This document shows positions 1 through 64,000 of a stretch of DNA of 64,000 nt, piece after piece; position 1 is the first letter of the stretch, and every line of letters starts with the position of its first letter. Both the position numbers and the translations under genes were made by a program. A model generated the notes under the pieces. It saw only the letters and a program-made list of their open reading frames with translations. It was not told where the DNA came from and searched no databases. Source of the DNA: a virus (Duplodnaviria; Caudoviricetes); the IMG/VR virus record IMGVR_UViG_3300020049_007737, positions 1 through 64,000 of that record. One strand, given 5' to 3'.

Positions 1-2
1 GG

Positions 3-269
3 TCTCCAAAAGGCGCTTCTGTAGGAACCGGATACGGTACTGTTACAGAAACGTACGCACAACCAAAAATTAACAATCCTAAACAATTAACACCAGCAGA
101 AAGACAATCAATGTTTGGTGGAATTATGAATGAAATGCAAAATGGAGGAATAGCTAATACTAATACCGTTCCATTTAGACCAACAGGCCCAATAGATCCT
201 GTTAATGGTTCTTTACCGGATGGTGAAGTAGGATTAGATATGATAATGGGATTAATGAATAATAAGTAA
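3..269 (+). CDS. 3' end of a hypothetical protein (5'-truncated by window)
   Basis: Open frame SPKGASVGTG...MGLMNNK ending at TAA 267-269, which overlaps the next ATG (TAATG). Confidence 0.75.
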   Translation, partial: SPKGASVGTGYGTVTETYAQPKINNPKQLTPAERQSMFGGIMNEMQNGGIANTNTVPFRPTGPIDPVNGSLPDGEVGLDMIMGLMNNK

Positions 270-676
270 TGGCATTTGGAGCAAAGAAAATATTTCCAAT
301 AGATACACGCCCTGGAACGGGTGTTGGAATAGGTTTACCTTTTAATGCTCCGGCTGTTTTTCCTATTACTTACACAACTCAAGAAGCAATTAAGAATAAT
401 TTAATTAATTTTTTCTTAACTAATAAAAATGAAAGATATTTAAATCCAACCTTTGGTGGAAGTTTAAGAGCATTTATTTTTCAACAAATAACCGAAGGTA
501 ATGTAAGTTCACTAAAAGAAGATATTCAATATCAATTAGTAACTTATTTTCCTAATATTATTATAGGAAACTTAAGTATAGATTCATACCCAGATACAAA
601 TCAGATAACAGTAATATTAACATATAGTATTAAAGATACTGGTATAACAGATACAATACAATTAGCATTTACATAA
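269..676 (+). CDS. Baseplate wedge protein, T4 gp25/GPW-like
   Basis: 135 aa with 'IKNNLINFFLTNKNERYLNPTFG', typical of gp25; directly upstream of the gp6-like gene. Confidence 0.85.
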   Translation: MAFGAKKIFPIDTRPGTGVGIGLPFNAPAVFPITYTTQEAIKNNLINFFLTNKNERYLNPTFGGSLRAFIFQQITEGNVSSLKEDIQYQLVTYFPNIIIGNLSIDSYPDTNQITVILTYSIKDTGITDTIQLAFT

Positions 677-2535
677 TGGCTACTAAAAAAAGAAACATAC
701 AATATATAAATAAAGATTTTAGTGAATTAAGAGCAAGTCTAGTAGACTATGCTAAAACTTATTTTCCTACAACATATAATGACTTTACAGAAGCATCACC
801 AGGAATGATGTTTATGGAGATGGCTGCTTATGTTGGTGATGTCTTATCATTTTATCTTGATAATCAATTACAAGAAACTTATTTACAATATGCTCGTCAA
901 ACTAATAATTTATTTGAATTAGCATATATGTTTGGTTATAGACCAAATGTAACTCAAGTAGCAACAGCCTATATTGATTTCTATCAACAAGTACCAGCTA
1001 AATTATCCGGTTCTACTTACGTACCTGATTTTGATTACGCTTTATTTATTCCACAAAACACACAAATATCTACTGCTACAACACCTTCAGTATCTTTTAT
1101 TATAGAAGATCCTGTAGATTTTTCAGTATCAAGTTCAAGTGATCCAACTGTAGTTACTATATATTCAACTGCCGGTAATAACCCAACATATTTCTTATTA
1201 AAGAAAACAAGAAAATCAATATCATCAAGAATTAGTACTACTAGTTTTAATTTTGGATCTCCAATTCAATTTAATACTGTTAATATCAATTCACCAAGAA
1301 TTATAGGAATTTTAGATGTAGTTGACACTGATGGAAATAAATGGTATGAAGTAGATTATTTAGCTCAAGATACAGTATATGATTCTATAAAAAATACAAA
1401 TGTAAATGATCCTAATTTATCACAATATAGTGGAGATACTCCTTATATTTTAAAATTAAAACAAGTCCAAAGAAGATTTACAACTCAATTTGTCAGCTCA
1501 GACTCGTTACGATTACAATTTGGAGCAGGTACAGCAACTGATACTGACGAAGTAATAATACCTAATTCAAATAATATTGGTATAGGTTTACCGTTTGAAA
1601 AAACAAAATTAACAACAGCATATGCACCATCAAACTTTATGTTTACTAAAACATATGGTATTGCGCCTTCAAATACAACTTTAACAGTAAGATATTTAAC
1701 AGGTGGTGGGGTTACATCAAACGTAGCAGCTAATACATTAACACTTTTAGCAGGTACTCCAACATTTATAAATTCAAATTTAAACCCTACAACATCAAAT
1801 ACTATATTTAATTCACTAGCAGTTACTAATCCAGTAGCAGCATCAGGTGGTGGTGATGGAGATACAATTGAAGAAATTAGACAAAATGCTTCTGCTAACT
1901 TTGCAACTCAATTACGTAACGTAACTCAAGATGATTATTTAGTTAGAACATTATCAATGCCTGCTAAATATGGTGTTGTATCTAAGGCATTTATTGAACC
2001 TACAAAAGCACAATCGTTATCTGCTGGTGAATCCAACTCAATATTAGATTTATATGTTTTATCTTATAATGCAAATCAAAAATTAGTAACAGCATCTTCA
2101 GCTATAAAACAAAATATTATAACTTATTTATCTCAATACAGAATGGTAAATGATGCTGTTAATATTAAAGATGGTTTTATTATTAATATTGGAGTAAATT
2201 TTGATATTATAGTATTACCTAATTATAATAGTAACCAAGTTTTATCAAGTTGTATTTTAGCTTTACAAGATTATTTTGCAATAGATAAATGGCAAATGAA
2301 TCAACCTATTTTATTAAGAGATATTTATATTTTATTAGATAAAATAGACGGTGTTCAAACTGTTAAAACAGTAAATATTACAAATTTAGTAGGAGAAAAT
2401 TTAGGATATTCACAATATGCTTATGATACAACAGCAGCAACAATTAATAATGTTGTTTATCCATCATTAGATCCTTCAATATTTGAAGTAAAATACCCAA
2501 CACAAGATATTCAAGGTAGAATAGTAAACTTATAA
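676..2535 (+). CDS. Baseplate wedge subunit, T4 gp6/baseplate J-like
   Basis: N-terminal 'DFSELRASL..YFP..YNDF...SPG'; 'ASGGGDGDTIEEIR...QLRNVTQDDY' motif. Confidence 0.85.
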   Translation: MATKKRNIQYINKDFSELRASLVDYAKTYFPTTYNDFTEASPGMMFMEMAAYVGDVLSFYLDNQLQETYLQYARQTNNLFELAYMFGYRPNVTQVATAYIDFYQQVPAKLSGSTYVPDFDYALFIPQNTQISTATTPSVSFIIEDPVDFSVSSSSDPTVVTIYSTAGNNPTYFLLKKTRKSISSRISTTSFNFGSPIQFNTVNINSPRIIGILDVVDTDGNKWYEVDYLAQDTVYDSIKNTNVNDPNLSQYSGDTPYILKLKQVQRRFTTQFVSSDSLRLQFGAGTATDTDEVIIPNSNNIGIGLPFEKTKLTTAYAPSNFMFTKTYGIAPSNTTLTVRYLTGGGVTSNVAANTLTLLAGTPTFINSNLNPTTSNTIFNSLAVTNPVAASGGGDGDTIEEIRQNASANFATQLRNVTQDDYLVRTLSMPAKYGVVSKAFIEPTKAQSLSAGESNSILDLYVLSYNANQKLVTASSAIKQNIITYLSQYRMVNDAVNIKDGFIINIGVNFDIIVLPNYNSNQVLSSCILALQDYFAIDKWQMNQPILLRDIYILLDKIDGVQTVKTVNITNLVGENLGYSQYAYDTTAATINNVVYPSLDPSIFEVKYPTQDIQGRIVNL

Positions 2536-2539
2536 TAAA

Positions 2540-3733
2540 ATGGCAGTATATAAATTATTTCCGACTAAAGACGCAACAATATACTCATTGTTCCCAGCAA
2601 TGAATACGGGATTAGATCCTATCATAGAGGCTACACTTACCTCATTTGCATATTCAAACCCAAATCCTCAAACAAGTAGATTTTTAATTTCATTTGATGA
2701 AACTGAAATTGAAGATGTTTTAGAAAATAAAATAGGAATTAGTAGTTCAGCTCAACTTTTAAATACTTCAAGTTGGAAAGCTACATTAAATTGTTTTATA
2801 GCTACAGCAACTGGTTTAGAAATATCTCCTACAGGTACATTATTAGAATGTTATCCTGTATCGGGTGCTTGGGCAATGGGAACAGGTCAATATTTAGATG
2901 AACCTATTTCAACAGATGGAACTAGTTGGGTGTGGCAAGATTACTCAGGTTCAATACCTTGGAATACATCGAATTTTGGTACAAGTGCTACAGGTTCATA
3001 TAATACAACATATGCACCTGCTGGTGGAGGAACATGGTACACAGGTTCTGTAATCCCATCAAGACTAAATTCAGATTTATATCCAGTAACAGCATCACAA
3101 ACATTTAATTATAGACAAACAAAAGATACTAATTTCAATGTATCTAATATAATTAGAGCATGGTACACAGGTGCTATTCCTAATACTTCATTTGATGGAT
3201 TTATAATTAAACAAAATCCTGAATTCGTAAATAGTAAAGATTATCAACCAGAATTAAAATATTATTCTGTTGACACAAATACTATTTATCCTCCACAACT
3301 ACAATTTAGTTGGAGAGACTATACATTTAATACTGGTTCATCAACACAAACAATATTAAACGTATTACCGGCAACAATAACAATAGAACAAAATCCTGGA
3401 ACCTTTTATAACGAAAGTATAAATAGATTTAGAGTAAATGCTCGCCCAGAATTTCCAGTTCAAGGATGGCAAACATCATCAGTTTATACTAATAATTACT
3501 ATTTACCTACAGCATCATATTATGCTGTAAAAGATTTATATACTAATGAAATGATAATTGATTTTGATCCTTTATATACACAATTAAATGCTGATTCTGT
3601 ATCTAGTTATTTTGATGTATTTATGAGTGGTTTAGAACCTGAAAGATATTATACTATTTTAATTAAAACAACTCTTAATGGTTCTACTATAGTATTTAAT
3701 GATCAATATTCATTTAAAGTTGATAATGCATAA
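2540..3733 (+). CDS. Virion/baseplate-associated structural protein
   Basis: In the baseplate operon; S/T-rich, beta-type sequence; N-terminal 'KDATIYS..P..NTG.D'. Confidence 0.55.
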   Translation: MAVYKLFPTKDATIYSLFPAMNTGLDPIIEATLTSFAYSNPNPQTSRFLISFDETEIEDVLENKIGISSSAQLLNTSSWKATLNCFIATATGLEISPTGTLLECYPVSGAWAMGTGQYLDEPISTDGTSWVWQDYSGSIPWNTSNFGTSATGSYNTTYAPAGGGTWYTGSVIPSRLNSDLYPVTASQTFNYRQTKDTNFNVSNIIRAWYTGAIPNTSFDGFIIKQNPEFVNSKDYQPELKYYSVDTNTIYPPQLQFSWRDYTFNTGSSTQTILNVLPATITIEQNPGTFYNESINRFRVNARPEFPVQGWQTSSVYTNNYYLPTASYYAVKDLYTNEMIIDFDPLYTQLNADSVSSYFDVFMSGLEPERYYTILIKTTLNGSTIVFNDQYSFKVDNA

Positions 3734-4071
3734 TGGAACAAATAACTCCTAATAAAACAGTATATGATAAAAATCAATATGAAAAAGTAATAAACACATC
3801 TTTTACTCAATTGGTTCAACCACAAGTAACAAGTTCTATACCAACAGTTACTGTTGCTGAATTTTTCCAAAATTATCAAGAATTATTCTTTTCTATACCT
3901 AAGTTTGGAGATACAAATTCTCATGAGTATCTTGTTAAAACGAGTGGTGAATATATCGGATCTACTAACACAAATGATGATTTAATCCAAGCACTGTTAG
4001 AAGAAACAAATCAATTAAGACAAGAAAACATTAGTTTACAACAACAACTTATTTCAGGAAGTACAATATAA
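3733..4071 (+). CDS. Hypothetical protein with C-terminal coiled coil (baseplate operon)
   Basis: Translationally coupled (TAATG); heptad-like C-terminus. Confidence 0.6.
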   Translation: MEQITPNKTVYDKNQYEKVINTSFTQLVQPQVTSSIPTVTVAEFFQNYQELFFSIPKFGDTNSHEYLVKTSGEYIGSTNTNDDLIQALLEETNQLRQENISLQQQLISGSTI

Positions 4072-4074
4072 TAA

Positions 4075-7000
4075 ATGGCAGAAATAATCAACATACAGAA
4101 TATAAATCCTACAACATTCGAAATACAAACGTATTCTCCGGAAGATAATGCTCTTATTTATTCTACAACAGTAGATAGTATTTTTAATTCTTCTACAGAT
4201 ATTGTAGAGTATTTTATATATGATTTAAATGGAAATATTTTATATGAAAATGTAAATGGATATCCTAGTTATTACATCAATAACGATATAATAACTTTAA
4301 CACCAGAAGAAAATTTAAAAGATAATGGTTTTACTGAAGGTAATTATAATACTTTATATAATTTCTTACGTCCAAAATTAGGATCTAATTCTCTTAATCA
4401 TTATTTCATATCAGAAATAAGTTCAGATAGAACAGAAATTAGATTAGATACAACGGTTATTCCTAACGATGTTGTAGTATCATCAACAGATGAATTATAT
4501 AGTGAAATTATTAATTCAACAGGTAGTTATTATGATTTTTATTTAGATTTTGGAAATAACCAATTAATAATAGCAAATAATGTTTTATTAGATAATTCTG
4601 ATACTAATAACCCAACAGTCTTAATAAAATTATATGAGGCTTTACCTCAACAATTTACTTTAAAAAATGAATTATGGGTAGTTACTAAAGTATCTGAGCC
4701 GGTTGCTTATAATATTAATATTGTAACAACTTTTAATACAACAGATAATTATATTTATTTAAAAGGTCCTAATACTAATTTAAATATTAAAGACCAAATA
4801 AATAATTCTACAGATTATATAAACTCAGCTAATTTAAATTCTACAAACACATCACAGGGCTCAGGTAGTTATCAATATCAATTAAATAGTTTATTAGCAG
4901 AAACAGGAATAGAAATTAACATAGATTATTCTGATTTTTCTAATTTTATTCACTTTTCATCAGCGCAAACACGTTTAGAAAATTTTTATTATAAATTATC
5001 ATTAATAGAACAATATAATTATAGTGCTAGTTTATCAAGTGGAACTCCAACAAATTATTATGTTTCTTCAAGTAATGTAGTATATCAAAACAAAATTGAT
5101 GATATTATAACTAATTTTGATGGATATGAATACTTTTTATATTATGAATCTGGTTCAGCATGTTGGCCTAAAACTGGAGGTACTCCACCTTATACAAATG
5201 TTAATACAACATCTGTATCAGGACAAGCATGGTTAGTAAGTCAATCATTAGTAGCCGAAAATTATGATTTAGAAAATAACAATGCTTTAACACTAGCTAT
5301 TCCTTCATATATTACTGATGATCCTGATAATTCACAATTTGAATTATTTGTAGAAATGATTGGACAAAGTTTTGATAGTGTTTTTGTTTATTTACAAGAT
5401 ATCACTAACAAATATAATGCTGATAATAGATTAAATTATGGTGTATCTAAAGAATTAGTAGCTAATATCTTAAGAGATATGGGTATTAAAATATATCAAA
5501 ATAATTTCTCATCAGATGACTTATACTCAGCTTTAATAGGTTTTACACCTTCAGGTAGTTTATATAATTTACCTTACACAACAACTCAACTACCAGTACC
5601 AAACAATTCGTTTTTAGAATATATAAACACGTATGTTACAGCATCAGCTACAGGTTCATTAATACCTACCGAAGATATAAATTTTGAAACGTATAAACGC
5701 ATATATGCTAATTTACCCTTATTATTAAAGAAAAAAGGTAGTACTCAAGGTTTAAAAAATTTAATAACTACTTATGGTATTCCTGATACTATTTTAAGAG
5801 TAAATGAATTTGGTGGTCAAGATAAAAATACCAACACATTTAATCAGTGGCAAAATGAATATAACTATACATTTAATGCTAATGGAAATAATTATGTATC
5901 TGCAAGTTGGTTATTAAATAATAAGTGGGGAGCAGCAGATAACGTTCCTGATACTGTAGAATTTAGATTTAAAACTAACGGTTTACCTACTTCAAGTATT
6001 ACATATTCTCAAAGTTTATGGAGTATGACTAACGTAGTAGGTACTAATCTTATTGGATTAGAATATACAGGCTCAGGTTATGCTTCAGGATCTTACTCAG
6101 GTTCAGTTGTTGATCCTTATTACCAATATGCTAGATTAGTTTATTATCCTGATACTAGTAATACAACTGATACAGCAAGTGTTTATTTACCTTTTTATGA
6201 TGGTGGTTGGTGGTCAGTAATGTTAACTAGAAATGGTTCTACATTTACACTATATGCTGCTAATAAAAGTACAGAAGTAAATGAAAATACAATAAATTTC
6301 CAAGCAAGTGCTTCTATTGTTACAAGCTCAGCAGATTGGACAACAACAACATCTGCAATAAGTTACTTAGGATACAGTGCGGCAATTAATTTTACTAAAT
6401 TCTCAGGTTCATTACAAGAATGGAGATACTATTCAGTACCTTGTTCACAAAGTACATTTGATTCTTATGTAATGAATCCTTATTCTATTGAACAAAGTGA
6501 ATACTTAGCCTTTAGAGCATCTTTAGGAGGAGAATTATATACTAGTTCAATATCTATACACCCAAAAATAACAGGTTCATGGATACCAACATCATCCTTT
6601 ACATCAAATAGTAATTTTAACTCATTTAATCCAATAATCTATACCCCTAATACTGAATTTATTTATTTTAATCAAGTAGTAGCAGGTATTCAAAATATTG
6701 TATCTAATAAATTACAAACACAAAATACAATATTACCTTATAGTGGTAGTAATGATCCTAACATTCCTAATAATTTAGTTTTATCTCCTTATATTTCAAT
6801 TCAACAATCAAATCCAATAAGTAGTTCTTACTCTAAAAATGTAGATTATGTTGAAGTAGGTTTTTCACCTCAAAATGAAATAAATGAAGATATAAATTCA
6901 TCATTGGGTTATTTTAATATTGGAGAATACATTGGTGATCCTAGACAAGTATCTTCATCAGCTGATTCATATCCTGATTTAAATACTTTAAGAGATTCTT

Positions 7001-9231
7001 ACTTTTTAAAATATTTCCAAAATTACCAAGAATGGGATTATATAAGATTAATTCAATTTTTTGATAATTCATTATTTAAAATGGTTGCTGATTGGGTTCC
7101 TGCAAGAACAGATTTAGCAGCTGGTATTATTATTAAACAACATTTACTAGAAAGAAATAAATATCCTGTACCACAAGTTGATATTTCTTCTTCTGTAGCT
7201 AATGTTGCTGCTGGTTCAACTAACGTTCCATTCTATCAACAAAATATATTATTTACTGGTTCATTACCAATTGAAACTATCACGGGCAGTGATGGTGGTA
7301 CATTACCTAATTTAAATGGTCAAACATCATCAATTATATTACCTGGTAACTATAATACAACTGTAACTCAAGTTTGGAATGGAAGCGTTAATGGTCCTTT
7401 AGGACCCGTTACATTTACTGATTCATACCAATATGAATTTTTTGATGGAGCATTTAGTGGGTCTGAAATAGTTGTTACTACTCAAAGTTTAAATCCTGAT
7501 AATATATTATTAGATAATCAAGCATTCTACCCAACAATTGCTAATTATCAAAATTTAAATACTAATACAGCAGGTACTATTACTTTAAATACTGGAACAG
7601 GTACATTACCTTTTAGTGTTTTAAATAATTTTATAACTTACTATAATACTTCTACTTACCAATATTCTCCTAATTATAATACAGTTTCAAATGTTTTTAT
7701 TACAATTTCATGTTCATTTAATTTCGCTAATCCTGGTGATAACTTTAATATTTATTTAGTTGAAGATACTAACGGTAATATTTCGAATTTAGGTAGTTTA
7801 ACATCAATTATAGTTGATGGAATCTTAAATTTATATATTCCTAATATTACTGTAAAAAGTGGTTCTATATATTATGTAGATTATGATGTATATCAAAGTG
7901 GACTAGGTCTCCCTACAGTTGATATCAATTCAGCTACTAATTGGATATTTAGCACAGTAAACCCTCAAACTACAGGTTACCCTAATGACCCTAACATTTA
8001 CCAACAATCAACATTCCCAGGCAATTTAGAATTATATCCTGAATACAATACTATTTTAAACAATGTTTATAGTAGTAGATTATCTGATAAATATCTTGAT
8101 GTAGATTATTCTCAACAAAATGTATTACCTGTAAATCAAGGGGTAATTATATCTCAATCAGCAGTACACGCTCAAGTACAAGATTCAAATTATACTTTAG
8201 CAAGAAATATTAACCCTCGTTATGTGGGTTCTAAAAACACAAGTGCTAAATACAATAGCTATACTGTTGGTGATTCATCTTATGGTAAAAAAGCAGCTAT
8301 AGATACTTATGTGGATTATTTTGTATATTATGATTATATAGAATCATCATACCCAGAATACCCAGGAGGAGGTAATATTCATTTAACATATTTAATAGAT
8401 AAAGAAGGTAAGGCTACACCATTAACAGGAGATAATACTAATTTATTTAATATATCTAATATATTTACACAAGGACAAACAGCAAATATATTACCAGTAT
8501 TATATGGAGCAGGACAATCTAATCCTGTAGTTAATATTGTTACTGGAGGGGCAAGATATACTTCAATAATGTGTGCTAATACAGGATCAGCTAATTTTCC
8601 TATTTCATTTACGGCTTCATACACAGCAGATGCTTTATATCCTCCAAGTGATCAAGTTATTTATTCTAGTTGTGCTTTTATATCAAGTTCAAATAATTTA
8701 AGTCTTACATTAATTGATAGTCCATCATCTGGATGGTTATATCCTTTTTTAACTTCAACAAGTAGTTTAAATTATTATGAATATAAAGATAATAGCAGTG
8801 GAATTATAATATTCAATAAAGATACTTATGGTATATTTGAACATGATGATAATTTTGTAGTAAGAATTTCTCCAAATAACACTTTATTTCCTATTCAAGA
8901 ATATGACTATATAAGATTTGGTGATTCTACTTGGGGTATGGACCAAAGTTTTACTGCTAAATACGGGATGCAAATAACAAGCGCATCAGGTGTAGATAGT
9001 ATACCAACAGGTATTTCACCTATTACATTAACTGGATTTTTATATTCAGGTCCAGGTACTAGCTCTATTAATAAAATTCAATATCGTATCTTTAGAAGAG
9101 TACCAAAAGATAATTATATAGTAATTAAAAATATACCATCATACACAGATTCAGGACTTTTAATTCCTCAAAATTATAATCCAACTCTTGATCCATATAC
9201 TTTAGCTAGAAAAGCAGGATTAATTCAATAA
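4075..9231 (+). CDS. Large baseplate/tail structural protein (gp7-like position)
   Basis: 1718 aa, N/S/T-rich; 'LLLKKKGSTQGLKNLITTYGIP' resembles the KG(T/S)xxG motif of wedge/P2 gpI-type proteins. Confidence 0.6.
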   Translation: MAEIINIQNINPTTFEIQTYSPEDNALIYSTTVDSIFNSSTDIVEYFIYDLNGNILYENVNGYPSYYINNDIITLTPEENLKDNGFTEGNYNTLYNFLRPKLGSNSLNHYFISEISSDRTEIRLDTTVIPNDVVVSSTDELYSEIINSTGSYYDFYLDFGNNQLIIANNVLLDNSDTNNPTVLIKLYEALPQQFTLKNELWVVTKVSEPVAYNINIVTTFNTTDNYIYLKGPNTNLNIKDQINNSTDYINSANLNSTNTSQGSGSYQYQLNSLLAETGIEINIDYSDFSNFIHFSSAQTRLENFYYKLSLIEQYNYSASLSSGTPTNYYVSSSNVVYQNKIDDIITNFDGYEYFLYYESGSACWPKTGGTPPYTNVNTTSVSGQAWLVSQSLVAENYDLENNNALTLAIPSYITDDPDNSQFELFVEMIGQSFDSVFVYLQDITNKYNADNRLNYGVSKELVANILRDMGIKIYQNNFSSDDLYSALIGFTPSGSLYNLPYTTTQLPVPNNSFLEYINTYVTASATGSLIPTEDINFETYKRIYANLPLLLKKKGSTQGLKNLITTYGIPDTILRVNEFGGQDKNTNTFNQWQNEYNYTFNANGNNYVSASWLLNNKWGAADNVPDTVEFRFKTNGLPTSSITYSQSLWSMTNVVGTNLIGLEYTGSGYASGSYSGSVVDPYYQYARLVYYPDTSNTTDTASVYLPFYDGGWWSVMLTRNGSTFTLYAANKSTEVNENTINFQASASIVTSSADWTTTTSAISYLGYSAAINFTKFSGSLQEWRYYSVPCSQSTFDSYVMNPYSIEQSEYLAFRASLGGELYTSSISIHPKITGSWIPTSSFTSNSNFNSFNPIIYTPNTEFIYFNQVVAGIQNIVSNKLQTQNTILPYSGSNDPNIPNNLVLSPYISIQQSNPISSSYSKNVDYVEVGFSPQNEINEDINSSLGYFNIGEYIGDPRQVSSSADSYPDLNTLRDSYFLKYFQNYQEWDYIRLIQFFDNSLFKMVADWVPARTDLAAGIIIKQHLLERNKYPVPQVDISSSVANVAAGSTNVPFYQQNILFTGSLPIETITGSDGGTLPNLNGQTSSIILPGNYNTTVTQVWNGSVNGPLGPVTFTDSYQYEFFDGAFSGSEIVVTTQSLNPDNILLDNQAFYPTIANYQNLNTNTAGTITLNTGTGTLPFSVLNNFITYYNTSTYQYSPNYNTVSNVFITISCSFNFANPGDNFNIYLVEDTNGNISNLGSLTSIIVDGILNLYIPNITVKSGSIYYVDYDVYQSGLGLPTVDINSATNWIFSTVNPQTTGYPNDPNIYQQSTFPGNLELYPEYNTILNNVYSSRLSDKYLDVDYSQQNVLPVNQGVIISQSAVHAQVQDSNYTLARNINPRYVGSKNTSAKYNSYTVGDSSYGKKAAIDTYVDYFVYYDYIESSYPEYPGGGNIHLTYLIDKEGKATPLTGDNTNLFNISNIFTQGQTANILPVLYGAGQSNPVVNIVTGGARYTSIMCANTGSANFPISFTASYTADALYPPSDQVIYSSCAFISSSNNLSLTLIDSPSSGWLYPFLTSTSSLNYYEYKDNSSGIIIFNKDTYGIFEHDDNFVVRISPNNTLFPIQEYDYIRFGDSTWGMDQSFTAKYGMQITSASGVDSIPTGISPITLTGFLYSGPGTSSINKIQYRIFRRVPKDNYIVIKNIPSYTDSGLLIPQNYNPTLDPYTLARKAGLIQ

Positions 9232-9247
9232 AAACAAAAACTTAATA

Positions 9248-9255
9248 TATTTATA
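9248..9255 (+). promoter_or_regulatory. Putative late promoter box TATTTATA
   Basis: Recurrent intergenic motif, 16 nt before the ATG at 9272. Confidence 0.65.
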
Positions 9256-9271
9256 ATAAATTGCAAAAAAC

Positions 9272-9934
9272 ATGGGATATTTAAATAATACCGTAGTAAC
9301 AGTAGACGCTATTTTAACTACTAAAGGTCGTCAACTATTAGCTCAAAATGATGGTTCGTTTCGTATTACACAATTCGCTTTAGCTGATGATGAAATTGAT
9401 TATACTTTATATAATCCTAATCACCCATCAGGATCAGCATATTATGGTGAAGCCTTAATCAACATGCCTTTACTTGAAGCATTCCCTAATGAAACCCAAG
9501 TAATGAAATATAAGTTAACTACTTTACCTCGTGGTACTGCTAGATTACCTATATTAGCTATTCCATCTAATATAATATTGAAACAAGGTCAATCACAAGT
9601 AATTACTCCTCAAACATTAAATTATTTTGGAGCAAATACCTTTGAACAATCAGGATACACATTTACAATATCTGATGTTAGATTAACTTCTACCTTCGAA
9701 GGTGTAGGTATTAATACCCCAAATGCCCAAGCATTAAATACAGCCGTTCAAACAACAGGAACTGTAGTATCTAAAACAGTAATTGGTACTTCATTAAATG
9801 TAAGAGGTACTACTGTAAACGCAATTTTCCCAGCTAACGCTACTGCCGGAACAATTTTACAAGCTACATTAAATATAGTAGGTAGAGATAGTGGAGCAAC
9901 AGCAACAATACCATTCCAATTAACTAAAGTATAA
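9272..9934 (+). CDS. Conserved phage structural protein (baseplate/fibre attachment)
   Basis: 'DAILTTKGRQLLA...FRITQFALADDEIDY' resembles the N-terminus of tail-collar/gpH-like proteins. Confidence 0.55.
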   Translation: MGYLNNTVVTVDAILTTKGRQLLAQNDGSFRITQFALADDEIDYTLYNPNHPSGSAYYGEALINMPLLEAFPNETQVMKYKLTTLPRGTARLPILAIPSNIILKQGQSQVITPQTLNYFGANTFEQSGYTFTISDVRLTSTFEGVGINTPNAQALNTAVQTTGTVVSKTVIGTSLNVRGTTVNAIFPANATAGTILQATLNIVGRDSGATATIPFQLTKV

Positions 9935-9944
9935 AATATAGAAT

Positions 9945-10994
9945 ATGTCATTTAAAGCATTTCAACCAAGCGATATTGTAGTAAGTAGTGATTCAATTAC
10001 TGCTACTTTATGGTCTACTAATTCACCACAATTAACAACATTTTTTACATCTTCTACTCAAGTAGCAAGCTCGGCTGGTAATTATTATTATAATGTTTAC
10101 CAAACAGGATCAACAATATCAGGATCAGCAGTACAATTTGCAATAGCTTATGGTAATGCTAATGGTAGTGGTAGTTTAAATTTTAATAATTTAGTTAATG
10201 GTCATTCTCCAACATCAACAATATTTGGTCAATATCAAGATTTAGTACTTGGAGATGAAAATATAGATTTTGTATTTGGTGCGATAACATCATCAGAATT
10301 TATTGCTATTTCTTTCGAAAGAGCTAGATATAAAGAATCATTATTTTTAGGTTCTTTAGGATTAACAATTAAAGGCCCAATCGCCACTTCAGGTTCAATT
10401 ACATTAACAGATAATAGTAATTATGTAAGTTCTGTTGTTTATACAAATGGTGGAATGAGAGTATTTCAATTAATTTCTGGTTCTCAAGGTGTTAGATACA
10501 CAGGTTCGGCTACAACAACAGATGGTTACTCACTTAACTCAGGATCATATGGTTGGTTATTACCAGATATTGGAACTATTTTACTAAACCCAAAAGCATT
10601 ATCAGCACCAACAGCTAGTGGAGGTATAGGATTTATATTTAGTGGGTCTGCTACAGCATCTGCAGCACCTGTAACTTCACCATTATCAACAATTTACACA
10701 GCAATAAGTGGAGGAGCATCATTTTATATCAATTCACAAGAAACTATATCTTCAGATTATATATTCGTAAGACCTCAAAGTTCAGAATTTAATTACTCTG
10801 AAAACCCAAGTTTCATTTCAGGATCTACTGGGGAAGTTTTATATAGTGATTTTATTAATAATCCACAAACATATATTACAACAGTTGGTTTATATAATGA
10901 TAGTAATGAATTATTAGCTGTAGCTAAATTGTCAAGACCATTATCTAAAGATTTTACTTCAGAAGCATTAATTCGTGTTAAGTTAGATTTCTAA
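9945..10994 (+). CDS. Baseplate/tail-fibre attachment structural protein
   Basis: C-terminal 'YITTVGLYNDSNELLAVAKLSRPL' (tail-collar-like); paralogous to the next gene. Confidence 0.55.
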   Translation: MSFKAFQPSDIVVSSDSITATLWSTNSPQLTTFFTSSTQVASSAGNYYYNVYQTGSTISGSAVQFAIAYGNANGSGSLNFNNLVNGHSPTSTIFGQYQDLVLGDENIDFVFGAITSSEFIAISFERARYKESLFLGSLGLTIKGPIATSGSITLTDNSNYVSSVVYTNGGMRVFQLISGSQGVRYTGSATTTDGYSLNSGSYGWLLPDIGTILLNPKALSAPTASGGIGFIFSGSATASAAPVTSPLSTIYTAISGGASFYINSQETISSDYIFVRPQSSEFNYSENPSFISGSTGEVLYSDFINNPQTYITTVGLYNDSNELLAVAKLSRPLSKDFTSEALIRVKLDF

Positions 10995-10999
10995 AATGA

Positions 11000-11974
11000 A
11001 TGAGTGTATTCAAACAATTTCAAGCATCGGATATAATTGTTTCACCGTTTGAAGTAAATAAATCATTTACTTTTAATGGTGCGGCTTCCTTTACAGGATC
11101 TGATGTTGGTATTGATAGGTTTTTAGGAAAAAACCTTAATAGTACATTATTCAACCCAGATACAGATCCTACAACGGGGCAAATTACACCTCAATATCAA
11201 AGATTAGTATATGATTCTATTAGAGAACTATATTATTCTAACTATACAAACTCACCAATAAGTTATGGAGCTTCACCATCAACATCAAGCCTAGTACCTG
11301 GATCTAATCCTGAAGGAGATGTTTATGTAGGATCTACAGGTTCACAAGGAAGATATTTTAATTATCCTCAAACAACATTAACCTTTGCTAAATATTTTCC
11401 TACAAGTTCTACAACACCAATAGGTGTAATATCAATCCCAGTAGGTATGTTTGGTAATTATATTCAACCAAATTCATTTGTAATAATTTCGGATGGAAAT
11501 ACAGTATATGATGATGGAGAAGGTAATTTACGTATTAACAATAAAATATGTGGGAATATTTTTTATAGTCATGGTATTGCTGTATTAACAAGTGATGATT
11601 CTCCTGATGTATATGGTGTTGGAACTTATGGCACTTCATCATATGGTGGTGGAACGGATGCTGCTTTTGTATTAAATTTTGTTACCTCTTCTGATGTAAC
11701 AATAGCATTCTCTTCATCATTAACCATTTATGAAACACAATATAAATGTACTATGAGAGAAAATGAATTTAATGCTAGTTTAAATCCTTCAATAATCTCA
11801 GGTTCAGAAGGTATACCTTATAGTTTTGCTACTAGTTCATTATTTACACCTTATGTTACAACAGTGGGATTATATGATGAATATCAAAACTTATTAGCGA
11901 TAGGAAAATTATCACAACCTTTACCTTCATCGCCTACAACAGATACTACAATACTTATTAATATAGACAGATAA
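11000..11974 (+). CDS. Baseplate/tail-fibre attachment structural protein (paralogue of previous gene)
   Basis: Shares N-terminal 'FKxFQxSDI(I/V)V' and C-terminal 'YVTTVGLYDEYQNLLAIGKLSQPL'. Confidence 0.55.
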   Translation: MSVFKQFQASDIIVSPFEVNKSFTFNGAASFTGSDVGIDRFLGKNLNSTLFNPDTDPTTGQITPQYQRLVYDSIRELYYSNYTNSPISYGASPSTSSLVPGSNPEGDVYVGSTGSQGRYFNYPQTTLTFAKYFPTSSTTPIGVISIPVGMFGNYIQPNSFVIISDGNTVYDDGEGNLRINNKICGNIFYSHGIAVLTSDDSPDVYGVGTYGTSSYGGGTDAAFVLNFVTSSDVTIAFSSSLTIYETQYKCTMRENEFNASLNPSIISGSEGIPYSFATSSLFTPYVTTVGLYDEYQNLLAIGKLSQPLPSSPTTDTTILINIDR

Positions 11975-11979
11975 TTTTT

Positions 11980-12435
11980 ATGAATAATTGGTTATACGAA
12001 AAAAAAGAAATAACATCCCTGGAGGATTTTCCAACCGACACTTTTGGGTATATATACATGGTAACTCATGTTCCGAGTGGTTTATCGTATTTGGGGAAAA
12101 AATCGCTATATCACAATGTAAAGCGCAAATTAACAAAAAAAGAATTGGCAGAGATGCCTGTAACAAGAGGAAGAAAAGTAACAACTGAAATTGTTAAAAA
12201 AGAATCCGATTGGAAAACATATTTTGGGTCTGCAAAACCAATTTTAACTCTGATAAAGGACGGTAAACAAGAGGAATTTACCCGTCAGATATTACAATTG
12301 GTACCCAATAAGAAATTATTAACATACTATGAGTGTAAACATTTATTTACTCAGGGTGTGTTAGAAAATCCTAATAAATGGTTTAACGACAATATTTTAG
12401 GAAAATTTTATAGTAAAGATTTTTTATTTTTATAA
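11980..12435 (+). CDS. GIY-YIG-superfamily nuclease-like protein
   Basis: 'GYIYMVT...SYLGKK' plus downstream 'YFGS', 'YYE' and 'FNDNI'. Confidence 0.6.
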   Translation: MNNWLYEKKEITSLEDFPTDTFGYIYMVTHVPSGLSYLGKKSLYHNVKRKLTKKELAEMPVTRGRKVTTEIVKKESDWKTYFGSAKPILTLIKDGKQEEFTRQILQLVPNKKLLTYYECKHLFTQGVLENPNKWFNDNILGKFYSKDFLFL

Positions 12436-12443
12436 TATTTATA
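12436..12443 (+). promoter_or_regulatory. Putative late promoter box TATTTATA
   Basis: Recurrent motif, immediately before the ATG at 12447. Confidence 0.55.
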
Positions 12444-12446
12444 GAC

Positions 12447-13277
12447 ATGAAATTAACAGATTTAAGAAAATTAATCAACGAAGAAATTCAATATGTACTT
12501 AATAATGAAGCCTTTGGTAAAGGTGGTAAAAACATTCAAATAGGTGCTGGTGGAGTAAAAGGTGGTGGTGGTAAAAGATTCATACCTTCATTCGTTAAAC
12601 TTCCTAAAAGTGTAAGAGATGCTTTTAAAGGTGATTTCAAATTAGTAAAAAATAGTGAAGGTGAATACACTTTATATATTTCAAAAGATTTACATGCTGC
12701 TTTAAATATAAGAAGCACAGGTCAAAATACAAACACAGCAAAATCATCTTTAAAACGTGTTAATGATATTAATGCTTTAGGATTACCTCAAGAACTTAAA
12801 TCTTTATTAAAGAAAACAAGTAAACTTAATTCTTCATTAGGTATGTATGCTATTGCTGTAAAAATTAAAGACGTAACTCCTGAAGGAGATATTATGTTTG
12901 ATAACCCAGCAGTTTCAGGTACTTTAAATGCATTTGAAGGAGTAATTAATGAAGTAATGGATGCTTTAATGGCAGAAGAAACACACAATCCAGTTGATGA
13001 TATTGGTAAATTTTTCGTAGCTAAAAAACCTAAAAAAGGTATGACTAAGGAAGAAATGGTTTACGAAGCAACTGTATTTGATGAAATAAATCCAGAAGAA
13101 ACATTAATAGTACATAAAAATAAATCTGAAGTAAATCGTACAGCTAGTGAAGCATTAAAATCATTTGAAGATCAACTTAAAGAAGTTGAATCGTCAATGG
13201 AAGAAATACGAAAAGATAAAGAAGCTATAAAAGCAAAAGCTCAAGCTGCTAAAGAAAGAATTAACAAAATAAAATAA
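12447..13277 (+). CDS. Hypothetical protein, candidate internal head protein
   Basis: Leader 'MKLTDLRKLINEEI'; charged; C-terminal coiled coil. Confidence 0.6.
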   Translation: MKLTDLRKLINEEIQYVLNNEAFGKGGKNIQIGAGGVKGGGGKRFIPSFVKLPKSVRDAFKGDFKLVKNSEGEYTLYISKDLHAALNIRSTGQNTNTAKSSLKRVNDINALGLPQELKSLLKKTSKLNSSLGMYAIAVKIKDVTPEGDIMFDNPAVSGTLNAFEGVINEVMDALMAEETHNPVDDIGKFFVAKKPKKGMTKEEMVYEATVFDEINPEETLIVHKNKSEVNRTASEALKSFEDQLKEVESSMEEIRKDKEAIKAKAQAAKERINKIK

Positions 13278-13284
13278 ATAACTT

Positions 13285-13310
13285 AAGCTTGGTCACCCAA
13301 GCTTTCTTTA
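13285..13310 (+). terminator. Intrinsic terminator-like hairpin
   Basis: AAGCTTGG-TCAC-CCAAGCTT followed by TCTTT. Confidence 0.6.
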
Positions 13311-13317
13311 TTATATT
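13288..13317 (+). promoter_or_regulatory. Putative Bacteroidota-type (-33/-7) early/middle promoter
   Basis: CTTGG-N19-TATATT upstream of primase; same spacing as the copies at 27351 and 40143. Confidence 0.5.
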
Positions 13318-13323
13318 GTTTTT

Positions 13324-14253
13324 ATGTTAAATCAAAGTTTGATAGCTTTAGTTAATTCTGTGTTAGGAACTGGTAAATCAACCTCTAGAGGAAACTATGC
13401 TTATCATTGTCCTTTCTGCAATCACCACAAACCTAAATTAGAAATTAATTTTAATGAAAATGAAAAAGGTGAGAATCCTTGGCATTGTTGGACATGTGAT
13501 AAAAAAGGTAAAAAGGTATATCAAATATTTAAATCAATTACATTATCACCTGAAGTAATAGCTGATTTAAAATCACTCACTAAAGGTGGATTTGTTGAAA
13601 AACAAATTACAGTAGAACAAAAAGTTGAATTACCTAAAGAATTTAAATCATTACTTAATATAACTCAAACAAACATAACAGGTAGACATGCTCTGTCTTA
13701 TTTAAAATCAAGACACATAACTGAAGAAGATATTATTAAATACAACATTGGTTATTGTGAAACAGGTAAATATGCTAAAATGATTATTATTCCGTCTTAT
13801 GATAAAAATGGAATATTAAATTACTTTACAGGACGATCATTTAATAAAGACTCAAAACAAAAATACCAAAACCCAGAAGTATCACGCGATATAATACCAT
13901 TTGAGTTGTTTATTAATTGGGAAATACCGTTTATATTGTGTGAAGGACCATTTGATGCAATAGCCATTAAAAGAAATACTATCCCATTACTAGGCAAAAA
14001 TATACAATCTAATTTAATGAAACAGATTGTAAAGTCTAGTGTTGAAAAAATATATATAGCTTTAGATAAAGATGCTCAAAAGCAAGCTTTAACCTTTTGC
14101 GAGCGATTGATGAAAGAAGGCAAAGAAGTCTATTTAGTAGACTTAAATGACAAAGATCCTAGTGAAATGGGATTTAATAATTTCACAAAACTAATACAAG
14201 ACACTTATCCACTAACATTCTCTAGTTTATTAGAGAAAAAACTACAATTATGA
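13324..14253 (+). CDS. dnaG: DNA primase (zinc finger + TOPRIM)
   Basis: CPFC..H...CWTC zinc-binding domain; 'LCEGPFDA' and 'IALDKDA' TOPRIM motifs. Confidence 0.9.
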   Translation: MLNQSLIALVNSVLGTGKSTSRGNYAYHCPFCNHHKPKLEINFNENEKGENPWHCWTCDKKGKKVYQIFKSITLSPEVIADLKSLTKGGFVEKQITVEQKVELPKEFKSLLNITQTNITGRHALSYLKSRHITEEDIIKYNIGYCETGKYAKMIIIPSYDKNGILNYFTGRSFNKDSKQKYQNPEVSRDIIPFELFINWEIPFILCEGPFDAIAIKRNTIPLLGKNIQSNLMKQIVKSSVEKIYIALDKDAQKQALTFCERLMKEGKEVYLVDLNDKDPSEMGFNNFTKLIQDTYPLTFSSLLEKKLQL

Positions 14254-15038
14254 TTGAAAAAAATGTAAACGTTCATAAAAAACACGTCAAACGATTATTA
14301 GAAATTAATGATGCTTCTAAGAGAGTAACAATAATGGATAATAGATATTATACTAGAAATGGTAATTATTATCCATCAGTTACTAGTATTTTACAATACA
14401 TGCCAAAAAATAAATTTTTTGAAACATGGCTAAAAGACGTAGGTCATAACTCAGATATTATAATGAGAAAAGCAGCAGATGAAGGTACACAAGTACACGA
14501 TGCTGTTGAAAGATATCTTTTAGGTGAAAAAATATCATTAATTGATGATAGAGGATATTCACAATACTCAATGTTTGTTTGGCAAATGATTTTAAGATTC
14601 CATGAATTCTGGAGTACTTATAAACCAGTATTAGTAGAAAGTGAAATTCACTTATTCTCAGACAAACACATGTTTGCAGGTACTTGTGACTTAGTAGTAG
14701 AAATAAATGGTCAAAAATGGCTATTAGATATTAAAACATCAAATTCATTACATACAAGTCAAGAATTACAACTATCAGCATATGCTCAAGCATGGAATGA
14801 ATTATACGAGGAAAAAATTGAACGTGTAGGTATTATTTGGTTAAAATCCTCAAAACATAAAGCAGATAAAAAAGGAGAAAAAATGCAAGGTAAAGGATGG
14901 GAAATATTTGAACCAACTCGTAGCATTGAAGAAAACTTTAAATTATTCGGATATATACACGAATTATATAAATTAGAACACCCAGATCCTAAACCAACAT
15001 CAAATGATTTCCCAACTGAAATTCAAATAGGAATGTAA
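14250..15038 (+). CDS. PD-(D/E)XK exonuclease (Cas4/RecB-like phage family)
   Basis: 'YPSVTSIL', 'GTQVHDAVE', 'AGTCDLV', 'LDIKTS' and 'QLSAY' motifs. Confidence 0.85.
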   Translation: MIEKNVNVHKKHVKRLLEINDASKRVTIMDNRYYTRNGNYYPSVTSILQYMPKNKFFETWLKDVGHNSDIIMRKAADEGTQVHDAVERYLLGEKISLIDDRGYSQYSMFVWQMILRFHEFWSTYKPVLVESEIHLFSDKHMFAGTCDLVVEINGQKWLLDIKTSNSLHTSQELQLSAYAQAWNELYEEKIERVGIIWLKSSKHKADKKGEKMQGKGWEIFEPTRSIEENFKLFGYIHELYKLEHPDPKPTSNDFPTEIQIGM

Positions 15039-15045
15039 TTGCTAA

Positions 15046-15053
15046 TATTTATA
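15046..15053 (+). promoter_or_regulatory. Putative late promoter box TATTTATA
   Basis: Recurrent motif upstream of 15067. Confidence 0.65.
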
Positions 15054-15066
15054 CCAAAATATTGGA

Positions 15067-15975
15067 ATGATTTCTTTAATTGAGATTTTAAAAAAAGTAA
15101 TAACAGAAGGTGGTAATGTATTTACGGGTACCGAATACGATACTGATGATGTTGAATTAAATAATATACAACCAACTGTATCAAAATTTGCATCAACTTT
15201 AAGTAGCATTTTTCCTAAAAAGAAAGCAACATTTGCCTCTTTAAATGATAAGAGTAATTGGTTAGGATCTACAGGTAAAAAACCAAAATCAGGAGACGTT
15301 GATTTAGCATATTCATCTGAACATTTCTTTAATAACGGAAATACTGATACTGATGGATGGGGTATTGATTCAAATGAATATAATGCTCTATACGAAAAAA
15401 ATAAAAAAGCAGCACGTTCTGCTACTGAAGAACAAATTCAAGTAAAATCATTAATTCAATTAATTGTTAAAAAAATTAATGAATCTGGAAATGATTTATA
15501 TGCAAGTGATAAAGCCGCTAATGGTGGTACAATTCACTTTTCTTATCCACAATATTCTGGTGATAAAAAATTAGATTTAAATGCACAACTAGATTTAGAT
15601 ACAGGAGACATGGACTGGTTAAAATTCAGATACAATTATGAACTACCAGATGATAATCCTGAAATAAAAGGGTTACATAGAGGACAACTGATGTTAGCTA
15701 TGTTTGCTGCTACAGGTTATACTTTCAAAAACGGTAAAGGTTTTGTTCGTAAAGAAACAGGTGATATATTAGGTAGTAAACCTCAAGATGCTATAGAAGT
15801 ATTTAATAAAGAATACAAACCTAAAAATCCATTAGATTTAAAAATAACTAGTAATTATGATAAATTAATGAATTATATCAAAACTAATCTTAAACCTGAA
15901 GATAAAGAAAACGCATTAAAAATGTTTGCTGAGGCTTTAAGAAGAGCTAAAGCATATGTACCTAATAATATTTAA
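15067..15975 (+). CDS. Pol-beta-superfamily nucleotidyltransferase-like protein
   Basis: 'LGSTGKKPKSGDVDLA' (GS..DxD) and a third acidic strand 'QLDLD'; leader 'MISLIEILKKVITE'. Confidence 0.65.
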   Translation: MISLIEILKKVITEGGNVFTGTEYDTDDVELNNIQPTVSKFASTLSSIFPKKKATFASLNDKSNWLGSTGKKPKSGDVDLAYSSEHFFNNGNTDTDGWGIDSNEYNALYEKNKKAARSATEEQIQVKSLIQLIVKKINESGNDLYASDKAANGGTIHFSYPQYSGDKKLDLNAQLDLDTGDMDWLKFRYNYELPDDNPEIKGLHRGQLMLAMFAATGYTFKNGKGFVRKETGDILGSKPQDAIEVFNKEYKPKNPLDLKITSNYDKLMNYIKTNLKPEDKENALKMFAEALRRAKAYVPNNI

Positions 15976-15980
15976 ATAAC

Positions 15981-17888
15981 ATGAGTGGAGCAGCAGGCGG
16001 ATCACGTATTAAAAAAGAAGATTTAAAAGCCACAATTCGTGACTATAGAGATAATGTCTTAAAACCTTTAGGTCTTGATAAATCATACAATATAACTGGA
16101 GTTCGCTCTAGACCTGAGAAAGATATATTTGGTGACATAGATGTTGTTGTATCGTTTCCTGGAGGTGATAAAAAAGAACTTAAACAAACTTTAGCTAAAT
16201 TTATAGAACAAGTTAATAAAGTTCCTGGAATACCACAGAAAAAAAACAAAAAGTATTTTATACATGGTTCTATAGTTTCTATATTATATCCAATATCTGG
16301 AAAAGAAAATGAATATGTTCAAATAGATAATATAGTAACAGCATCAAAAGACGAAGGTAAATTTACATATAAGATGTTAGACTTACCTGCACAAGAACAA
16401 GGTTTAGCTTTAGGTTTAGTTAAAGCAGTATTTACTGAATTAGATAAAAATCAAGTAGATAAATTATTTAAAGATCTAAAAATAACAAATATTGAAAAAC
16501 CTGGCGAAGGAGAAGAATATGACTTTAGTCTAAACCCTTCAGAATTAACCTTAAAAATAGTTAAAACAGGTACTAACGATGGTAAAACAATATGGACATC
16601 TAATAAATTCTCAGATATTAAAATTGTACTATCAGCTTTAGGTATAGATATTGAAAAAGATAAATTCGATACAATAATTAGTAAAATTAAAAAATTCAAA
16701 AATAGAAGATCAATAGATCGTCTTAAAGGAATGTATACTAGAAATATAAGAGTAGGTGACGCAGAAGTAGGTCTTGATAAAGGTATTAAAAAACAACAAT
16801 CATTAGATACAGTTAATGCTTTACAAGAAAAATATAGCGCATTAGTAATGAAGATGATTTCTCCATTATTAACAGAAGGTGAAAATTCAACAATTGCTGT
16901 ATTTCCTGGTAAATTTAAACCACCACATAAAGATCATTTAGCTCGTATAAATGCTGCAGCAGACGTTGCTGATGAGGTTTTAGTAATAATAGGACCAAAA
17001 CCAGTAGATTCATTTACAGCAGAACAAACATTAGATTTATTTAATTTATTTAAATCAAAAGGTTTAATACCTAATAATGTTAAATTTGTAATTAGTGATT
17101 TACCTTCTCCTGTATTAAAAGCATATAAAGAATTTGAAAATAATCCAAATCAACAATACATTGCTGTGTTTGGAAAAGATGATATAGCTCGTTTTAAAAA
17201 TATTGATAAATTATCTAATGTTAAAGTTGATAATTTTGAAGAAGCAAATGTTGGTAATTTAAGTGCAACTGATTTAAGAAATGCTATATCAAATAACGAC
17301 ATTTCAACCATTCAATCAATGATGCCTGATGGTATTGATGCTGAAGAATATATTCAAACATTAATGGGTCAAAAAAAATTACAGGAAGAAGTAACTGATA
17401 CTGAGGTAATTTGTGACAATTGTGGTTGGCATTGGCCTATAGCTGATGGAGGAGATGATTTATATATTTGTCACAAATGTGGTCATGATAATACTCCTAA
17501 TTCAAATCAAACTTGGGATCTTAAAGAAGGAATAGTATCTTTATCTAAGTATATGCTTGAGAATGGATTGAATGTTAAACCTTTACCTACTGTTAAATTT
17601 ATAAACAATGATGAAGAAAATGCATCAAACATGTTAGGTAAAACAGCATATTATGACCCATCAGAAAAATCAATAACATTATATACTTTTGGTAGACATC
17701 CTAAAGATATTCTACGTTCATTTTCTCATGAAATGATTCATCATATTCAAAATTTAGAAAATAGATTAAATAACATTAATACTACTAATACAAATGAAGA
17801 TGGTGATTTACCTGAATTAGAAAAAGAAGCATATGAAAAAGGAAATATGACGTTACGTAATTGGGAGGATAGTATTAAAAATGTATAG
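15981..17888 (+). CDS. Multidomain protein: nucleotidyltransferase + cytidylyltransferase-like (HxGH class) + zinc ribbon + HExxH domain
   Basis: 'FGDIDVVV...VQIDNIV'; 'AVFPGKFKPPHKDH...LSATDLR'; 'CDNC...CHKC'; 'SHEMIHH...E'. Confidence 0.7.
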   Translation: MSGAAGGSRIKKEDLKATIRDYRDNVLKPLGLDKSYNITGVRSRPEKDIFGDIDVVVSFPGGDKKELKQTLAKFIEQVNKVPGIPQKKNKKYFIHGSIVSILYPISGKENEYVQIDNIVTASKDEGKFTYKMLDLPAQEQGLALGLVKAVFTELDKNQVDKLFKDLKITNIEKPGEGEEYDFSLNPSELTLKIVKTGTNDGKTIWTSNKFSDIKIVLSALGIDIEKDKFDTIISKIKKFKNRRSIDRLKGMYTRNIRVGDAEVGLDKGIKKQQSLDTVNALQEKYSALVMKMISPLLTEGENSTIAVFPGKFKPPHKDHLARINAAADVADEVLVIIGPKPVDSFTAEQTLDLFNLFKSKGLIPNNVKFVISDLPSPVLKAYKEFENNPNQQYIAVFGKDDIARFKNIDKLSNVKVDNFEEANVGNLSATDLRNAISNNDISTIQSMMPDGIDAEEYIQTLMGQKKLQEEVTDTEVICDNCGWHWPIADGGDDLYICHKCGHDNTPNSNQTWDLKEGIVSLSKYMLENGLNVKPLPTVKFINNDEENASNMLGKTAYYDPSEKSITLYTFGRHPKDILRSFSHEMIHHIQNLENRLNNINTTNTNEDGDLPELEKEAYEKGNMTLRNWEDSIKNV

Positions 17889-18420
17889 TTACAAATTAAC
17901 AGATATATATAAACAAATTAAAGAGGAGGCAGAACAACCAACTCAACAATACACAATTTATTGTGATATGGACGGTGTGTTATGCGATTTTGACAGTAGA
18001 TTCAAACAATTAAATCCAGAACATTTAACACCAAGTGAATATATTGCTAAATATAGTACAAGTAAATTTTGGAAACAAATAGGCTCTTATAAAGAAGAGT
18101 TCTGGTCAGAAATGAGTTGGATGGCTGATGGTAAACAATTATGGGAGTATATTATAAAATATAAACCATCATTACTATCAGCTCCATCATATGAAGCATC
18201 ATCACGTTATGGAAAAAGATTATGGGTTGATAAAAACTTACCGGGTACAAAACTAATTTTGGCATCAGCCGATAAAAAACAAAATTATTCTAAACCTAAT
18301 CGAATACTTATTGACGATAAAGAATCCAACGTGGAACAATGGCGTTCACAAGGTGGAATAGGTATATTACATAAAAACACAACAGACACAATTAAACAAT
18401 TACAACAATATGGACTATAA
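17881..18420 (+). CDS. HAD-family 5'(3')-deoxyribonucleotidase-like phosphatase
   Basis: 'IYCDMDGVLCDF', 'LSAP', 'K..W' and 'LIDD' motifs. Confidence 0.85.
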   Translation: MYSYKLTDIYKQIKEEAEQPTQQYTIYCDMDGVLCDFDSRFKQLNPEHLTPSEYIAKYSTSKFWKQIGSYKEEFWSEMSWMADGKQLWEYIIKYKPSLLSAPSYEASSRYGKRLWVDKNLPGTKLILASADKKQNYSKPNRILIDDKESNVEQWRSQGGIGILHKNTTDTIKQLQQYGL

Positions 18421-18958
18421 ATATAAATTAAAAGAAAACGATGAAGATGGAAAATCATCACGTTTAACCGTAGATCATGATGTTACTATAGTAACACCAG
18501 ATATTAAAGCAGCTCTTGAAGCATTACAAAACATAGATAACTATGGTATTTATATTTCAAATATGAGAAATAAAGCTAGTGTTGAAAAAGCAATAGAAAC
18601 TCATTTTGGTAACATGGATGCTGACGGTAAAAAAATATCTCATGCTAAAAAAATGTCTATTGAAAAACAAAGAGGTGAGAAATTTCCAATTAAAACAAAA
18701 CAAGGAATAGATGATTTCGTTAAATCATTAACTAGTAAACCAACACTATTAACTTATGATGTTAAAGATGATAAACTTGTTTTTCCTAAAGATAAAAATC
18801 CTTCAATAGAAACTACAAAGAAAATCATTAAAACAGTAATGAATACTGCTGGAGTTGATTATAAAATCTTTAATGAAAAAGAAGCAGTTAAAGAAGCAAA
18901 AGAAAAAGAATTACGTTTATTAATTAGAGAAGAAGTTAGATCTATCTTGAACAAATAA
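18410..18958 (+). CDS. Hypothetical protein, candidate internal head protein
   Basis: Leader 'MDYKYKLKE'; C-terminal 'LRLLIREEV' helix. Confidence 0.6.
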   Translation: MDYKYKLKENDEDGKSSRLTVDHDVTIVTPDIKAALEALQNIDNYGIYISNMRNKASVEKAIETHFGNMDADGKKISHAKKMSIEKQRGEKFPIKTKQGIDDFVKSLTSKPTLLTYDVKDDKLVFPKDKNPSIETTKKIIKTVMNTAGVDYKIFNEKEAVKEAKEKELRLLIREEVRSILNK

Positions 18959-18964
18959 TAACAA

Positions 18965-19531
18965 ATGAAAGATTCGGTTTTAAAAAAAGAGTTCAAACAA
19001 CGTGATGTAGAACGTCTTCGTAACCTTGTACAAGGTAAATACGGTGACAGCACTACAATGGGGACAGGTTATGAAAAACCAAAAGAATTTCATGATGAAG
19101 GAGATGTATGGGAAGAAAATGGCCGTACATGGACTATTAAAAATGGAATTAAACAAAATATTACAAAACTAGACAAAGCAAAAGAAGGTATTGTATTACC
19201 TTTATTTTGTCCTTGTTGTACTAAAGCATTAAAACCACATTTGGATAAAAAATGGTACATAATGTATGGTCACTGCTTTAACTGTCAGGTTGATGCTGAG
19301 GCTGAATTACGTAAACAAGGTACATTAGAAGAAACCGAAAAACAAGTAACAAATGATTACCTTGAAGGTATGACTAACGATTTTGAAGTTTGGTTTGAGG
19401 AATTAATTAATGAAAAAGAGCAGTTTATAACTGAGGCTGGTGATGTAGAAAAATGGGATGGTTCTGGTAAACAACAATTATTAAAAAACAAAGAAGAAGC
19501 ACTTAAATATTTACACAGTTTGAAAAAATGA
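18965..19531 (+). CDS. Hypothetical zinc-finger protein
   Basis: 'CPCC...CFNC' cysteine pairs. Confidence 0.65.
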   Translation: MKDSVLKKEFKQRDVERLRNLVQGKYGDSTTMGTGYEKPKEFHDEGDVWEENGRTWTIKNGIKQNITKLDKAKEGIVLPLFCPCCTKALKPHLDKKWYIMYGHCFNCQVDAEAELRKQGTLEETEKQVTNDYLEGMTNDFEVWFEELINEKEQFITEAGDVEKWDGSGKQQLLKNKEEALKYLHSLKK

Positions 19532-20142
19532 TAACTATGATCACTACCATAGCCGTTGCACTAATAACAGCGGTAATTGGTCCTGCAGTACTAGAATGGG
19601 TTAAACTTAAGTTTAACAAACAACCAAGCAAAGAATCTCTTATGAAAGAGGCAATCGATTTAAATGAATTAGTCGATTATCAATTAGACAATATGATGGA
19701 TGTCCTAGAATGTGATAGGATTTGGATAGCTCAATTCCATAATGGTGGTCATTTTTATCCAACAGGTAAATCCATTCAGAAATTTTCTTTGTTTTATGAA
19801 AAAGTATCACCAAATACTCAATCAATTCAACACATATTTCAGAATATTCCTGTAAGTTTATTCCCTAAAGCACTAGCTAAATTATATAAAGACGGTGAAT
19901 TAGGAATATTAAATTATAATACTACTGAAAATTATGATTTAAATTCATTTGCGTGTGATTATGGTACAAAATCATTTTATATGTTAGCAATAGATGATTT
20001 AGATGATCATTTTATTGGAGTAATAGGAATTGCATTTAATAACAAAGAACATAAATTATCTAAAGAAGAATGGATATTTATAAGACAGAAAGTAGGAGCG
20101 ATTGGTTCATTACTTACTGAATATTTGAATAAGAAAAAATAA
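19528..20142 (+). CDS. N-terminal TM + GAF-like domain protein, candidate T4 T-type holin
   Basis: Hydrophobic N-terminus; 'DRIWIAQFHNG' and 'FIGVIGIAF' GAF-like strands. Confidence 0.5.
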   Translation: MITMITTIAVALITAVIGPAVLEWVKLKFNKQPSKESLMKEAIDLNELVDYQLDNMMDVLECDRIWIAQFHNGGHFYPTGKSIQKFSLFYEKVSPNTQSIQHIFQNIPVSLFPKALAKLYKDGELGILNYNTTENYDLNSFACDYGTKSFYMLAIDDLDDHFIGVIGIAFNNKEHKLSKEEWIFIRQKVGAIGSLLTEYLNKKK

Positions 20143-20147
20143 CACAA

Positions 20148-20155
20148 TATTTATA
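20148..20155 (+). promoter_or_regulatory. Putative late promoter box TATTTATA
   Basis: Recurrent motif upstream of 20171. Confidence 0.65.
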
Positions 20156-20170
20156 ATAAAACATAACAAA

Positions 20171-21103
20171 ATGGATAAATTTGATTTAAAAAAATTCTTA
20201 ACAGAAAATAAACTAACTAAAACTTCAGTCCTAAGAGAAGGTTTTGAAGAAACCAATTCAGAACCATATGACGAAACATATACTGATCGTAATGAATGGA
20301 TAGAAACAATAAAAACTAAATATCCAAATGCTAAACCAAACGCTAAATTTGGGGATAATAGTATTTGGTTTGATAACGGTAATAGAGTTGCTCAGTGGGT
20401 TACTTCGGAAGATGCAGGTAAAATATATTTTAATGTTAAACCATTAGCAACATCTCCTTTTGTAAGTGACGACCCTTCTAATCCACCAACACAACGTAGT
20501 GCATATGGATTCAAAAATGAAGAAAAATTAAAAACAAAAATCAAAGAAATGATTATTGCTGAGTTAACAGAAGAAAACGATGTTGTTGCCGGTGATTATA
20601 ATTTTGTAGCTGAAGGTGAAGATTTTGAAGATGCAGGAGTAGAAACAGGTGAAGTAGGTGAAAAAGACTATGAAGATTATCAAGAATTAAAAAAATTCTT
20701 AAATACTTTAAAAGATACTAAAGCATCAGATGATATTTTTAATTACGGTAGTGAAATAGATCCAAATGAAGGATATGATGAATTTGATGCTCAATACGAT
20801 GAAAAATTTAAATTATCAGAATTTTTTATAGACGAAGCTAAAAAAGACGAAGAAGCACCAGAAGAAGAACTTTCTGATGAAGAAATAGATACTACTATAG
20901 ATACAACAGATACAGGTGAAGATTTTAATGTTGATACAAGTGCAGTAGATCCTAACATTAAAGCTGTTCAAGATGCTTTAACACAAGCTCAAGCAGCAGC
21001 TAAAAGTATTAATGATGAAAAGTTAACACAACAAATTGGTAACACAATCACAATGTTTACTCGTACTCACATTGCTAATACAGAAGCACCAGCAGCAGAA
21101 TAA
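20171..21103 (+). CDS. Acidic hypothetical protein, candidate internal head/core protein
   Basis: Leader 'MDKFDLKKFLTE'; very E/D-rich. Confidence 0.6.
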   Translation: MDKFDLKKFLTENKLTKTSVLREGFEETNSEPYDETYTDRNEWIETIKTKYPNAKPNAKFGDNSIWFDNGNRVAQWVTSEDAGKIYFNVKPLATSPFVSDDPSNPPTQRSAYGFKNEEKLKTKIKEMIIAELTEENDVVAGDYNFVAEGEDFEDAGVETGEVGEKDYEDYQELKKFLNTLKDTKASDDIFNYGSEIDPNEGYDEFDAQYDEKFKLSEFFIDEAKKDEEAPEEELSDEEIDTTIDTTDTGEDFNVDTSAVDPNIKAVQDALTQAQAAAKSINDEKLTQQIGNTITMFTRTHIANTEAPAAE

Positions 21104-21124
21104 TTAAAATAAAAAACAAACAAT

Positions 21125-21298
21125 ATGAACACAACAGAGTTATTAGAAAAAATCGAGTCATTATTAGTAGAATTAAAAGCTGAAAACGCTAAAACTGCTA
21201 AAGCTGCTCATGGTCGCGCACGTAAAATTGCAGGTGAAGTTAAAACTTTAGCTAACGACTATAGAAAAGCTTCAATTGCTGAAGACAAAGCAAATTAA
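21125..21298 (+). CDS. Histone H1-like (Hc1-type) small DNA-binding protein, 57 aa, absent from the ORF track
   Basis: Hand translation: [57 protein letters not shown]; 'KAA..RARK' motif; A-rich leader; TAATG coupling to the next gene. Confidence 0.7.
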
Positions 21299-22170
21299 TG
21301 AACAACAACCAACTTAAAACAGTAATTAGAGAGTTCTTATCTTCCGATAAGGGCTCTCCTGTTATTGGTAATAAGTACAAAGATACATTCTTAGAAAAAC
21401 GTCAAGAATATATCAATGCATTACTAAAAAATAAAAGAAGTTTAGTAAAACGTTATGGTAAAGATGCTGAAAAAGTATTAACAGGTAGAGCGGTTAAAGA
21501 CGCTAACAAATATATAGAAAACATGAAACAACAAGATATAAAAGAATTAGTAAGAAAGTCTCTAATGGAAAAACCAGAAACCATAGACTCAAAACAATAC
21601 ATCTCAGAAAGAGAAGAAAATCCAGAAGATGTAATTAAAATGGATGTTCCTTTATTCATTCGTATGTTAGAGTATGCTCGTGAAGATGCTAGTACTGATA
21701 TTGATTTACATGATGTTGCTGAAAAAGCAATTAGTTTAAGTAGTGAAGATAAAATATTAACAATGGCTGATTATGATGCTATTGTTGGTGATATGGAATC
21801 ATTAAATGAAGATGATTGGAAACAAGGTGATGATGAATCGGATATGGCTGGTTCACAATTAAAATCAATTCAATCAAACGCTTCTAAATTAATGAATATG
21901 ATTGATAATAATGAACAATTAGATGCTTGGGTACAAGCAAAATTAACTAAAGCTCAAGATTATTTACAATCAGTTAATGATTATTTAGTAGGTGAAGAAG
22001 GTGAAGAAATTTACGAAGAACGTTTCAAAAAAGGAACAGACATAGGTAAAAAAGGTCCTGGATTCGAAAAAATTGCTAAAAAAGCAGGTAAAGCATACGG
22101 CTCAGAAGAAGCAGGTAAGCGTGTAGCAGGAGCTGTTTTACAAAAAATAATGGCTAAAAAAGGAAAATAA
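21298..22170 (+). CDS. Modular hypothetical protein, candidate internal head protein
   Basis: Leader 'QLKTVIRE'; short modules separated by LME/ISE/LNE. Confidence 0.6.
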
Positions 22171-22658
22171 TGACTAAAAACGAATTAAGAGAAAAAATCA
22201 AAGCAGTAGCTTTACAAAACCTAAGACCTAAATCAATTGATTTAGATAAAGGAAATGATGTATCTCTTGATGCATTAAAGTTTCCTGTTTTAGGTAAATT
22301 TCCTGAACTTAAAAAAGTAATTATTAATTTATTAACTCAACAATATGAAATATTTTTAACAGATATTCAATGGGTTGCTCCACGTCCAACAACTTTTAGA
22401 GTTGTACTTGGAAATGGTGAAACTTTTAATTTAATATATACCGAAAGAAGTTGGATAGCTAAAGTTGAAGGTAAAAGATATTATTTATTAAATTTAAGTG
22501 AAGAAGAATCAGCAGCCGAATCAATAGCTAGAATATTATCTTATGGTCTTAAAGAAGAATCACAAACACCTGATGAATTATCAGGAGAGGAACCAGCAGA
22601 AATAAATCCTGAAGATATTCCTGAACCAGAAGAAAATAACCCACAACCAGAAGTATAA
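22170..22658 (+). CDS. Hypothetical protein
   Basis: Coupled ORF; leader '[11 protein letters not shown]'; acidic, proline-rich tail. Confidence 0.6.
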   Translation: MTKNELREKIKAVALQNLRPKSIDLDKGNDVSLDALKFPVLGKFPELKKVIINLLTQQYEIFLTDIQWVAPRPTTFRVVLGNGETFNLIYTERSWIAKVEGKRYYLLNLSEEESAAESIARILSYGLKEESQTPDELSGEEPAEINPEDIPEPEENNPQPEV

Positions 22659-23842
22659 TGGATATATTTGATAAATTTTTTAAGAAATTTGCTTACAAAT
22701 TTCCAAAAGGATATCCTGACATGAATAATGAGCAGGATGTTTTGCTATTAAACGAATTTTTATATAAATTAGGAATGCCAACCTTAGAAGGACAAATATC
22801 AGAAGATAGTCCTGTTTATAATCCATTTTCATATGGGGAAATGACCAAACCAGGTAGAGATATAAGAGCAGAAATTATATTTAATAAAATAAATAATGGT
22901 GAACCGTTTGCTATGACAGATGGTACTGAAAAACAATTAGAATTCAATGACCCTTCTTATGCTGAGTTATTTAAAACTAAAGATTTAGATAAAATAAAAG
23001 AAATTGCAGGTGGTTCTAGTAAGGTTAATAAATTTCCATTTTTTAAAGATGAAAATAGTACTTATGGTTTACAAAATTTATTAAAAACATCACAATTAGG
23101 TGGAAAAGGTAAAGGATCAGGTACTAAAGTAGAAGATGCTGCTTTATCTACATTTAAAACATCAGTAGATAAATTAGTACAAGAAAATAATGGTCCTATA
23201 ACAGTAGTTGTAAATGGTAGAAAATATCCTAACATAATTACAGTAGAAACCCAACAAGGGCATCCTAAATCAGATTTCAATTTAATTAATTCTGATGGTA
23301 AACCAGTAATTTTTATATCTCATAAGAAAGCTTCTCATAAAGGAGCATCAGCTGATGATTTTATAAGATGGGGTGGATTCTCAGAATATAATGATTATAA
23401 TGATGTTATTCAATTCATAGATAAACTTAAAGAATTAATGGTTGATAAAGGGTGGAATGAAATACCACGTGCTGCTAATTTTATTAAAGAAATAGAAAGT
23501 GATGAATTAGCTAAAAAAATTGTTTTTGGTAAAGATTATGGGAGTAATTCATTTGGGAAAGATAATGTTACTATTGCTATTCAAGGAACAGTAAAATTAG
23601 AACCAACTGATGAAAACGGAGTATATAATTTAACAGGAGAACATTATTACTACAACGGTGATAATCCTGTAGGAGAATATAGACCTGTACTTACAGGTAA
23701 ATATAGATCAGATAGAACAATGTTTGGAATTCCTAAATTAGAGACAATTGCACAACCAGCAGGAGTAGCTCACAAATCTTCTAATATTTATGAACTGAAG
23801 GGTGATAAATTTGTTCAAATAAAAGAACCTAAAGTAAAATGA
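22658..23842 (+). CDS. Putative PD-(D/E)XK restriction-endonuclease-like protein
   Basis: 'VEDAAL...PKSDFNL...FISHKK' matches an E..PD..(S)xK catalytic pattern. Confidence 0.45.
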   Translation: MDIFDKFFKKFAYKFPKGYPDMNNEQDVLLLNEFLYKLGMPTLEGQISEDSPVYNPFSYGEMTKPGRDIRAEIIFNKINNGEPFAMTDGTEKQLEFNDPSYAELFKTKDLDKIKEIAGGSSKVNKFPFFKDENSTYGLQNLLKTSQLGGKGKGSGTKVEDAALSTFKTSVDKLVQENNGPITVVVNGRKYPNIITVETQQGHPKSDFNLINSDGKPVIFISHKKASHKGASADDFIRWGGFSEYNDYNDVIQFIDKLKELMVDKGWNEIPRAANFIKEIESDELAKKIVFGKDYGSNSFGKDNVTIAIQGTVKLEPTDENGVYNLTGEHYYYNGDNPVGEYRPVLTGKYRSDRTMFGIPKLETIAQPAGVAHKSSNIYELKGDKFVQIKEPKVK

Positions 23843-24588
23843 AAGATTTAAAAGAATTAATAAGAGAAGTACTATTAACAAATTCAATCAAACCAGATTG
23901 TGGTTGTGGTTGTAAAGGTACTGCTAAGTGTTTTGAAGCGCCTATATTGAATGAGAATTTAAAAGCGCGTATTGTTATGACTGAAAACATGCAATACCAT
24001 ATAGACGTTAAGAAACCGCTATTTGAAACAACTTTACCATATGGTTCGAAAGAATATTTAGATTTATGGGCCGAAGCAAGATACTTATATTCTCGTGGTG
24101 CTTTAAATGTAGAAGGTATTGATAAAGAAAAAATTACAGAAACTCATTTAGGTGAATATGGAATATATGAAGGTAAAAGAGTACCTTTAGACTTACCAAT
24201 GTTAGATGAAGAAATAATTGAGGAAAAAGGTCCGTGCTGGAAAGGATATAAGCAAATAGGAATGAAAGACAAAAACGGAAAACAAGTTCCTAATTGTGTT
24301 CCTATTGATGAAGTAGAAGAAATTAACGAAGCAGAATACCACGGCCGTAAAGTAACTTTAGGCAAACCAATGCAAGGTGATGTTAAAAAGTTTAAAGTAT
24401 ATGTTAAAAACGCTAAAGGTAACGTTGTAAAAGTTAATTTTGGATTTGGTGGTAAATCAGCTAAAGGTAAAAGAATGGTAATTAAGGATAAAAATCCTAA
24501 AAGACGTGCAGCTTTTAGAGCTAGACACAATTGCAAAAATCCAGGTCCAAGATGGAAAGCTCGTTATTGGTCTTGTAAAAAGTGGTAA
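23839..24588 (+). CDS. Modular basic protein, candidate head-associated protein
   Basis: Modules 'CWKGYKQIGMK..NGKQVPNCVP' and 'RRAAFRARHNC...ARYWSC'; leader 'MKDLKELIRE'. Confidence 0.6.
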   Translation: MKDLKELIREVLLTNSIKPDCGCGCKGTAKCFEAPILNENLKARIVMTENMQYHIDVKKPLFETTLPYGSKEYLDLWAEARYLYSRGALNVEGIDKEKITETHLGEYGIYEGKRVPLDLPMLDEEIIEEKGPCWKGYKQIGMKDKNGKQVPNCVPIDEVEEINEAEYHGRKVTLGKPMQGDVKKFKVYVKNAKGNVVKVNFGFGGKSAKGKRMVIKDKNPKRRAAFRARHNCKNPGPRWKARYWSCKKW

Positions 24589-24607
24589 AATATTAATATT
24601 TATGAGT

Positions 24608-24937
24608 ATGATCAAGTTTATAGACCTTATTCGCGAATCAACTAACCCTAACATATATTTAATATATTGTAGAGTAGTTGTAAATGCTGATGCAAGACCG
24701 ATGGGAGATATACTATCAGATGTTAGAGCAATTCCAGGTGTTACTATTGTAGATATAGTAAATGCAGATAGTAAAACACACGGTGTTAGACACGTAGCGG
24801 ATATTAGTTTAAAAATTGACCCAAATCCATTTGAACCATTTAATGGTAAATCATATGGTACTATACTTGATGCAATCAAGAAAATACCATCAGTTTACAC
24901 AGCCAAATATACTTCAACACCAGTTGTAGTATCATAA
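24608..24937 (+). CDS. Small hypothetical protein (ferredoxin/ACT-like alternation); start revised from 24506
   Basis: TATTTATG box at 24597-24604, then ATG 24608 giving the leader 'MIKFIDLIRE'. Confidence 0.55.
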   Translation: MIKFIDLIRESTNPNIYLIYCRVVVNADARPMGDILSDVRAIPGVTIVDIVNADSKTHGVRHVADISLKIDPNPFEPFNGKSYGTILDAIKKIPSVYTAKYTSTPVVVS

Positions 24938-24987
24938 TTTACAGAACAGATTTATAGCCTGTTCGAATTTAAAAAATTTTAGAGATC

Positions 24988-25020
24988 TGTAGCCTCAATT
25001 TTGAAGGCTACATCTTTTTT
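24988..25020 (+). terminator. Intrinsic terminator overlapping a Bacteroidota-type promoter (TTTG..TATATT, 25000-25028)
   Basis: TGTAGCCT-N9-AGGCTACA followed by TCTTTTTT. Confidence 0.65.
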
Positions 25021-25038
25021 CGTATATTAATATAAAGT

Positions 25039-25560
25039 ATGGATAAAAAAATAGTAATTATAGGAGCCGGTGTAGCAGGTATTAACGCTGCTACCAAATT
25101 AGTAGATAATGGCTATCCTGGAGAATTAATAACCATTATCGATAAAGGTAATGACCCAATCAATCGTTTACCTGAGGAAGTAATGACAGGTATGTTAGGA
25201 GCAGGTGGTTGGAGTGATGGTAAATTAGTAGTATCAACAGTACAAGGTGGACAGTTGTCTAAGTATTGTGGTGAAGGTAAAGCTATGGAATTAATGAACG
25301 AAGTAGTAGCTAATTTTACTCGTTTTCACCCTAAACCAGAAGACATTTCGTGTTCAAATCCTACAGTAGAACCTGATTTTATTAAACCGTATTTTGATTT
25401 AAGAATGTCACTTGTGTGGCATATTGGCTCAAATTATCTTCACCTCATTGCTTGTAAATGGTACGAATATTTATTATCGAATGGAGTGAATTTCATATGG
25501 AACACTGAAGTCACCGATATAAACTTTGATAACAATGAAATCGAATTTAAAACAAACTAA
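25039..25560 (+). CDS. FAD-dependent oxidoreductase, N-terminal half (split gene)
   Basis: 'IVIIGAGVAG' Rossmann motif; 'GAGGWSDGKL'; 'HIGS'. Confidence 0.8.
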   Translation: MDKKIVIIGAGVAGINAATKLVDNGYPGELITIIDKGNDPINRLPEEVMTGMLGAGGWSDGKLVVSTVQGGQLSKYCGEGKAMELMNEVVANFTRFHPKPEDISCSNPTVEPDFIKPYFDLRMSLVWHIGSNYLHLIACKWYEYLLSNGVNFIWNTEVTDINFDNNEIEFKTN

Positions 25561-26206
25561 AATTTATATTTACTTTTTAGAAAAAAATAGTAATGTCTTT
25601 TATGTTGGAAAAACTAAAAATCCAAAACGTAGAGAATATGATTGGAAAAGAGAATTTGGAGAAGATATTAATTTTAATTTAATAGACGAAACTGAAGATG
25701 ATAAAAAGATATGGAAATTTTGGGAAAATTATTGGATTCAACAATTTAAACAATGGGGATTCAATTTAATAAACCAAAATGAAGGTGGTGGGGGATTAGA
25801 TAAACATTCTGATGAAACTATTAAAAAAATTAGATCTAAAAAGGTAGGTAAAAAATATAATAAACCTTATAAAACTAGAAAAGATAAAGGGTTAAAACAT
25901 AATAAACAACAAGGTGTTAAAATAGGTCGTCCTGAAGGATTTAAATATAGTGAAGAACTTAAATTACATTTAAGTAACAAAATGAAAGGACATTCAAAAC
26001 ATAGTGAAGAAGGAAAATATAAGTTTGTAGATAATAATGTTTATTCTTTTATTAATATAAATACTAATGAAGAATTCAAAGGTATTAGATATGATTTTCA
26101 AAAGAAATATGGTTTAAAATATAAAGGAATATATAATTTAGTAACAAATAAAGCAAAAACGTATAAAAGATGGAAAATAAAGAATTTAAAAGATTACAAA
26201 AATTAG
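25535..26206 (+). mobile_element. GIY-YIG homing endonuclease with NUMOD3-like repeats, inserted in the oxidoreductase gene
   Basis: 'YIYFLE...FYVGKT..PKRR..E..W...N..GG'; 'HSDETIKKIR' and 'HSEEGK' repeats. ATG 25535 preferred over TTG 25526. Confidence 0.8.
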
Positions 26207-26586
26207 CAGGAATCATTAAAGAAAATACAAATATTCAACATACAATGTACTCAGGAATAACTTTAGAAGCTTGGGAAAACATATGGAAAAATAAAAATTT
26301 TAAAGATAAGGTAACAAATGTTACTGATGATATAGATTTTGCTCTTAATTATTCTTATAATTTTAAAACAGGCAAATATGAAGATGTAGTAGTTGAAATA
26401 TCTAATATTCCCTTAGAAGCTTTTATAGCTTATAGAGAAGATGAGTATAATGATGATGAAGATTTTAATTCTATGGAAGAATTATTAGATAATGAAAAAC
26501 AAAATATAATTAAATCTTATTCGTTATTTTTAGTTAATCTTTATCCATATAAAAATCAAATTACAACTAAGCTAATTCAAAAATAA
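26170..26586 (+). CDS. Passenger hypothetical protein within the insertion; N-terminus resembles the scaffold C-terminal motif
   Basis: 'RLQKLAGIIKE' leader; body weakly ART-like. Confidence 0.6.
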   Translation: MENKEFKRLQKLAGIIKENTNIQHTMYSGITLEAWENIWKNKNFKDKVTNVTDDIDFALNYSYNFKTGKYEDVVVEISNIPLEAFIAYREDEYNDDEDFNSMEELLDNEKQNIIKSYSLFLVNLYPYKNQITTKLIQK

Positions 26587-26589
26587 AAT

Positions 26590-27369
26590 ATGAAAAATAA
26601 AATAAAATATGACTCCCTTATATTTGCAGTAGGCAAATCAGGTATTGATTTTGCTCAACAATTATCAGACGAATATAAATTACCAACCGAAGCTAAAGCA
26701 GTACAAATTGGAGTAAGATTTGAAGCACCACAAAAATATTTCCAAAAATTAATTGATGTATCTTATGATTTTAAATTATATCAAAAACATAATAATGTAT
26801 CTATTCGTTCATTCTGCACTAACAACAATGCAGCTTATGTAGCAGTAGAAGAAACATATGGTGATATTAGTTATAATGGTCACGCTAAAAAAGGTGAGGA
26901 ATTTAGAAACGATATGACCAATTTTGGTATATTAATGGAAATTAAAGGTATTGAAGATCCATTTGCTTGGAGCAGAAATGTAGTAGAAAAATTACAAATA
27001 AATAAAACAGGTTTATATTATTCACCTTCTAGAACACCATCAACAACATCTGAAGGTAATAATGTAAGCGCAACTCCAATTAGTTGGTTAGGATTATTAG
27101 AAGTATCAAATGTCATGAACCCATATTTCGAATATATTACCAATTTCATTTCAGATATGAATAAAATATTTGAGTTTGGTGATGATTGGGGAATGTACAT
27201 TCCTGAGGTAAAATATTTAAGTCCTGAACCATTAGTAGAATATAAAGATTTATCATTAAATGAATATCCAAATGTACACTTTGTTGGTGATGCATTAAGT
27301 GCTAGAGGTATTACAGTATCAGGCGCTCATGGAATTTACGTAGCGGAAAGTTTGGTAAATCAAAATTAA
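26590..27369 (+). CDS. FAD-dependent oxidoreductase, C-terminal half (split gene)
   Basis: 'LIFAVGKSG', 'IGVRFE', 'RSFCTN', 'NGHA' and 'FVGDA..RGI..SGAHG', which complete the HI0933/YhiN-like fold. Confidence 0.8.
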   Translation: MKNKIKYDSLIFAVGKSGIDFAQQLSDEYKLPTEAKAVQIGVRFEAPQKYFQKLIDVSYDFKLYQKHNNVSIRSFCTNNNAAYVAVEETYGDISYNGHAKKGEEFRNDMTNFGILMEIKGIEDPFAWSRNVVEKLQINKTGLYYSPSRTPSTTSEGNNVSATPISWLGLLEVSNVMNPYFEYITNFISDMNKIFEFGDDWGMYIPEVKYLSPEPLVEYKDLSLNEYPNVHFVGDALSARGITVSGAHGIYVAESLVNQN

Positions 27370-27380
27370 TTTCGTATATT
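27351..27380 (+). promoter_or_regulatory. Putative Bacteroidota-type promoter
   Basis: TTTGG-N19-TATATT. Confidence 0.55.
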
Positions 27381-27386
27381 ATAGTT

Positions 27387-27635
27387 ATGAGTAAAAAATT
27401 TGAAGCAAGTAAAAAATTAACAAAAGCAGATGGTACTATTGCTTATGTTTGGGAAGGTAAGTTTCATAATTGGGAAGGACCAGCTTTAATACCTGAAGGT
27501 GATAATCGTAAAAGAGAATATTACATTCATGGTATAAAATATAGTGAAGATGCTTGGAAAGAAGTACGCAGAAATCGTCAAGGATTACCTTGGTATAAAC
27601 AAGCAGCTAATAAAGGAGGAACAAATAGATTTTAA
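27387..27635 (+). CDS. Small hypothetical protein with a 'HxxxGPA' repeat unit
   Basis: 'KFHNWEGPALI...REYYIHG'. Confidence 0.65.
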   Translation: MSKKFEASKKLTKADGTIAYVWEGKFHNWEGPALIPEGDNRKREYYIHGIKYSEDAWKEVRRNRQGLPWYKQAANKGGTNRF

Positions 27636-28159
27636 TGAAAATAGGATTATGTGGTACGGTAAGTGTAGGAAAGACTACACTCGTAAATGCGCTTAAGGAA
27701 TTACCTGAATTTACTAATTATGAAGTAGCAACTGAACGTTCAAAATATTTGAGAGATCAAGGTATTGCTTTAAATAGTGATTCAACTTTAAAAGGTCAAT
27801 TAGTATTTGCTGCTGAACGTTCATTAGAATTAATGAAAGAAAATATTATAACTGATAGAACAGTTTATGATGTTAGTGCTTTTACATTAAGTGCTAAATC
27901 TATTGAATGGTGGATTAGAGAAACATTTGTTCAATTAATAATGCAATTACATAAAGAATACGATGTTATAATTTATGTATCTCCGGAAGGTATTGAGATT
28001 GAAGATAATGGTGTAAGAACAACGGATTCAGAATACAGAGATAAGATAGATAAAGTTATTAAAGAAATGTTAGCAGAATGGACTCCTATCAAATTAATTG
28101 AAGTAAAAGGTTCAACTGAAGAAAGAATAGCAATTATTAAAGAGGTACTTTTCCCATAA
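27635..28159 (+). CDS. P-loop nucleoside/nucleotide kinase-like protein (AAA_28/NadR-type)
   Basis: 'GTVSVGKTT', 'ITDRTVYD' and 'EDNGVR' motifs. Confidence 0.75.
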   Translation: MKIGLCGTVSVGKTTLVNALKELPEFTNYEVATERSKYLRDQGIALNSDSTLKGQLVFAAERSLELMKENIITDRTVYDVSAFTLSAKSIEWWIRETFVQLIMQLHKEYDVIIYVSPEGIEIEDNGVRTTDSEYRDKIDKVIKEMLAEWTPIKLIEVKGSTEERIAIIKEVLFP

Positions 28160-28170
28160 TATTTATGATC

Positions 28171-28983
28171 ATGAAAATATCTGAATTTAAGAAACAAATT
28201 AGAGAAAATATCGTAGAAATCCTGTCAGAAAAAACATATGCAGGACCTGATGCTATTAAAGCAGCAAAAGAAGATACTCATTACAATAAATTAACATCAA
28301 CTGCTAAAACAGACATAATTAATACCTTGAAAAAAGGTGGCGAAGCTGAATTAGAAGAAGGTGAATTAGATGAAATGGCTCGTACAGCAGCTAAATTAAC
28401 TATTGCTGATAAAGAAACAGCAGAAGCTGTTAAAGAAAAATTTAAAGGTAAATGGTTAGAAAAAATGATTGATATAATCATGGCCGCTGGTAGTGAAGGT
28501 ATTTCTCAACCAGAAGTAGCTAAAATGTTAGATAAAGTACAACCAGCAATTAACCCACAAGTTAGAGCATTAACTGCTTCTGGTGTAATAAAATTAACAG
28601 GTTCTGCACCTTCAGAACCAAAAGAAAAAGAACCTAAAGTAAAAATGTTCAAACCAAAAGCTGCTGCATTACCTAAAGACGATGCTCCAGAAGATGTAGT
28701 TGATACTTACTATAAAGCCGATGATGAAGATATGGGTTTTGATGATGAAAAAGAGCCAACAAAAGCAGACATTTCTAAGAACGCAGGTTCTAAATTCTCA
28801 TCTACAGGTGATAAGTATAAAGCTTTAATCAAACAAATGAAAGACATTGCTGACAAATATAAAGCAGCAAGTGGTGAAGAAGCTAAAATGTACGTAGATC
28901 AATTAAAAGATCTAACTAAAGAAAAGAAAAAATTAGAAGCAATGTTGAACCCGTCAATTGGTGACGAGGAAGAAGAATTCTAA
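28171..28983 (+). CDS. Candidate internal head protein with a possible winged-HTH
   Basis: TATTTATG box 28160-28167; leader 'MKISEFKKQIRENIVEILSE'; 'GISQPEVAKMLDKVQPAINPQVRAL' HTH-like segment. Confidence 0.55.
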   Translation: MKISEFKKQIRENIVEILSEKTYAGPDAIKAAKEDTHYNKLTSTAKTDIINTLKKGGEAELEEGELDEMARTAAKLTIADKETAEAVKEKFKGKWLEKMIDIIMAAGSEGISQPEVAKMLDKVQPAINPQVRALTASGVIKLTGSAPSEPKEKEPKVKMFKPKAAALPKDDAPEDVVDTYYKADDEDMGFDDEKEPTKADISKNAGSKFSSTGDKYKALIKQMKDIADKYKAASGEEAKMYVDQLKDLTKEKKKLEAMLNPSIGDEEEEF

Positions 28984-28984
28984 A

Positions 28985-29563
28985 ATGAAAATTAAAATAT
29001 CATACATTATTATAGCCGCGTTAGTGGCTATAATTTTTTGGTTATCTAAGTGCAGTGATGGTACATTTACACCAACAGGCAAAATAGATACTCAATATAT
29101 TGAAACATCAAAATGGGATACATTCAGTACTCATGATACTGTTACAAAACCAAAATGGAAAAGAGTTGTAATTAATACTCATGATACTATGATTGATTCA
29201 ATTCCATATCCTGTTTACGGTTATGCTGCATTAACTGAAGATACACTTTCTATTATGAATGATTCAACAAAGTTATTAGTTTTATATAAAATATACAGTC
29301 AAAATCCATTATATAAAATCGAAAAAAGTGTTGATTTAAGTGTTAAACGTAAAACAATAACTAAAATCATAACCAAAGAAATGGTTAGAAAAAATGCTTT
29401 CTTTGTTGGACCGTCTATTGGATTAATTAAAAATAATGGTTATATAGCTTTAAATGGTTTGTATGAATATAAGGGTAAAACTATTTACAATTTAGGATTA
29501 GGTATAACTACAAATCAACAACCATTGCTAAAATTCGGTATTTACTGGCAAATTTTGAAGTAA
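28985..29563 (+). CDS. Membrane-anchored envelope protein, spanin candidate
   Basis: N-terminal hydrophobic helix ending at 'SKC'; C-terminal amphipathic beta strands ending 'FGIYWQILK'. Confidence 0.5.
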   Translation: MKIKISYIIIAALVAIIFWLSKCSDGTFTPTGKIDTQYIETSKWDTFSTHDTVTKPKWKRVVINTHDTMIDSIPYPVYGYAALTEDTLSIMNDSTKLLVLYKIYSQNPLYKIEKSVDLSVKRKTITKIITKEMVRKNAFFVGPSIGLIKNNGYIALNGLYEYKGKTIYNLGLGITTNQQPLLKFGIYWQILK

Positions 29564-29576
29564 AATCTTTTGTATA

Positions 29577-29584
29577 TATTTATA
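29577..29584 (+). promoter_or_regulatory. Putative late promoter box TATTTATA
   Basis: Upstream of terminase. Confidence 0.65.
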
Positions 29585-29603
29585 TTAGACAATAATATAA
29601 TAT

Positions 29604-31169
29604 ATGAGTCAAGATTTAAAACAAATAATAAGGGAAGAATATCTAAAGTGCTCGCAGGATCCTGCTCACTTTATGAAAAAATATTGTAATATTCAACACC
29701 CACAAAGAGGTAGAGTAATATTCAATTTATATCCGTTTCAAGACAAGGTATTACATTTATGGAGAGATAATCCATATAGTATAGTTCTAAAATCAAGACA
29801 ATTAGGTATATCTACTTTAGCCGCAGGTTATTCCTTGTGGCTAATGTTGTTTCACAAAGATAAAAACGTACTTTGTATTGCGACTAAGCAAGAAACAGCT
29901 AAAAACATGGTAACGAAAGTTAAATTCATGTTTGATAACTTACCTTCTTGGTTAAAAATAACAGCAGAAGAAAATAACAAATTAACACTACGATTAAGCA
30001 ATGGTTCTCAGATTAAAGCAACTTCAGCATCATCAGATGCAGGTCGTTCAGAAGCAGTATCTTTACTTATAGTCGATGAAGCAGCATTTATTGAACAAAT
30101 TGGAGAAATATGGGCATCAGCACAACAAACATTAGCAACGGGTGGTGGAGCAATTGTTCTATCAACACCTTATGGAACTGGAAATTGGTTCCACAAGACA
30201 TGGGTATCAGCAGAGAACAAGGAAAACGACTTTTTACCTATCAAGCTACCTTGGTTCGTTCATCCAGAACGAAATGAAGAATGGAGAAAACGTCAAGATG
30301 AATTATTAGGAGATCCTAGATTAGCAGCACAAGAATGTGATTGTGACTTTAGTACATCAGGTGATGTTGTATTCTTTCCTGAATGGGTTGAATTTATAAA
30401 CCAAACATCAATACAAGAACCATTAGAGCGTAGAGGCGCAGATCAAAATTTATGGATATGGGAACCTGCTGATTATTCAAGAGAATATATGATTACAGCA
30501 GACGTAGCTAGAGGTGATGGAAAGGATTTTTCAACATTTCACGTTATGGATATAGCTACAAATACACAAGTAGCAGAGTATAGAGGTCAATTACCACCTA
30601 AAGAATTTGGTTATATGTTGGTAGCAATAGCTACTGAATATAATATGGGTTTATTAGTAGTTGAAAATGCATCTATTGGTTGGGCTACAATTGATGCTGT
30701 GTTAGAAAGAGGATACAAAAATATTTATTATTCTCCTAAATCAGATGCATTAACTGTAGATTCATATTTTAATCAATTTGAAAACAGTAGCACTGTTACT
30801 CCTGGTTTCACAATGTCTTTAAAAACAAGACCATTAATAATTAATAAGTTCAGAGAATATATTGGTGACAAATCAGTAACAATTCGTTCTAAAAGATTAT
30901 TAGAAGAAATGAAAGTATTTGTATGGAAAAATGGTAGAGCAGAAGCACAAACAGGATATAATGATGATTTAGTTATGCCGTTTGGTATAGCAATGTATTT
31001 AAGAGATACTTCTTTAAAATTCCAACAACAATCTCATGATCTTACTCGCGCTACACTTGGAAGTATGAAAAAAACCAATTATATTGGAGGGTATAGTTCT
31101 AACCAAGTCCAAAACCCTTATTCTATGGAAACAAAAGGAGGTTCTGAGGATATTAACTGGTTATTATAA
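29604..31169 (+). CDS. terL: Terminase large subunit (T4 gp17-like)
   Basis: 'KSRQLGIST' Walker A, 'LLIVDEAAF' Walker B, 'STPYG', 'ADVARG' and 'DDLVM' nuclease motifs. Confidence 0.95.
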   Translation: MSQDLKQIIREEYLKCSQDPAHFMKKYCNIQHPQRGRVIFNLYPFQDKVLHLWRDNPYSIVLKSRQLGISTLAAGYSLWLMLFHKDKNVLCIATKQETAKNMVTKVKFMFDNLPSWLKITAEENNKLTLRLSNGSQIKATSASSDAGRSEAVSLLIVDEAAFIEQIGEIWASAQQTLATGGGAIVLSTPYGTGNWFHKTWVSAENKENDFLPIKLPWFVHPERNEEWRKRQDELLGDPRLAAQECDCDFSTSGDVVFFPEWVEFINQTSIQEPLERRGADQNLWIWEPADYSREYMITADVARGDGKDFSTFHVMDIATNTQVAEYRGQLPPKEFGYMLVAIATEYNMGLLVVENASIGWATIDAVLERGYKNIYYSPKSDALTVDSYFNQFENSSTVTPGFTMSLKTRPLIINKFREYIGDKSVTIRSKRLLEEMKVFVWKNGRAEAQTGYNDDLVMPFGIAMYLRDTSLKFQQQSHDLTRATLGSMKKTNYIGGYSSNQVQNPYSMETKGGSEDINWLL

Positions 31170-31177
31170 TATTTATA
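31170..31177 (+). promoter_or_regulatory. Putative late promoter box TATTTATA
   Basis: Upstream of portal. Confidence 0.65.
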
Positions 31178-31196
31178 ATATATAACAAAATAAAAA

Positions 31197-33089
31197 ATGG
31201 CTGATAAAAGTTTATTTACCCGATTACAAAGATTATTTTCAACAGATGTAATCATTCGTAATCAAGGAGGAAATCAATTAAAAGTAATGGATGTTGATTC
31301 CATTCAACGTTCCGGAGATATAGCAACTAATTCGTTAGTAGACAGATATAACCGTCTATATTCACCTGCTACAACATCATTACTAGGATCACAGTTAAAT
31401 GTAAACTGGCAGTACTTACGTACAATGGTATACTCAGACTATGATAATATGGACTATGATGCAATTGTTGCTTCTGCTCTTGATATTATTGCTGATGAAT
31501 GTACATTGAAAAATGACATGGGAGAAGTACTTCAAATTAGAAGTAGTAACGAGGATGTTCAACAAATTCTTTATAATTTATTCTACGATGTGTTAAACAT
31601 CGAATTTAATTTATGGTCTTGGATTCGTCAAATGTGTAAATATGGTGATTTTTTCCTAAAATTAGAAATCGCTGAAAAATATGGTGTTTATAATGTAATT
31701 CCATATACAGCATTTCATATTGAAAGACAAGAAAATTATGATCCTAACCACCCCAATGCAGTAAGATTTAAATATTCACCTGAAGGTATATTTGCTGGAG
31801 GTTCAGGATATTATGGTACACCAAATATAGGAACATTTGATAATCAACCAGGTATTCATTTTGAAAATTATGAAATGGCTCACTTTAGATTATTAACTGA
31901 CGTTAACTATCTTCCTTATGGTCGTTCATACTTAGAACCAGCTCGTCGTATTTTCAAACAATATGTGTTAATGGAAGATGCTATGTTAATTCATAGAATT
32001 TCTCGTTCACCAGATAGAAGAATATTTTATATCAACGTTGGTTCAATTCCTCCAAATGAAGTAGAAAATTTCATGCAGAAAACAATTTCTACAATGAAAC
32101 GTACTCCATTAATGGATAATCAAACAGGTGAATATAACTTAAAATACAACATGCAAAACATGTTAGAAGATTTTTATATTCCTATTAGAGGTAATGATCA
32201 AACAACCAAAATTGAAACCACTCCAGGTTTAACTTATGATGGTATTCAAGACGTTACTTATTTAAGAGATAAATTATTTGCTGCTTTAAAAGTACCTAAA
32301 GCGTTCATGGGTTATGAAAAAGATTTAACAGGTAAAGCAACATTAGCAGCAGAAGATATTCGTTTTGCTCGTACAATTGACCGTATACAACGTATTACCT
32401 TATCTGAATTATATAAGATCGCGTTAGTACATTTATATTCACAAGGTTACACAGGTGAAGAATTAACTAATTTTGAATTAGATTTAACAACTCCATCTAT
32501 TATCTATGACCAAGAGAAAATTGCATTATTAACTCAAAAGGTAGAATTAGCTAAATCAATTATGGAAGCTAAATTATTACCTACAGATTGGATTTACGAT
32601 AATATATTCCACTTCAGTCAAGATCAATTTGATGAATATAGAGATTTATTAGCAGAAGATCAAAAACGTGCATTCAGATTTAACCAATTATTTGAAGAAG
32701 GTAATGACCCTAAAGAAACAGGTAAATCATATGGTACACCACACGATTTAGCTACATTGTATGGTAGAGGTAGATATGATGAAGCTAGTGTACCTGATGG
32801 ATATAATGAAAAAGCACCATTAGGAAGACCTGAAGAAAAAGCAACGGATAGAAATACACAAGATGATTTCTTAGGTAAAGATAGATTAGGTGCTCAAGGA
32901 ATGAAAAAAGATGATAATGAATCTGATTCAATCCGTCCACAATATAAAGGTGGTTCGCCACTAGCATTAGAAGCTAAGCAAGTGTATCTTAAGAATAGAA
33001 CATTAATTGAAAGTCTAGGAAAGAAGGTATCAGTTGAAAGAGATTCAGCAGGAGAATCACTATTAGATGAATCTAATTTAAAGGAGTAA
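31197..33089 (+). CDS. Portal protein (T4 gp20-like)
   Basis: 'MEDAMLIHRISRSPDRRIFYINVG', 'MLEDFYIP.RG' and 'LFAALKVP'. Confidence 0.95.
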   Translation: MADKSLFTRLQRLFSTDVIIRNQGGNQLKVMDVDSIQRSGDIATNSLVDRYNRLYSPATTSLLGSQLNVNWQYLRTMVYSDYDNMDYDAIVASALDIIADECTLKNDMGEVLQIRSSNEDVQQILYNLFYDVLNIEFNLWSWIRQMCKYGDFFLKLEIAEKYGVYNVIPYTAFHIERQENYDPNHPNAVRFKYSPEGIFAGGSGYYGTPNIGTFDNQPGIHFENYEMAHFRLLTDVNYLPYGRSYLEPARRIFKQYVLMEDAMLIHRISRSPDRRIFYINVGSIPPNEVENFMQKTISTMKRTPLMDNQTGEYNLKYNMQNMLEDFYIPIRGNDQTTKIETTPGLTYDGIQDVTYLRDKLFAALKVPKAFMGYEKDLTGKATLAAEDIRFARTIDRIQRITLSELYKIALVHLYSQGYTGEELTNFELDLTTPSIIYDQEKIALLTQKVELAKSIMEAKLLPTDWIYDNIFHFSQDQFDEYRDLLAEDQKRAFRFNQLFEEGNDPKETGKSYGTPHDLATLYGRGRYDEASVPDGYNEKAPLGRPEEKATDRNTQDDFLGKDRLGAQGMKKDDNESDSIRPQYKGGSPLALEAKQVYLKNRTLIESLGKKVSVERDSAGESLLDESNLKE

Positions 33090-33100
33090 GGAATTTTATA

Positions 33101-33108
33101 TATTTATA
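33101..33108 (+). promoter_or_regulatory. Putative late promoter box TATTTATA
   Basis: Recurrent motif upstream of 33123. Confidence 0.65.
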
Positions 33109-33122
33109 ACAAAATCTCAAGA

Positions 33123-33992
33123 ATGAATATTAAACACTCAAAGTACAAAAATACGGGAATCCTGTTTGAACTTTTAGTAAGACAAATAACGGCTGATACC
33201 TTATCTGGTGTTGATTCTAAAGCCACTAAAATTTTAAAGAAATACTTTGTCAAAACAGAATTAGGAAGAGAATACAAATTGTATGAAACACTTTCTAAGC
33301 ATAAAAATCTTACTGATGGTAAAGCAGAAGTAGTGATTAATTCTATTATTGAGTCTTCTAAAAACTTAAATAGAGGAGCATTAAAAAGACAAAAATATAA
33401 TATTATTAAAGAAATATCTAGTCATTATAATTTAGATGAGTTTTTTAAAACAAAATTACCTAATTATAAATCTCAGGCAGCATTATATACACTACTAGAA
33501 ATATATAACAGCGAGAATTTATCTAATCCCAATCAAATCATTGACAATAAAATTATTATTTTAGAAACATTAACAACTAAACCTGTTAGTAAACAAAAAG
33601 TAGAAGATGATTTGATGACTGAATTCCAGTCATACGATAAAGACATCAGAATTCTAACATATAAAGTAATGTTAGAAAAATTTAATGGTAAATATGAATC
33701 ATTAAATGAAAACCAAAAATCAGTATTAAAAGAATTTATTAATTCAATGGATTCAACTCCTAAATTAAAAGAATTTTATAATAATAAAATAACTGAGATT
33801 AAATCTGAGTTAAGTAAGTTAAGTAAAAAGGTTTCGGATAAAGCAATTCAAATTAAATTAACAGAAGTTAACAACATGTTAACACCATTAGGTAAGTTAT
33901 CTAAAATAGATAATGATGATTTAGTTAATTTATTACAGTATTATGCACTTTTAGAAGAACTTATTAAGGCAAATGGCCAAGTACAAATATAA
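33123..33992 (+). CDS. Head-module helical protein (prohead core candidate)
   Basis: Lies between portal and protease; 'KHSKYKNTGILFELL'. Confidence 0.6.
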   Translation: MNIKHSKYKNTGILFELLVRQITADTLSGVDSKATKILKKYFVKTELGREYKLYETLSKHKNLTDGKAEVVINSIIESSKNLNRGALKRQKYNIIKEISSHYNLDEFFKTKLPNYKSQAALYTLLEIYNSENLSNPNQIIDNKIIILETLTTKPVSKQKVEDDLMTEFQSYDKDIRILTYKVMLEKFNGKYESLNENQKSVLKEFINSMDSTPKLKEFYNNKITEIKSELSKLSKKVSDKAIQIKLTEVNNMLTPLGKLSKIDNDDLVNLLQYYALLEELIKANGQVQI

Positions 33993-34533
33993 ATTAAAAG
34001 AAGAATCAACTATTTCCTCTAATTCTGGATTTGTTTCTGGAGGTGAAGGAGAGAATCACAATGGTCCTTCTCCAAGAAAATCAACTTACGGCGCTTATAA
34101 ACAAGCAGGATATAAAAAAGTAGCAGAAGGTCCTGGTGCATCATTAGGTCCTGGTCCGGATGCTGGTCCTGAAGGTGTTAAAGATAATGTATATGTTAAA
34201 AAATTTAAATATAAATTAGTTGATCGTCCTGCTCTAAATAAAGCAGCAAAAGGTATTGAAGTAAAATCATTATGGGAAGCTAATACAGATGTAGATTCTT
34301 TCTTACAAGATAATGAAACTAATAACCCTGATAATAAAAAATTTATAGCTTCACGTGTTTTAGGATTTGATGAATTAGAAACAAAATTAAATCAATTAAT
34401 TCCTTTATTACAACAAGCAAAACACAAAACAATGGATTATTACAGACAAAATCCTGGTACATTTAACGTGTTGTATAGTACTGATATAGCAAATGATTAT
34501 TTGAATGACCTAATAGAATTATTTAAAGACTAA
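33973..34533 (+). CDS. Hypothetical protein, candidate internal head protein
   Basis: Leader 'MAKYKYKLKEE'. Confidence 0.6.
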   Translation: MAKYKYKLKEESTISSNSGFVSGGEGENHNGPSPRKSTYGAYKQAGYKKVAEGPGASLGPGPDAGPEGVKDNVYVKKFKYKLVDRPALNKAAKGIEVKSLWEANTDVDSFLQDNETNNPDNKKFIASRVLGFDELETKLNQLIPLLQQAKHKTMDYYRQNPGTFNVLYSTDIANDYLNDLIELFKD

Positions 34534-34865
34534 TGGCAACATATAATTTCAATATTACAGCAAGCTCAGTTCAACAACCAGCAAACATTGGTGCAGGGGT
34601 TTCTACTGTATTTGCAATAGCGAATCCATTAACAACAGATGCTTATTTTACTTTAGAAACAGTACCTAATGCTGATGGAGCTTATACTACATCTACTGTA
34701 AAAAACACATCAGGTTCATTTACATTAGGAACAGGTTTAAGAGAATTAATCCAATCAGATTATATAACATCAGTTATAGTAGCTCCAGGTGGCGGAAATT
34801 TAACATTTGTACCAGCAGTAGCAATTACAGCAACTAATTTGAATTTAAGAGGAATTGGAGCATAA
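34533..34865 (+). CDS. Small beta-rich protein, possible head decoration
   Basis: A/T/S/G-rich 110 aa in the head module. Confidence 0.5.
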   Translation: MATYNFNITASSVQQPANIGAGVSTVFAIANPLTTDAYFTLETVPNADGAYTTSTVKNTSGSFTLGTGLRELIQSDYITSVIVAPGGGNLTFVPAVAITATNLNLRGIGA

Positions 34866-34873
34866 AAAATACA

Positions 34874-34881
34874 TATTTATA
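34874..34881 (+). promoter_or_regulatory. Putative late promoter box TATTTATA
   Basis: Upstream of 34887. Confidence 0.6.
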
Positions 34882-34886
34882 ACAAA

Positions 34887-36284
34887 ATGAAAACATTACA
34901 ACAACAATATTTACTTATTAAAGAAGGCAAAGGTAATAAAGACTACTTCTTAAAACAAGCAAGAAATTTATTCCCTGACTTTATAACTTCAGGTAATGAT
35001 TATAATTCAGCAACACAAATCTTAAAAGGCAAAGGCATTTTAAGTGAAGGTATTGGAGGTATTGCAACACTTAATCCTAATTCTAAGCCTGATTGGTTTA
35101 AAATTTTTGATACTAACTTAAGAGAAGCTGTAGGTGTTAAAAACACTAAAGAATATGGTGATCAAAATGAATTTGAAAAAGTAGATAAAGAAGTTCAAGA
35201 TGCTTTAGATCATAACTTTGATAATAAAGATGAGAAAAACATCGATAACGTTTACGGTCAATCATTCTTAATGGGATACTACACTGAAATGAAAGATCCT
35301 AAAAACGCTGATAAAACCGTTGATGAATTAAAACAAATTGTATTAAAAAACATGGTTAAAGATGTTACTTATTACAATACAAAAGCATCATTTGGTGTTA
35401 AAGATATCGGATATACAAAAGACGTAGTTGGTGGTGGAGACCCTGTAGCACCTAAAGGCAAATACAAATCATCAGGATATGGTGATATGCCTAAAGCTAA
35501 AGTTGTTAAAGAAGGAATAAACGAATCTATGGATTTTTCAGCTAAAGATCAAAAAGATTGGAGTGAGAAAAAAAGTAAAATGTATGATATTTGGGCTAAT
35601 AAATCTAATGAATTAATTGACTTAAAAGATGATTTGAAAAAAGCTAAAAGTAGAAATGATAAAGATGAAATAAAAATAATTAATAATAAGATTTCACAAA
35701 AGCAAATAGCTATAAAAACTGCAAAAGAAGAATTTCAAAAATTATCTGAATCTTTAAACGAAGCTAAAAAACCAAATATTCATACTCGTATCAAAGATTT
35801 GGAAAAACAAAACGAAGTATTAGCATTAGAATCTAAAATTACAGCATTAGAAGAAGCAATTAATGAATTAAATCAGAAAATATCATTATCTGAATCTGAT
35901 GATTTAGCTGAAATGATGGATCCTAAAAAAATCACTGAACTTAAAAAAGATATTAAAGTACTTGAAAAATATAAAGTAACTTGTGAGAAAAAATTATCAA
36001 AATTAGGTGGCAAAAAAGCTGTAGTTGATAATGAAGAAATAAAAGAAAATACATCTTCAGTAGGTAAAAATTATCCTGGGACTTTAACAGCAGAATTTGA
36101 CGGAGAAGAACAAACATTAGACGGTCAAGATTTACATGATTTTTTAACAACAATAATTACTGTTGCTAATAATGAAGATGATTTCATAAGCAAAGTTGAA
36201 TTTGGTTTAACAAACACTAACAGTAAATTAGGTGACGAAGATGTAGAAGCTTTAAAAAACTGGTACAACGCTAATAAAGAATAA
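34887..36284 (+). CDS. Prohead core/internal protein (modular, coiled coil)
   Basis: Coupled to the protease gene; many I/L-x-E junctions (IKE, LSE, LRE, INE, LNE). Confidence 0.6.
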   Translation: MKTLQQQYLLIKEGKGNKDYFLKQARNLFPDFITSGNDYNSATQILKGKGILSEGIGGIATLNPNSKPDWFKIFDTNLREAVGVKNTKEYGDQNEFEKVDKEVQDALDHNFDNKDEKNIDNVYGQSFLMGYYTEMKDPKNADKTVDELKQIVLKNMVKDVTYYNTKASFGVKDIGYTKDVVGGGDPVAPKGKYKSSGYGDMPKAKVVKEGINESMDFSAKDQKDWSEKKSKMYDIWANKSNELIDLKDDLKKAKSRNDKDEIKIINNKISQKQIAIKTAKEEFQKLSESLNEAKKPNIHTRIKDLEKQNEVLALESKITALEEAINELNQKISLSESDDLAEMMDPKKITELKKDIKVLEKYKVTCEKKLSKLGGKKAVVDNEEIKENTSSVGKNYPGTLTAEFDGEEQTLDGQDLHDFLTTIITVANNEDDFISKVEFGLTNTNSKLGDEDVEALKNWYNANKE

Positions 36285-36892
36285 TGAAACAAATATTAAT
36301 TGAAACAATTCCATTTAATGTATCTCCGGTACAATTAACTGAAGGTTTAAAAGCCCGTTCTGGTAATCCTTTAGTTGAAGGTATTTTAGCTACTGCCGAA
36401 GTAAAAAACGGTAATGGCAGATACTATTCTAAAGAATTATGGGAGAGAGAAATTAGTAAATACATGGATGTTGTTAATGAAAATAGAGCAACAGGTGAGT
36501 TAGATCACCCTGAATCTACAATTATTAACTTAAAAAACGTATCACATATCATCAGAGAAATCAGATGGGAAGGTGATAAAGTAATTGGTAAAATAGAAAT
36601 ATTACCAACAACTTCAGGTAACATATTAAAAGCTCTTATTGAAAACGGAGTTACAGTAGGTGTGTCATCTCGTGGAATGGGTAGTTTAAAAGAAATGAAT
36701 GAAGGTACTTTAGAAGTACAAGATGATTTTGAATTACTATGCTGGGATTTCGTTTCAACCCCATCAAACCCAGGTTCATATATGCAATTAGTAAGAGAAG
36801 GTAAGGAAAATAACGTAATAAACCCGTATATTAAGGTGAATTCATTATTAACTGAAATCTTATGCGCTAACGGTTCTTGTCCTATATTTTAA
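36284..36892 (+). CDS. Prohead core protease (T4 gp21-like)
   Basis: 'NGNGRYY', 'GELDHP', 'GVSSRGMGS' and 'DFVSTPS'. Confidence 0.95.
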   Translation: MKQILIETIPFNVSPVQLTEGLKARSGNPLVEGILATAEVKNGNGRYYSKELWEREISKYMDVVNENRATGELDHPESTIINLKNVSHIIREIRWEGDKVIGKIEILPTTSGNILKALIENGVTVGVSSRGMGSLKEMNEGTLEVQDDFELLCWDFVSTPSNPGSYMQLVREGKENNVINPYIKVNSLLTEILCANGSCPIF

Positions 36893-36903
36893 ACAATAAA
36901 ACT

Positions 36904-37059
36904 ATGAATACAATTAACTCTTGGAAAGCAAAAACCAAACAAAAAGACAAATTTGAAATTACAATTCGTATCTCAATGCTTACTTTATTTGAAATAAGTA
37001 TTGATTTATCTAAAAAATCATATAGCTTTATGCTATTAAATTTCGGTGTAAAATTTTAA
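36904..37059 (+). CDS. Small hypothetical protein (51 aa)
   Basis: ATG 36904 has an A-rich leader; fills the gap before a terminator. Confidence 0.5.
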   Translation: MNTINSWKAKTKQKDKFEITIRISMLTLFEISIDLSKKSYSFMLLNFGVKF

Positions 37060-37084
37060 AATAAAACGCACTGTTTTTATCTTG

Positions 37085-37116
37085 AACCCTCCCTTAAAAA
37101 AGGAGGGTTTCTTTTT
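37085..37116 (+). terminator. Intrinsic terminator
   Basis: AACCCTCC-N9-GGAGGGTT followed by TCTTTTT. Confidence 0.8.
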
Positions 37117-37256
37117 CGATTTTGAAAAAGGTACATATATGTATCGAGGAATATACGGTTTATTTTATACCGTATCAATTTTAAATATTCTATTACGCTT
37201 CGATTTTATCTACAATAAGCGTATTTCCAACAAAACAATTTGAGGACAAAAAAACA

Positions 37257-38300
37257 ATGACAAACAGAGATTTGCTAAAAGAAGCAATCGCAGATGCCAA
37301 AGTAGTTAAAGAAACTGCTATCGCAAACGCAAAATTAGCTCTTGAAGAAACTTTCAACCCATTCCTAAAAGAAAGATTAGCAGCAGTGCTAGCTGAAATG
37401 GACGAAGTGGAAGAAGGTGAAGAAGAGTTAAAAGAAGAAACACATGCAGAACCAGATGAAGACAACATGGGTGGTCCTAGTGACAACGATGCTGACAACA
37501 TGGACGAAAACATGGACTTAGAAGAACTTTTAAGAGAATTAGATGAAATGGATTCATTAAATGAAGCAGAAGATCTATTAAACGATCCTGAAACAACTCC
37601 AACAGCGCATGGTAACATAGCTGAAGAAGAAGAAGTTGAAGGTGAAGATAATGATGCTGATGGTGTTCCTGACGAAATGGACGCTGACATTAACATTGAA
37701 GACATGAGTACTGAAGATCTAGAAAGCTTTATTAAAGAAGTGATCGCAGACATGGTTTCATCAGGTGAATTAGAAGCTGGTGAAGGTGAAGAAGAAGGTG
37801 AAGAAGAAATGGGTGAAGAAGGTGAAGAAGAAGGTGAAGAAAGTGAAGAAGATATCGATATCGAAGATATGGTAGCTGAAATTAAAAAATCAAAAGCCAA
37901 AAAAGAAGATAAAGATGACGACGAAAAAGAAAAGATGAAAAAAGAACTTAAAGAGGCTTATGACGCTTTAAAACTTGTTAAATCTGAATTAAACGAAGTT
38001 AACTTATTCAACGCTAAATTACTTTACACAAACAAAATCTTCAGAAACAAAAACTTATCTGAATCACAAAAGGTAAAAGTATTAGCAGCCTTTGATAAAG
38101 CTGTTAGTGTAAAAGAAGCTAAATTAGTATATGAAACATTAAGTGAAGGTTTAAAACCAACAAAAACCTCAGTTAACGAATCATTATTAGTAGGTGCTGC
38201 ATCTAAAGTATCAGGTATTGCTCCAAAGAAACCAATTCTTGAAGTAAATGATCAGGTAAATAGATGGCAGTTATTAGCTGGTATCAAAAAACAACTATAA
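37257..38300 (+). CDS. Prohead scaffolding protein (T4 gp22 analogue)
   Basis: Highly acidic coiled coil between protease and capsid genes; C-terminal 'RWQLLAGI'. Confidence 0.85.
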   Translation: MTNRDLLKEAIADAKVVKETAIANAKLALEETFNPFLKERLAAVLAEMDEVEEGEEELKEETHAEPDEDNMGGPSDNDADNMDENMDLEELLRELDEMDSLNEAEDLLNDPETTPTAHGNIAEEEEVEGEDNDADGVPDEMDADINIEDMSTEDLESFIKEVIADMVSSGELEAGEGEEEGEEEMGEEGEEEGEESEEDIDIEDMVAEIKKSKAKKEDKDDDEKEKMKKELKEAYDALKLVKSELNEVNLFNAKLLYTNKIFRNKNLSESQKVKVLAAFDKAVSVKEAKLVYETLSEGLKPTKTSVNESLLVGAASKVSGIAPKKPILEVNDQVNRWQLLAGIKKQL

Positions 38301-38331
38301 CAAAAACAAAAACAACAACAATTAATTAAAA

Positions 38332-40077
38332 ATGTCAAACGTACATCAATTATTAGAAAGCGCAGCAGGATCTTGGAAAACACTTCAAAGTGATGCGGCT
38401 AAATTAGCTTCTAAATGGACTAAAACAGGTCTATTAGAAGGCTTAACTACTGTGGACAGTAATAACATGTCCCTTTTATTAGAAAACCAAGCTAAGCAAT
38501 TAGTAACTGAACAAAACACTATTAGTTCAAATTCATCATTTGTTTCTAACGGAAACGGTGAAAACTGGGCTGGTATTGCATTACCATTGGTAAGAAAAGT
38601 ATTCGGTACTATTGTAGCTAAAGAATTCGTTTCTGTTCAACCAATGAACATGCCATCAGGTCTAGTATTCTTCTTAGATTTCCAATACGGAAACAGTAAG
38701 ACTCCATTCACTACTGGTGATTCTTTATACGGTAACAGAAATACTGCTTCTCAGTTCCCATTCTCTACTCCAGCTGCACAAGGTGGTTTATATGGTACTG
38801 GTAGATTCACTTACTCAACTAACCAATTCTCAGCATCAGCTCCTATCACAGGTGCTTTAGCAGGTGGTACTTTACCAACTGTTGCTTCAGGAACAGGTAC
38901 TGTAGTTACAGCTTCATGGGGTGAATTAAACTTTGATTCTACTTACTCAGCATCAGTAGCTGCAAACGGTATTTATAAAGTAACTTTAGCAACTGCTTCA
39001 ATCTTAACAGCATTTGATCAAGATGCAGTTCGTGGTTTTATTCCATCAGGATCAGGTGACGCAGGAACTTTTGCAGTAGCAAATTTATTACCTCAGTTCA
39101 CAACTTACAACTACACAGCTGGAACTATTAGTTTCTTCTATACAGCTTCTGCTACTTTAGCTGCTGGTTTGATTTCAGGTTCAATGACCTACTTCTACCA
39201 AAAGAATGGTAACGTAGATGGTATCCCAACTTACTCAGGTGGAAATAACTACAGTGGTTCTGGTCGTGGTGATTTCGAAGCTTCTGGTTCGTTCTCAACT
39301 CCAAACGCTGCAGGTTCTCAAATCTCTATCCCTGAGATCAACGTTAGAATGCAATCTCAAGCCATCACAGCTAAAACTAAAAAGTTAAAAGCAGTATGGA
39401 CTCCTGAATTTGCACAAGATTTAGCTGCATACCAAAACATCGACGCTGAAGCAGAATTAACTAACATCATGAGCGAATACATTTCAATGGAAATTGACTT
39501 GGAAATCTTAGACATGTTAATCGAAGACGCAGCAGCAGGTACTGAGTACTGGTCAGCTGTTTCTAACCAAACCATCTCAACTCAAGGTGCTATAGGAACT
39601 TCAGGTTACTACAACACTCAAGGTCAATGGTTCCAAACTTTAGGTACTAAAATCCAAAAGTTAAGTAACAAAATCCACCAATTAACTTTACGTGGAGGTG
39701 CTAATTTCATCGTAACTTCTCCAACAGTAGCTACTATCTTAGAATCAATCCCAGGATTTGCTTCTACAAGCAATGGTGAAGCTGATCAAATGGAATACGC
39801 TTTCGGTGTACAAAAGATTGGTACTGTAAACGGTCGTTACAAGGTTTACAAAAACCCTTACATGACTGAGAATTTGATGTTAATGGGTTACAGAGGTAGC
39901 CAGTTCCTAGAAACAGGTGCTGTATTCGCTCCGTACATTCCGTTGATCATGACTCCATTAGTGTACGATCCAGAAACTTTCACACCAAGAAAAGGTCTAT
40001 TAACTCGTTACGCTAAGAAAATGTTAAGACCTGAATTCTACGCGAAAATCTATGTTAGTGGTTTAAACACTATCTAA
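38332..40077 (+). CDS. Major capsid protein (T4 gp23-like)
   Basis: 'VSVQPMNMPSGLVF', 'KLKAVWTPEFAQDL', 'APYIPL' and 'FTPRKGLLTRY'. Confidence 0.97.
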   Translation: MSNVHQLLESAAGSWKTLQSDAAKLASKWTKTGLLEGLTTVDSNNMSLLLENQAKQLVTEQNTISSNSSFVSNGNGENWAGIALPLVRKVFGTIVAKEFVSVQPMNMPSGLVFFLDFQYGNSKTPFTTGDSLYGNRNTASQFPFSTPAAQGGLYGTGRFTYSTNQFSASAPITGALAGGTLPTVASGTGTVVTASWGELNFDSTYSASVAANGIYKVTLATASILTAFDQDAVRGFIPSGSGDAGTFAVANLLPQFTTYNYTAGTISFFYTASATLAAGLISGSMTYFYQKNGNVDGIPTYSGGNNYSGSGRGDFEASGSFSTPNAAGSQISIPEINVRMQSQAITAKTKKLKAVWTPEFAQDLAAYQNIDAEAELTNIMSEYISMEIDLEILDMLIEDAAAGTEYWSAVSNQTISTQGAIGTSGYYNTQGQWFQTLGTKIQKLSNKIHQLTLRGGANFIVTSPTVATILESIPGFASTSNGEADQMEYAFGVQKIGTVNGRYKVYKNPYMTENLMLMGYRGSQFLETGAVFAPYIPLIMTPLVYDPETFTPRKGLLTRYAKKMLRPEFYAKIYVSGLNTI

Positions 40078-40109
40078 TATTAGATAACACTTTATAACTA
40101 AAGTTAAAG

Positions 40110-40136
40110 AACCCCACTGAAAAGTGGGGTTTTTTT
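40110..40136 (+). terminator. Intrinsic terminator after the capsid gene
   Basis: ACCCCACT-GAAA-AGTGGGGT followed by a T-run. Confidence 0.9.
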
Positions 40137-40142
40137 GTCAAA

Positions 40143-40197
40143 TTTGGATAAGTAATATTAAGTTAGTATATTTAAGTAGGCCTATATGATATGTATA
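40143..40197 (+). promoter_or_regulatory. Tandem putative promoters: Bacteroidota-type (40143-40172) and late-box variant TATGTATA (40190-40197)
   Basis: TTTGG-N19-TATATTT, then ATATGTATAA. Confidence 0.5.
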
Positions 40198-40219
40198 ATT
40201 AAATAAAATAGTTTTTAAA

Positions 40220-41134
40220 ATGAAAGAAACCCCATCCCAATTAAAGGTTCCAAGTTATGTATTAAACTTCCCCTTTTCTTTAAGCACTGAAAATCCAAAC
40301 AATATTTGGATGGAAGAATTATCACCTGAAGATTTAAAAATCAACCGTCCAAAAGCATACAAACAATTTATGGATTTGTATAACTTTATTGCTGGTGGAT
40401 CTTTAGTGTATTTATTACCTTCGTATGGTGATTATCAAGATCAAGTTTATGTCGCTAACGTTGGAATTCATTTACCCCACATTAAAGACGCTAATATCGT
40501 GGTATTATCCAACTTTACTTCGGAGCCTAGACAAGGTGAAGAAATGTCTGCTAATCCATTATTTCAATTAATGAATTATACTACTCACTTGTGTCCATTT
40601 AAATGGGAAGGTGAAGCAGATTTAAAATATATTGGAGGAAATAATTACATAGGTGGTTACGGTCAACGTTCAACATTAGAAGCATACCATTGGATGGAAC
40701 AAATGTTTAATATGAACATTATTAAAGTAGAAATGGTTGAACCTTATTTATATCATTTAGATTGCTCAGTATTTCCATTAACTAACGAAAAAACATTAAT
40801 TTGTACTGAATTATTTACACCTGAGGAATTAGAAGAAATAGGTAAATATACAGAAATTATTGATATTAATGTTGATGATGCTTTTGGCGGATTAACAAAC
40901 TCAGTAAGAATGGGAAATATGGTTTTATGCGCTTCTAATATTTCAGAACTAAAACGTACTGATTCTTTATATGAACTAGAAAAACACAAGATAGATACAT
41001 TAGAAAGAATATGTGCTAACGAAGGTTTAGAACCAGTTATATTCAATTTATCAGAATATATGAAATCAGGTGCAATGTTATCATGTTGCGTGATGCATTT
41101 AAATTATGTTGATTACGATAAATCATTAATCTAA
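40220..41134 (+). CDS. Amidinotransferase/arginine deiminase/DDAH-superfamily (pentein) enzyme
   Basis: 'DQVYVAN', 'R.GE', 'WEGEAD', 'YHLDC' and C-terminal 'SGAMLSC' with the catalytic Cys. Confidence 0.85.
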   Translation: MKETPSQLKVPSYVLNFPFSLSTENPNNIWMEELSPEDLKINRPKAYKQFMDLYNFIAGGSLVYLLPSYGDYQDQVYVANVGIHLPHIKDANIVVLSNFTSEPRQGEEMSANPLFQLMNYTTHLCPFKWEGEADLKYIGGNNYIGGYGQRSTLEAYHWMEQMFNMNIIKVEMVEPYLYHLDCSVFPLTNEKTLICTELFTPEELEEIGKYTEIIDINVDDAFGGLTNSVRMGNMVLCASNISELKRTDSLYELEKHKIDTLERICANEGLEPVIFNLSEYMKSGAMLSCCVMHLNYVDYDKSLI

Positions 41135-41853
41135 TGGCTAAGACGTTAAAAGACTGGATTAAAACAGATGTAAAAAAGGCTGAAAAAATGTCTATTGAAC
41201 AATTGTCTAATCAATTTTTCTTTAGAGATCCGCTTAGAACAATGTATATTGATAATGAGCATTTTTATTCACCTGCTGATGGAACTATTTTATATCAAAA
41301 AATAATTAAAGATCCTACTGAACCAATTGTGGAAATTAAAGGTATAAATTATACCTTACAAGACGCAATGGGTGATAAAGAATATAATAAACCATCTTTA
41401 GTTGTTGGTATATTTATGTCATTTTATGACGTTCACATCAATCGTATACCTTATGGAGGTTATTTATCATATAAACCTATAGACGCGATAGAATCAACAA
41501 ACAAACCAATGTTAGCGACCGAAAAAGATATCTTTAACGGTAAAATTAATCCCGCTAACTTAGAATATTTAAAATACAATGAAAGAATGTGGAATAAAAT
41601 TTATTCCCCTTCAATAGATTATACTTATTACCTTATACAAATAGCTGACGAAGACGTAAATGTTATTGTTCCATTCACAACAGATCAAAATGATTTGTTT
41701 GCTCAAAATGAAAGATTCTCTTTAATAAGATGGGGTTCTCAAGTAGATCTTATTTTACCATTAGATGAACGATTCGATTTTGAATTATGTTTGGAAGATC
41801 ACATGCATGTTGAAGCTGGACTTGATAAACTTATTAAACTTGTAACAAAATGA
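41134..41853 (+). CDS. psd: Phosphatidylserine decarboxylase-family pyruvoyl enzyme
   Basis: 'FFFRD', 'SPADG', 'IFMSFYDVHINRIP' and 'WGSQVD' self-cleavage motif. Confidence 0.8.
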   Translation: MAKTLKDWIKTDVKKAEKMSIEQLSNQFFFRDPLRTMYIDNEHFYSPADGTILYQKIIKDPTEPIVEIKGINYTLQDAMGDKEYNKPSLVVGIFMSFYDVHINRIPYGGYLSYKPIDAIESTNKPMLATEKDIFNGKINPANLEYLKYNERMWNKIYSPSIDYTYYLIQIADEDVNVIVPFTTDQNDLFAQNERFSLIRWGSQVDLILPLDERFDFELCLEDHMHVEAGLDKLIKLVTK

Positions 41854-42536
41854 CCCAACCAAAACACGACGACGAAGTTTTTAAAAACAAAACTAAACCA
41901 AAAGGACCAATCAAATTTAAAATTGACTTAAATTCAGAACAAAAAGAAGCTAAGCAAATAATATTAGATAATCCAGTAACACTTATTAAAGGTATGGCAG
42001 GTAGTGGTAAAACATTATTAGCATGTCAAATAGCCTTAGATATGGTGTTTAAAAAAGAAATGGATAAGATTATTATTACTCGTCCTACAGTATCTAAAGA
42101 AGAAATTGGTTTCTTACCAGGTGACTTAAAAGAAAAAATGGATCCTTGGTTAGCACCTATTTATTCTAATTTATATCTTTTATATGATAAAGAAAAAATT
42201 GATAAATTGGTAGCAGATGGTCAAATTGAAATTGTACCATTTGCATTTATGAGAGGTAGAACATTTCCAAAATCATTTGTTATTGTAGACGAATGTCAAA
42301 ATATAACTCACTCACAAACTGAAATGATGTTAGGTCGTTTAGGTAAAGGTGGTAAAATTGTATTCTGTGGAGATATATCTCAGGTAGATTTAAAAAGTAA
42401 AAGAGATTCTGGTATTGGGTTTTTTGATATACTTGATGCTAGAGTTAAAGGTGTTAGAATAATTTCATTAAAGAAAAATCACCGTCACGAGATCGTAGAA
42501 GAAATTCTTAAGATTTACGAAGAAGTTAGAGACTAA
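41850..42536 (+). CDS. phoH: PhoH-family ATPase
   Basis: 'GMAGSGKT', 'IGFLPGDL.EK', 'MRGRT', 'DECQN' and 'GD..Q.D'. Confidence 0.95.
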   Translation: MTQPKHDDEVFKNKTKPKGPIKFKIDLNSEQKEAKQIILDNPVTLIKGMAGSGKTLLACQIALDMVFKKEMDKIIITRPTVSKEEIGFLPGDLKEKMDPWLAPIYSNLYLLYDKEKIDKLVADGQIEIVPFAFMRGRTFPKSFVIVDECQNITHSQTEMMLGRLGKGGKIVFCGDISQVDLKSKRDSGIGFFDILDARVKGVRIISLKKNHRHEIVEEILKIYEEVRD

Positions 42537-42557
42537 ATATTTAGAATAATATGTGTT

Positions 42558-42588
42558 AAAGCCATTCATTAGAGTGGCTTTTTCTTTT
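42558..42588 (+). terminator. Intrinsic terminator
   Basis: AAAGCCATTC-ATTA-GAGTGGCTTT followed by TTCTTTT. Confidence 0.75.
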
Positions 42589-42597
42589 CTATTTTAA

Positions 42598-42605
42598 TAT
42601 TTATA
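42598..42605 (+). promoter_or_regulatory. Putative late promoter box TATTTATA
   Basis: Between the terminator and the neck operon. Confidence 0.7.
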
Positions 42606-42616
42606 ACTAAAAGACA

Positions 42617-43039
42617 ATGGCGATTTTTACTTTAAAAATAATTGAACAATTAACTCTTAATGGAGATGATGTTGGATCATCTATAACTCAAACAATTAAT
42701 AATGTTAATTATATTGATAATAGAATTTTGAGTGTCCCTACAGGATCTATAACAACAATATTCTCAATGGATAGTGTTCCTGGAGCTGGTACATTTGTAA
42801 CTAGTAGTTTTCAATATGGTAGAATTACTAACAATTCAACTATTGTACCTATTAAATTAATTGTATCTTCTTCAACAGAAGCAATGAGTTATTTAATAGC
42901 AACAGGAAGTTCATTCTTACTTTCTACAAGTAAAATAACAGGCAGTACATCAGGAATGCTATTTGATGATATCAAATCAGTAAAAGTAGAACCTTCAGGT
43001 AGTGCAGCTAGTATAGAATATTACATTTTAACAAACTAA
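42617..43039 (+). CDS. Hypothetical virion protein
   Basis: S/T-rich, beta-type; heads the neck operon. Confidence 0.55.
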   Translation: MAIFTLKIIEQLTLNGDDVGSSITQTINNVNYIDNRILSVPTGSITTIFSMDSVPGAGTFVTSSFQYGRITNNSTIVPIKLIVSSSTEAMSYLIATGSSFLLSTSKITGSTSGMLFDDIKSVKVEPSGSAASIEYYILTN

Positions 43040-43046
43040 TTAAATT

Positions 43047-44270
43047 ATGGCAAACATTCCTATTTGGCCCGGTTCGAGTTCATTCTCTTCAGTATATAAT
43101 ACATTCTATTATAGTGGATCATTACCGTCACCAACTCCATTCGGATTTTATGATAATGATGCTCAATTTCAAATAGATGCTAATAAAGTAGCTAATTTTT
43201 GTGCTTTACGTTTAGGATATCCTATTGAAAATATTGAATTACAAGATATTAACTTTTGGGCTGGATTTGAAGAAGCAACAACAGTTTACGGTAATGAATT
43301 ATATGCTTTCCAGACAAGAGATAATTACTTAACACTAGAAGGAGCATCAACTAATACAAATGTAAATAATACATTATTAACTCCTTCATTTGAAACCATT
43401 GTTAGATTATCTCAACAATATGGTGAAGAAGCAGGTGTTGGTGGTAATGTAACTTATTATAAAGGACGTTTACCTTTAACAGCAGGTCAACAAAGATATG
43501 ATTTAAAACAATGGGCAATAGATGAAGGTATTACTGGTGGAATTGAGATTAAAAGAGTATTTTATCAACCACCTCCAGCAATTAATCAATTATATTCTCC
43601 AATGTTAGGCACAGGACCAGGTGGTTTAGGAGGTGTTCCTGCTGCTGGTGTTTATGGTTTAGGATATGGTTATACAAACTATATGATGATGCCTACTAGT
43701 TTTACTATGCAAAACATAAATGCTATTGAAATGCAAAATACAGTAACATTATCTAATTATACATTTGAATTAGTGAATAATATTATAAGTGTATTCCCTA
43801 TTCCTGGAACAGGTTTGGTTGATGGATTCGGTGGAGAGTATGATGGGTTTGTAGGACATTATTTAATATTTGATTTCATTAAAATGGAAGATAGAATTAA
43901 TTCTGCATTTGCTAATGGTGATAATTTAATTACAAATACATCAAATGTACCTTATGTTAACCCAGTTTATTCACAAATAAACTCAATAGGTAGAAGTTGG
44001 ATTTTTGAATATACATTAGCTATTTGTAAAGAAATGCTAGGATATGTTAGAGGAAAATATTCAACAATTCCAATTCCAGGTGGAGATGTAACTTTAAATC
44101 AACAAGATTTATTAGCATCAGCTCAAACAGCGAAAGAAGCATTAATAACAAGATTAAGAGATTATTTTGATCAAACATCAAGACAAGCATTATTAGAAAG
44201 AAGAGCAGCAGAATCAGTAGCAAGAGTACAAGAAATTAATCAAGTACCAATGACAATTTTTATAGGATAA
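43047..44270 (+). CDS. Neck/head-tail adaptor protein (T4 gp13-like)
   Basis: 'LRLGYPIENIEL' and 'W..EYTLA..KEMLG.VRGKY...PGG.VTLN'. Confidence 0.8.
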   Translation: MANIPIWPGSSSFSSVYNTFYYSGSLPSPTPFGFYDNDAQFQIDANKVANFCALRLGYPIENIELQDINFWAGFEEATTVYGNELYAFQTRDNYLTLEGASTNTNVNNTLLTPSFETIVRLSQQYGEEAGVGGNVTYYKGRLPLTAGQQRYDLKQWAIDEGITGGIEIKRVFYQPPPAINQLYSPMLGTGPGGLGGVPAAGVYGLGYGYTNYMMMPTSFTMQNINAIEMQNTVTLSNYTFELVNNIISVFPIPGTGLVDGFGGEYDGFVGHYLIFDFIKMEDRINSAFANGDNLITNTSNVPYVNPVYSQINSIGRSWIFEYTLAICKEMLGYVRGKYSTIPIPGGDVTLNQQDLLASAQTAKEALITRLRDYFDQTSRQALLERRAAESVARVQEINQVPMTIFIG

Positions 44271-44271
44271 T

Positions 44272-44829
44272 ATGGCACTATACGGCGAAGCAAGAGATAT
44301 AAGTTTATTTAGAAGAATTAACCGTGAGTTAATGGGGAATATTGTCTCTCAAGAGGTAATATACTATAAATACAACATTACAACTACTAAGACAAACATG
44401 TATGGTGAATCAGTTGAAGGAAGAAATTTCGCTGATCCTGTAATATTATTTTCTCGTATAGAAGTAGGTCCACAAGAAGCACCAGTAAGTGAATTAGGTG
44501 TTGATTTTAATTGGACTATGACCTTCTTCTTCTTACGTGATGACTTATTAGGTAAAAACCCTGATTTTAATACAGGTAGTTTATATGGTGCTGATTTACA
44601 TCCTGAAGTAGGTGATGTAATAGCATATCAAAATGGATATTGGGAAGTAGATAACACAAATGCTACTCAATTCTTTATGGGTAAAGACCCTCAATACCCT
44701 TATTACGATGGATATGGACAAAACCCATTAAATCCAGGATTAGAAAATTTCGGGTACAATGTTGAAGTTAGATGTGATTGTCATTACGTACCAAGTGACA
44801 GATTAAATATTATTAAATCAAGAATGTAA
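44272..44829 (+). CDS. Neck/head closure protein (T4 gp14-like)
   Basis: Position; 'NMYGES' and 'PEVGDVI..Q..YWEV'. Confidence 0.65.
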   Translation: MALYGEARDISLFRRINRELMGNIVSQEVIYYKYNITTTKTNMYGESVEGRNFADPVILFSRIEVGPQEAPVSELGVDFNWTMTFFFLRDDLLGKNPDFNTGSLYGADLHPEVGDVIAYQNGYWEVDNTNATQFFMGKDPQYPYYDGYGQNPLNPGLENFGYNVEVRCDCHYVPSDRLNIIKSRM

Positions 44830-45836
44830 TGGCTAAAACTAGAAAACCAATACCACCAACCCAAAGAGAACTTAGTGTTCAACAACATAAATCTTTTGAT
44901 AAAGAAGTAGGGAATCCTAATTATGCTGTTGAAAATGGAAAAACTAACAGATCATTAAATTTATCTTTTAAAGGTGATAATACAAAACCGTTTTCAATAG
45001 GCATTAAAGATATTGATGAATCAATATTTTATTACTTTCAAAATGTTATTAAACCAACAGTAATACAAAATGGACAACGTTTACCTGTTCCAGTAATATA
45101 TGCATCTCCTGAAAAGATGAAATCATATCAAAAAGATGGATACTACAGAGATCAATTAGGTAAAATACAAGCACCATTAATAGCTTTTAAACGTGAATCT
45201 ATTGATAAAAATAGAACAATTGCTAATAAGTTAGATGCTAATAATCCTAACAATTTTGGAGTGTTTACTAAAAAATATAATCCAAAAAATGCATACGATA
45301 ATTTCCATGTATTAAATAATAGAATTCCTGTTAAAACACATTATGCAGTAGTAATGCCTGATTATTTAACAGTAACTTATTCATGTACTGTATTTACTTA
45401 TTATGTAGAACAGTTAAATAAAATTGTTGAAGCTATTGAATATGCATCAGATGCGTATTGGGGAAATCCTCAATTATTTCAATTTAGAACAATGATTGAT
45501 TCATTTGGTTTCCAAACTGAATTGAGCGCTAATGATGAACGAATGGTAAGAAGTACATTTACTATAAAAATAAATGGCTACATTATTCCAGATGTATTAC
45601 AAAGAGATCTTAACACTATTGTAAAATATAACGATAAAGCAAAAATTATATTCTCTGTAGAAGCAACTAACAATACAGGTATATTTGAAGGTGCTATTGA
45701 AGGTAATAGAATTATAACAACAGATCCTGTTCGTCTTAAAGATCGTGCAACATTTGTTAATGGTAACGAAGGTGGAGATGTAATTGGAGACATAAGCAGT
45801 ACTGAAGCTGAAAACAGATCAACTGCAATTGGATAA
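44829..45836 (+). CDS. Tail terminator/sheath stabiliser (T4 gp15-like)
   Basis: 'VPVIYASPEK...P.I...R' and 'P....Y......EQLNKIVE'. Confidence 0.65.
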   Translation: MAKTRKPIPPTQRELSVQQHKSFDKEVGNPNYAVENGKTNRSLNLSFKGDNTKPFSIGIKDIDESIFYYFQNVIKPTVIQNGQRLPVPVIYASPEKMKSYQKDGYYRDQLGKIQAPLIAFKRESIDKNRTIANKLDANNPNNFGVFTKKYNPKNAYDNFHVLNNRIPVKTHYAVVMPDYLTVTYSCTVFTYYVEQLNKIVEAIEYASDAYWGNPQLFQFRTMIDSFGFQTELSANDERMVRSTFTIKINGYIIPDVLQRDLNTIVKYNDKAKIIFSVEATNNTGIFEGAIEGNRIITTDPVRLKDRATFVNGNEGGDVIGDISSTEAENRSTAIG

Positions 45837-45842
45837 TTCTAA

Positions 45843-45850
45843 TATTTATA
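45843..45850 (+). promoter_or_regulatory. Putative late promoter box TATTTATA
   Basis: Upstream of the fibre gene at 45855. Confidence 0.6.
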
Positions 45851-45854
45851 TCAA

Positions 45855-48341
45855 ATGGCAAAAATTAGATTTTTAGATCAGGTACCTATTGGTGTTTTTG
45901 AAACACCTACTAGCACTACTAATGGAGCATTTAGTGGTTCATTTACAGGTTCATTGTTTGGAACAGCAAGCTGGTCTATTTACTCGTTAACCGCTTCTTA
46001 TGTATCAGGAAGTGTAGCTAATGCTGTAAGTGCATCATATGCTCTAACAGCTTCATATGCTTTAAACGGTGGTAGTGGTGGATCTAATATATCTGGTGCA
46101 CAATACTTTGTTCCTTTATTTAATAGTACTAGCTCATTAGTTACTAGTTCAATATACCAATCAGGATCTTATACATCTATAAGAAATTCAACAGGACCTG
46201 AAGACCCAACTAACCCTGACATACTTTATGTTAGTGGTGATGGGGTTGATACTTACAATTTAATATCTGCTCATGGTAATTTAGATAGTTACGTACAAGT
46301 AAATGTACAAAACTACAATACAGGCTCAGGAGCATCTTCAGATATAGTAGCAACAGCAGATGATGGAGATGAAACTACGGGTTATATTGATATGGGTATT
46401 AACTCATCTTTATACACAGCAAGTAATTTTGTAGGATCTGCTAAAGATGCTTATATATATTCAACAGGCAATGATTTATACATTGGAAACGCTACTCCAA
46501 ATAAAGAAGTTATATTATTTAATGGTGGTCTAGATGCTATTAATAACGCTAGAATTCACATTCATGACCAAGGTACTATAGGTATTAATACTAATCAATA
46601 CGATATATTAAATCCACCTTCATTACAGATTCAAGCACCTAATACAACTACAACTAACTTAGTTCAGATAACAGGTGAAACTGATAACTTTATTCAAGTA
46701 GCTATATCTAATACTAATGGTGGTGGAAACGCATCAGCCGATTTAGCTTTATATAATGACTTAGACCCTAATCAATTAGATGGTTATATTGACGTAGGTA
46801 TTAACTCAGTTAATTACATACCTAATGATACTTATCCTGGAGGACCGGGTGATGCTTATATTTTTACAAGTGCAAATCACTTTCATATAGGTACAATAAA
46901 CAATGAACCAATTGAATTATTCATAAGTGGTGCAGGTGATAATACACTAGGAAGATTATACTTAAGCCCAGACAACAATCACTGGATGTCAGGTTCATTT
47001 ACTGTAACTCAAGGTGTAACAAGTTCATTATTAGGAACAGCAAGTTGGGCAGAACAATCAATAAGTTCTTCTTATGCTTTAACAGCATCTTATAGTTTAA
47101 ATGCAATTACAAGTTCTTATGCACTTAATGCTTTATCATCATCATATTCTGATACAGCTTCTTATGCTTTTAATTCTATAAGTTCATCATACGCATCAAC
47201 GGCATCATATGTTTTAAATGCTGTAAGTTCATCATATTCTGATACATCATCATATTCATTTAATTCTGTTAGTTCTTCATATGCTACAACAGCTTCATAT
47301 GTTTTAAATGCTGTTAGCGCTTCATTTGCTTCTACAGCATCATACTTAAATACATTAAATCAAGATTTAACATTCAATGGTAATCTAATATTAAATGGTA
47401 CTGCTAGTATTACATACCTTAACACAGTATTTGAAACAGCGTCTGTTATTTACTCTTCAGGATCAAATCAATTTGGTGATGCTGTAAATGATACTCAAAT
47501 ATTAATAGGTAGAACAATAGTAAGTGGAAGTTTTGAAGTAACAGGTAGTACTAATATTCCTTCATTAACAGGTTCATTATTAGGAACAGCTTCTTATGCT
47601 GACACGACTTTAAGTGCATCTTATACTAATAATGCTACAAGTGCTAGTTATTCATTAACAGCATCATACTTTTCAGGTTCTACTCTTAATGCTACAAGTG
47701 CGTCTTATGCCTCAACTGCATCGTATGTTTTAAATGCTATAAGTAGCTCATTTGCAGCTACAGCATCCTATTTCTCAGGATCAATTTCATCCGCTGTAAG
47801 TGCATCTTATGCATCAACAGCTTCATATGTCACTTTAGCTCAAACAGCATCTTATGTTTTACAAGCAGTGAGTTCATCATTTGCTTCTACTGCTTCAATA
47901 GCTACAAGTTCATCATATGCTTTAACAGCCTCATATGTTGCTAATGCTTCATCATTCCCTTATACAGGAAGTGCTGTAATAACTGGTAGTTTAATAGTAA
48001 CAGGAACAATTGCTTTAGGTGACCCTACAGCCCCTGCTGTTTATACAAGTATTAAAACAACTGTAAATTCTGGTTCAACAGTAATTTATAATGTATTAAC
48101 TTCTTCTTATGATAGTGCATTTTTCGATTATTCATTAAAAGGATCTAGTGGTGCAAGAGCAGGTAATATTATGGCAATATGGAGTGGAAGTAGTGTAAGT
48201 TACACTGACAATTCAACTGCAGATATGGGTAATACTACAGATTTTGTTTTTGGAATAATATTATCAGGAAGCAACATGGTGTTAACAGGTTCAACAAGTA
48301 CAAACGGATGGACTTTAAAAACAGCAATAAGAACAATTTAG
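45855..48341 (+). CDS. Fibre-like virion protein with (T/S)ASYA repeats
   Basis: Tandem 6-7 aa ASY repeats; modules shared with 48394 and 54197. Confidence 0.7.
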   Translation: MAKIRFLDQVPIGVFETPTSTTNGAFSGSFTGSLFGTASWSIYSLTASYVSGSVANAVSASYALTASYALNGGSGGSNISGAQYFVPLFNSTSSLVTSSIYQSGSYTSIRNSTGPEDPTNPDILYVSGDGVDTYNLISAHGNLDSYVQVNVQNYNTGSGASSDIVATADDGDETTGYIDMGINSSLYTASNFVGSAKDAYIYSTGNDLYIGNATPNKEVILFNGGLDAINNARIHIHDQGTIGINTNQYDILNPPSLQIQAPNTTTTNLVQITGETDNFIQVAISNTNGGGNASADLALYNDLDPNQLDGYIDVGINSVNYIPNDTYPGGPGDAYIFTSANHFHIGTINNEPIELFISGAGDNTLGRLYLSPDNNHWMSGSFTVTQGVTSSLLGTASWAEQSISSSYALTASYSLNAITSSYALNALSSSYSDTASYAFNSISSSYASTASYVLNAVSSSYSDTSSYSFNSVSSSYATTASYVLNAVSASFASTASYLNTLNQDLTFNGNLILNGTASITYLNTVFETASVIYSSGSNQFGDAVNDTQILIGRTIVSGSFEVTGSTNIPSLTGSLLGTASYADTTLSASYTNNATSASYSLTASYFSGSTLNATSASYASTASYVLNAISSSFAATASYFSGSISSAVSASYASTASYVTLAQTASYVLQAVSSSFASTASIATSSSYALTASYVANASSFPYTGSAVITGSLIVTGTIALGDPTAPAVYTSIKTTVNSGSTVIYNVLTSSYDSAFFDYSLKGSSGARAGNIMAIWSGSSVSYTDNSTADMGNTTDFVFGIILSGSNMVLTGSTSTNGWTLKTAIRTI

Positions 48342-48349
48342 TTCTAACA

Positions 48350-48357
48350 TATTTATA
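48350..48357 (+). promoter_or_regulatory. Putative late promoter box TATTTATA
   Basis: Upstream of 48394. Confidence 0.65.
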
Positions 48358-48393
48358 ACAAACCAAATCTTGGAAAGTGAAAAGATTTAACTA

Positions 48394-51300
48394 ATGGCAA
48401 ACGAATTTATAATAAGAAAAGGGTTTATAGCTTTAACAGGCTCAACCATAACCGGTAGTTTAAATGTAACTGCTGGTATAACAGGCTCATTACTTGGGAC
48501 AGCATCGTATGCTACAAACGCCTTATCGGCATCATATTTCTCAGGTTCAGTTTCTAATGCTGTAAGTGCATCTTATGCGGCAACTGCTTCAATAGCTACA
48601 AGTGCATCTTATGCTCTTAATGGAGGTGTTACTCAATTATTAGCAGGTCCAAACGTAACATTATCACCAACAAATGGATTAGGACAAGTTACAATTACTG
48701 CTGCTTTAAGCGGAAGTACAAGTTTTAATACTGCAACTGGTTCTTATGGTAGTTTTTACGATACAACTACTCAAACAAATCCTGTAGCTAATGTTCCTCG
48801 TTCAATGTCTTTTAATACAACAGACATTACAAACGGGGTATCAATATCTGGATCAACATCTCCGTATGACACATATATCAAGATAGAAAATCCCGGTGTA
48901 TACGATATACAGTTCTCTGCTCAATTAGACAAAATTGATGCAGGAAAAGATGAGATAATAATATGGCTTAGAAAAAATGGTATAGATTTAACTGATACTG
49001 CTACTAGCGTATCATTGACTAATAATAATGATAAGGTTGTCGCTGCTTGGAACTGGTTTGTAAACTCAGCAGCTAACGACTATTATCAATTAATATGGTA
49101 CTCAGCAGATACTAATATAAGATTATTAGCTGAACCAGCCGGTGGAGGACACCCAGGAATTCCTTCTGTAATATTAACTGCAAATAGAGTAGATCAATTT
49201 TTATCAAATACAGGTTCATTTTCCGGTTCATTTAATGGTAATTTTACAGGTTCATTATTAGGTACTGCTTCTTATGCTACAAATGCTTTAAGTAGCTCTT
49301 ATTCTACAACATCTTCACTACCTTTATTAGGTATTGTAACAGCATCAGCAGTAAATACAACAATTACATTTACAAAAGGAAATGGAACAACATTCGATGT
49401 AACAATAGCTCAATCTGGTTCAGTAGCAACAGCATCATATGCTTTATTTGCTCAAAATGCCGAATCATCTTCATATGCAGCTACAGCATCATATTTTACA
49501 GGAGCAGTAACAAGTGCATCTTATGCTCAAACAGCCTCATACTTAAATACATTAAATCAAAACTTAACGTTTAATGGTAATTTAACATTGAACGGAACAG
49601 CAAGCATAACTTATTTAAATACAATATACGAGACAGCTTCTGTAATATACTCTTCTGGTTCTAACCAATTCGGAGATACTACAAGTGATATACAAACATT
49701 AATAGGTACAGTGATTGTATCTGGTTCTCAACAAATAACAGGTTCATTAGATGTATCTGAAGGTATAACTGGTTCATTATTAGGAACAGCTTCATACGCT
49801 GTAACAGCAATAAACTCATCATATCCTGTTTATGTAACTGGTAATAGTATAGTTGCAAATTTACAAAGTAACCCTTCAATAAACACAGTAGGTAGTGTGT
49901 ATATCGGAAGTAGTGCGGGAAATAATTCAGATGCAGCATCCGATAGTATGATTTGTATAGGTAATCGTGCTGGTTCAAATTCTGCTGGTATTAATACTAT
50001 TATGATAGGAAACAATGCAGGAAACGATACTGTATCAGCCGATTATTCAATATTTATTGGAGCAGGAACTGGACAAGATCAGAGTGGTATTGTATCATAC
50101 ATTACTGCTTTAGGATATAATGCAGGAGCTAATATCAATGATACATCAGCGGAATCAGTATTTATAGGAAGTTTTGCAGGTGATAATAGTACTGTTACTT
50201 ACTCAAATTTTATAGGATACAATGCGGGTGCGCTTTCAACATCATCCTTTTCAAATTTTATAGGAGAGGGTGCAGGAGCTTATTCACTAAGTACTGATAC
50301 TTCTAATTTTATAGGTGGGGGTGCTGGATCATATAGTATAGTTTCATCAAATTCTACCTTTATAGGAACTTCTGCAGGAGGATACTCAACAAATACTGAA
50401 TTCTCTAATTTCATAGGATATAACGCAGGATATGAAAGTACATTATCTGTTAATTCAAATTTTATAGGTAATAGTGCAGGACTTCAAAGTACAGGATCAT
50501 CTCATTCTAATTTCATAGGACCAGGAACCGGAGTAGGTTCTGTAAATACAACATATTCCACTATTATAGGACCTAACACAGCACAATACACAACAGATAT
50601 TGATAACACTTTTATTATTGGTAATAGTGCTGGTTATGCTGCCACCGGAATTCAATTCTCAAACTTTATAGGAGACTCAGCAGGAGCTTATTCATCAGGT
50701 TCAATACAATCTAACTTTATAGGAACATCTGCCGGTCAATATTCAACCGCATCATTCTCAAACTTTATAGGATTCAATGCTGGTGGATACACTAATAGTT
50801 CACACTCATTACATATAGGATATAACGCAGGTTTATATAACTTAAACAATAATAATGTTATAATAGGTACTAATGTAACTTTACCATCAGGAGTAGATAG
50901 TGGATTAAATATAGGAGGTATTTTATTTGGTAGAGGATTATTCTTTGATGATGTAACTGCGGAAGCATTCTCAGGAAGTTTAGGAAACGGTAAAATTGGT
51001 ATAAATGTAGTAGATCCACAACACACATTAGACGTATCAGGTTCAGGTAATTTTACTGATGGATTAACAGTAACAGGTTCATTAATAGCTGATAATATTA
51101 CAGGTAGTTTATTAGGTACTGCTTCTTATGCTTTAACAGCTTCATATTTAGATGGTTTAGTAACAAGTGCGTCTTATGCGGCGACTGCTTCGTATGTAGT
51201 TAATGCTCTAACAGCCTCGTATGTAGTAACGGCTCAAACAGCATCTTACGTACTAAACGCTGTTAGTGCATCTTATGTTCAAACAGCACAAACTGCTTCT

Positions 51301-51801
51301 TATGTTACTTTAGCTCAAACAGCATCTTATGTTTTACAAGCAGTAAGTGCTAGTTATGCTACTAGAGCATTAAGTAGTTCATATGCTGCTACTTCATCAA
51401 TAGCAACAACAGCATCATTCTCATTAAATACATTTACTAATTTAAAAACATCTAGATTTGAAATGGGTGTTTCTAGTACTACAACTATTACAACAGGTGC
51501 TAAAGGAAGAAAAACAATAGGATATAATGGTACTATTGTTGGTTGGAGATTAGTAACAGATCAAAGTACTACAATGACTTTAGATGTTTGGAAAGCTAAT
51601 AACGCAATTCCTACAGTAGCTGATAGTATAACAGGAACCGCTCCAATATCAGTAACAGCAGCACAATTAGGTAATTCAACAACTTTAACAGGATGGACTA
51701 CATCTGTAGCAGCTGGCGATGTATTTATAGTAAACGTAGATTCAAATAATAATGCTACTTATTTTTCATTAGAATTAGATATAGTATTAACCAACTCGTA
51801 A
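48394..51801 (+). CDS. Fibre/adhesin-like virion protein (ASYA repeats + SNFIGxxAG beta-roll repeats)
   Basis: More than 15 units of about 14-17 aa 'SNFIGxxAG'; 'IGINVVDPQHTLDVSG' fibre motif. Confidence 0.75.
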   Translation: MANEFIIRKGFIALTGSTITGSLNVTAGITGSLLGTASYATNALSASYFSGSVSNAVSASYAATASIATSASYALNGGVTQLLAGPNVTLSPTNGLGQVTITAALSGSTSFNTATGSYGSFYDTTTQTNPVANVPRSMSFNTTDITNGVSISGSTSPYDTYIKIENPGVYDIQFSAQLDKIDAGKDEIIIWLRKNGIDLTDTATSVSLTNNNDKVVAAWNWFVNSAANDYYQLIWYSADTNIRLLAEPAGGGHPGIPSVILTANRVDQFLSNTGSFSGSFNGNFTGSLLGTASYATNALSSSYSTTSSLPLLGIVTASAVNTTITFTKGNGTTFDVTIAQSGSVATASYALFAQNAESSSYAATASYFTGAVTSASYAQTASYLNTLNQNLTFNGNLTLNGTASITYLNTIYETASVIYSSGSNQFGDTTSDIQTLIGTVIVSGSQQITGSLDVSEGITGSLLGTASYAVTAINSSYPVYVTGNSIVANLQSNPSINTVGSVYIGSSAGNNSDAASDSMICIGNRAGSNSAGINTIMIGNNAGNDTVSADYSIFIGAGTGQDQSGIVSYITALGYNAGANINDTSAESVFIGSFAGDNSTVTYSNFIGYNAGALSTSSFSNFIGEGAGAYSLSTDTSNFIGGGAGSYSIVSSNSTFIGTSAGGYSTNTEFSNFIGYNAGYESTLSVNSNFIGNSAGLQSTGSSHSNFIGPGTGVGSVNTTYSTIIGPNTAQYTTDIDNTFIIGNSAGYAATGIQFSNFIGDSAGAYSSGSIQSNFIGTSAGQYSTASFSNFIGFNAGGYTNSSHSLHIGYNAGLYNLNNNNVIIGTNVTLPSGVDSGLNIGGILFGRGLFFDDVTAEAFSGSLGNGKIGINVVDPQHTLDVSGSGNFTDGLTVTGSLIADNITGSLLGTASYALTASYLDGLVTSASYAATASYVVNALTASYVVTAQTASYVLNAVSASYVQTAQTASYVTLAQTASYVLQAVSASYATRALSSSYAATSSIATTASFSLNTFTNLKTSRFEMGVSSTTTITTGAKGRKTIGYNGTIVGWRLVTDQSTTMTLDVWKANNAIPTVADSITGTAPISVTAAQLGNSTTLTGWTTSVAAGDVFIVNVDSNNNATYFSLELDIVLTNS

Positions 51802-51813
51802 TAAAATAGTTTT

Positions 51814-53802
51814 ATGGCAACAAGAAAAAAAACAATAACCGTACCTGTAAATTTTGGTAACGTAGCAGATTTAGTAAATAATACGCTTACCACAATAGGT
51901 ACTCCAACAATTTATATTCCTGAAAACAGTGTAGGTAACCCAGTTACATTTACTTCAGTATGTTTCTTCACAGCAGCTCAAGATACATCAACAGTAACTG
52001 GTGCTACTATAACAACATATACAAACACGTTAACATTAGCTGCAGCACCCGCAAGTACAGTTACAATATCCGCAGGTACTTTACCTAACTCAGGTGAAAA
52101 TTGGGGTGGATTATTTGGCCCAGTAGATTACACAACATATTTTAATACAAACTATGGAACTGGTACTTCTAAAGCATTAACCGTACAAGTATTGAGTAAC
52201 ATTACAACTGGTACTGGTGTAACAACAAGAGGTGTTTATGGTTATTTGGAAATAACTTACACTTATGATGATTCAGCATTAACAAGAATAAAAACTATTT
52301 GCATTCCTTATGAATCACAAATTTCAACATTAACAACTACAGCAAATACTACTTTTGCAACAATGCCTCAATTAACAGGAGTAGGGGGTTGGTTAGATGG
52401 ATATGCTGGTGTTACTATTAGGAATAGATGGATAGAAATAAAAGGTAATTGTAATAACAACAATACAGCAACTGACTCTAACTTAACAACAAACTTTGAT
52501 AGTAGTGGTTCTCCAGTTACATTACCTGTTAGAGAATCAGCTCTAGCATCAGATACATACCAGATGTATCAAGTAGATGCATCTGCTTTAACAACCACAG
52601 CAACCCACAACTTCCAATTATGGAATTCATTAGCATCAAGATGGGCTAATATTATAGTAAACGAATGGATAACATTTGAATACACAGTAGCAGGATCAGC
52701 AAGACCTCTTAATTATATAGAAATACCTATTGAATTTGACTCTCCAATTCCTGGTACAACATCAGCAGTAGCATTAAGATTAGCTCGTCAATTATTAATT
52801 CCTGAACCAGGTACTCTTACAATGAGAAAATGTTCTGTAGAAATAAATTATAATACAATAGCTTCTGCTACAGTAGCTATTAAAGCAGGAGCACAAGCAT
52901 CTTATAGATCATATGCTCAAGCTTCAAACGTTGTAGCAGGAATGTTTTCATTCCAACATGGTTTAGATGCATCATCAGCTTTAGGAGCAGCATTTACTTT
53001 AGCTAAGGGTGAAAATGATATAGTGATAGATTTATACAGAAGTGTGGGTTCAGCATACAATGTTACTGGAGTATTAAAAATGTTATATGAATCTGATGTA
53101 GACGCAGGAGGTATAGATAATCATAGTGATGTAAGAAGAGGATTTATGAGACAAATGTCTTTTACAGCAACTGGTGATGTAAGTGTAACAGATTCTTTTG
53201 TAATACCTGATGCTAATTATTGGTTACAAGGTCTAGCTTTACAAAATTATTTCTGGATGCAATCATCTGTTAGTCCATTGACTCAACAAACAGCCATATT
53301 ACCTGGTGAGAGTGATGGAGCTGGTTGGAGAGAATTATTCGTGGATAGTTACATTGGTGATAACGAATTGGCATATGGTAGATGGACTGTTAGAGCAAGA
53401 CCTGAATTTAAAATATATCCTCAAAGTCCTGATGTAGAAAGATTGGACGTAGAAACTGCACGTTCATATAGAACAACATCATTCTCAACATTTAGATTTG
53501 GAACAACATGGGTTAATTCTTATATGAATATAACAAGTACCTTATCAGGAACTATATCTAATAGTAATGGAGGTTTAATTTCAATTTCTTTATTTAGAGC
53601 GGATACAGATCAATTGATGGCAACAACTACAAGAACAGGTGATGGAACTTATTCGTTTGTTATATACATTGATAATATTGATTATTATGTAACAGCATAT
53701 GAAGACAACACTTATAAAGGATTATCAAAAACAGATTTAGTTAATACTAATTTTGATATTAGTATGACTGGTGGGGGTGGTGGGGGAGAATTTTTCTTCT
53801 AA
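51814..53802 (+). CDS. Virion-associated beta-rich protein (receptor-binding candidate)
   Basis: T-rich 662 aa inside the fibre cluster. Confidence 0.55.
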   Translation: MATRKKTITVPVNFGNVADLVNNTLTTIGTPTIYIPENSVGNPVTFTSVCFFTAAQDTSTVTGATITTYTNTLTLAAAPASTVTISAGTLPNSGENWGGLFGPVDYTTYFNTNYGTGTSKALTVQVLSNITTGTGVTTRGVYGYLEITYTYDDSALTRIKTICIPYESQISTLTTTANTTFATMPQLTGVGGWLDGYAGVTIRNRWIEIKGNCNNNNTATDSNLTTNFDSSGSPVTLPVRESALASDTYQMYQVDASALTTTATHNFQLWNSLASRWANIIVNEWITFEYTVAGSARPLNYIEIPIEFDSPIPGTTSAVALRLARQLLIPEPGTLTMRKCSVEINYNTIASATVAIKAGAQASYRSYAQASNVVAGMFSFQHGLDASSALGAAFTLAKGENDIVIDLYRSVGSAYNVTGVLKMLYESDVDAGGIDNHSDVRRGFMRQMSFTATGDVSVTDSFVIPDANYWLQGLALQNYFWMQSSVSPLTQQTAILPGESDGAGWRELFVDSYIGDNELAYGRWTVRARPEFKIYPQSPDVERLDVETARSYRTTSFSTFRFGTTWVNSYMNITSTLSGTISNSNGGLISISLFRADTDQLMATTTRTGDGTYSFVIYIDNIDYYVTAYEDNTYKGLSKTDLVNTNFDISMTGGGGGGEFFF

Positions 53803-53810
53803 TATTTATA
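53803..53810 (+). promoter_or_regulatory. Putative late promoter box TATTTATA
   Basis: Upstream of 53818. Confidence 0.6.
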
Positions 53811-53817
53811 ATAAAAT

Positions 53818-54183
53818 ATGATAAAGTCTGTAAATCCCGTATCAGTAAATGTATTAGATCCTACCCAATTAAATTATATTAACATTAATATTGTTTTAGA
53901 CATCAGAGGAGGTGAATACATTTCTGAGGCTAGACACTTTTATGAGGTTAGTGGTAGTCAAACTACAGTTCATATTGGAGTAGAAAAATACTCTCATGAA
54001 CAAATAAATTATATTTATGATGCTTTAAAACCGGTTTTAGAATCATTACCTTTTACAGAACAACTTCAAACAGGTGTTGAATTAACATCATTAGATTACT
54101 ATAATACTCATGATTATTATGGAGTTCCCGCTAACACAAATGGTTGGGAAATAGCAATACCTGTTACAGGTTCAAATATATAA
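53818..54183 (+). CDS. Hypothetical protein (fibre cluster)
   Basis: 121 aa ORF after a late box. Confidence 0.55.
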   Translation: MIKSVNPVSVNVLDPTQLNYININIVLDIRGGEYISEARHFYEVSGSQTTVHIGVEKYSHEQINYIYDALKPVLESLPFTEQLQTGVELTSLDYYNTHDYYGVPANTNGWEIAIPVTGSNI

Positions 54184-54196
54184 AATGTTATAACAT

Positions 54197-56773
54197 ATGC
54201 CACCGTTTAATACAGTACCAGGATTAGTTCCTTTAAAAATATATAGTGGAAGTACATTACTTACCACTAATGTCAACCTTATCAATTTTACAGGTTCAGG
54301 AGTTACAACTACTGTTAATGCATTTAATGGTTTAACAGTTACTATTGGTGGTGGAGGAACTACTGTAGATACAGGTTCATTATTAAAAACAGCATCATTT
54401 TCAAATCCAAATTTAACATTTACAAAAGGTGATGGAAGTACATTTGATGTAGATTTAATTACTTTAGTACCTACAAGTGCATCATATGCTTTAACATCTT
54501 CTTTTGCTATAAGTGCATCATATGCACCAGTAACACCTCCATTTCCTTATACAGGTTCAGCTCAAATTACAGGAAGTTTAGGAGTAACGGGTTCTGTTTC
54601 AATGTCTTTTTCTACTGGTGAAAAAGTTTATATAGCGGGTGCTGTAGGATCAGCGGAAACATTATTAGAAATAAGAAGACTAAATAGTAATTCGGGTGGT
54701 TTTATTTTTAGAAGTAACAGTAGTTTATCTCAACAATTAGAAACCACTAATGGTATTTTTAATATTAATACTGTCGATAATTCAGATATTCAACTATGGC
54801 CAGGTACTGGTAGTGTTAATATTAACACGACAGTTTTGAATATGAATGCTATTAACTCAGGTGTTCAGTTTAAAATAGGTACTCAAGCAGCTTCTTTATT
54901 AAATAGATGGATAAACGTAGGTACATCAACAGATTCGAGTTATAGTATAATCCAAGCAGCACAAAACGGAGCTACTCCAGCAGCAAATAACATAAGATTA
55001 AATCCTTTTGGTGGATATGTTGGTATAGGAAGTGCAACAACAGGAAGTAATTTAATAGTATTTAATGGACTAATTTCCGCTTCATATAGTTCAAGTAACT
55101 TATCAGTTGGTGGAACTCCAGGATGGACTACACCATTAAGAAACACAGCTATAGGTGTATCGACTCAAGGTTCAGTAACAACACAAACAGATAATACATC
55201 TGTTGGTTATTTAACTTTACTAGGTGGTACTTATAACACAGCCGTAGGATCATATGCTGCTCAATTAAATACAGGTGATGGTAACGTTGCTTTAGGCTAT
55301 TATGCATTAGGTAATCAAACTTCAAACATAAGTTATAATATAGCTATTGGTTGGCAATCAATGTTCAACGCCTCGGGTTCAGGAACTTTACATAATATCT
55401 CTCTTGGTTATCAATCTATGTATAGTGCTCGAGGAACCTATAACATAGCAATGGGTTATAGATCTGGATTTGGACTAACAACTGGATATCAAAACATATT
55501 TTTAGGATACAGAGCAGGATTGTATACATCAATATCAGGTGATAATATAGCAATTGGACATCAAGCAGGTTTAAAAATATCATCAAGTGATAATAGTAAT
55601 ATTTTAATAGGAACTAGTGCTGGTGGTAATGATAGTGGTGGTGCTACTTTAATGGGTAGTGGAAATGTTGGTATAGGTCTTGAATCACTAGCTGCCATAT
55701 CCTCAAGTGCTGGTGCATCTCCTGGTAACGTAGCTATAGGATTCCAATCAGGTAGAGGATTAACAACAGGTACTAGAAATATTCTTTTAGGATATAGAGC
55801 AGGATGGGGTATTGGAAGAGGTAGTAGTAATATATTTATGGGTTCTGATGTTGGTTTAGCTACAACAACACAAGCCATAAGTAATAACATTAGTATAGGC
55901 TCATCAACACTTAATGTGAATGTTAGTGCCAGTTACAATGTAGCAGTGGGAACATCAGCTTTAACATCAGTTGGAGCAACAGCAAGTGGAGCAAATAATG
56001 GAAGTTGGAATATCGCATTAGGATATAATGCTGGCAGTATTCTGAAAACAGGAATGTATAATGTTTTCATAGGAGTAGAGGCAGGAGCAAACAACTCAGG
56101 AAACCCAGTAAGTAATGGTAGTTATACTACCTTTATAGGACATAGAGCTGGAATGATTCAAGGAAATAATGGTGATTGGGGAAATTACAGTGTTGGTATA
56201 GGTACTTTTGCTATGGGATATAATGGTGGTATTACACCAATAGCACCAGGAGTAGGAAATACAGCAGTAGGATCTTCAACATTAACTAGAATAAGTAGTA
56301 GCATAACAACAAGAAACACAGCAGTAGGTTATAATGCTGGTGTTGTATTGAATGTTGGTGCTAATAATACATTTGTTGGTTCATATTCTGGTCAAAACTT
56401 TGCAACAGGTTCATCAAACATATTTGTTGGAGACTCAGCAGGTAATGGTATAGTAAGTGGTTCACGTAATACTATTATAGGTTCAATTACTGGACTAACA
56501 GCTAGTTTAAATGATACAATAATAATAGGAGCTGGTTCAACAGAACGAATAAGAATTGATGCATCAGGAAGTATGGGTTTAGGAACAACAGCACCATCTT
56601 CATCAGCTAAATTACAAATAGATTCAACAATACAAGGATTTTTACCCCCAAGAATGACTAATGCTCAAAGAACAGCAATAACGGCACCAGCAATTGGACT
56701 AATAGTTTATTGTACTGATGCTACTGAAGGATTATATGTCAATAAATCAACAGGTTGGACATTTATAATATAA
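54197..56773 (+). CDS. Fibre/adhesin-like protein with NxA(I/V)GxxA repeats
   Basis: YadA-head-like repeats; C-terminal 'GFLPPRMTNAQR..I..PA.GLIVY.TD' module. Confidence 0.75.
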   Translation: MPPFNTVPGLVPLKIYSGSTLLTTNVNLINFTGSGVTTTVNAFNGLTVTIGGGGTTVDTGSLLKTASFSNPNLTFTKGDGSTFDVDLITLVPTSASYALTSSFAISASYAPVTPPFPYTGSAQITGSLGVTGSVSMSFSTGEKVYIAGAVGSAETLLEIRRLNSNSGGFIFRSNSSLSQQLETTNGIFNINTVDNSDIQLWPGTGSVNINTTVLNMNAINSGVQFKIGTQAASLLNRWINVGTSTDSSYSIIQAAQNGATPAANNIRLNPFGGYVGIGSATTGSNLIVFNGLISASYSSSNLSVGGTPGWTTPLRNTAIGVSTQGSVTTQTDNTSVGYLTLLGGTYNTAVGSYAAQLNTGDGNVALGYYALGNQTSNISYNIAIGWQSMFNASGSGTLHNISLGYQSMYSARGTYNIAMGYRSGFGLTTGYQNIFLGYRAGLYTSISGDNIAIGHQAGLKISSSDNSNILIGTSAGGNDSGGATLMGSGNVGIGLESLAAISSSAGASPGNVAIGFQSGRGLTTGTRNILLGYRAGWGIGRGSSNIFMGSDVGLATTTQAISNNISIGSSTLNVNVSASYNVAVGTSALTSVGATASGANNGSWNIALGYNAGSILKTGMYNVFIGVEAGANNSGNPVSNGSYTTFIGHRAGMIQGNNGDWGNYSVGIGTFAMGYNGGITPIAPGVGNTAVGSSTLTRISSSITTRNTAVGYNAGVVLNVGANNTFVGSYSGQNFATGSSNIFVGDSAGNGIVSGSRNTIIGSITGLTASLNDTIIIGAGSTERIRIDASGSMGLGTTAPSSSAKLQIDSTIQGFLPPRMTNAQRTAITAPAIGLIVYCTDATEGLYVNKSTGWTFII

Positions 56774-56800
56774 AATAGTGTAAGAATAACTATTTTCATA

Positions 56801-56808
56801 TATTTATA
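56801..56808 (+). promoter_or_regulatory. Putative late promoter box TATTTATA
   Basis: Upstream of 56814. Confidence 0.6.
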
Positions 56809-56813
56809 GATAT

Positions 56814-57374
56814 ATGGCAATTGTTCTATCAAAATCAAATATAGCAAATAGTAATACTATTGAAGCATGGCAAGTATCACAATCAGTAGATGCCTTTACA
56901 GGAATAGAAGCGTATGATATCACAATATCAGGTTCATTAACAGTAACAGGTTCTACTAATTTAAGTGGTTCTACTACTATAGTAGGAGGTGATCTTACAG
57001 TACGTGGTTTTGCAAATGCAACAGCATCTTGGGCAACTAATGTAGTAAACAATCCTTCAAGCATCGATGGTGATTATTTACCTCAAGGTACTACAGTTGC
57101 AACAACTAACCCCTTAAAATTCGCTGCTGGTGCTACTGAAATAGCTACTGGTTTAACACAAGTTACAGTTAATTTCCCAACAATTCAAAATAAAGTATTA
57201 GGAACAGATGTTTTTGTTACGGTTGGTGTTTCATCATCATATGCTACTTCAAGTATGGCTTATTTTCCTAGAGTAGATAGTTTATCAAACACAGGAGACT
57301 TAACATTTTCTATGCAAACATCAAATGCATCAAATCCTACGCCATTCTTTTTTACAATAATGTACAAACCTTAA
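56814..57374 (+). CDS. Short fibre-like virion protein
   Basis: 'ITISGSLTVTGS' repeats. Confidence 0.55.
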   Translation: MAIVLSKSNIANSNTIEAWQVSQSVDAFTGIEAYDITISGSLTVTGSTNLSGSTTIVGGDLTVRGFANATASWATNVVNNPSSIDGDYLPQGTTVATTNPLKFAAGATEIATGLTQVTVNFPTIQNKVLGTDVFVTVGVSSSYATSSMAYFPRVDSLSNTGDLTFSMQTSNASNPTPFFFTIMYKP

Positions 57375-57390
57375 AAATAAAATATAAATC

Positions 57391-57642
57391 ATGGAAAAAA
57401 TAGTTTTAACAACAGACGAGTTACAATCACTTAAAAATTTTCAATCAACAAAAAACCAAATCATTAGCGATTTTGGTATTATTGAGTTTCAAATCCAAGA
57501 ATTAAAAACACAAAAAGAAATGCTTGTAAAAGCACTAGCTGGTTTAAAAGCCGAAGAAAATAAAGTTAGTCAAGAATTACAAGACAAATATGGTGAAGGA
57601 AACATTGATTTAACTAGCGGAGAATTTATCGCTACAAAGTAA
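57391..57642 (+). CDS. Small coiled-coil protein (possible fibre chaperone)
   Basis: Heptad pattern; C-terminal 'KYGEGNIDLTSGEF'. Confidence 0.55.
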   Translation: MEKIVLTTDELQSLKNFQSTKNQIISDFGIIEFQIQELKTQKEMLVKALAGLKAEENKVSQELQDKYGEGNIDLTSGEFIATK

Positions 57643-57700
57643 CTTTTGATTCCTTCTGTCATATTTATTACAGAATAAAATAAACTAATAAATAAACAAC

Positions 57701-59425
57701 ATGGCAGAAACATTAATATCTCCTGGCGTATTAGCGATAGAAAACGATCAATCGTTTATCACCCAGCAACCAATCACCGTAGGTGCGGCTATTATTGGTC
57801 CAACAGTTAAAGGTCCTGTAGAAGTTCCTACAATTGTTACCTCTTATAGTCAGTATCAAAATAAATTTGGTACTACATTTACAAGTGCAAGTAACGTTTA
57901 CACTTACTTCACTTCAATTGCAGCTTATAACTATTTTAACAATGGTGGTGAAACATTATTAGTTTCTCGTGTAGTAAGTGGTACATTTTCACCAGCATTA
58001 AGTACAGCAATATCAGCAAGTACAGAAGCATCAACACAACCAGCTTTTGTTTTAGAAACTTTATCTGAAGGTGTTATTATGAATAGCTCTTCAAGTTTAG
58101 ATTCAGCAGGTGCTTTAGCTAGTGGTTCATCAGATAACATCAGATGGCAAATCGTTAACGCTGATACTTCATCAGGTACTTTTGCATTATTAATCCGTCA
58201 AGGTAATGATACAACAAATTCACCAGTAGTTTTAGAAACTTGGACAGGTTTATCATTAGATCCTTATTCTCCAAATTTCGTATCAAGAGTATTAGGTGAC
58301 CAAACTCAGAATTACAATTCAACTAATATCCAAATGGAAGTTTCAGGTTCTTATCCTAATGCTTCTAAATATGTAAGAGTATCAAGTGTTAATTTATTAA
58401 CTCCTAATTATTTAGATAACGCAGGATTACCTAAAGCTCAATACACAAGTTCAATTCCATTAAACGCAAGTGGTTCATTCAATAGCGCTACTGGTACATT
58501 AAATACAGGTGTAAATGCTAAATATTATGATAATATCGTTACAGGTGTTACTAATACTCAAGGTTTAACAGGTAGTGACTATAATAACATGATCAATTTA
58601 TTATCTAACCAAGATGATTACAGATTTAATGTTATGATTACCCCAGGTTTATTCTCAGCAGAAGCTCCAATTGGTGCATCACAAGTAACATCAATCATCA
58701 ACAATACTCAAAACAGAGGTGATAATATTTACGTAGTTGACTTAGTAGCTTATAACGCAACATCAGCAGCCGCAGTAACAGCAGCAAATGCAAAAAATAC
58801 TTCATATGCTGCTTCATATTGGCCTTGGGTTCAAACAATTGATCCAGATTCTGCTCAATTAGTATGGGTACCTGCTTCAACAATGATTGCTGGTGTTTAT
58901 GCTTATAACGATAACGTAAGTGAACCTTGGTTTGCACCTGCAGGTATTAATAGAGGTGGTTTAAGTAACGTAGTTAGAGCAGCTCAAAAATTATCACAAA
59001 CAAACCGTGATACTTTATACAGTAATAAAATTAACCCAATTGCAACATTCCCAGGAACTGGAGTTGTAGTATATGGTCAAAAGACATTACAAACTAAAGC
59101 ATCTGCATTAGATAGAGTAAACGTAAGAAGATTATTAATTTCATTAAAATCATACATTTCTCAAGTTGCAAATAACTTAGTATTTGAACAAAACACTATT
59201 GCTACAAGAAATCAATTCTTAAGTCAAGTTAATCCTTACTTAACATCAGTACAACAAAGACAAGGTTTATACGCATTCAGAGTAATCATGGATGATAGTA
59301 ATAACACACCTGATGTAATTGATAGAAACCAATTAGTAGGTCAAATTTACTTACAACCAACTAAAACTGCTGAATTTATTTACTTAAACTTCAACATTTT
59401 ACCTACAGGAGTAAGTTTCGGGTAA
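57701..59425 (+). CDS. Tail sheath protein (T4 gp18-like)
   Basis: 'SPGVLAIEND', 'WFAPAGINRG', 'RVNVRRL', 'FEQN' and 'PTKTAEFI'; ATATTTATT box at 57661. Confidence 0.95.
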   Translation: MAETLISPGVLAIENDQSFITQQPITVGAAIIGPTVKGPVEVPTIVTSYSQYQNKFGTTFTSASNVYTYFTSIAAYNYFNNGGETLLVSRVVSGTFSPALSTAISASTEASTQPAFVLETLSEGVIMNSSSSLDSAGALASGSSDNIRWQIVNADTSSGTFALLIRQGNDTTNSPVVLETWTGLSLDPYSPNFVSRVLGDQTQNYNSTNIQMEVSGSYPNASKYVRVSSVNLLTPNYLDNAGLPKAQYTSSIPLNASGSFNSATGTLNTGVNAKYYDNIVTGVTNTQGLTGSDYNNMINLLSNQDDYRFNVMITPGLFSAEAPIGASQVTSIINNTQNRGDNIYVVDLVAYNATSAAAVTAANAKNTSYAASYWPWVQTIDPDSAQLVWVPASTMIAGVYAYNDNVSEPWFAPAGINRGGLSNVVRAAQKLSQTNRDTLYSNKINPIATFPGTGVVVYGQKTLQTKASALDRVNVRRLLISLKSYISQVANNLVFEQNTIATRNQFLSQVNPYLTSVQQRQGLYAFRVIMDDSNNTPDVIDRNQLVGQIYLQPTKTAEFIYLNFNILPTGVSFG

Positions 59426-59441
59426 TTTTTTAAAAACACAA

Positions 59442-59449
59442 TATTTATA
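59442..59449 (+). promoter_or_regulatory. Putative late promoter box TATTTATA
   Basis: Upstream of the tail tube gene. Confidence 0.7.
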
Positions 59450-59474
59450 ACAAAACAATAAATAATTAAATAAA

Positions 59475-59963
59475 ATGGCAGTATTAGATCCAAACGAAAT
59501 ATTTTTCACCGCCTTCGAACCTAAACAACAGAATAGATTTATTATGTATGTTGACGGTATACCAGCGTATATAATCAAAGCAGTAAGTGCAGTGACGCTG
59601 ACTCAAGGAACAGTTGCTCTTAACCATATAAACGTACAACGTTTCGTTAAAGGTAAATCAACATGGGGTCCTATCACAATGACATTATTTGATCCAATCA
59701 CCCCTTCAGGTGCTCAATCAGTAATGGAATGGGTACGTTTACATCACGAATCTGTAACAGGTAGAGATGGTTATTCTGACTTCTATAAGAAAGATTTAAC
59801 AATCGATGTTTTAGGACCAGTAGGTGATATTGTATCAGAATGGATTATTAAAGGTGCTTTAATTACAGAAGCTAACTTTGGTGATTATAACTGGGATACA
59901 GACTCAACAGCTCAAAACATTACTTTAACTGTACAACCAGATTATTGTATCTTGAACTTCTAA
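59475..59963 (+). CDS. Tail tube protein (T4 gp19-like)
   Basis: Follows sheath; 'NRF', 'W.PIT.TL.D' and 'W...GA......G..NW'. Confidence 0.9.
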   Translation: MAVLDPNEIFFTAFEPKQQNRFIMYVDGIPAYIIKAVSAVTLTQGTVALNHINVQRFVKGKSTWGPITMTLFDPITPSGAQSVMEWVRLHHESVTGRDGYSDFYKKDLTIDVLGPVGDIVSEWIIKGALITEANFGDYNWDTDSTAQNITLTVQPDYCILNF

Positions 59964-59986
59964 TTAAGAAAAATAAATTTAAAGAT

Positions 59987-60016
59987 AGCTCGCAAAAAAT
60001 GCGAGCTTCTTTTTTT
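59987..60016 (+). terminator. Intrinsic terminator
   Basis: AGCTCGC-N7-GCGAGCT followed by TCTTTTTTT. Confidence 0.85.
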
Positions 60017-60022
60017 CTTATA

Positions 60023-60030
60023 TATTTATA
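60023..60030 (+). promoter_or_regulatory. Putative late promoter box TATTTATA
   Basis: Just after the terminator, before 60060. Confidence 0.7.
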
Positions 60031-60059
60031 TAGGACAATAAGTTATAACAATAAAAATT

Positions 60060-60797
60060 ATGGAAGAAAATAAATTTAGTTTCCCAACCGAGGTTGTAGA
60101 ATTACCATCAAAAGGTTTAATTTACCCTGAATCATCTCCTTTATCATCTGGAAAGCTTGAAATGAAATATATGACAGCTAAAGAAGAAGATATCTTAACA
60201 AACCAAGCATATATTCAGAAAGGTATTGTTTTAGATAAAGTATTACAATCTTTAATTGTTACTAAAATTGATTATAATGAATTGATTGTAGGTGATAAAA
60301 ATGCTATTATGGTAGCAGCTCGTGTATTGGGGTATGGTAAAGATTATTCATTCAACTATAATGGTACTGAATATGAAATTGATCTAACTCAGATCGATAA
60401 TAAACCATTTGATGAATCTCTAATAAAAAAAGGAGTAAATGAATTTAATTATGTTTTACCTACTAGTTCAACTCCAATTACATATAAACTTTTAACTCAT
60501 GGAGATGAAGAAAAATTAAAACAAGAGTTAGAAAGTTATAAAAAAATTAACAAAAACGCCTCTCCAGAATTATCAACACGTTTAAAATACATGATAACAT
60601 CAGTTAATGGAGAACGAGATCCTAAAACAATTCGAGAATTCGTAGATAATTATCTATTAGCTAAAGATTCAAGAGCATTAAGAAACCATGTAAAAGAAAC
60701 TCAACCAGATGTAGATCTCACTTTTTTTCCCGACGGAACTACAGATAGAGTCGATATTCCAATTGGGATTAAGTTTTTTTGGCCTGATTTCCAATAA
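60060..60797 (+). CDS. Baseplate hub/tail assembly chaperone (T4 gp26-like)
   Basis: 'VELPSKG..Y', 'MTAKEEDIL' and C-terminal 'FFWP'; lies between tube and tape measure genes. Confidence 0.8.
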   Translation: MEENKFSFPTEVVELPSKGLIYPESSPLSSGKLEMKYMTAKEEDILTNQAYIQKGIVLDKVLQSLIVTKIDYNELIVGDKNAIMVAARVLGYGKDYSFNYNGTEYEIDLTQIDNKPFDESLIKKGVNEFNYVLPTSSTPITYKLLTHGDEEKLKQELESYKKINKNASPELSTRLKYMITSVNGERDPKTIREFVDNYLLAKDSRALRNHVKETQPDVDLTFFPDGTTDRVDIPIGIKFFWPDFQ

Positions 60798-61077
60798 TAT
60801 TCCTAATATTCGTATTAATATATTTACTCAAATCCATGAGATAGTATTTCATGGTAAGGGTGGATATTCATGGGATACAATATACAACATGCCTAGATGG
60901 TTGCGCTTGTTTACTTTTAGTAAAATAAAAGAATTTTATGAACAAGAAAAACAAGTAGCAGAATCTAATTCTAAAGGAAGCAATACTACAACGTTGATGG
61001 ATTCATCAGGAAACGTTAATAAAGGTAAAATTCCTCAACAAGCTTTTAATTCTAAAGCTCCTACAAAATACAAATAA
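60715..61077 (+). CDS. Tail chaperone C-terminal extension, probably made by a +1/-2 frameshift
   Basis: Frame open from 60715 with no early ATG; overlaps two T7 runs; 'WDTIYNMPRWLR' motif. Confidence 0.6.
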   Translation: MSLFFPTELQIESIFQLGLSFFGLISNNIPNIRINIFTQIHEIVFHGKGGYSWDTIYNMPRWLRLFTFSKIKEFYEQEKQVAESNSKGSNTTTLMDSSGNVNKGKIPQQAFNSKAPTKYK

Positions 61078-61103
61078 ATTTATCTTTAAATATTTATTAA
61101 CAT

Positions 61104-63296
61104 ATGGCTGATAATAAAGATAAAATAAAAAAAGAAATTTTTGAGACATCTGTAATAGTACAGGATGCTTTTAGATCAATATCAGATAATATTAGTGAAA
61201 TATTTAAAGATTCTTTAGGTGTAACAGCAACTTATGCTAGAGATATAAAAAAAGATATTACAAAATCCCTAAGTTCATTAGCTCAAGTAACAACATTACT
61301 TGAAGGAAATCAAAATAAAATATTAAAAGGAGAATTAAGCAAAAGAGATATTTTAAAACAAATTGAACAAAGAGAATCAAAAATTCAAGCTATAAATGTT
61401 AGTATAGAAATAGCTAAAAAAAATCAATTAGGAAAAACAAGAGATTTAACACTTCAATTACAAAAAGCACTAGAAGCTGAAAAAGATATTAAGAATGAGT
61501 TAAATAAACAAGCAGAACAAGCAGAAAATGTTAATAAAACAATAGGAACAACAGGTGCTTTATTAAAAGGAATAGGTAAAATTCCTATCATAGGAAATCT
61601 AATTGATACTAAAACAGCATTAGAAGAAGCCGCTAACGTAGCTTCTGCTGGAGGAAGTAAATTTGCTGCGATGGGTGCTGCTCTTAAATCTGTTGGTGGA
61701 GATATTCTAAAAAATATAACTGATCCTTTAACAATAGCTATAGCATTAGGAAAATTATTTTGGGATACATTAGTAAAAGCAGATAAAGAAACGGCCCAAT
61801 TAGCTAAGGGTTTTGATATATCATACACTAATGCTTCAAAATTAAGACAAGAATTAGCAAAAACAGCAAATTCATCAGGTGATACATTTGTTAATGTTAG
61901 AGCATTACAAGAATCATTATTAGCTATTGGTAATTCTTTAGGTACTAATGCTAAATTAAATGAAAAAGATTTAACTACTTTTACTAAATTAAGAGAAGAA
62001 GCTGGTTTTACTAATGAAGAATTAGTTGAAATGGAAAAATCTACTCTATCAATGGGTGGAACTTTAGAAAGCAATACAAAACAATTCTTAGGAACTGTAA
62101 GTGCTGTTAGTGCTCAAAATAAATTAGTATTAAATGGAAAACAATTATTAAAAGAAACACTAAACGTATCAGCTGCTATTAAAGTATCTATGGGTGGTGT
62201 TGGTACTAAGTTAGCTGAGGCCGTAGTAACAGCTAAAAAATTCGGATTAACTTTAGAACAAGCAGATAAAATATCTCAAGGATTATTAAATTTTGAAGCA
62301 TCAATAGCATCAGAATTAGAAGCTGAATTACTAACAGGTAAAGATTTAAATCTTGAAGAAGCAAGAAGACTAGCATTAAATAATGATATAGCAGGAGCAG
62401 CAGCCGAAGTAGCTAAACAAGTAGGTTCATCAGCTGAATTTGCTGGTATGAATAGAATTCAACAAGAAGCAATAGCTAACTCTATTGGTTTAAGTAGAGA
62501 TGAATTAGCTAAATCATTAATTGAAAGAGAGGCTTTACAAAAAATAGGTGCAGCAGATGCTGAACAAGCAAAAAAGAAATATGATATTTTAAGACAAACA
62601 ATGACTGCTGAACAAGCAGCAGTTGCCTTAGGGGATGAAGCATATGCTAAACAGTTAGAACAAACAGGTAATGCTGAGAAAATGGCTTCTATTATTGAAA
62701 AAATTAAAGAAACATTTATCCCTATAGCACAAGACCTATTACCTAAAATATCAGAAGCATTTAAGTGGTTAGGTGATCATATTAATGCTATCAAAACAAC
62801 ATTAGGAATCATAGCTACTATTGTTGGAGTACAATTAGTAGCAGGATTAACAACAGCAATAGCTAAAACTACAATACTATTAGCTAAAAGTATTGCTACT
62901 GCCGCTGCCTGGGCTATAGCAAATCCAATTCAAGCAGCAGCCGGTTTAATAGTAGCAGGAGGTGTAGGAGCTGTTGTTTATTCTCAAATGCAAGACGGAG
63001 AAATAGACTCTAAAGGTGGACTAGTAGTATCAGGTGAAAAAGGAACATATAAATTAGATCCAAACGATCACGTAATAGCAGGTACTGAATTAGGTAAAAA
63101 TAGAGGAGGAGGATCTAATTCTAGTAATGCTATGATAGATGAATTTAGATCAATGCGTTCTGAAATAAGCAAATTAGGAAGCAGACCACTAAATGTCTCT
63201 ATTCAAGTAGACGGAAAAGAAATAGCTAAAGCAGTAGGTCAAAGTACATCTGAATACGGAACATCTTCAAGCACAAATGCTTATAGAGTTCAATAA
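61104..63296 (+). CDS. Tape measure protein
   Basis: Long A/L/K-rich helical protein after the chaperones; ATATTTATT box at 61090. Confidence 0.8.
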   Translation: MADNKDKIKKEIFETSVIVQDAFRSISDNISEIFKDSLGVTATYARDIKKDITKSLSSLAQVTTLLEGNQNKILKGELSKRDILKQIEQRESKIQAINVSIEIAKKNQLGKTRDLTLQLQKALEAEKDIKNELNKQAEQAENVNKTIGTTGALLKGIGKIPIIGNLIDTKTALEEAANVASAGGSKFAAMGAALKSVGGDILKNITDPLTIAIALGKLFWDTLVKADKETAQLAKGFDISYTNASKLRQELAKTANSSGDTFVNVRALQESLLAIGNSLGTNAKLNEKDLTTFTKLREEAGFTNEELVEMEKSTLSMGGTLESNTKQFLGTVSAVSAQNKLVLNGKQLLKETLNVSAAIKVSMGGVGTKLAEAVVTAKKFGLTLEQADKISQGLLNFEASIASELEAELLTGKDLNLEEARRLALNNDIAGAAAEVAKQVGSSAEFAGMNRIQQEAIANSIGLSRDELAKSLIEREALQKIGAADAEQAKKKYDILRQTMTAEQAAVALGDEAYAKQLEQTGNAEKMASIIEKIKETFIPIAQDLLPKISEAFKWLGDHINAIKTTLGIIATIVGVQLVAGLTTAIAKTTILLAKSIATAAAWAIANPIQAAAGLIVAGGVGAVVYSQMQDGEIDSKGGLVVSGEKGTYKLDPNDHVIAGTELGKNRGGGSNSSNAMIDEFRSMRSEISKLGSRPLNVSIQVDGKEIAKAVGQSTSEYGTSSSTNAYRVQ

Positions 63297-63302
63297 TTAC
63301 AA

Positions 63303-63310
63303 TATTTATA
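63303..63310 (+). promoter_or_regulatory. Putative late promoter box TATTTATA
   Basis: Upstream of 63327. Confidence 0.65.
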
Positions 63311-63326
63311 ATCAAAAACAAATATC

Positions 63327-63614
63327 ATGGGACTATTAGATCAATTAAAAAATACAGGTTCACCATTTAGTACAGGTAATGGTAAAACACCTCCAACTAA
63401 CCCAGGAGCAACTAAACAATCTAAATTACATGCTGATGGAAATCAAGCATCATATTCATTAAACGGAGCTAATGCTCCTGATGTTACTAAAGCATATACT
63501 GAATATAATGATGGATATAACAATGCTTTACCACAACCATCACAATTAGATTTACAAGGACAAAAACCAGTAGTTGCTGGTAAATTACCTTATTTAGATA
63601 ACCTACCAAAATAA
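63327..63614 (+). CDS. Hypothetical protein
   Basis: 95 aa, P/G-rich; 'YLDNLP' C-terminus. Confidence 0.6.
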   Translation: MGLLDQLKNTGSPFSTGNGKTPPTNPGATKQSKLHADGNQASYSLNGANAPDVTKAYTEYNDGYNNALPQPSQLDLQGQKPVVAGKLPYLDNLPK

Positions 63615-63617
63615 TAA

Positions 63618-64000
63618 ATGGGGTTAATAAACCTACTTACAAATCCGAAAAACTTTAAGTTTTATGTCGGTGGACAAGGGTACACAGGCAACGGGACACA
63701 ACCTAGCTTAACTAATATTCCTTATGGAAAGGATCAAATTGGTGGTGGAAGTAGTGGCCAACCCTATATCCAAATTCCTATTCCTGATAATGTAAGTAGT
63801 TTAGGATTAGCAAATAATGATTTTATTCTTAGAGGTGGAACATTATCTATAGAAAATGCTGCTGTTGATGCTTTAAGATTAACCAAAATGTTTTTAGATA
63901 CTAAATCACCTAACGGTTTATTATTTATTGCTAAACAACAATTACTATCTCGTACAGCTGTTCGTACTCAAACAAGCGGTGTATTAAATGAAGGTGGATA
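63618..64000 (+). CDS. Tail/baseplate-hub region protein, 3'-truncated
   Basis: ATG 63618, open to the window end (MGLINLLTNPKNFKFYVGG...). Confidence 0.65.
   Translation, partial: MGLINLLTNPKNFKFYVGGQGYTGNGTQPSLTNIPYGKDQIGGGSSGQPYIQIPIPDNVSSLGLANNDFILRGGTLSIENAAVDALRLTKMFLDTKSPNGLLFIAKQQLLSRTAVRTQTSGVLNEGG

Follow-up and report, generated by a model that had tools for sequence, protein, structure and literature searches.

About a dozen proteins whose genes sit in the interval from the tail-fibre block to the prohead protease of a T4-like myovirus begin with short leaders that, judged by sequence comparison, are probably T4-type capsid-targeting sequences (CTS) on swappable cargo, to be cut by the phage's S77 protease. 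The stretch analysed here (the window, 64 kb) is the first part of a 149-kb genome from a large, aquatic clade whose closest cultured relative is Flavobacterium phage immuto. The leader block of ~12 proteins lies in the region at 12.4-36.3 kb (31 genes), which we studied together with the genome-wide gene set (n = 205).

A shared motif at the N-termini of unrelated genes

A strict regular expression, [LIFMVYW]..[LIVFMYWQ][IL][KRTNQ]E, modelled on examples from the window itself, was sought in the first 25 aa of each gene. PHI-x-x-PHI-(I/L)-x-E opens ten of the 31 region genes, its last residue falling at position 10-18; 0.41 genes were expected, and the maximum in 5000 shuffles was 4. The gene for the terminase large subunit (TerL) is among these matches. 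Genome-wide, 14 of 205 genes carry the motif; the internal rate predicts 2.4 and shuffled N-termini give 2.41 +/- 1.5, and 0 of 2000 N-terminal shuffles reached the observed count. Among relatives only, with one vote per family, it occurs in 13 of 136 families (2.5 expected). When the N-terminal 22-mers of proteins without homology to each other were compared all against all, with no regular expression, 12 pairs scored at least 35 versus 1-6 in internal or shuffled controls, a modest though significant effect, and the best-scoring pairs were mostly leader genes. The motif is not sufficient evidence alone, since the TerL of this phage and T4 DNA ligase fit it by chance. In the motif scan, every tail and baseplate gene of the window lacked the leader.

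The sequence-only reading had quoted twelve leader N-termini, all of which we found in place, and had put the number of leader genes in the window at about 14; with TerL excluded as a false positive, the count is 12, made up of nine strict matches plus 18410 and 33973, which have a common YKYKLKE start, and 34887, a weaker form. The internal ATG starts that it proposed at 24608 and 28171 match the starts of relatives (MIKL... and MKxSE...). Further carriers in the same genome lie outside the window, at 78602, 84961 and 88917. The candidate genes are as follows, a slash marking the predicted cut:

12447-13277, plus strand: cargo gene, 276 aa, no known family; class D leader MKLTDLRKLINE/ at 12447-12482
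15067-15975, plus strand: cargo gene, 302 aa, putative Pol-beta-superfamily nucleotidyltransferase with invariant SGDVD; class B leader MISLIEILKKVITE/ at 15067-15108
17881-18420, plus strand: cargo gene, 179 aa, putative HAD/NT5C 5'-deoxynucleotidase; leader MYSYKLTDIYKQIKE/ at 17881-17925
18410-18958, plus strand: cargo gene, 182 aa; class E leader MDYKYKLKE/, a class common with 33973
20171-21103, plus strand: cargo gene, 310 aa, acidic (pI 4.2); class A leader MDKFDLKKFLTE/NKLTKTSVLRE/
21298-22170, plus strand: cargo gene, 290 aa; leader of 12 letters including QLKTVIRE; internal junction ESLNE171/DD
22170-22658, plus strand: weaker candidate, 162 aa; MTKNELRE/KIKA
23839-24588, plus strand: cargo gene, 249 aa; the leader MKDLKELIRE/ precedes a Cys cluster, and the tail is basic
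24608-24937, plus strand: cargo gene, 109 aa from the ATG at 24608; class B leader MIKFIDLIRE/
26170-26586, plus strand: cargo gene, 138 aa, mature part with a putative ADP-ribosyltransferase (ART) fold; class C leader MENKEFKRLQKLAGIIKE/ at 26170-26223
28171-28983, plus strand: cargo gene (ORF from 28165); class D double leader MKISEFKKQIRE/NIVEILSE/
33973-34533, plus strand: head-module protein, 186 aa; leader MAKYKYKLKE/, then a copy of the mature major capsid protein (MCP) N-terminus
34887-36284, plus strand: head-module protein, 465 aa; MKTLQQQYLLIKE/GKG

Leader classes are portable

By sequence, the leaders form at least five classes:

Class A: xNFDLKKYLAE
Class B: MIKLxxILxE
Class C: EFxKMQKLAGIITE
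Class D: MKKSELKxxIKE(EIxEILSE)
Class E: YKYKLKE

These classes recur on unrelated cargo in immuto and in more than 80 related contigs, with A, B and C each heading 7-8 unrelated cargo families, and as discrete classes they are common to phages with a TerL identity of only 59%. Leu stands at P7 in 30 of 40 families, P4 is L, I or Y, P3 is I or L and P1 is E, and the commonest position of Met is P12. Conversely, one cargo family (fam21, fam31 and the ART-like family are examples) can carry several leaders or none, and where leaders were swapped, gained or lost, the junctions fall exactly at the predicted cut, which is the homology boundary. In polyproteins of relatives, such as immuto gp079, the leader peptides are internal linkers, and in the polyprotein of the relative L087 an ART-like module is flanked by SSLNE/ and DSLNE/. 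Selection appears to act on the peptide and not on the DNA, because leader codons vary (identity 0.75 vs 0.66 expected) while the residues are kept. The tagged set as a whole is hypervariable between close relatives.

What do the leaders head? Among the cargo are a nucleotidyltransferase of Pol-beta type, a 5'-nucleotidase, a protein with the ART fold and one with a winged helix, alongside several proteins of unassigned fold, although support for the folds is low to moderate (E 3e-3 to 0.1; Z up to 6.5). In AlphaFold2 (AF2) models, leaders are detached low-confidence helices and structural matches begin directly after the cut. At the junction of 15067, P1 is Glu and P3 is I/V/L, each in 118 of 118 orthologs; leader length and the P2 residue vary while E/GGNVF is kept, and the immuto ortholog starts M-GGNVF, its alignment beginning at residue 15 of 15067. 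The model of this protein (pLDDT 80.8) falls below 50 at residues 1-15, and its best folds in a search were Pol beta/lambda/mu. For 17881 the Pfam domain begins no earlier than residue 26, and its orthologs have other leaders (LADLLLE/ in immuto, LKEIYTKIIE/ in L087). Orthologs of 23839 start with the leader or with the Cys cluster directly. The product of 26170, a gene that adjoins a GIY-YIG endonuclease within a split oxidoreductase, was modelled at pLDDT 87.3 and gave ART-clan matches from Foldseek, VIA-align (Z up to 6.5, from residue 18-19) and Atlas; its homologs carry a class C, class B, MKxLKxFE or NFKQFxNE leader, or none. In the family of 28171, predicted to combine a coiled coil with a winged helix like that of MarR, the leader is conserved, the body is hypervariable (73-383 aa) and the place is fixed 2-3 genes upstream of TerL.

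Sites also occur away from the N-terminus. As the sequence-only reading had pointed out, the (I/L)-x-E helix recurs at the C-terminus of 18410 (LRLLIRE174/EVRSILNK) and inside 20171 (LKTKIKEMI), where a class-D-like linker, KLKTKIKEMIIAELTE, spans about residues 119-134; similarity of 20171 to immuto gp076 is limited to the leader. The C-terminal module of 21298 recurs as one module of immuto gp079 (841 aa), and the immuto homologue of 22170 is an internal module of gp079 that follows SKSELKEIMLEAYIEVLQE/; the cut site is kept only partly among orthologs of 22170 and 21298.

Protease and predicted processing sites in the head module

The head module, listed here with TerL, supplies both a candidate enzyme and matching sites in its predicted substrates:

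29604-31169, plus strand: terminase large subunit; MSQDLKQIIRE fits the motif
31197-33089, plus strand: portal of the T4 gp20 family, marker of the head module; no leader
36284-36892, plus strand: prohead protease, Peptidase_S77 (T4 gp21 type); Pfam 101.5 bits vs cutoff 27
37257-38300, plus strand: scaffold, gp22-like by position and composition; N-terminal DLLKE9/A, C-terminal tail RWQLLAGIKKQL
38332-40077, plus strand: major capsid protein, Gp23 family; propeptide sites QLLE9/, GLLE36/, LLLE51/ and LVTE60/

The protease aligns to 5jbl, its catalytic His and Ser are conserved relative to wild-type T4 gp21, and the S80 profile scores 18.5 bits, under its cutoff of 23.4, so we assign it to S77 and not S80. 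It has sites of its own at LIE7/T, IIRE92/ and LLTE191/ (11 residues from the C-terminus), the first kept in 27 of 27 orthologs and with LIE9/T as its T4 gp21 counterpart. The scaffold (347 aa) contains three strict internal sites (E39, E94 and E161), and its conserved C-terminal tail is matched by class C. In the MCP, LVTE60/ lies directly ahead of the conserved mature N-terminus, at a position homologous to the T4 cut. Among the tagged head-module genes, 34887 is a weaker case, because Glu is replaced by Lys at P1 in several orthologs. TerL was rejected as a leader carrier: its helix belongs to the conserved core and is not an added leader, residues 10-473 align to T4 gp17 107-559, and [ILV]xE is kept in only 33 of 79 orthologs (IVAQE in immuto).

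Association with a candidate late-gene box

12435-12443, plus strand: ATATTTATA box, candidate late-gene signal
15045, 20147, 29576, 31169, 33100 and 34873: other copies of the box in the region

The box has 34 copies on the plus strand and 3 on the minus strand and stands ahead of TerL, portal, head and tail genes. It ends 3 nt upstream of 12447 and lies 13 nt upstream of 15067, 15 nt upstream of 20171 and 5 nt upstream of 34887; 78602 and 88917, outside the main cluster, have a box each. Most leader genes had been said to lie behind it. The association has an odds ratio of 5.6 (p = 0.01), but only 5 of 13 leader genes have an exact copy within 60 nt upstream. The argument from the promoter is weaker than it was put, both for this reason and because operons headed by the box also include primase and exonuclease.

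Comparison with T4 and giant phages

In T4, mutagenesis showed that targeting by MKTYQEFIAE needs residues 4 and 7 and that processing needs residues 8 and 10 (as reported in PMC9026906), which correspond to P7, P4, P3 and P1, the same four positions as in the leaders here. As a positive control, the regular expression fits this sequence of IPII and IPIII and matches T4 gp23 only at FGSFLTE65/A and gp24 at INELLRE10/S. According to summaries of Mullaney & Black 1996 in PMC9026906 and PMC3012670, the T4 CTS is found on IPI, IPII and IPIII, along with Alt, and is processed by gp21. The T4 internal protein (IP) propeptides measure 10-19 aa (PMC9026906), and both systems combine N-terminal propeptides of this length with an S77 protease, hydrophobic P7/P4, processing residues at P3/P1 (I/L-x-E), a conserved tag on diverse cargo, C-terminal processing sites and, in the ART-fold protein, a possible parallel to Alt. 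However, the cargo here has no sequence homology to IPs or Alt, there are ~12-15 tagged genes per genome versus 4-5 in T4, and at least five leader classes coexist in one genome, one of which copies the scaffold C-terminal tail. The cargo also appears to include nucleotide-metabolism-type enzymes and is not mainly basic, unlike T4 internal proteins, relatives use the leader peptides to join polyprotein modules, and the clade is one of Bacteroidota-type aquatic phages, with TerL only about 30% identical to T4-like cyanophages among the matches listed.

The polymorphic T-even ip loci, with CTS-like basic proteins of T2, T6 and T4D (PMC9026906), resemble the 28165 family in their fixed position, conserved leader and hypervariable body, but body length here spans 73-383 aa, a winged helix is among the domains, and the leader class itself is swapped. 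In the giant phages phiKZ, 201phi2-1 and SPN3US, gp21-related proteases cut inner-body and ejection proteins after S/A/G-x-E (PMC9026906, PMC5694885, PMC7411985). Many head proteins cut after Glu by a T4-related prohead protease, multi-site propeptides and a large cargo mass are common ground; the small P3 residue there, the S77 rather than S80 protease here and the short portable N-terminal address classes, which are not described there, set the two apart.

Discussion

Our preferred reading is that a 9-20-residue amphipathic helix ending in Leu(P7)-x-x-PHI(P4)-Ile/Leu(P3)-x-Glu(P1) would dock the tagged protein, through its hydrophobic P7/P4 face, onto the scaffold/MCP core of the forming prohead; the gp21-type S77 protease would then cut at the (I/L)-x-E end and free the mature protein inside the head, where it may be retained for injection. 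Class C probably uses the docking site of the scaffold itself, because it copies the scaffold's conserved tail. Leaders are portable modules, traded, gained and lost at the predicted cut site, and would serve as cleavable linkers in relatives' polyproteins. The sequence-only reading, of exchangeable enzymes and DNA-binding proteins with T4-like leaders, is partly supported: its core passed all tests run, with CTS architecture, an S77 protease, head-protein sites and modular junctions in its favour, while packaging, cleavage and injection are what we infer from these. Against this reading stand the mature cargo pI of 4.1 to 10.1, unlike the basic T4 internal proteins, and the own late box in only 5 of 13 genes; packaging of metabolic enzymes such as a 5'-nucleotidase is also unusual.

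The leaders could instead be genuine prohead-core and protease signals on assembly or core parts that are degraded or expelled and not delivered, much as the T4 core components gp22, gp67 and gp68 are degraded or expelled at maturation. The position of 33973 and 34887 within the head module, from portal to protease, the same sites in scaffold and protease, the additional internal or C-terminal sites in 12447, 18410, 20171 and 21298 and the acidic, scaffold-like character of many tagged proteins fit this alternative, which we nevertheless consider rather unlikely: folded enzymes (NTase, NT5C, ART-fold) that have just one site, at the N-terminus, are closer to T4 Alt and IPs than to scaffold, hypervariability between close relatives is not expected of essential assembly factors, and orthologs occur both with and without the leader. 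Very unlikely, in our view, is docking to a non-capsid partner (a modifying enzyme, chaperone, membrane, or replication or transcription factory). Amphipathic helices are generic interaction modules, and a similar one occurs in TerL, a protein that is not packaged, but the invariant P1 Glu, aliphatic P3 and free P2 follow the gp21 cleavage rule, the motif also marks processing sites of MCP, scaffold and protease as well as known T4 sites, class C equals the scaffold tail, the TerL helix is part of a conserved fold whose Glu is not conserved, and an informal look at 80 loci noticed no other conserved gene beside the leaders. A by-product of composition or a DNA signal (K/E/I/L-rich N-termini, a translational 'downstream box' or a recombination linker) is extremely improbable and already disfavoured, for although this ~30% GC genome is rich in K, E, I and L, MK starts are common and [IL]xE by itself is enriched just 1.5-fold at N-termini, shuffles of the same N-termini do not reach the observed count, tail and baseplate genes of the same composition lack the motif, residues outlast codons, discrete classes span phages with only 59% TerL identity and junctions fall on homology boundaries.

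On the preferred reading of capsid targeting, the sharing of one kind of tag by about a dozen unrelated proteins suggests that this phage may pack a large, swappable set of proteins into the capsid.

Results

The phage and its head module

The window covers the first 64 kb of one contig of 149,049 bp, with about 30% GC and nearly all genes on the plus strand. Judged from its sequence, its source is a T4-like myovirus with the following head genes:

29604, plus strand: T4-type large terminase (TerL), by Pfam
31197, plus strand: gp20 portal, by Pfam
36284, plus strand: Peptidase_S77 prohead protease, by Pfam
37257, plus strand: scaffold, gp22-like, between protease and MCP
38332, plus strand: Gp23 major capsid protein (MCP), by Pfam

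Among cultured phages, the closest relative is Flavobacterium phage vB_FspM_immuto (immuto; TerL 59% identical), followed by Microcystis phage Mel-JY01 (50%), and a megablast of the region against cultured phages gave no match. More than 599 IMG/VR contigs carry a matching TerL in our scan, the best 80 of them 76–95% identical, which places the phage in a large, mostly uncultured, aquatic clade.

The protease scores 101.5 bits against Pfam Peptidase S77 (cutoff 27) and 18.5 bits against the phiKZ-type Peptidase S80, under the curated cutoff of 23.4. Its catalytic His and Ser lie in GELDHPES and GVSSRGMGS, whose aligned counterparts in wild-type T4 gp21 are GELNHPPR and GVSSRGLGS, and the protein aligns to structure 5jbl. 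It carries sites of its own at LIE7↓T (↓, predicted gp21-type cut), present in 27/27 orthologs and in T4, and at LLTE191↓, 11 residues from its C-terminal end. The scaffold (347 residues) has three strict sites plus DLLKE9↓A. Four conserved sites lie in the MCP propeptide; the final one, LVTE60↓Q, comes just ahead of the conserved mature N-terminus, as in T4.

One leader-bearing protein resembles this maturation site. After its cut YKLKE↓, 33973 (33973-34533) continues with ESTISSNSGFVSGGEGEN, a near copy of the segment that follows the maturation site of the MCP (38332-40077), LVTE↓QNTISSNSSFVSNGNGEN. Across six loci (the window and relatives L002, L004, L039, L040 and L063), the mimic agrees with the MCP class of the same phage (ISSNS..GEN or TGGG..FTPGTG) in 6/6 cases; these represent only about two lineages, and the co-variation is not counted as evidence. 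By analogy with T4 Inh, 33973 may be a pseudo-substrate or regulator.

An N-terminal leader motif is enriched on unrelated proteins

About 14 late genes between 12447 and 36284 had been proposed, in the sequence-only reading, to share leaders ending in (I/L)-x-E and to form a capsid-cargo system. All N-termini quoted there are found in the sequence, and the motif stands well clear of a shuffled null: its strict form occurs in the first 25 residues of 14/205 genes genome-wide, a count that 0/2000 shuffles reach, against expectations of 2.4 (internal rate) and 2.4 ± 1.5 (each N-terminus shuffled). Between 12 and 36.3 kb it is found in 10/31 genes compared with 0.41 expected, and none of the tail and baseplate genes in the window carries it. 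Further carriers lie in the rest of the genome (78602, 84961 and 88917). The relatives alone, with one vote per family, give 13/136 families with the strict motif against 2.5 expected. When N-terminal 22-mers of non-homologous proteins are compared without reference to any motif, 12 pairs score at least 35 versus 1-6 in controls, the top-scoring pairs being mostly leader genes.

Anchored on the Glu, the strict form reads PHI-x-x-PHI-(I/L)-(K/R/T/N)-E with the Glu at residue 10-18; over all carriers it falls at residue 9-20, with a mode in relatives of 10-12. Every carrier has I or L at P3 and E at P1. At the family level, P7 is Leu in 30/40 families, P4 is L/I/Y/F, P3 I/L and P1 E, with Met commonest at P12. 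Genes 18410 and 33973 share another start, M-x-x-YKYKLKE, and the leader of 34887 ends in YLLIKE↓G, with the caveat that its P1 Glu is replaced by Lys in several orthologs. The cargo families are mutually unrelated by BLAST clustering. In the AF2 model of 15067, leader residues 1-15 are detached and of low confidence.

As a positive control, the same regex was applied to T4 proteins from NC_000866. It gives a single match in gp23, at FGSFLTE65↓A, and a match in gp24 at INELLRE10↓S, both of them documented gp21 cuts. T4 gp21 and gp22 start with LLIE9↓T and QLIAE9↓A, respectively. T4 DNA ligase (MILKILNE) is a false positive, so the motif is informative, but insufficient on its own.

Two further candidates were rejected. 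The start of TerL (MSQDLKQIIRE) is a conserved core helix rather than a leader, as residues 10-473 align to T4 gp17 107-559, and its N-terminal Glu is kept in just 33/79 orthologs. In the Hc1-like 21125, the Pfam domain spans residues 5-55 and the helix belongs to the fold. Separately, the strict motif lies at most 15 residues from the C-terminus in five proteins (window 18410, 19528 and 36284; genome 68701 and 103276) versus 1.9 expected, reminiscent of T4 Alt and gp21, which are trimmed at that end.

Leaders move between cargo families

The strongest new evidence for the reading is the portability of the leaders, which we compared across 80 related loci and immuto. Five classes each occur on several unrelated cargo families.

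Leader classes and the number of unrelated cargo families that carry them
Class A: xNFDLKKYLAE(G/N)KLxxE; 8 families
Class B: MIKLxxILxE; 7 families
Class C: EFxKMQKLAGIITE; 7 families
Class D: MKKSELKxxIKE(EIxEILSE); 6 families
Class E: YKYKLKE; 3 families

Among the relatives, leaders are naturally swapped, gained and lost at the predicted cut site. Members of one cargo family (fam21) have no leader, class C or class A, and those of another (fam31) class B or class A. The 26170 family uses class C, class B, MKxLKxFE or NFKQFxNE, and some members begin at the conserved core. For 15067, alignment to the immuto ortholog begins at residue 15, and the ortholog's start, M-GGNVF, equals the predicted product of VITE14↓GGNVF. 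A set of 118 closer orthologs has leaders of 13 to 16 residues with a free P2; E at P1 and I/V/L at P3 are each kept in 118/118, and the E↓GGNVF junction is invariant. Orthologs of 17881 in immuto and L087, a 160-kb relative, have other leaders with the same motif, and the similarity between 20171 and immuto gp076 is limited to the 34-residue leader.

The same peptides are also found as linkers inside longer chains. Genes 21298 and 22170 correspond to modules of a single 841-residue immuto protein, with junctions ...QLKESLNE↓DD and SKSELKEIMLEAYIEVLQE↓. A search for further lineages with ADP-ribosyltransferase (ART)-like cargo yielded three loci, of which L087 was informative: there, an ART-like module lies between SSLNE↓ and DSLNE↓ within a 1112-residue chain. 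This polyprotein (7721-11059 of IMGVR_UViG_3300030104_006433) opens with a class B leader and a P-loop kinase-like module, followed by an NMNAT-like module (after ILNE341↓), a HEMIH metalloprotease-like motif, the ART-like module and a further module. By eye, from the common module types, 15981 of the window looks like a shorter, leaderless version of it.

Mel-JY01 has the scaffold tail, one class B leader on a cytidylyltransferase-like enzyme and few other leaders; the leader expansion is therefore clade-specific.

Class C leaders resemble the scaffold tail

The scaffold ends (window 38262-38297) in R-W/F/M-Q/K-x-L-A-G-I/L, usually followed by K or I, in all 22 orthologs, with RWQKLAGIIK in immuto and RMKKLAGIVK in Mel-JY01. 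As RWQxLAGI(K/I)K, the tail is kept across the clade, the L081 and L085 scaffolds included, whereas T4 gp22 ends in ...VYAKVASRF. A class C leader is this scaffold-tail peptide plus a cut site (QKLAGIITE↓), and in relatives the peptide also occurs internally and at C-termini. In many phages the coat protein is bound by the scaffold C-terminus. From the shared peptide, we infer that class C cargo would use the scaffold's own docking site, which would offer a testable handle on what a capsid targeting sequence (CTS) binds. No paper on the class C motif QKLAGI came up in a literature search.

The cargo includes predicted enzymes

Mature cargo proteins range in pI from 4.1 to 10.1. Gene 17881 encodes an NT5C/HAD nucleotidase whose domain begins at residue 26. 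The AF2 model of 15067 is confident (pLDDT 80.8), and Pol beta, lambda and mu head its list of fold matches, with probabilities up to 0.99 but weak scores (E 3e-3, TM 0.3); an invariant S75-G76-D77-V78-D79 (SGDVD) was considered as a G[SG]...DxD metal-binding motif, and the protein has no match in Pfam. Next to it, 15981 (15981-17888) encodes a 635-residue NMNAT-like protein whose start, MSGAAGG..., resembles the mature N-terminus of 15067 (GGNVF...); on this resemblance, both may be NTase modules related by paralogy. The NMNAT-like protein contains a strict internal site, LLTE299↓G, and its Mel-JY01 ortholog bears the class B leader MGKLINILLSE↓.

For 26170 (model pLDDT 87.3), structure matches from Foldseek, VIA-align and Atlas are nearly all to ART-clan domains and start at residue 18-19, directly past the predicted cut; they are weak to middling (E 0.03-0.15, Z up to 6.5, TM about 0.5). 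Mapped by eye onto the triad H-Y-E/R-S-E, the family appears to have a near-invariant Tyr27 (Y-S-G) at the expected His, with S62 and Y63 invariant, Y61 nearly so and E76 not invariant. An ART-like cargo would parallel T4 Alt, which is a lead only. At window 25039-27369, an FAD oxidoreductase (25039 and 26590) is split by a GIY-YIG endonuclease gene (25526), with the leader-tagged 26170 alongside; this cargo gene appears to travel with the homing endonuclease.

The 28171 product (ORF from 28165) contains a MarR-like winged helix, and members of its family join a 20-residue leader, highly conserved, to hypervariable bodies and sit at a fixed position upstream of TerL, resembling the T-even ip loci. 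With such a body, its assignment as small terminase is unsupported. No recognisable small terminase was identified anywhere; the product of the gene directly upstream of TerL (window 28985-29563) has an N-terminal transmembrane helix. In 23839 (23839-24588), a CGCGC Cys cluster follows the leader, and the C-terminal tail is very basic, …RRAAFRARHNCKNPGPRWKARYWSCKKW; its orthologs start with either a leader or the Cys cluster itself. The other cargo belongs to no known family, Pfam, PHROGs and NCBIfam being near-empty, and a PDB sequence search with 12447 gave no match.

Upstream boxes

The box ATATTTATA has 34 copies on the plus strand and three on the minus strand. It is plausibly a late or structural signal, because it precedes TerL, portal, 33123, 34887 and many tail genes. 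The promoter argument of the sequence-only reading, in which most leader genes follow this box and genes such as primase lack it, holds in part. Leader genes are enriched (5/13 with ATATTTATA within 60 nt, odds ratio 5.6, p = 0.01), and 78602 and 88917, the clearest leaders outside the main cluster, each have a box of their own; most leader genes, however, lack one, and operons with the box also hold primase and exonuclease.

Several features of the boxes are worth recording. ATATTTATA ends just 3-5 nt before the ATG at window 12435, 34873 and 45842 and at genome 78588, 82028 and 88903; if it is a -10-like element, the mRNAs of those genes would have little or no 5' untranslated leader. The T4 late promoter TATAAATA is contained in the reverse complement of the box. 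Outside the window, a ATATTTATA box also lies 13 nt ahead of the gene at genome 136757, which encodes a 1504-residue protein with a signal-peptide-like N-terminus. Another upstream motif, TTCGTACATTCACA (core GTAYATWC), is found in about 30 loose copies, nearly all in the non-structural half (genome 64-149 kb; for example 65562, 114347 and 146305-148704), and is a candidate early promoter.

Discussion

The T4 CTS is the textbook route for loading proteins into a phage head. To our knowledge, descriptions of such loading are essentially confined to T-even coliphages and to a handful of cargo proteins. The observations reported here are probably best explained by a capsid-targeting and protease-release system of the T4 type that has expanded and diversified within a distant aquatic clade. 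Features in common with T4 are the short N-terminal propeptide on unrelated proteins, its (I/L)-x-E end and hydrophobic P7 and P4, a cognate gp21-type protease whose MCP and scaffold sites share the motif, and a tag that moves between cargo, here through natural swaps. In T4, the propeptides of the internal proteins (IPs) measure 10-19 residues; in the 10-residue IPIII CTS, residues 4 and 7 are needed for targeting and 8 and 10 for processing, and Alt and gp21 are also trimmed C-terminally (review PMC9026906). Counted from the cut, these critical residues are P7, P4, P3 and P1, the same columns that are conserved in the leaders of the window's phage. The CTS MKTYQEFIAE itself is present in two copies in the T4 genome, at the start of IPIII and IPII.

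The cargo has no match to the IP or Alt families in Pfam, PHROG or NCBIfam, covering IPI, IPII, IPIII and Alt, and its sole Alt-like trait is the fold-level ART resemblance of 26170. We therefore class the system as a variant that works like that of T4, and not its cargo as IP homologues. The concept is already known from T4; distinctive here are the multiple leader classes, the scaffold-tail mimic, enzymes as cargo and natural leader swapping on ART-fold cargo. That the tagged proteins dock, are cleaved, are retained and are injected is what we infer; a literature search found no virion proteomics for the window's phage or immuto.

The main rival shares with this explanation the premise that the signals are genuine and treats the tagged proteins as disposable core components, which we regard as unlikely. 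That the leaders serve other partners is less probable still. Composition or DNA-level effects are very improbable: leader codons differ (identity 0.75 vs 0.66 expected from codon usage), leader conservation is at the protein level, and the codon analysis rules out a DNA-level explanation.

Within the favoured explanation of capsid targeting and protease release, we put forward a more specific and tentative view: the leader classes could form an 'address code' of mimics of different prohead assembly interfaces instead of variants of one signal, by which the clade would load exchangeable enzymes for injection. Class C, copying the scaffold tail RWQxLAGI, would bind where the tail binds, presumably the MCP inner surface, while 33973 would copy the mature MCP N-terminus. 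The arsenal would comprise ready-made ART-fold, Pol-beta NTase, NMNAT-like, 5'-nucleotidase and kinase-like enzymes, encoded either by individual tagged genes or within polyproteins jointed by protease sites, and on injection with the DNA would act at once in counter-defence or takeover.

Under the favoured explanation, the logic of T4 would operate in a distant and very abundant environmental clade (>599 related contigs), with a dozen or more cargo genes per genome, several interchangeable leader classes and enzymes among the cargo. If that explanation is confirmed, a simple sequence rule could predict injected proteins, candidate anti-defence or host-takeover factors, from metagenomes, and the hypervariable gene blocks adjoining head modules would be explained. 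The cultured immuto would become a source of natural tags with which to package foreign proteins in a phage of a host other than E. coli.
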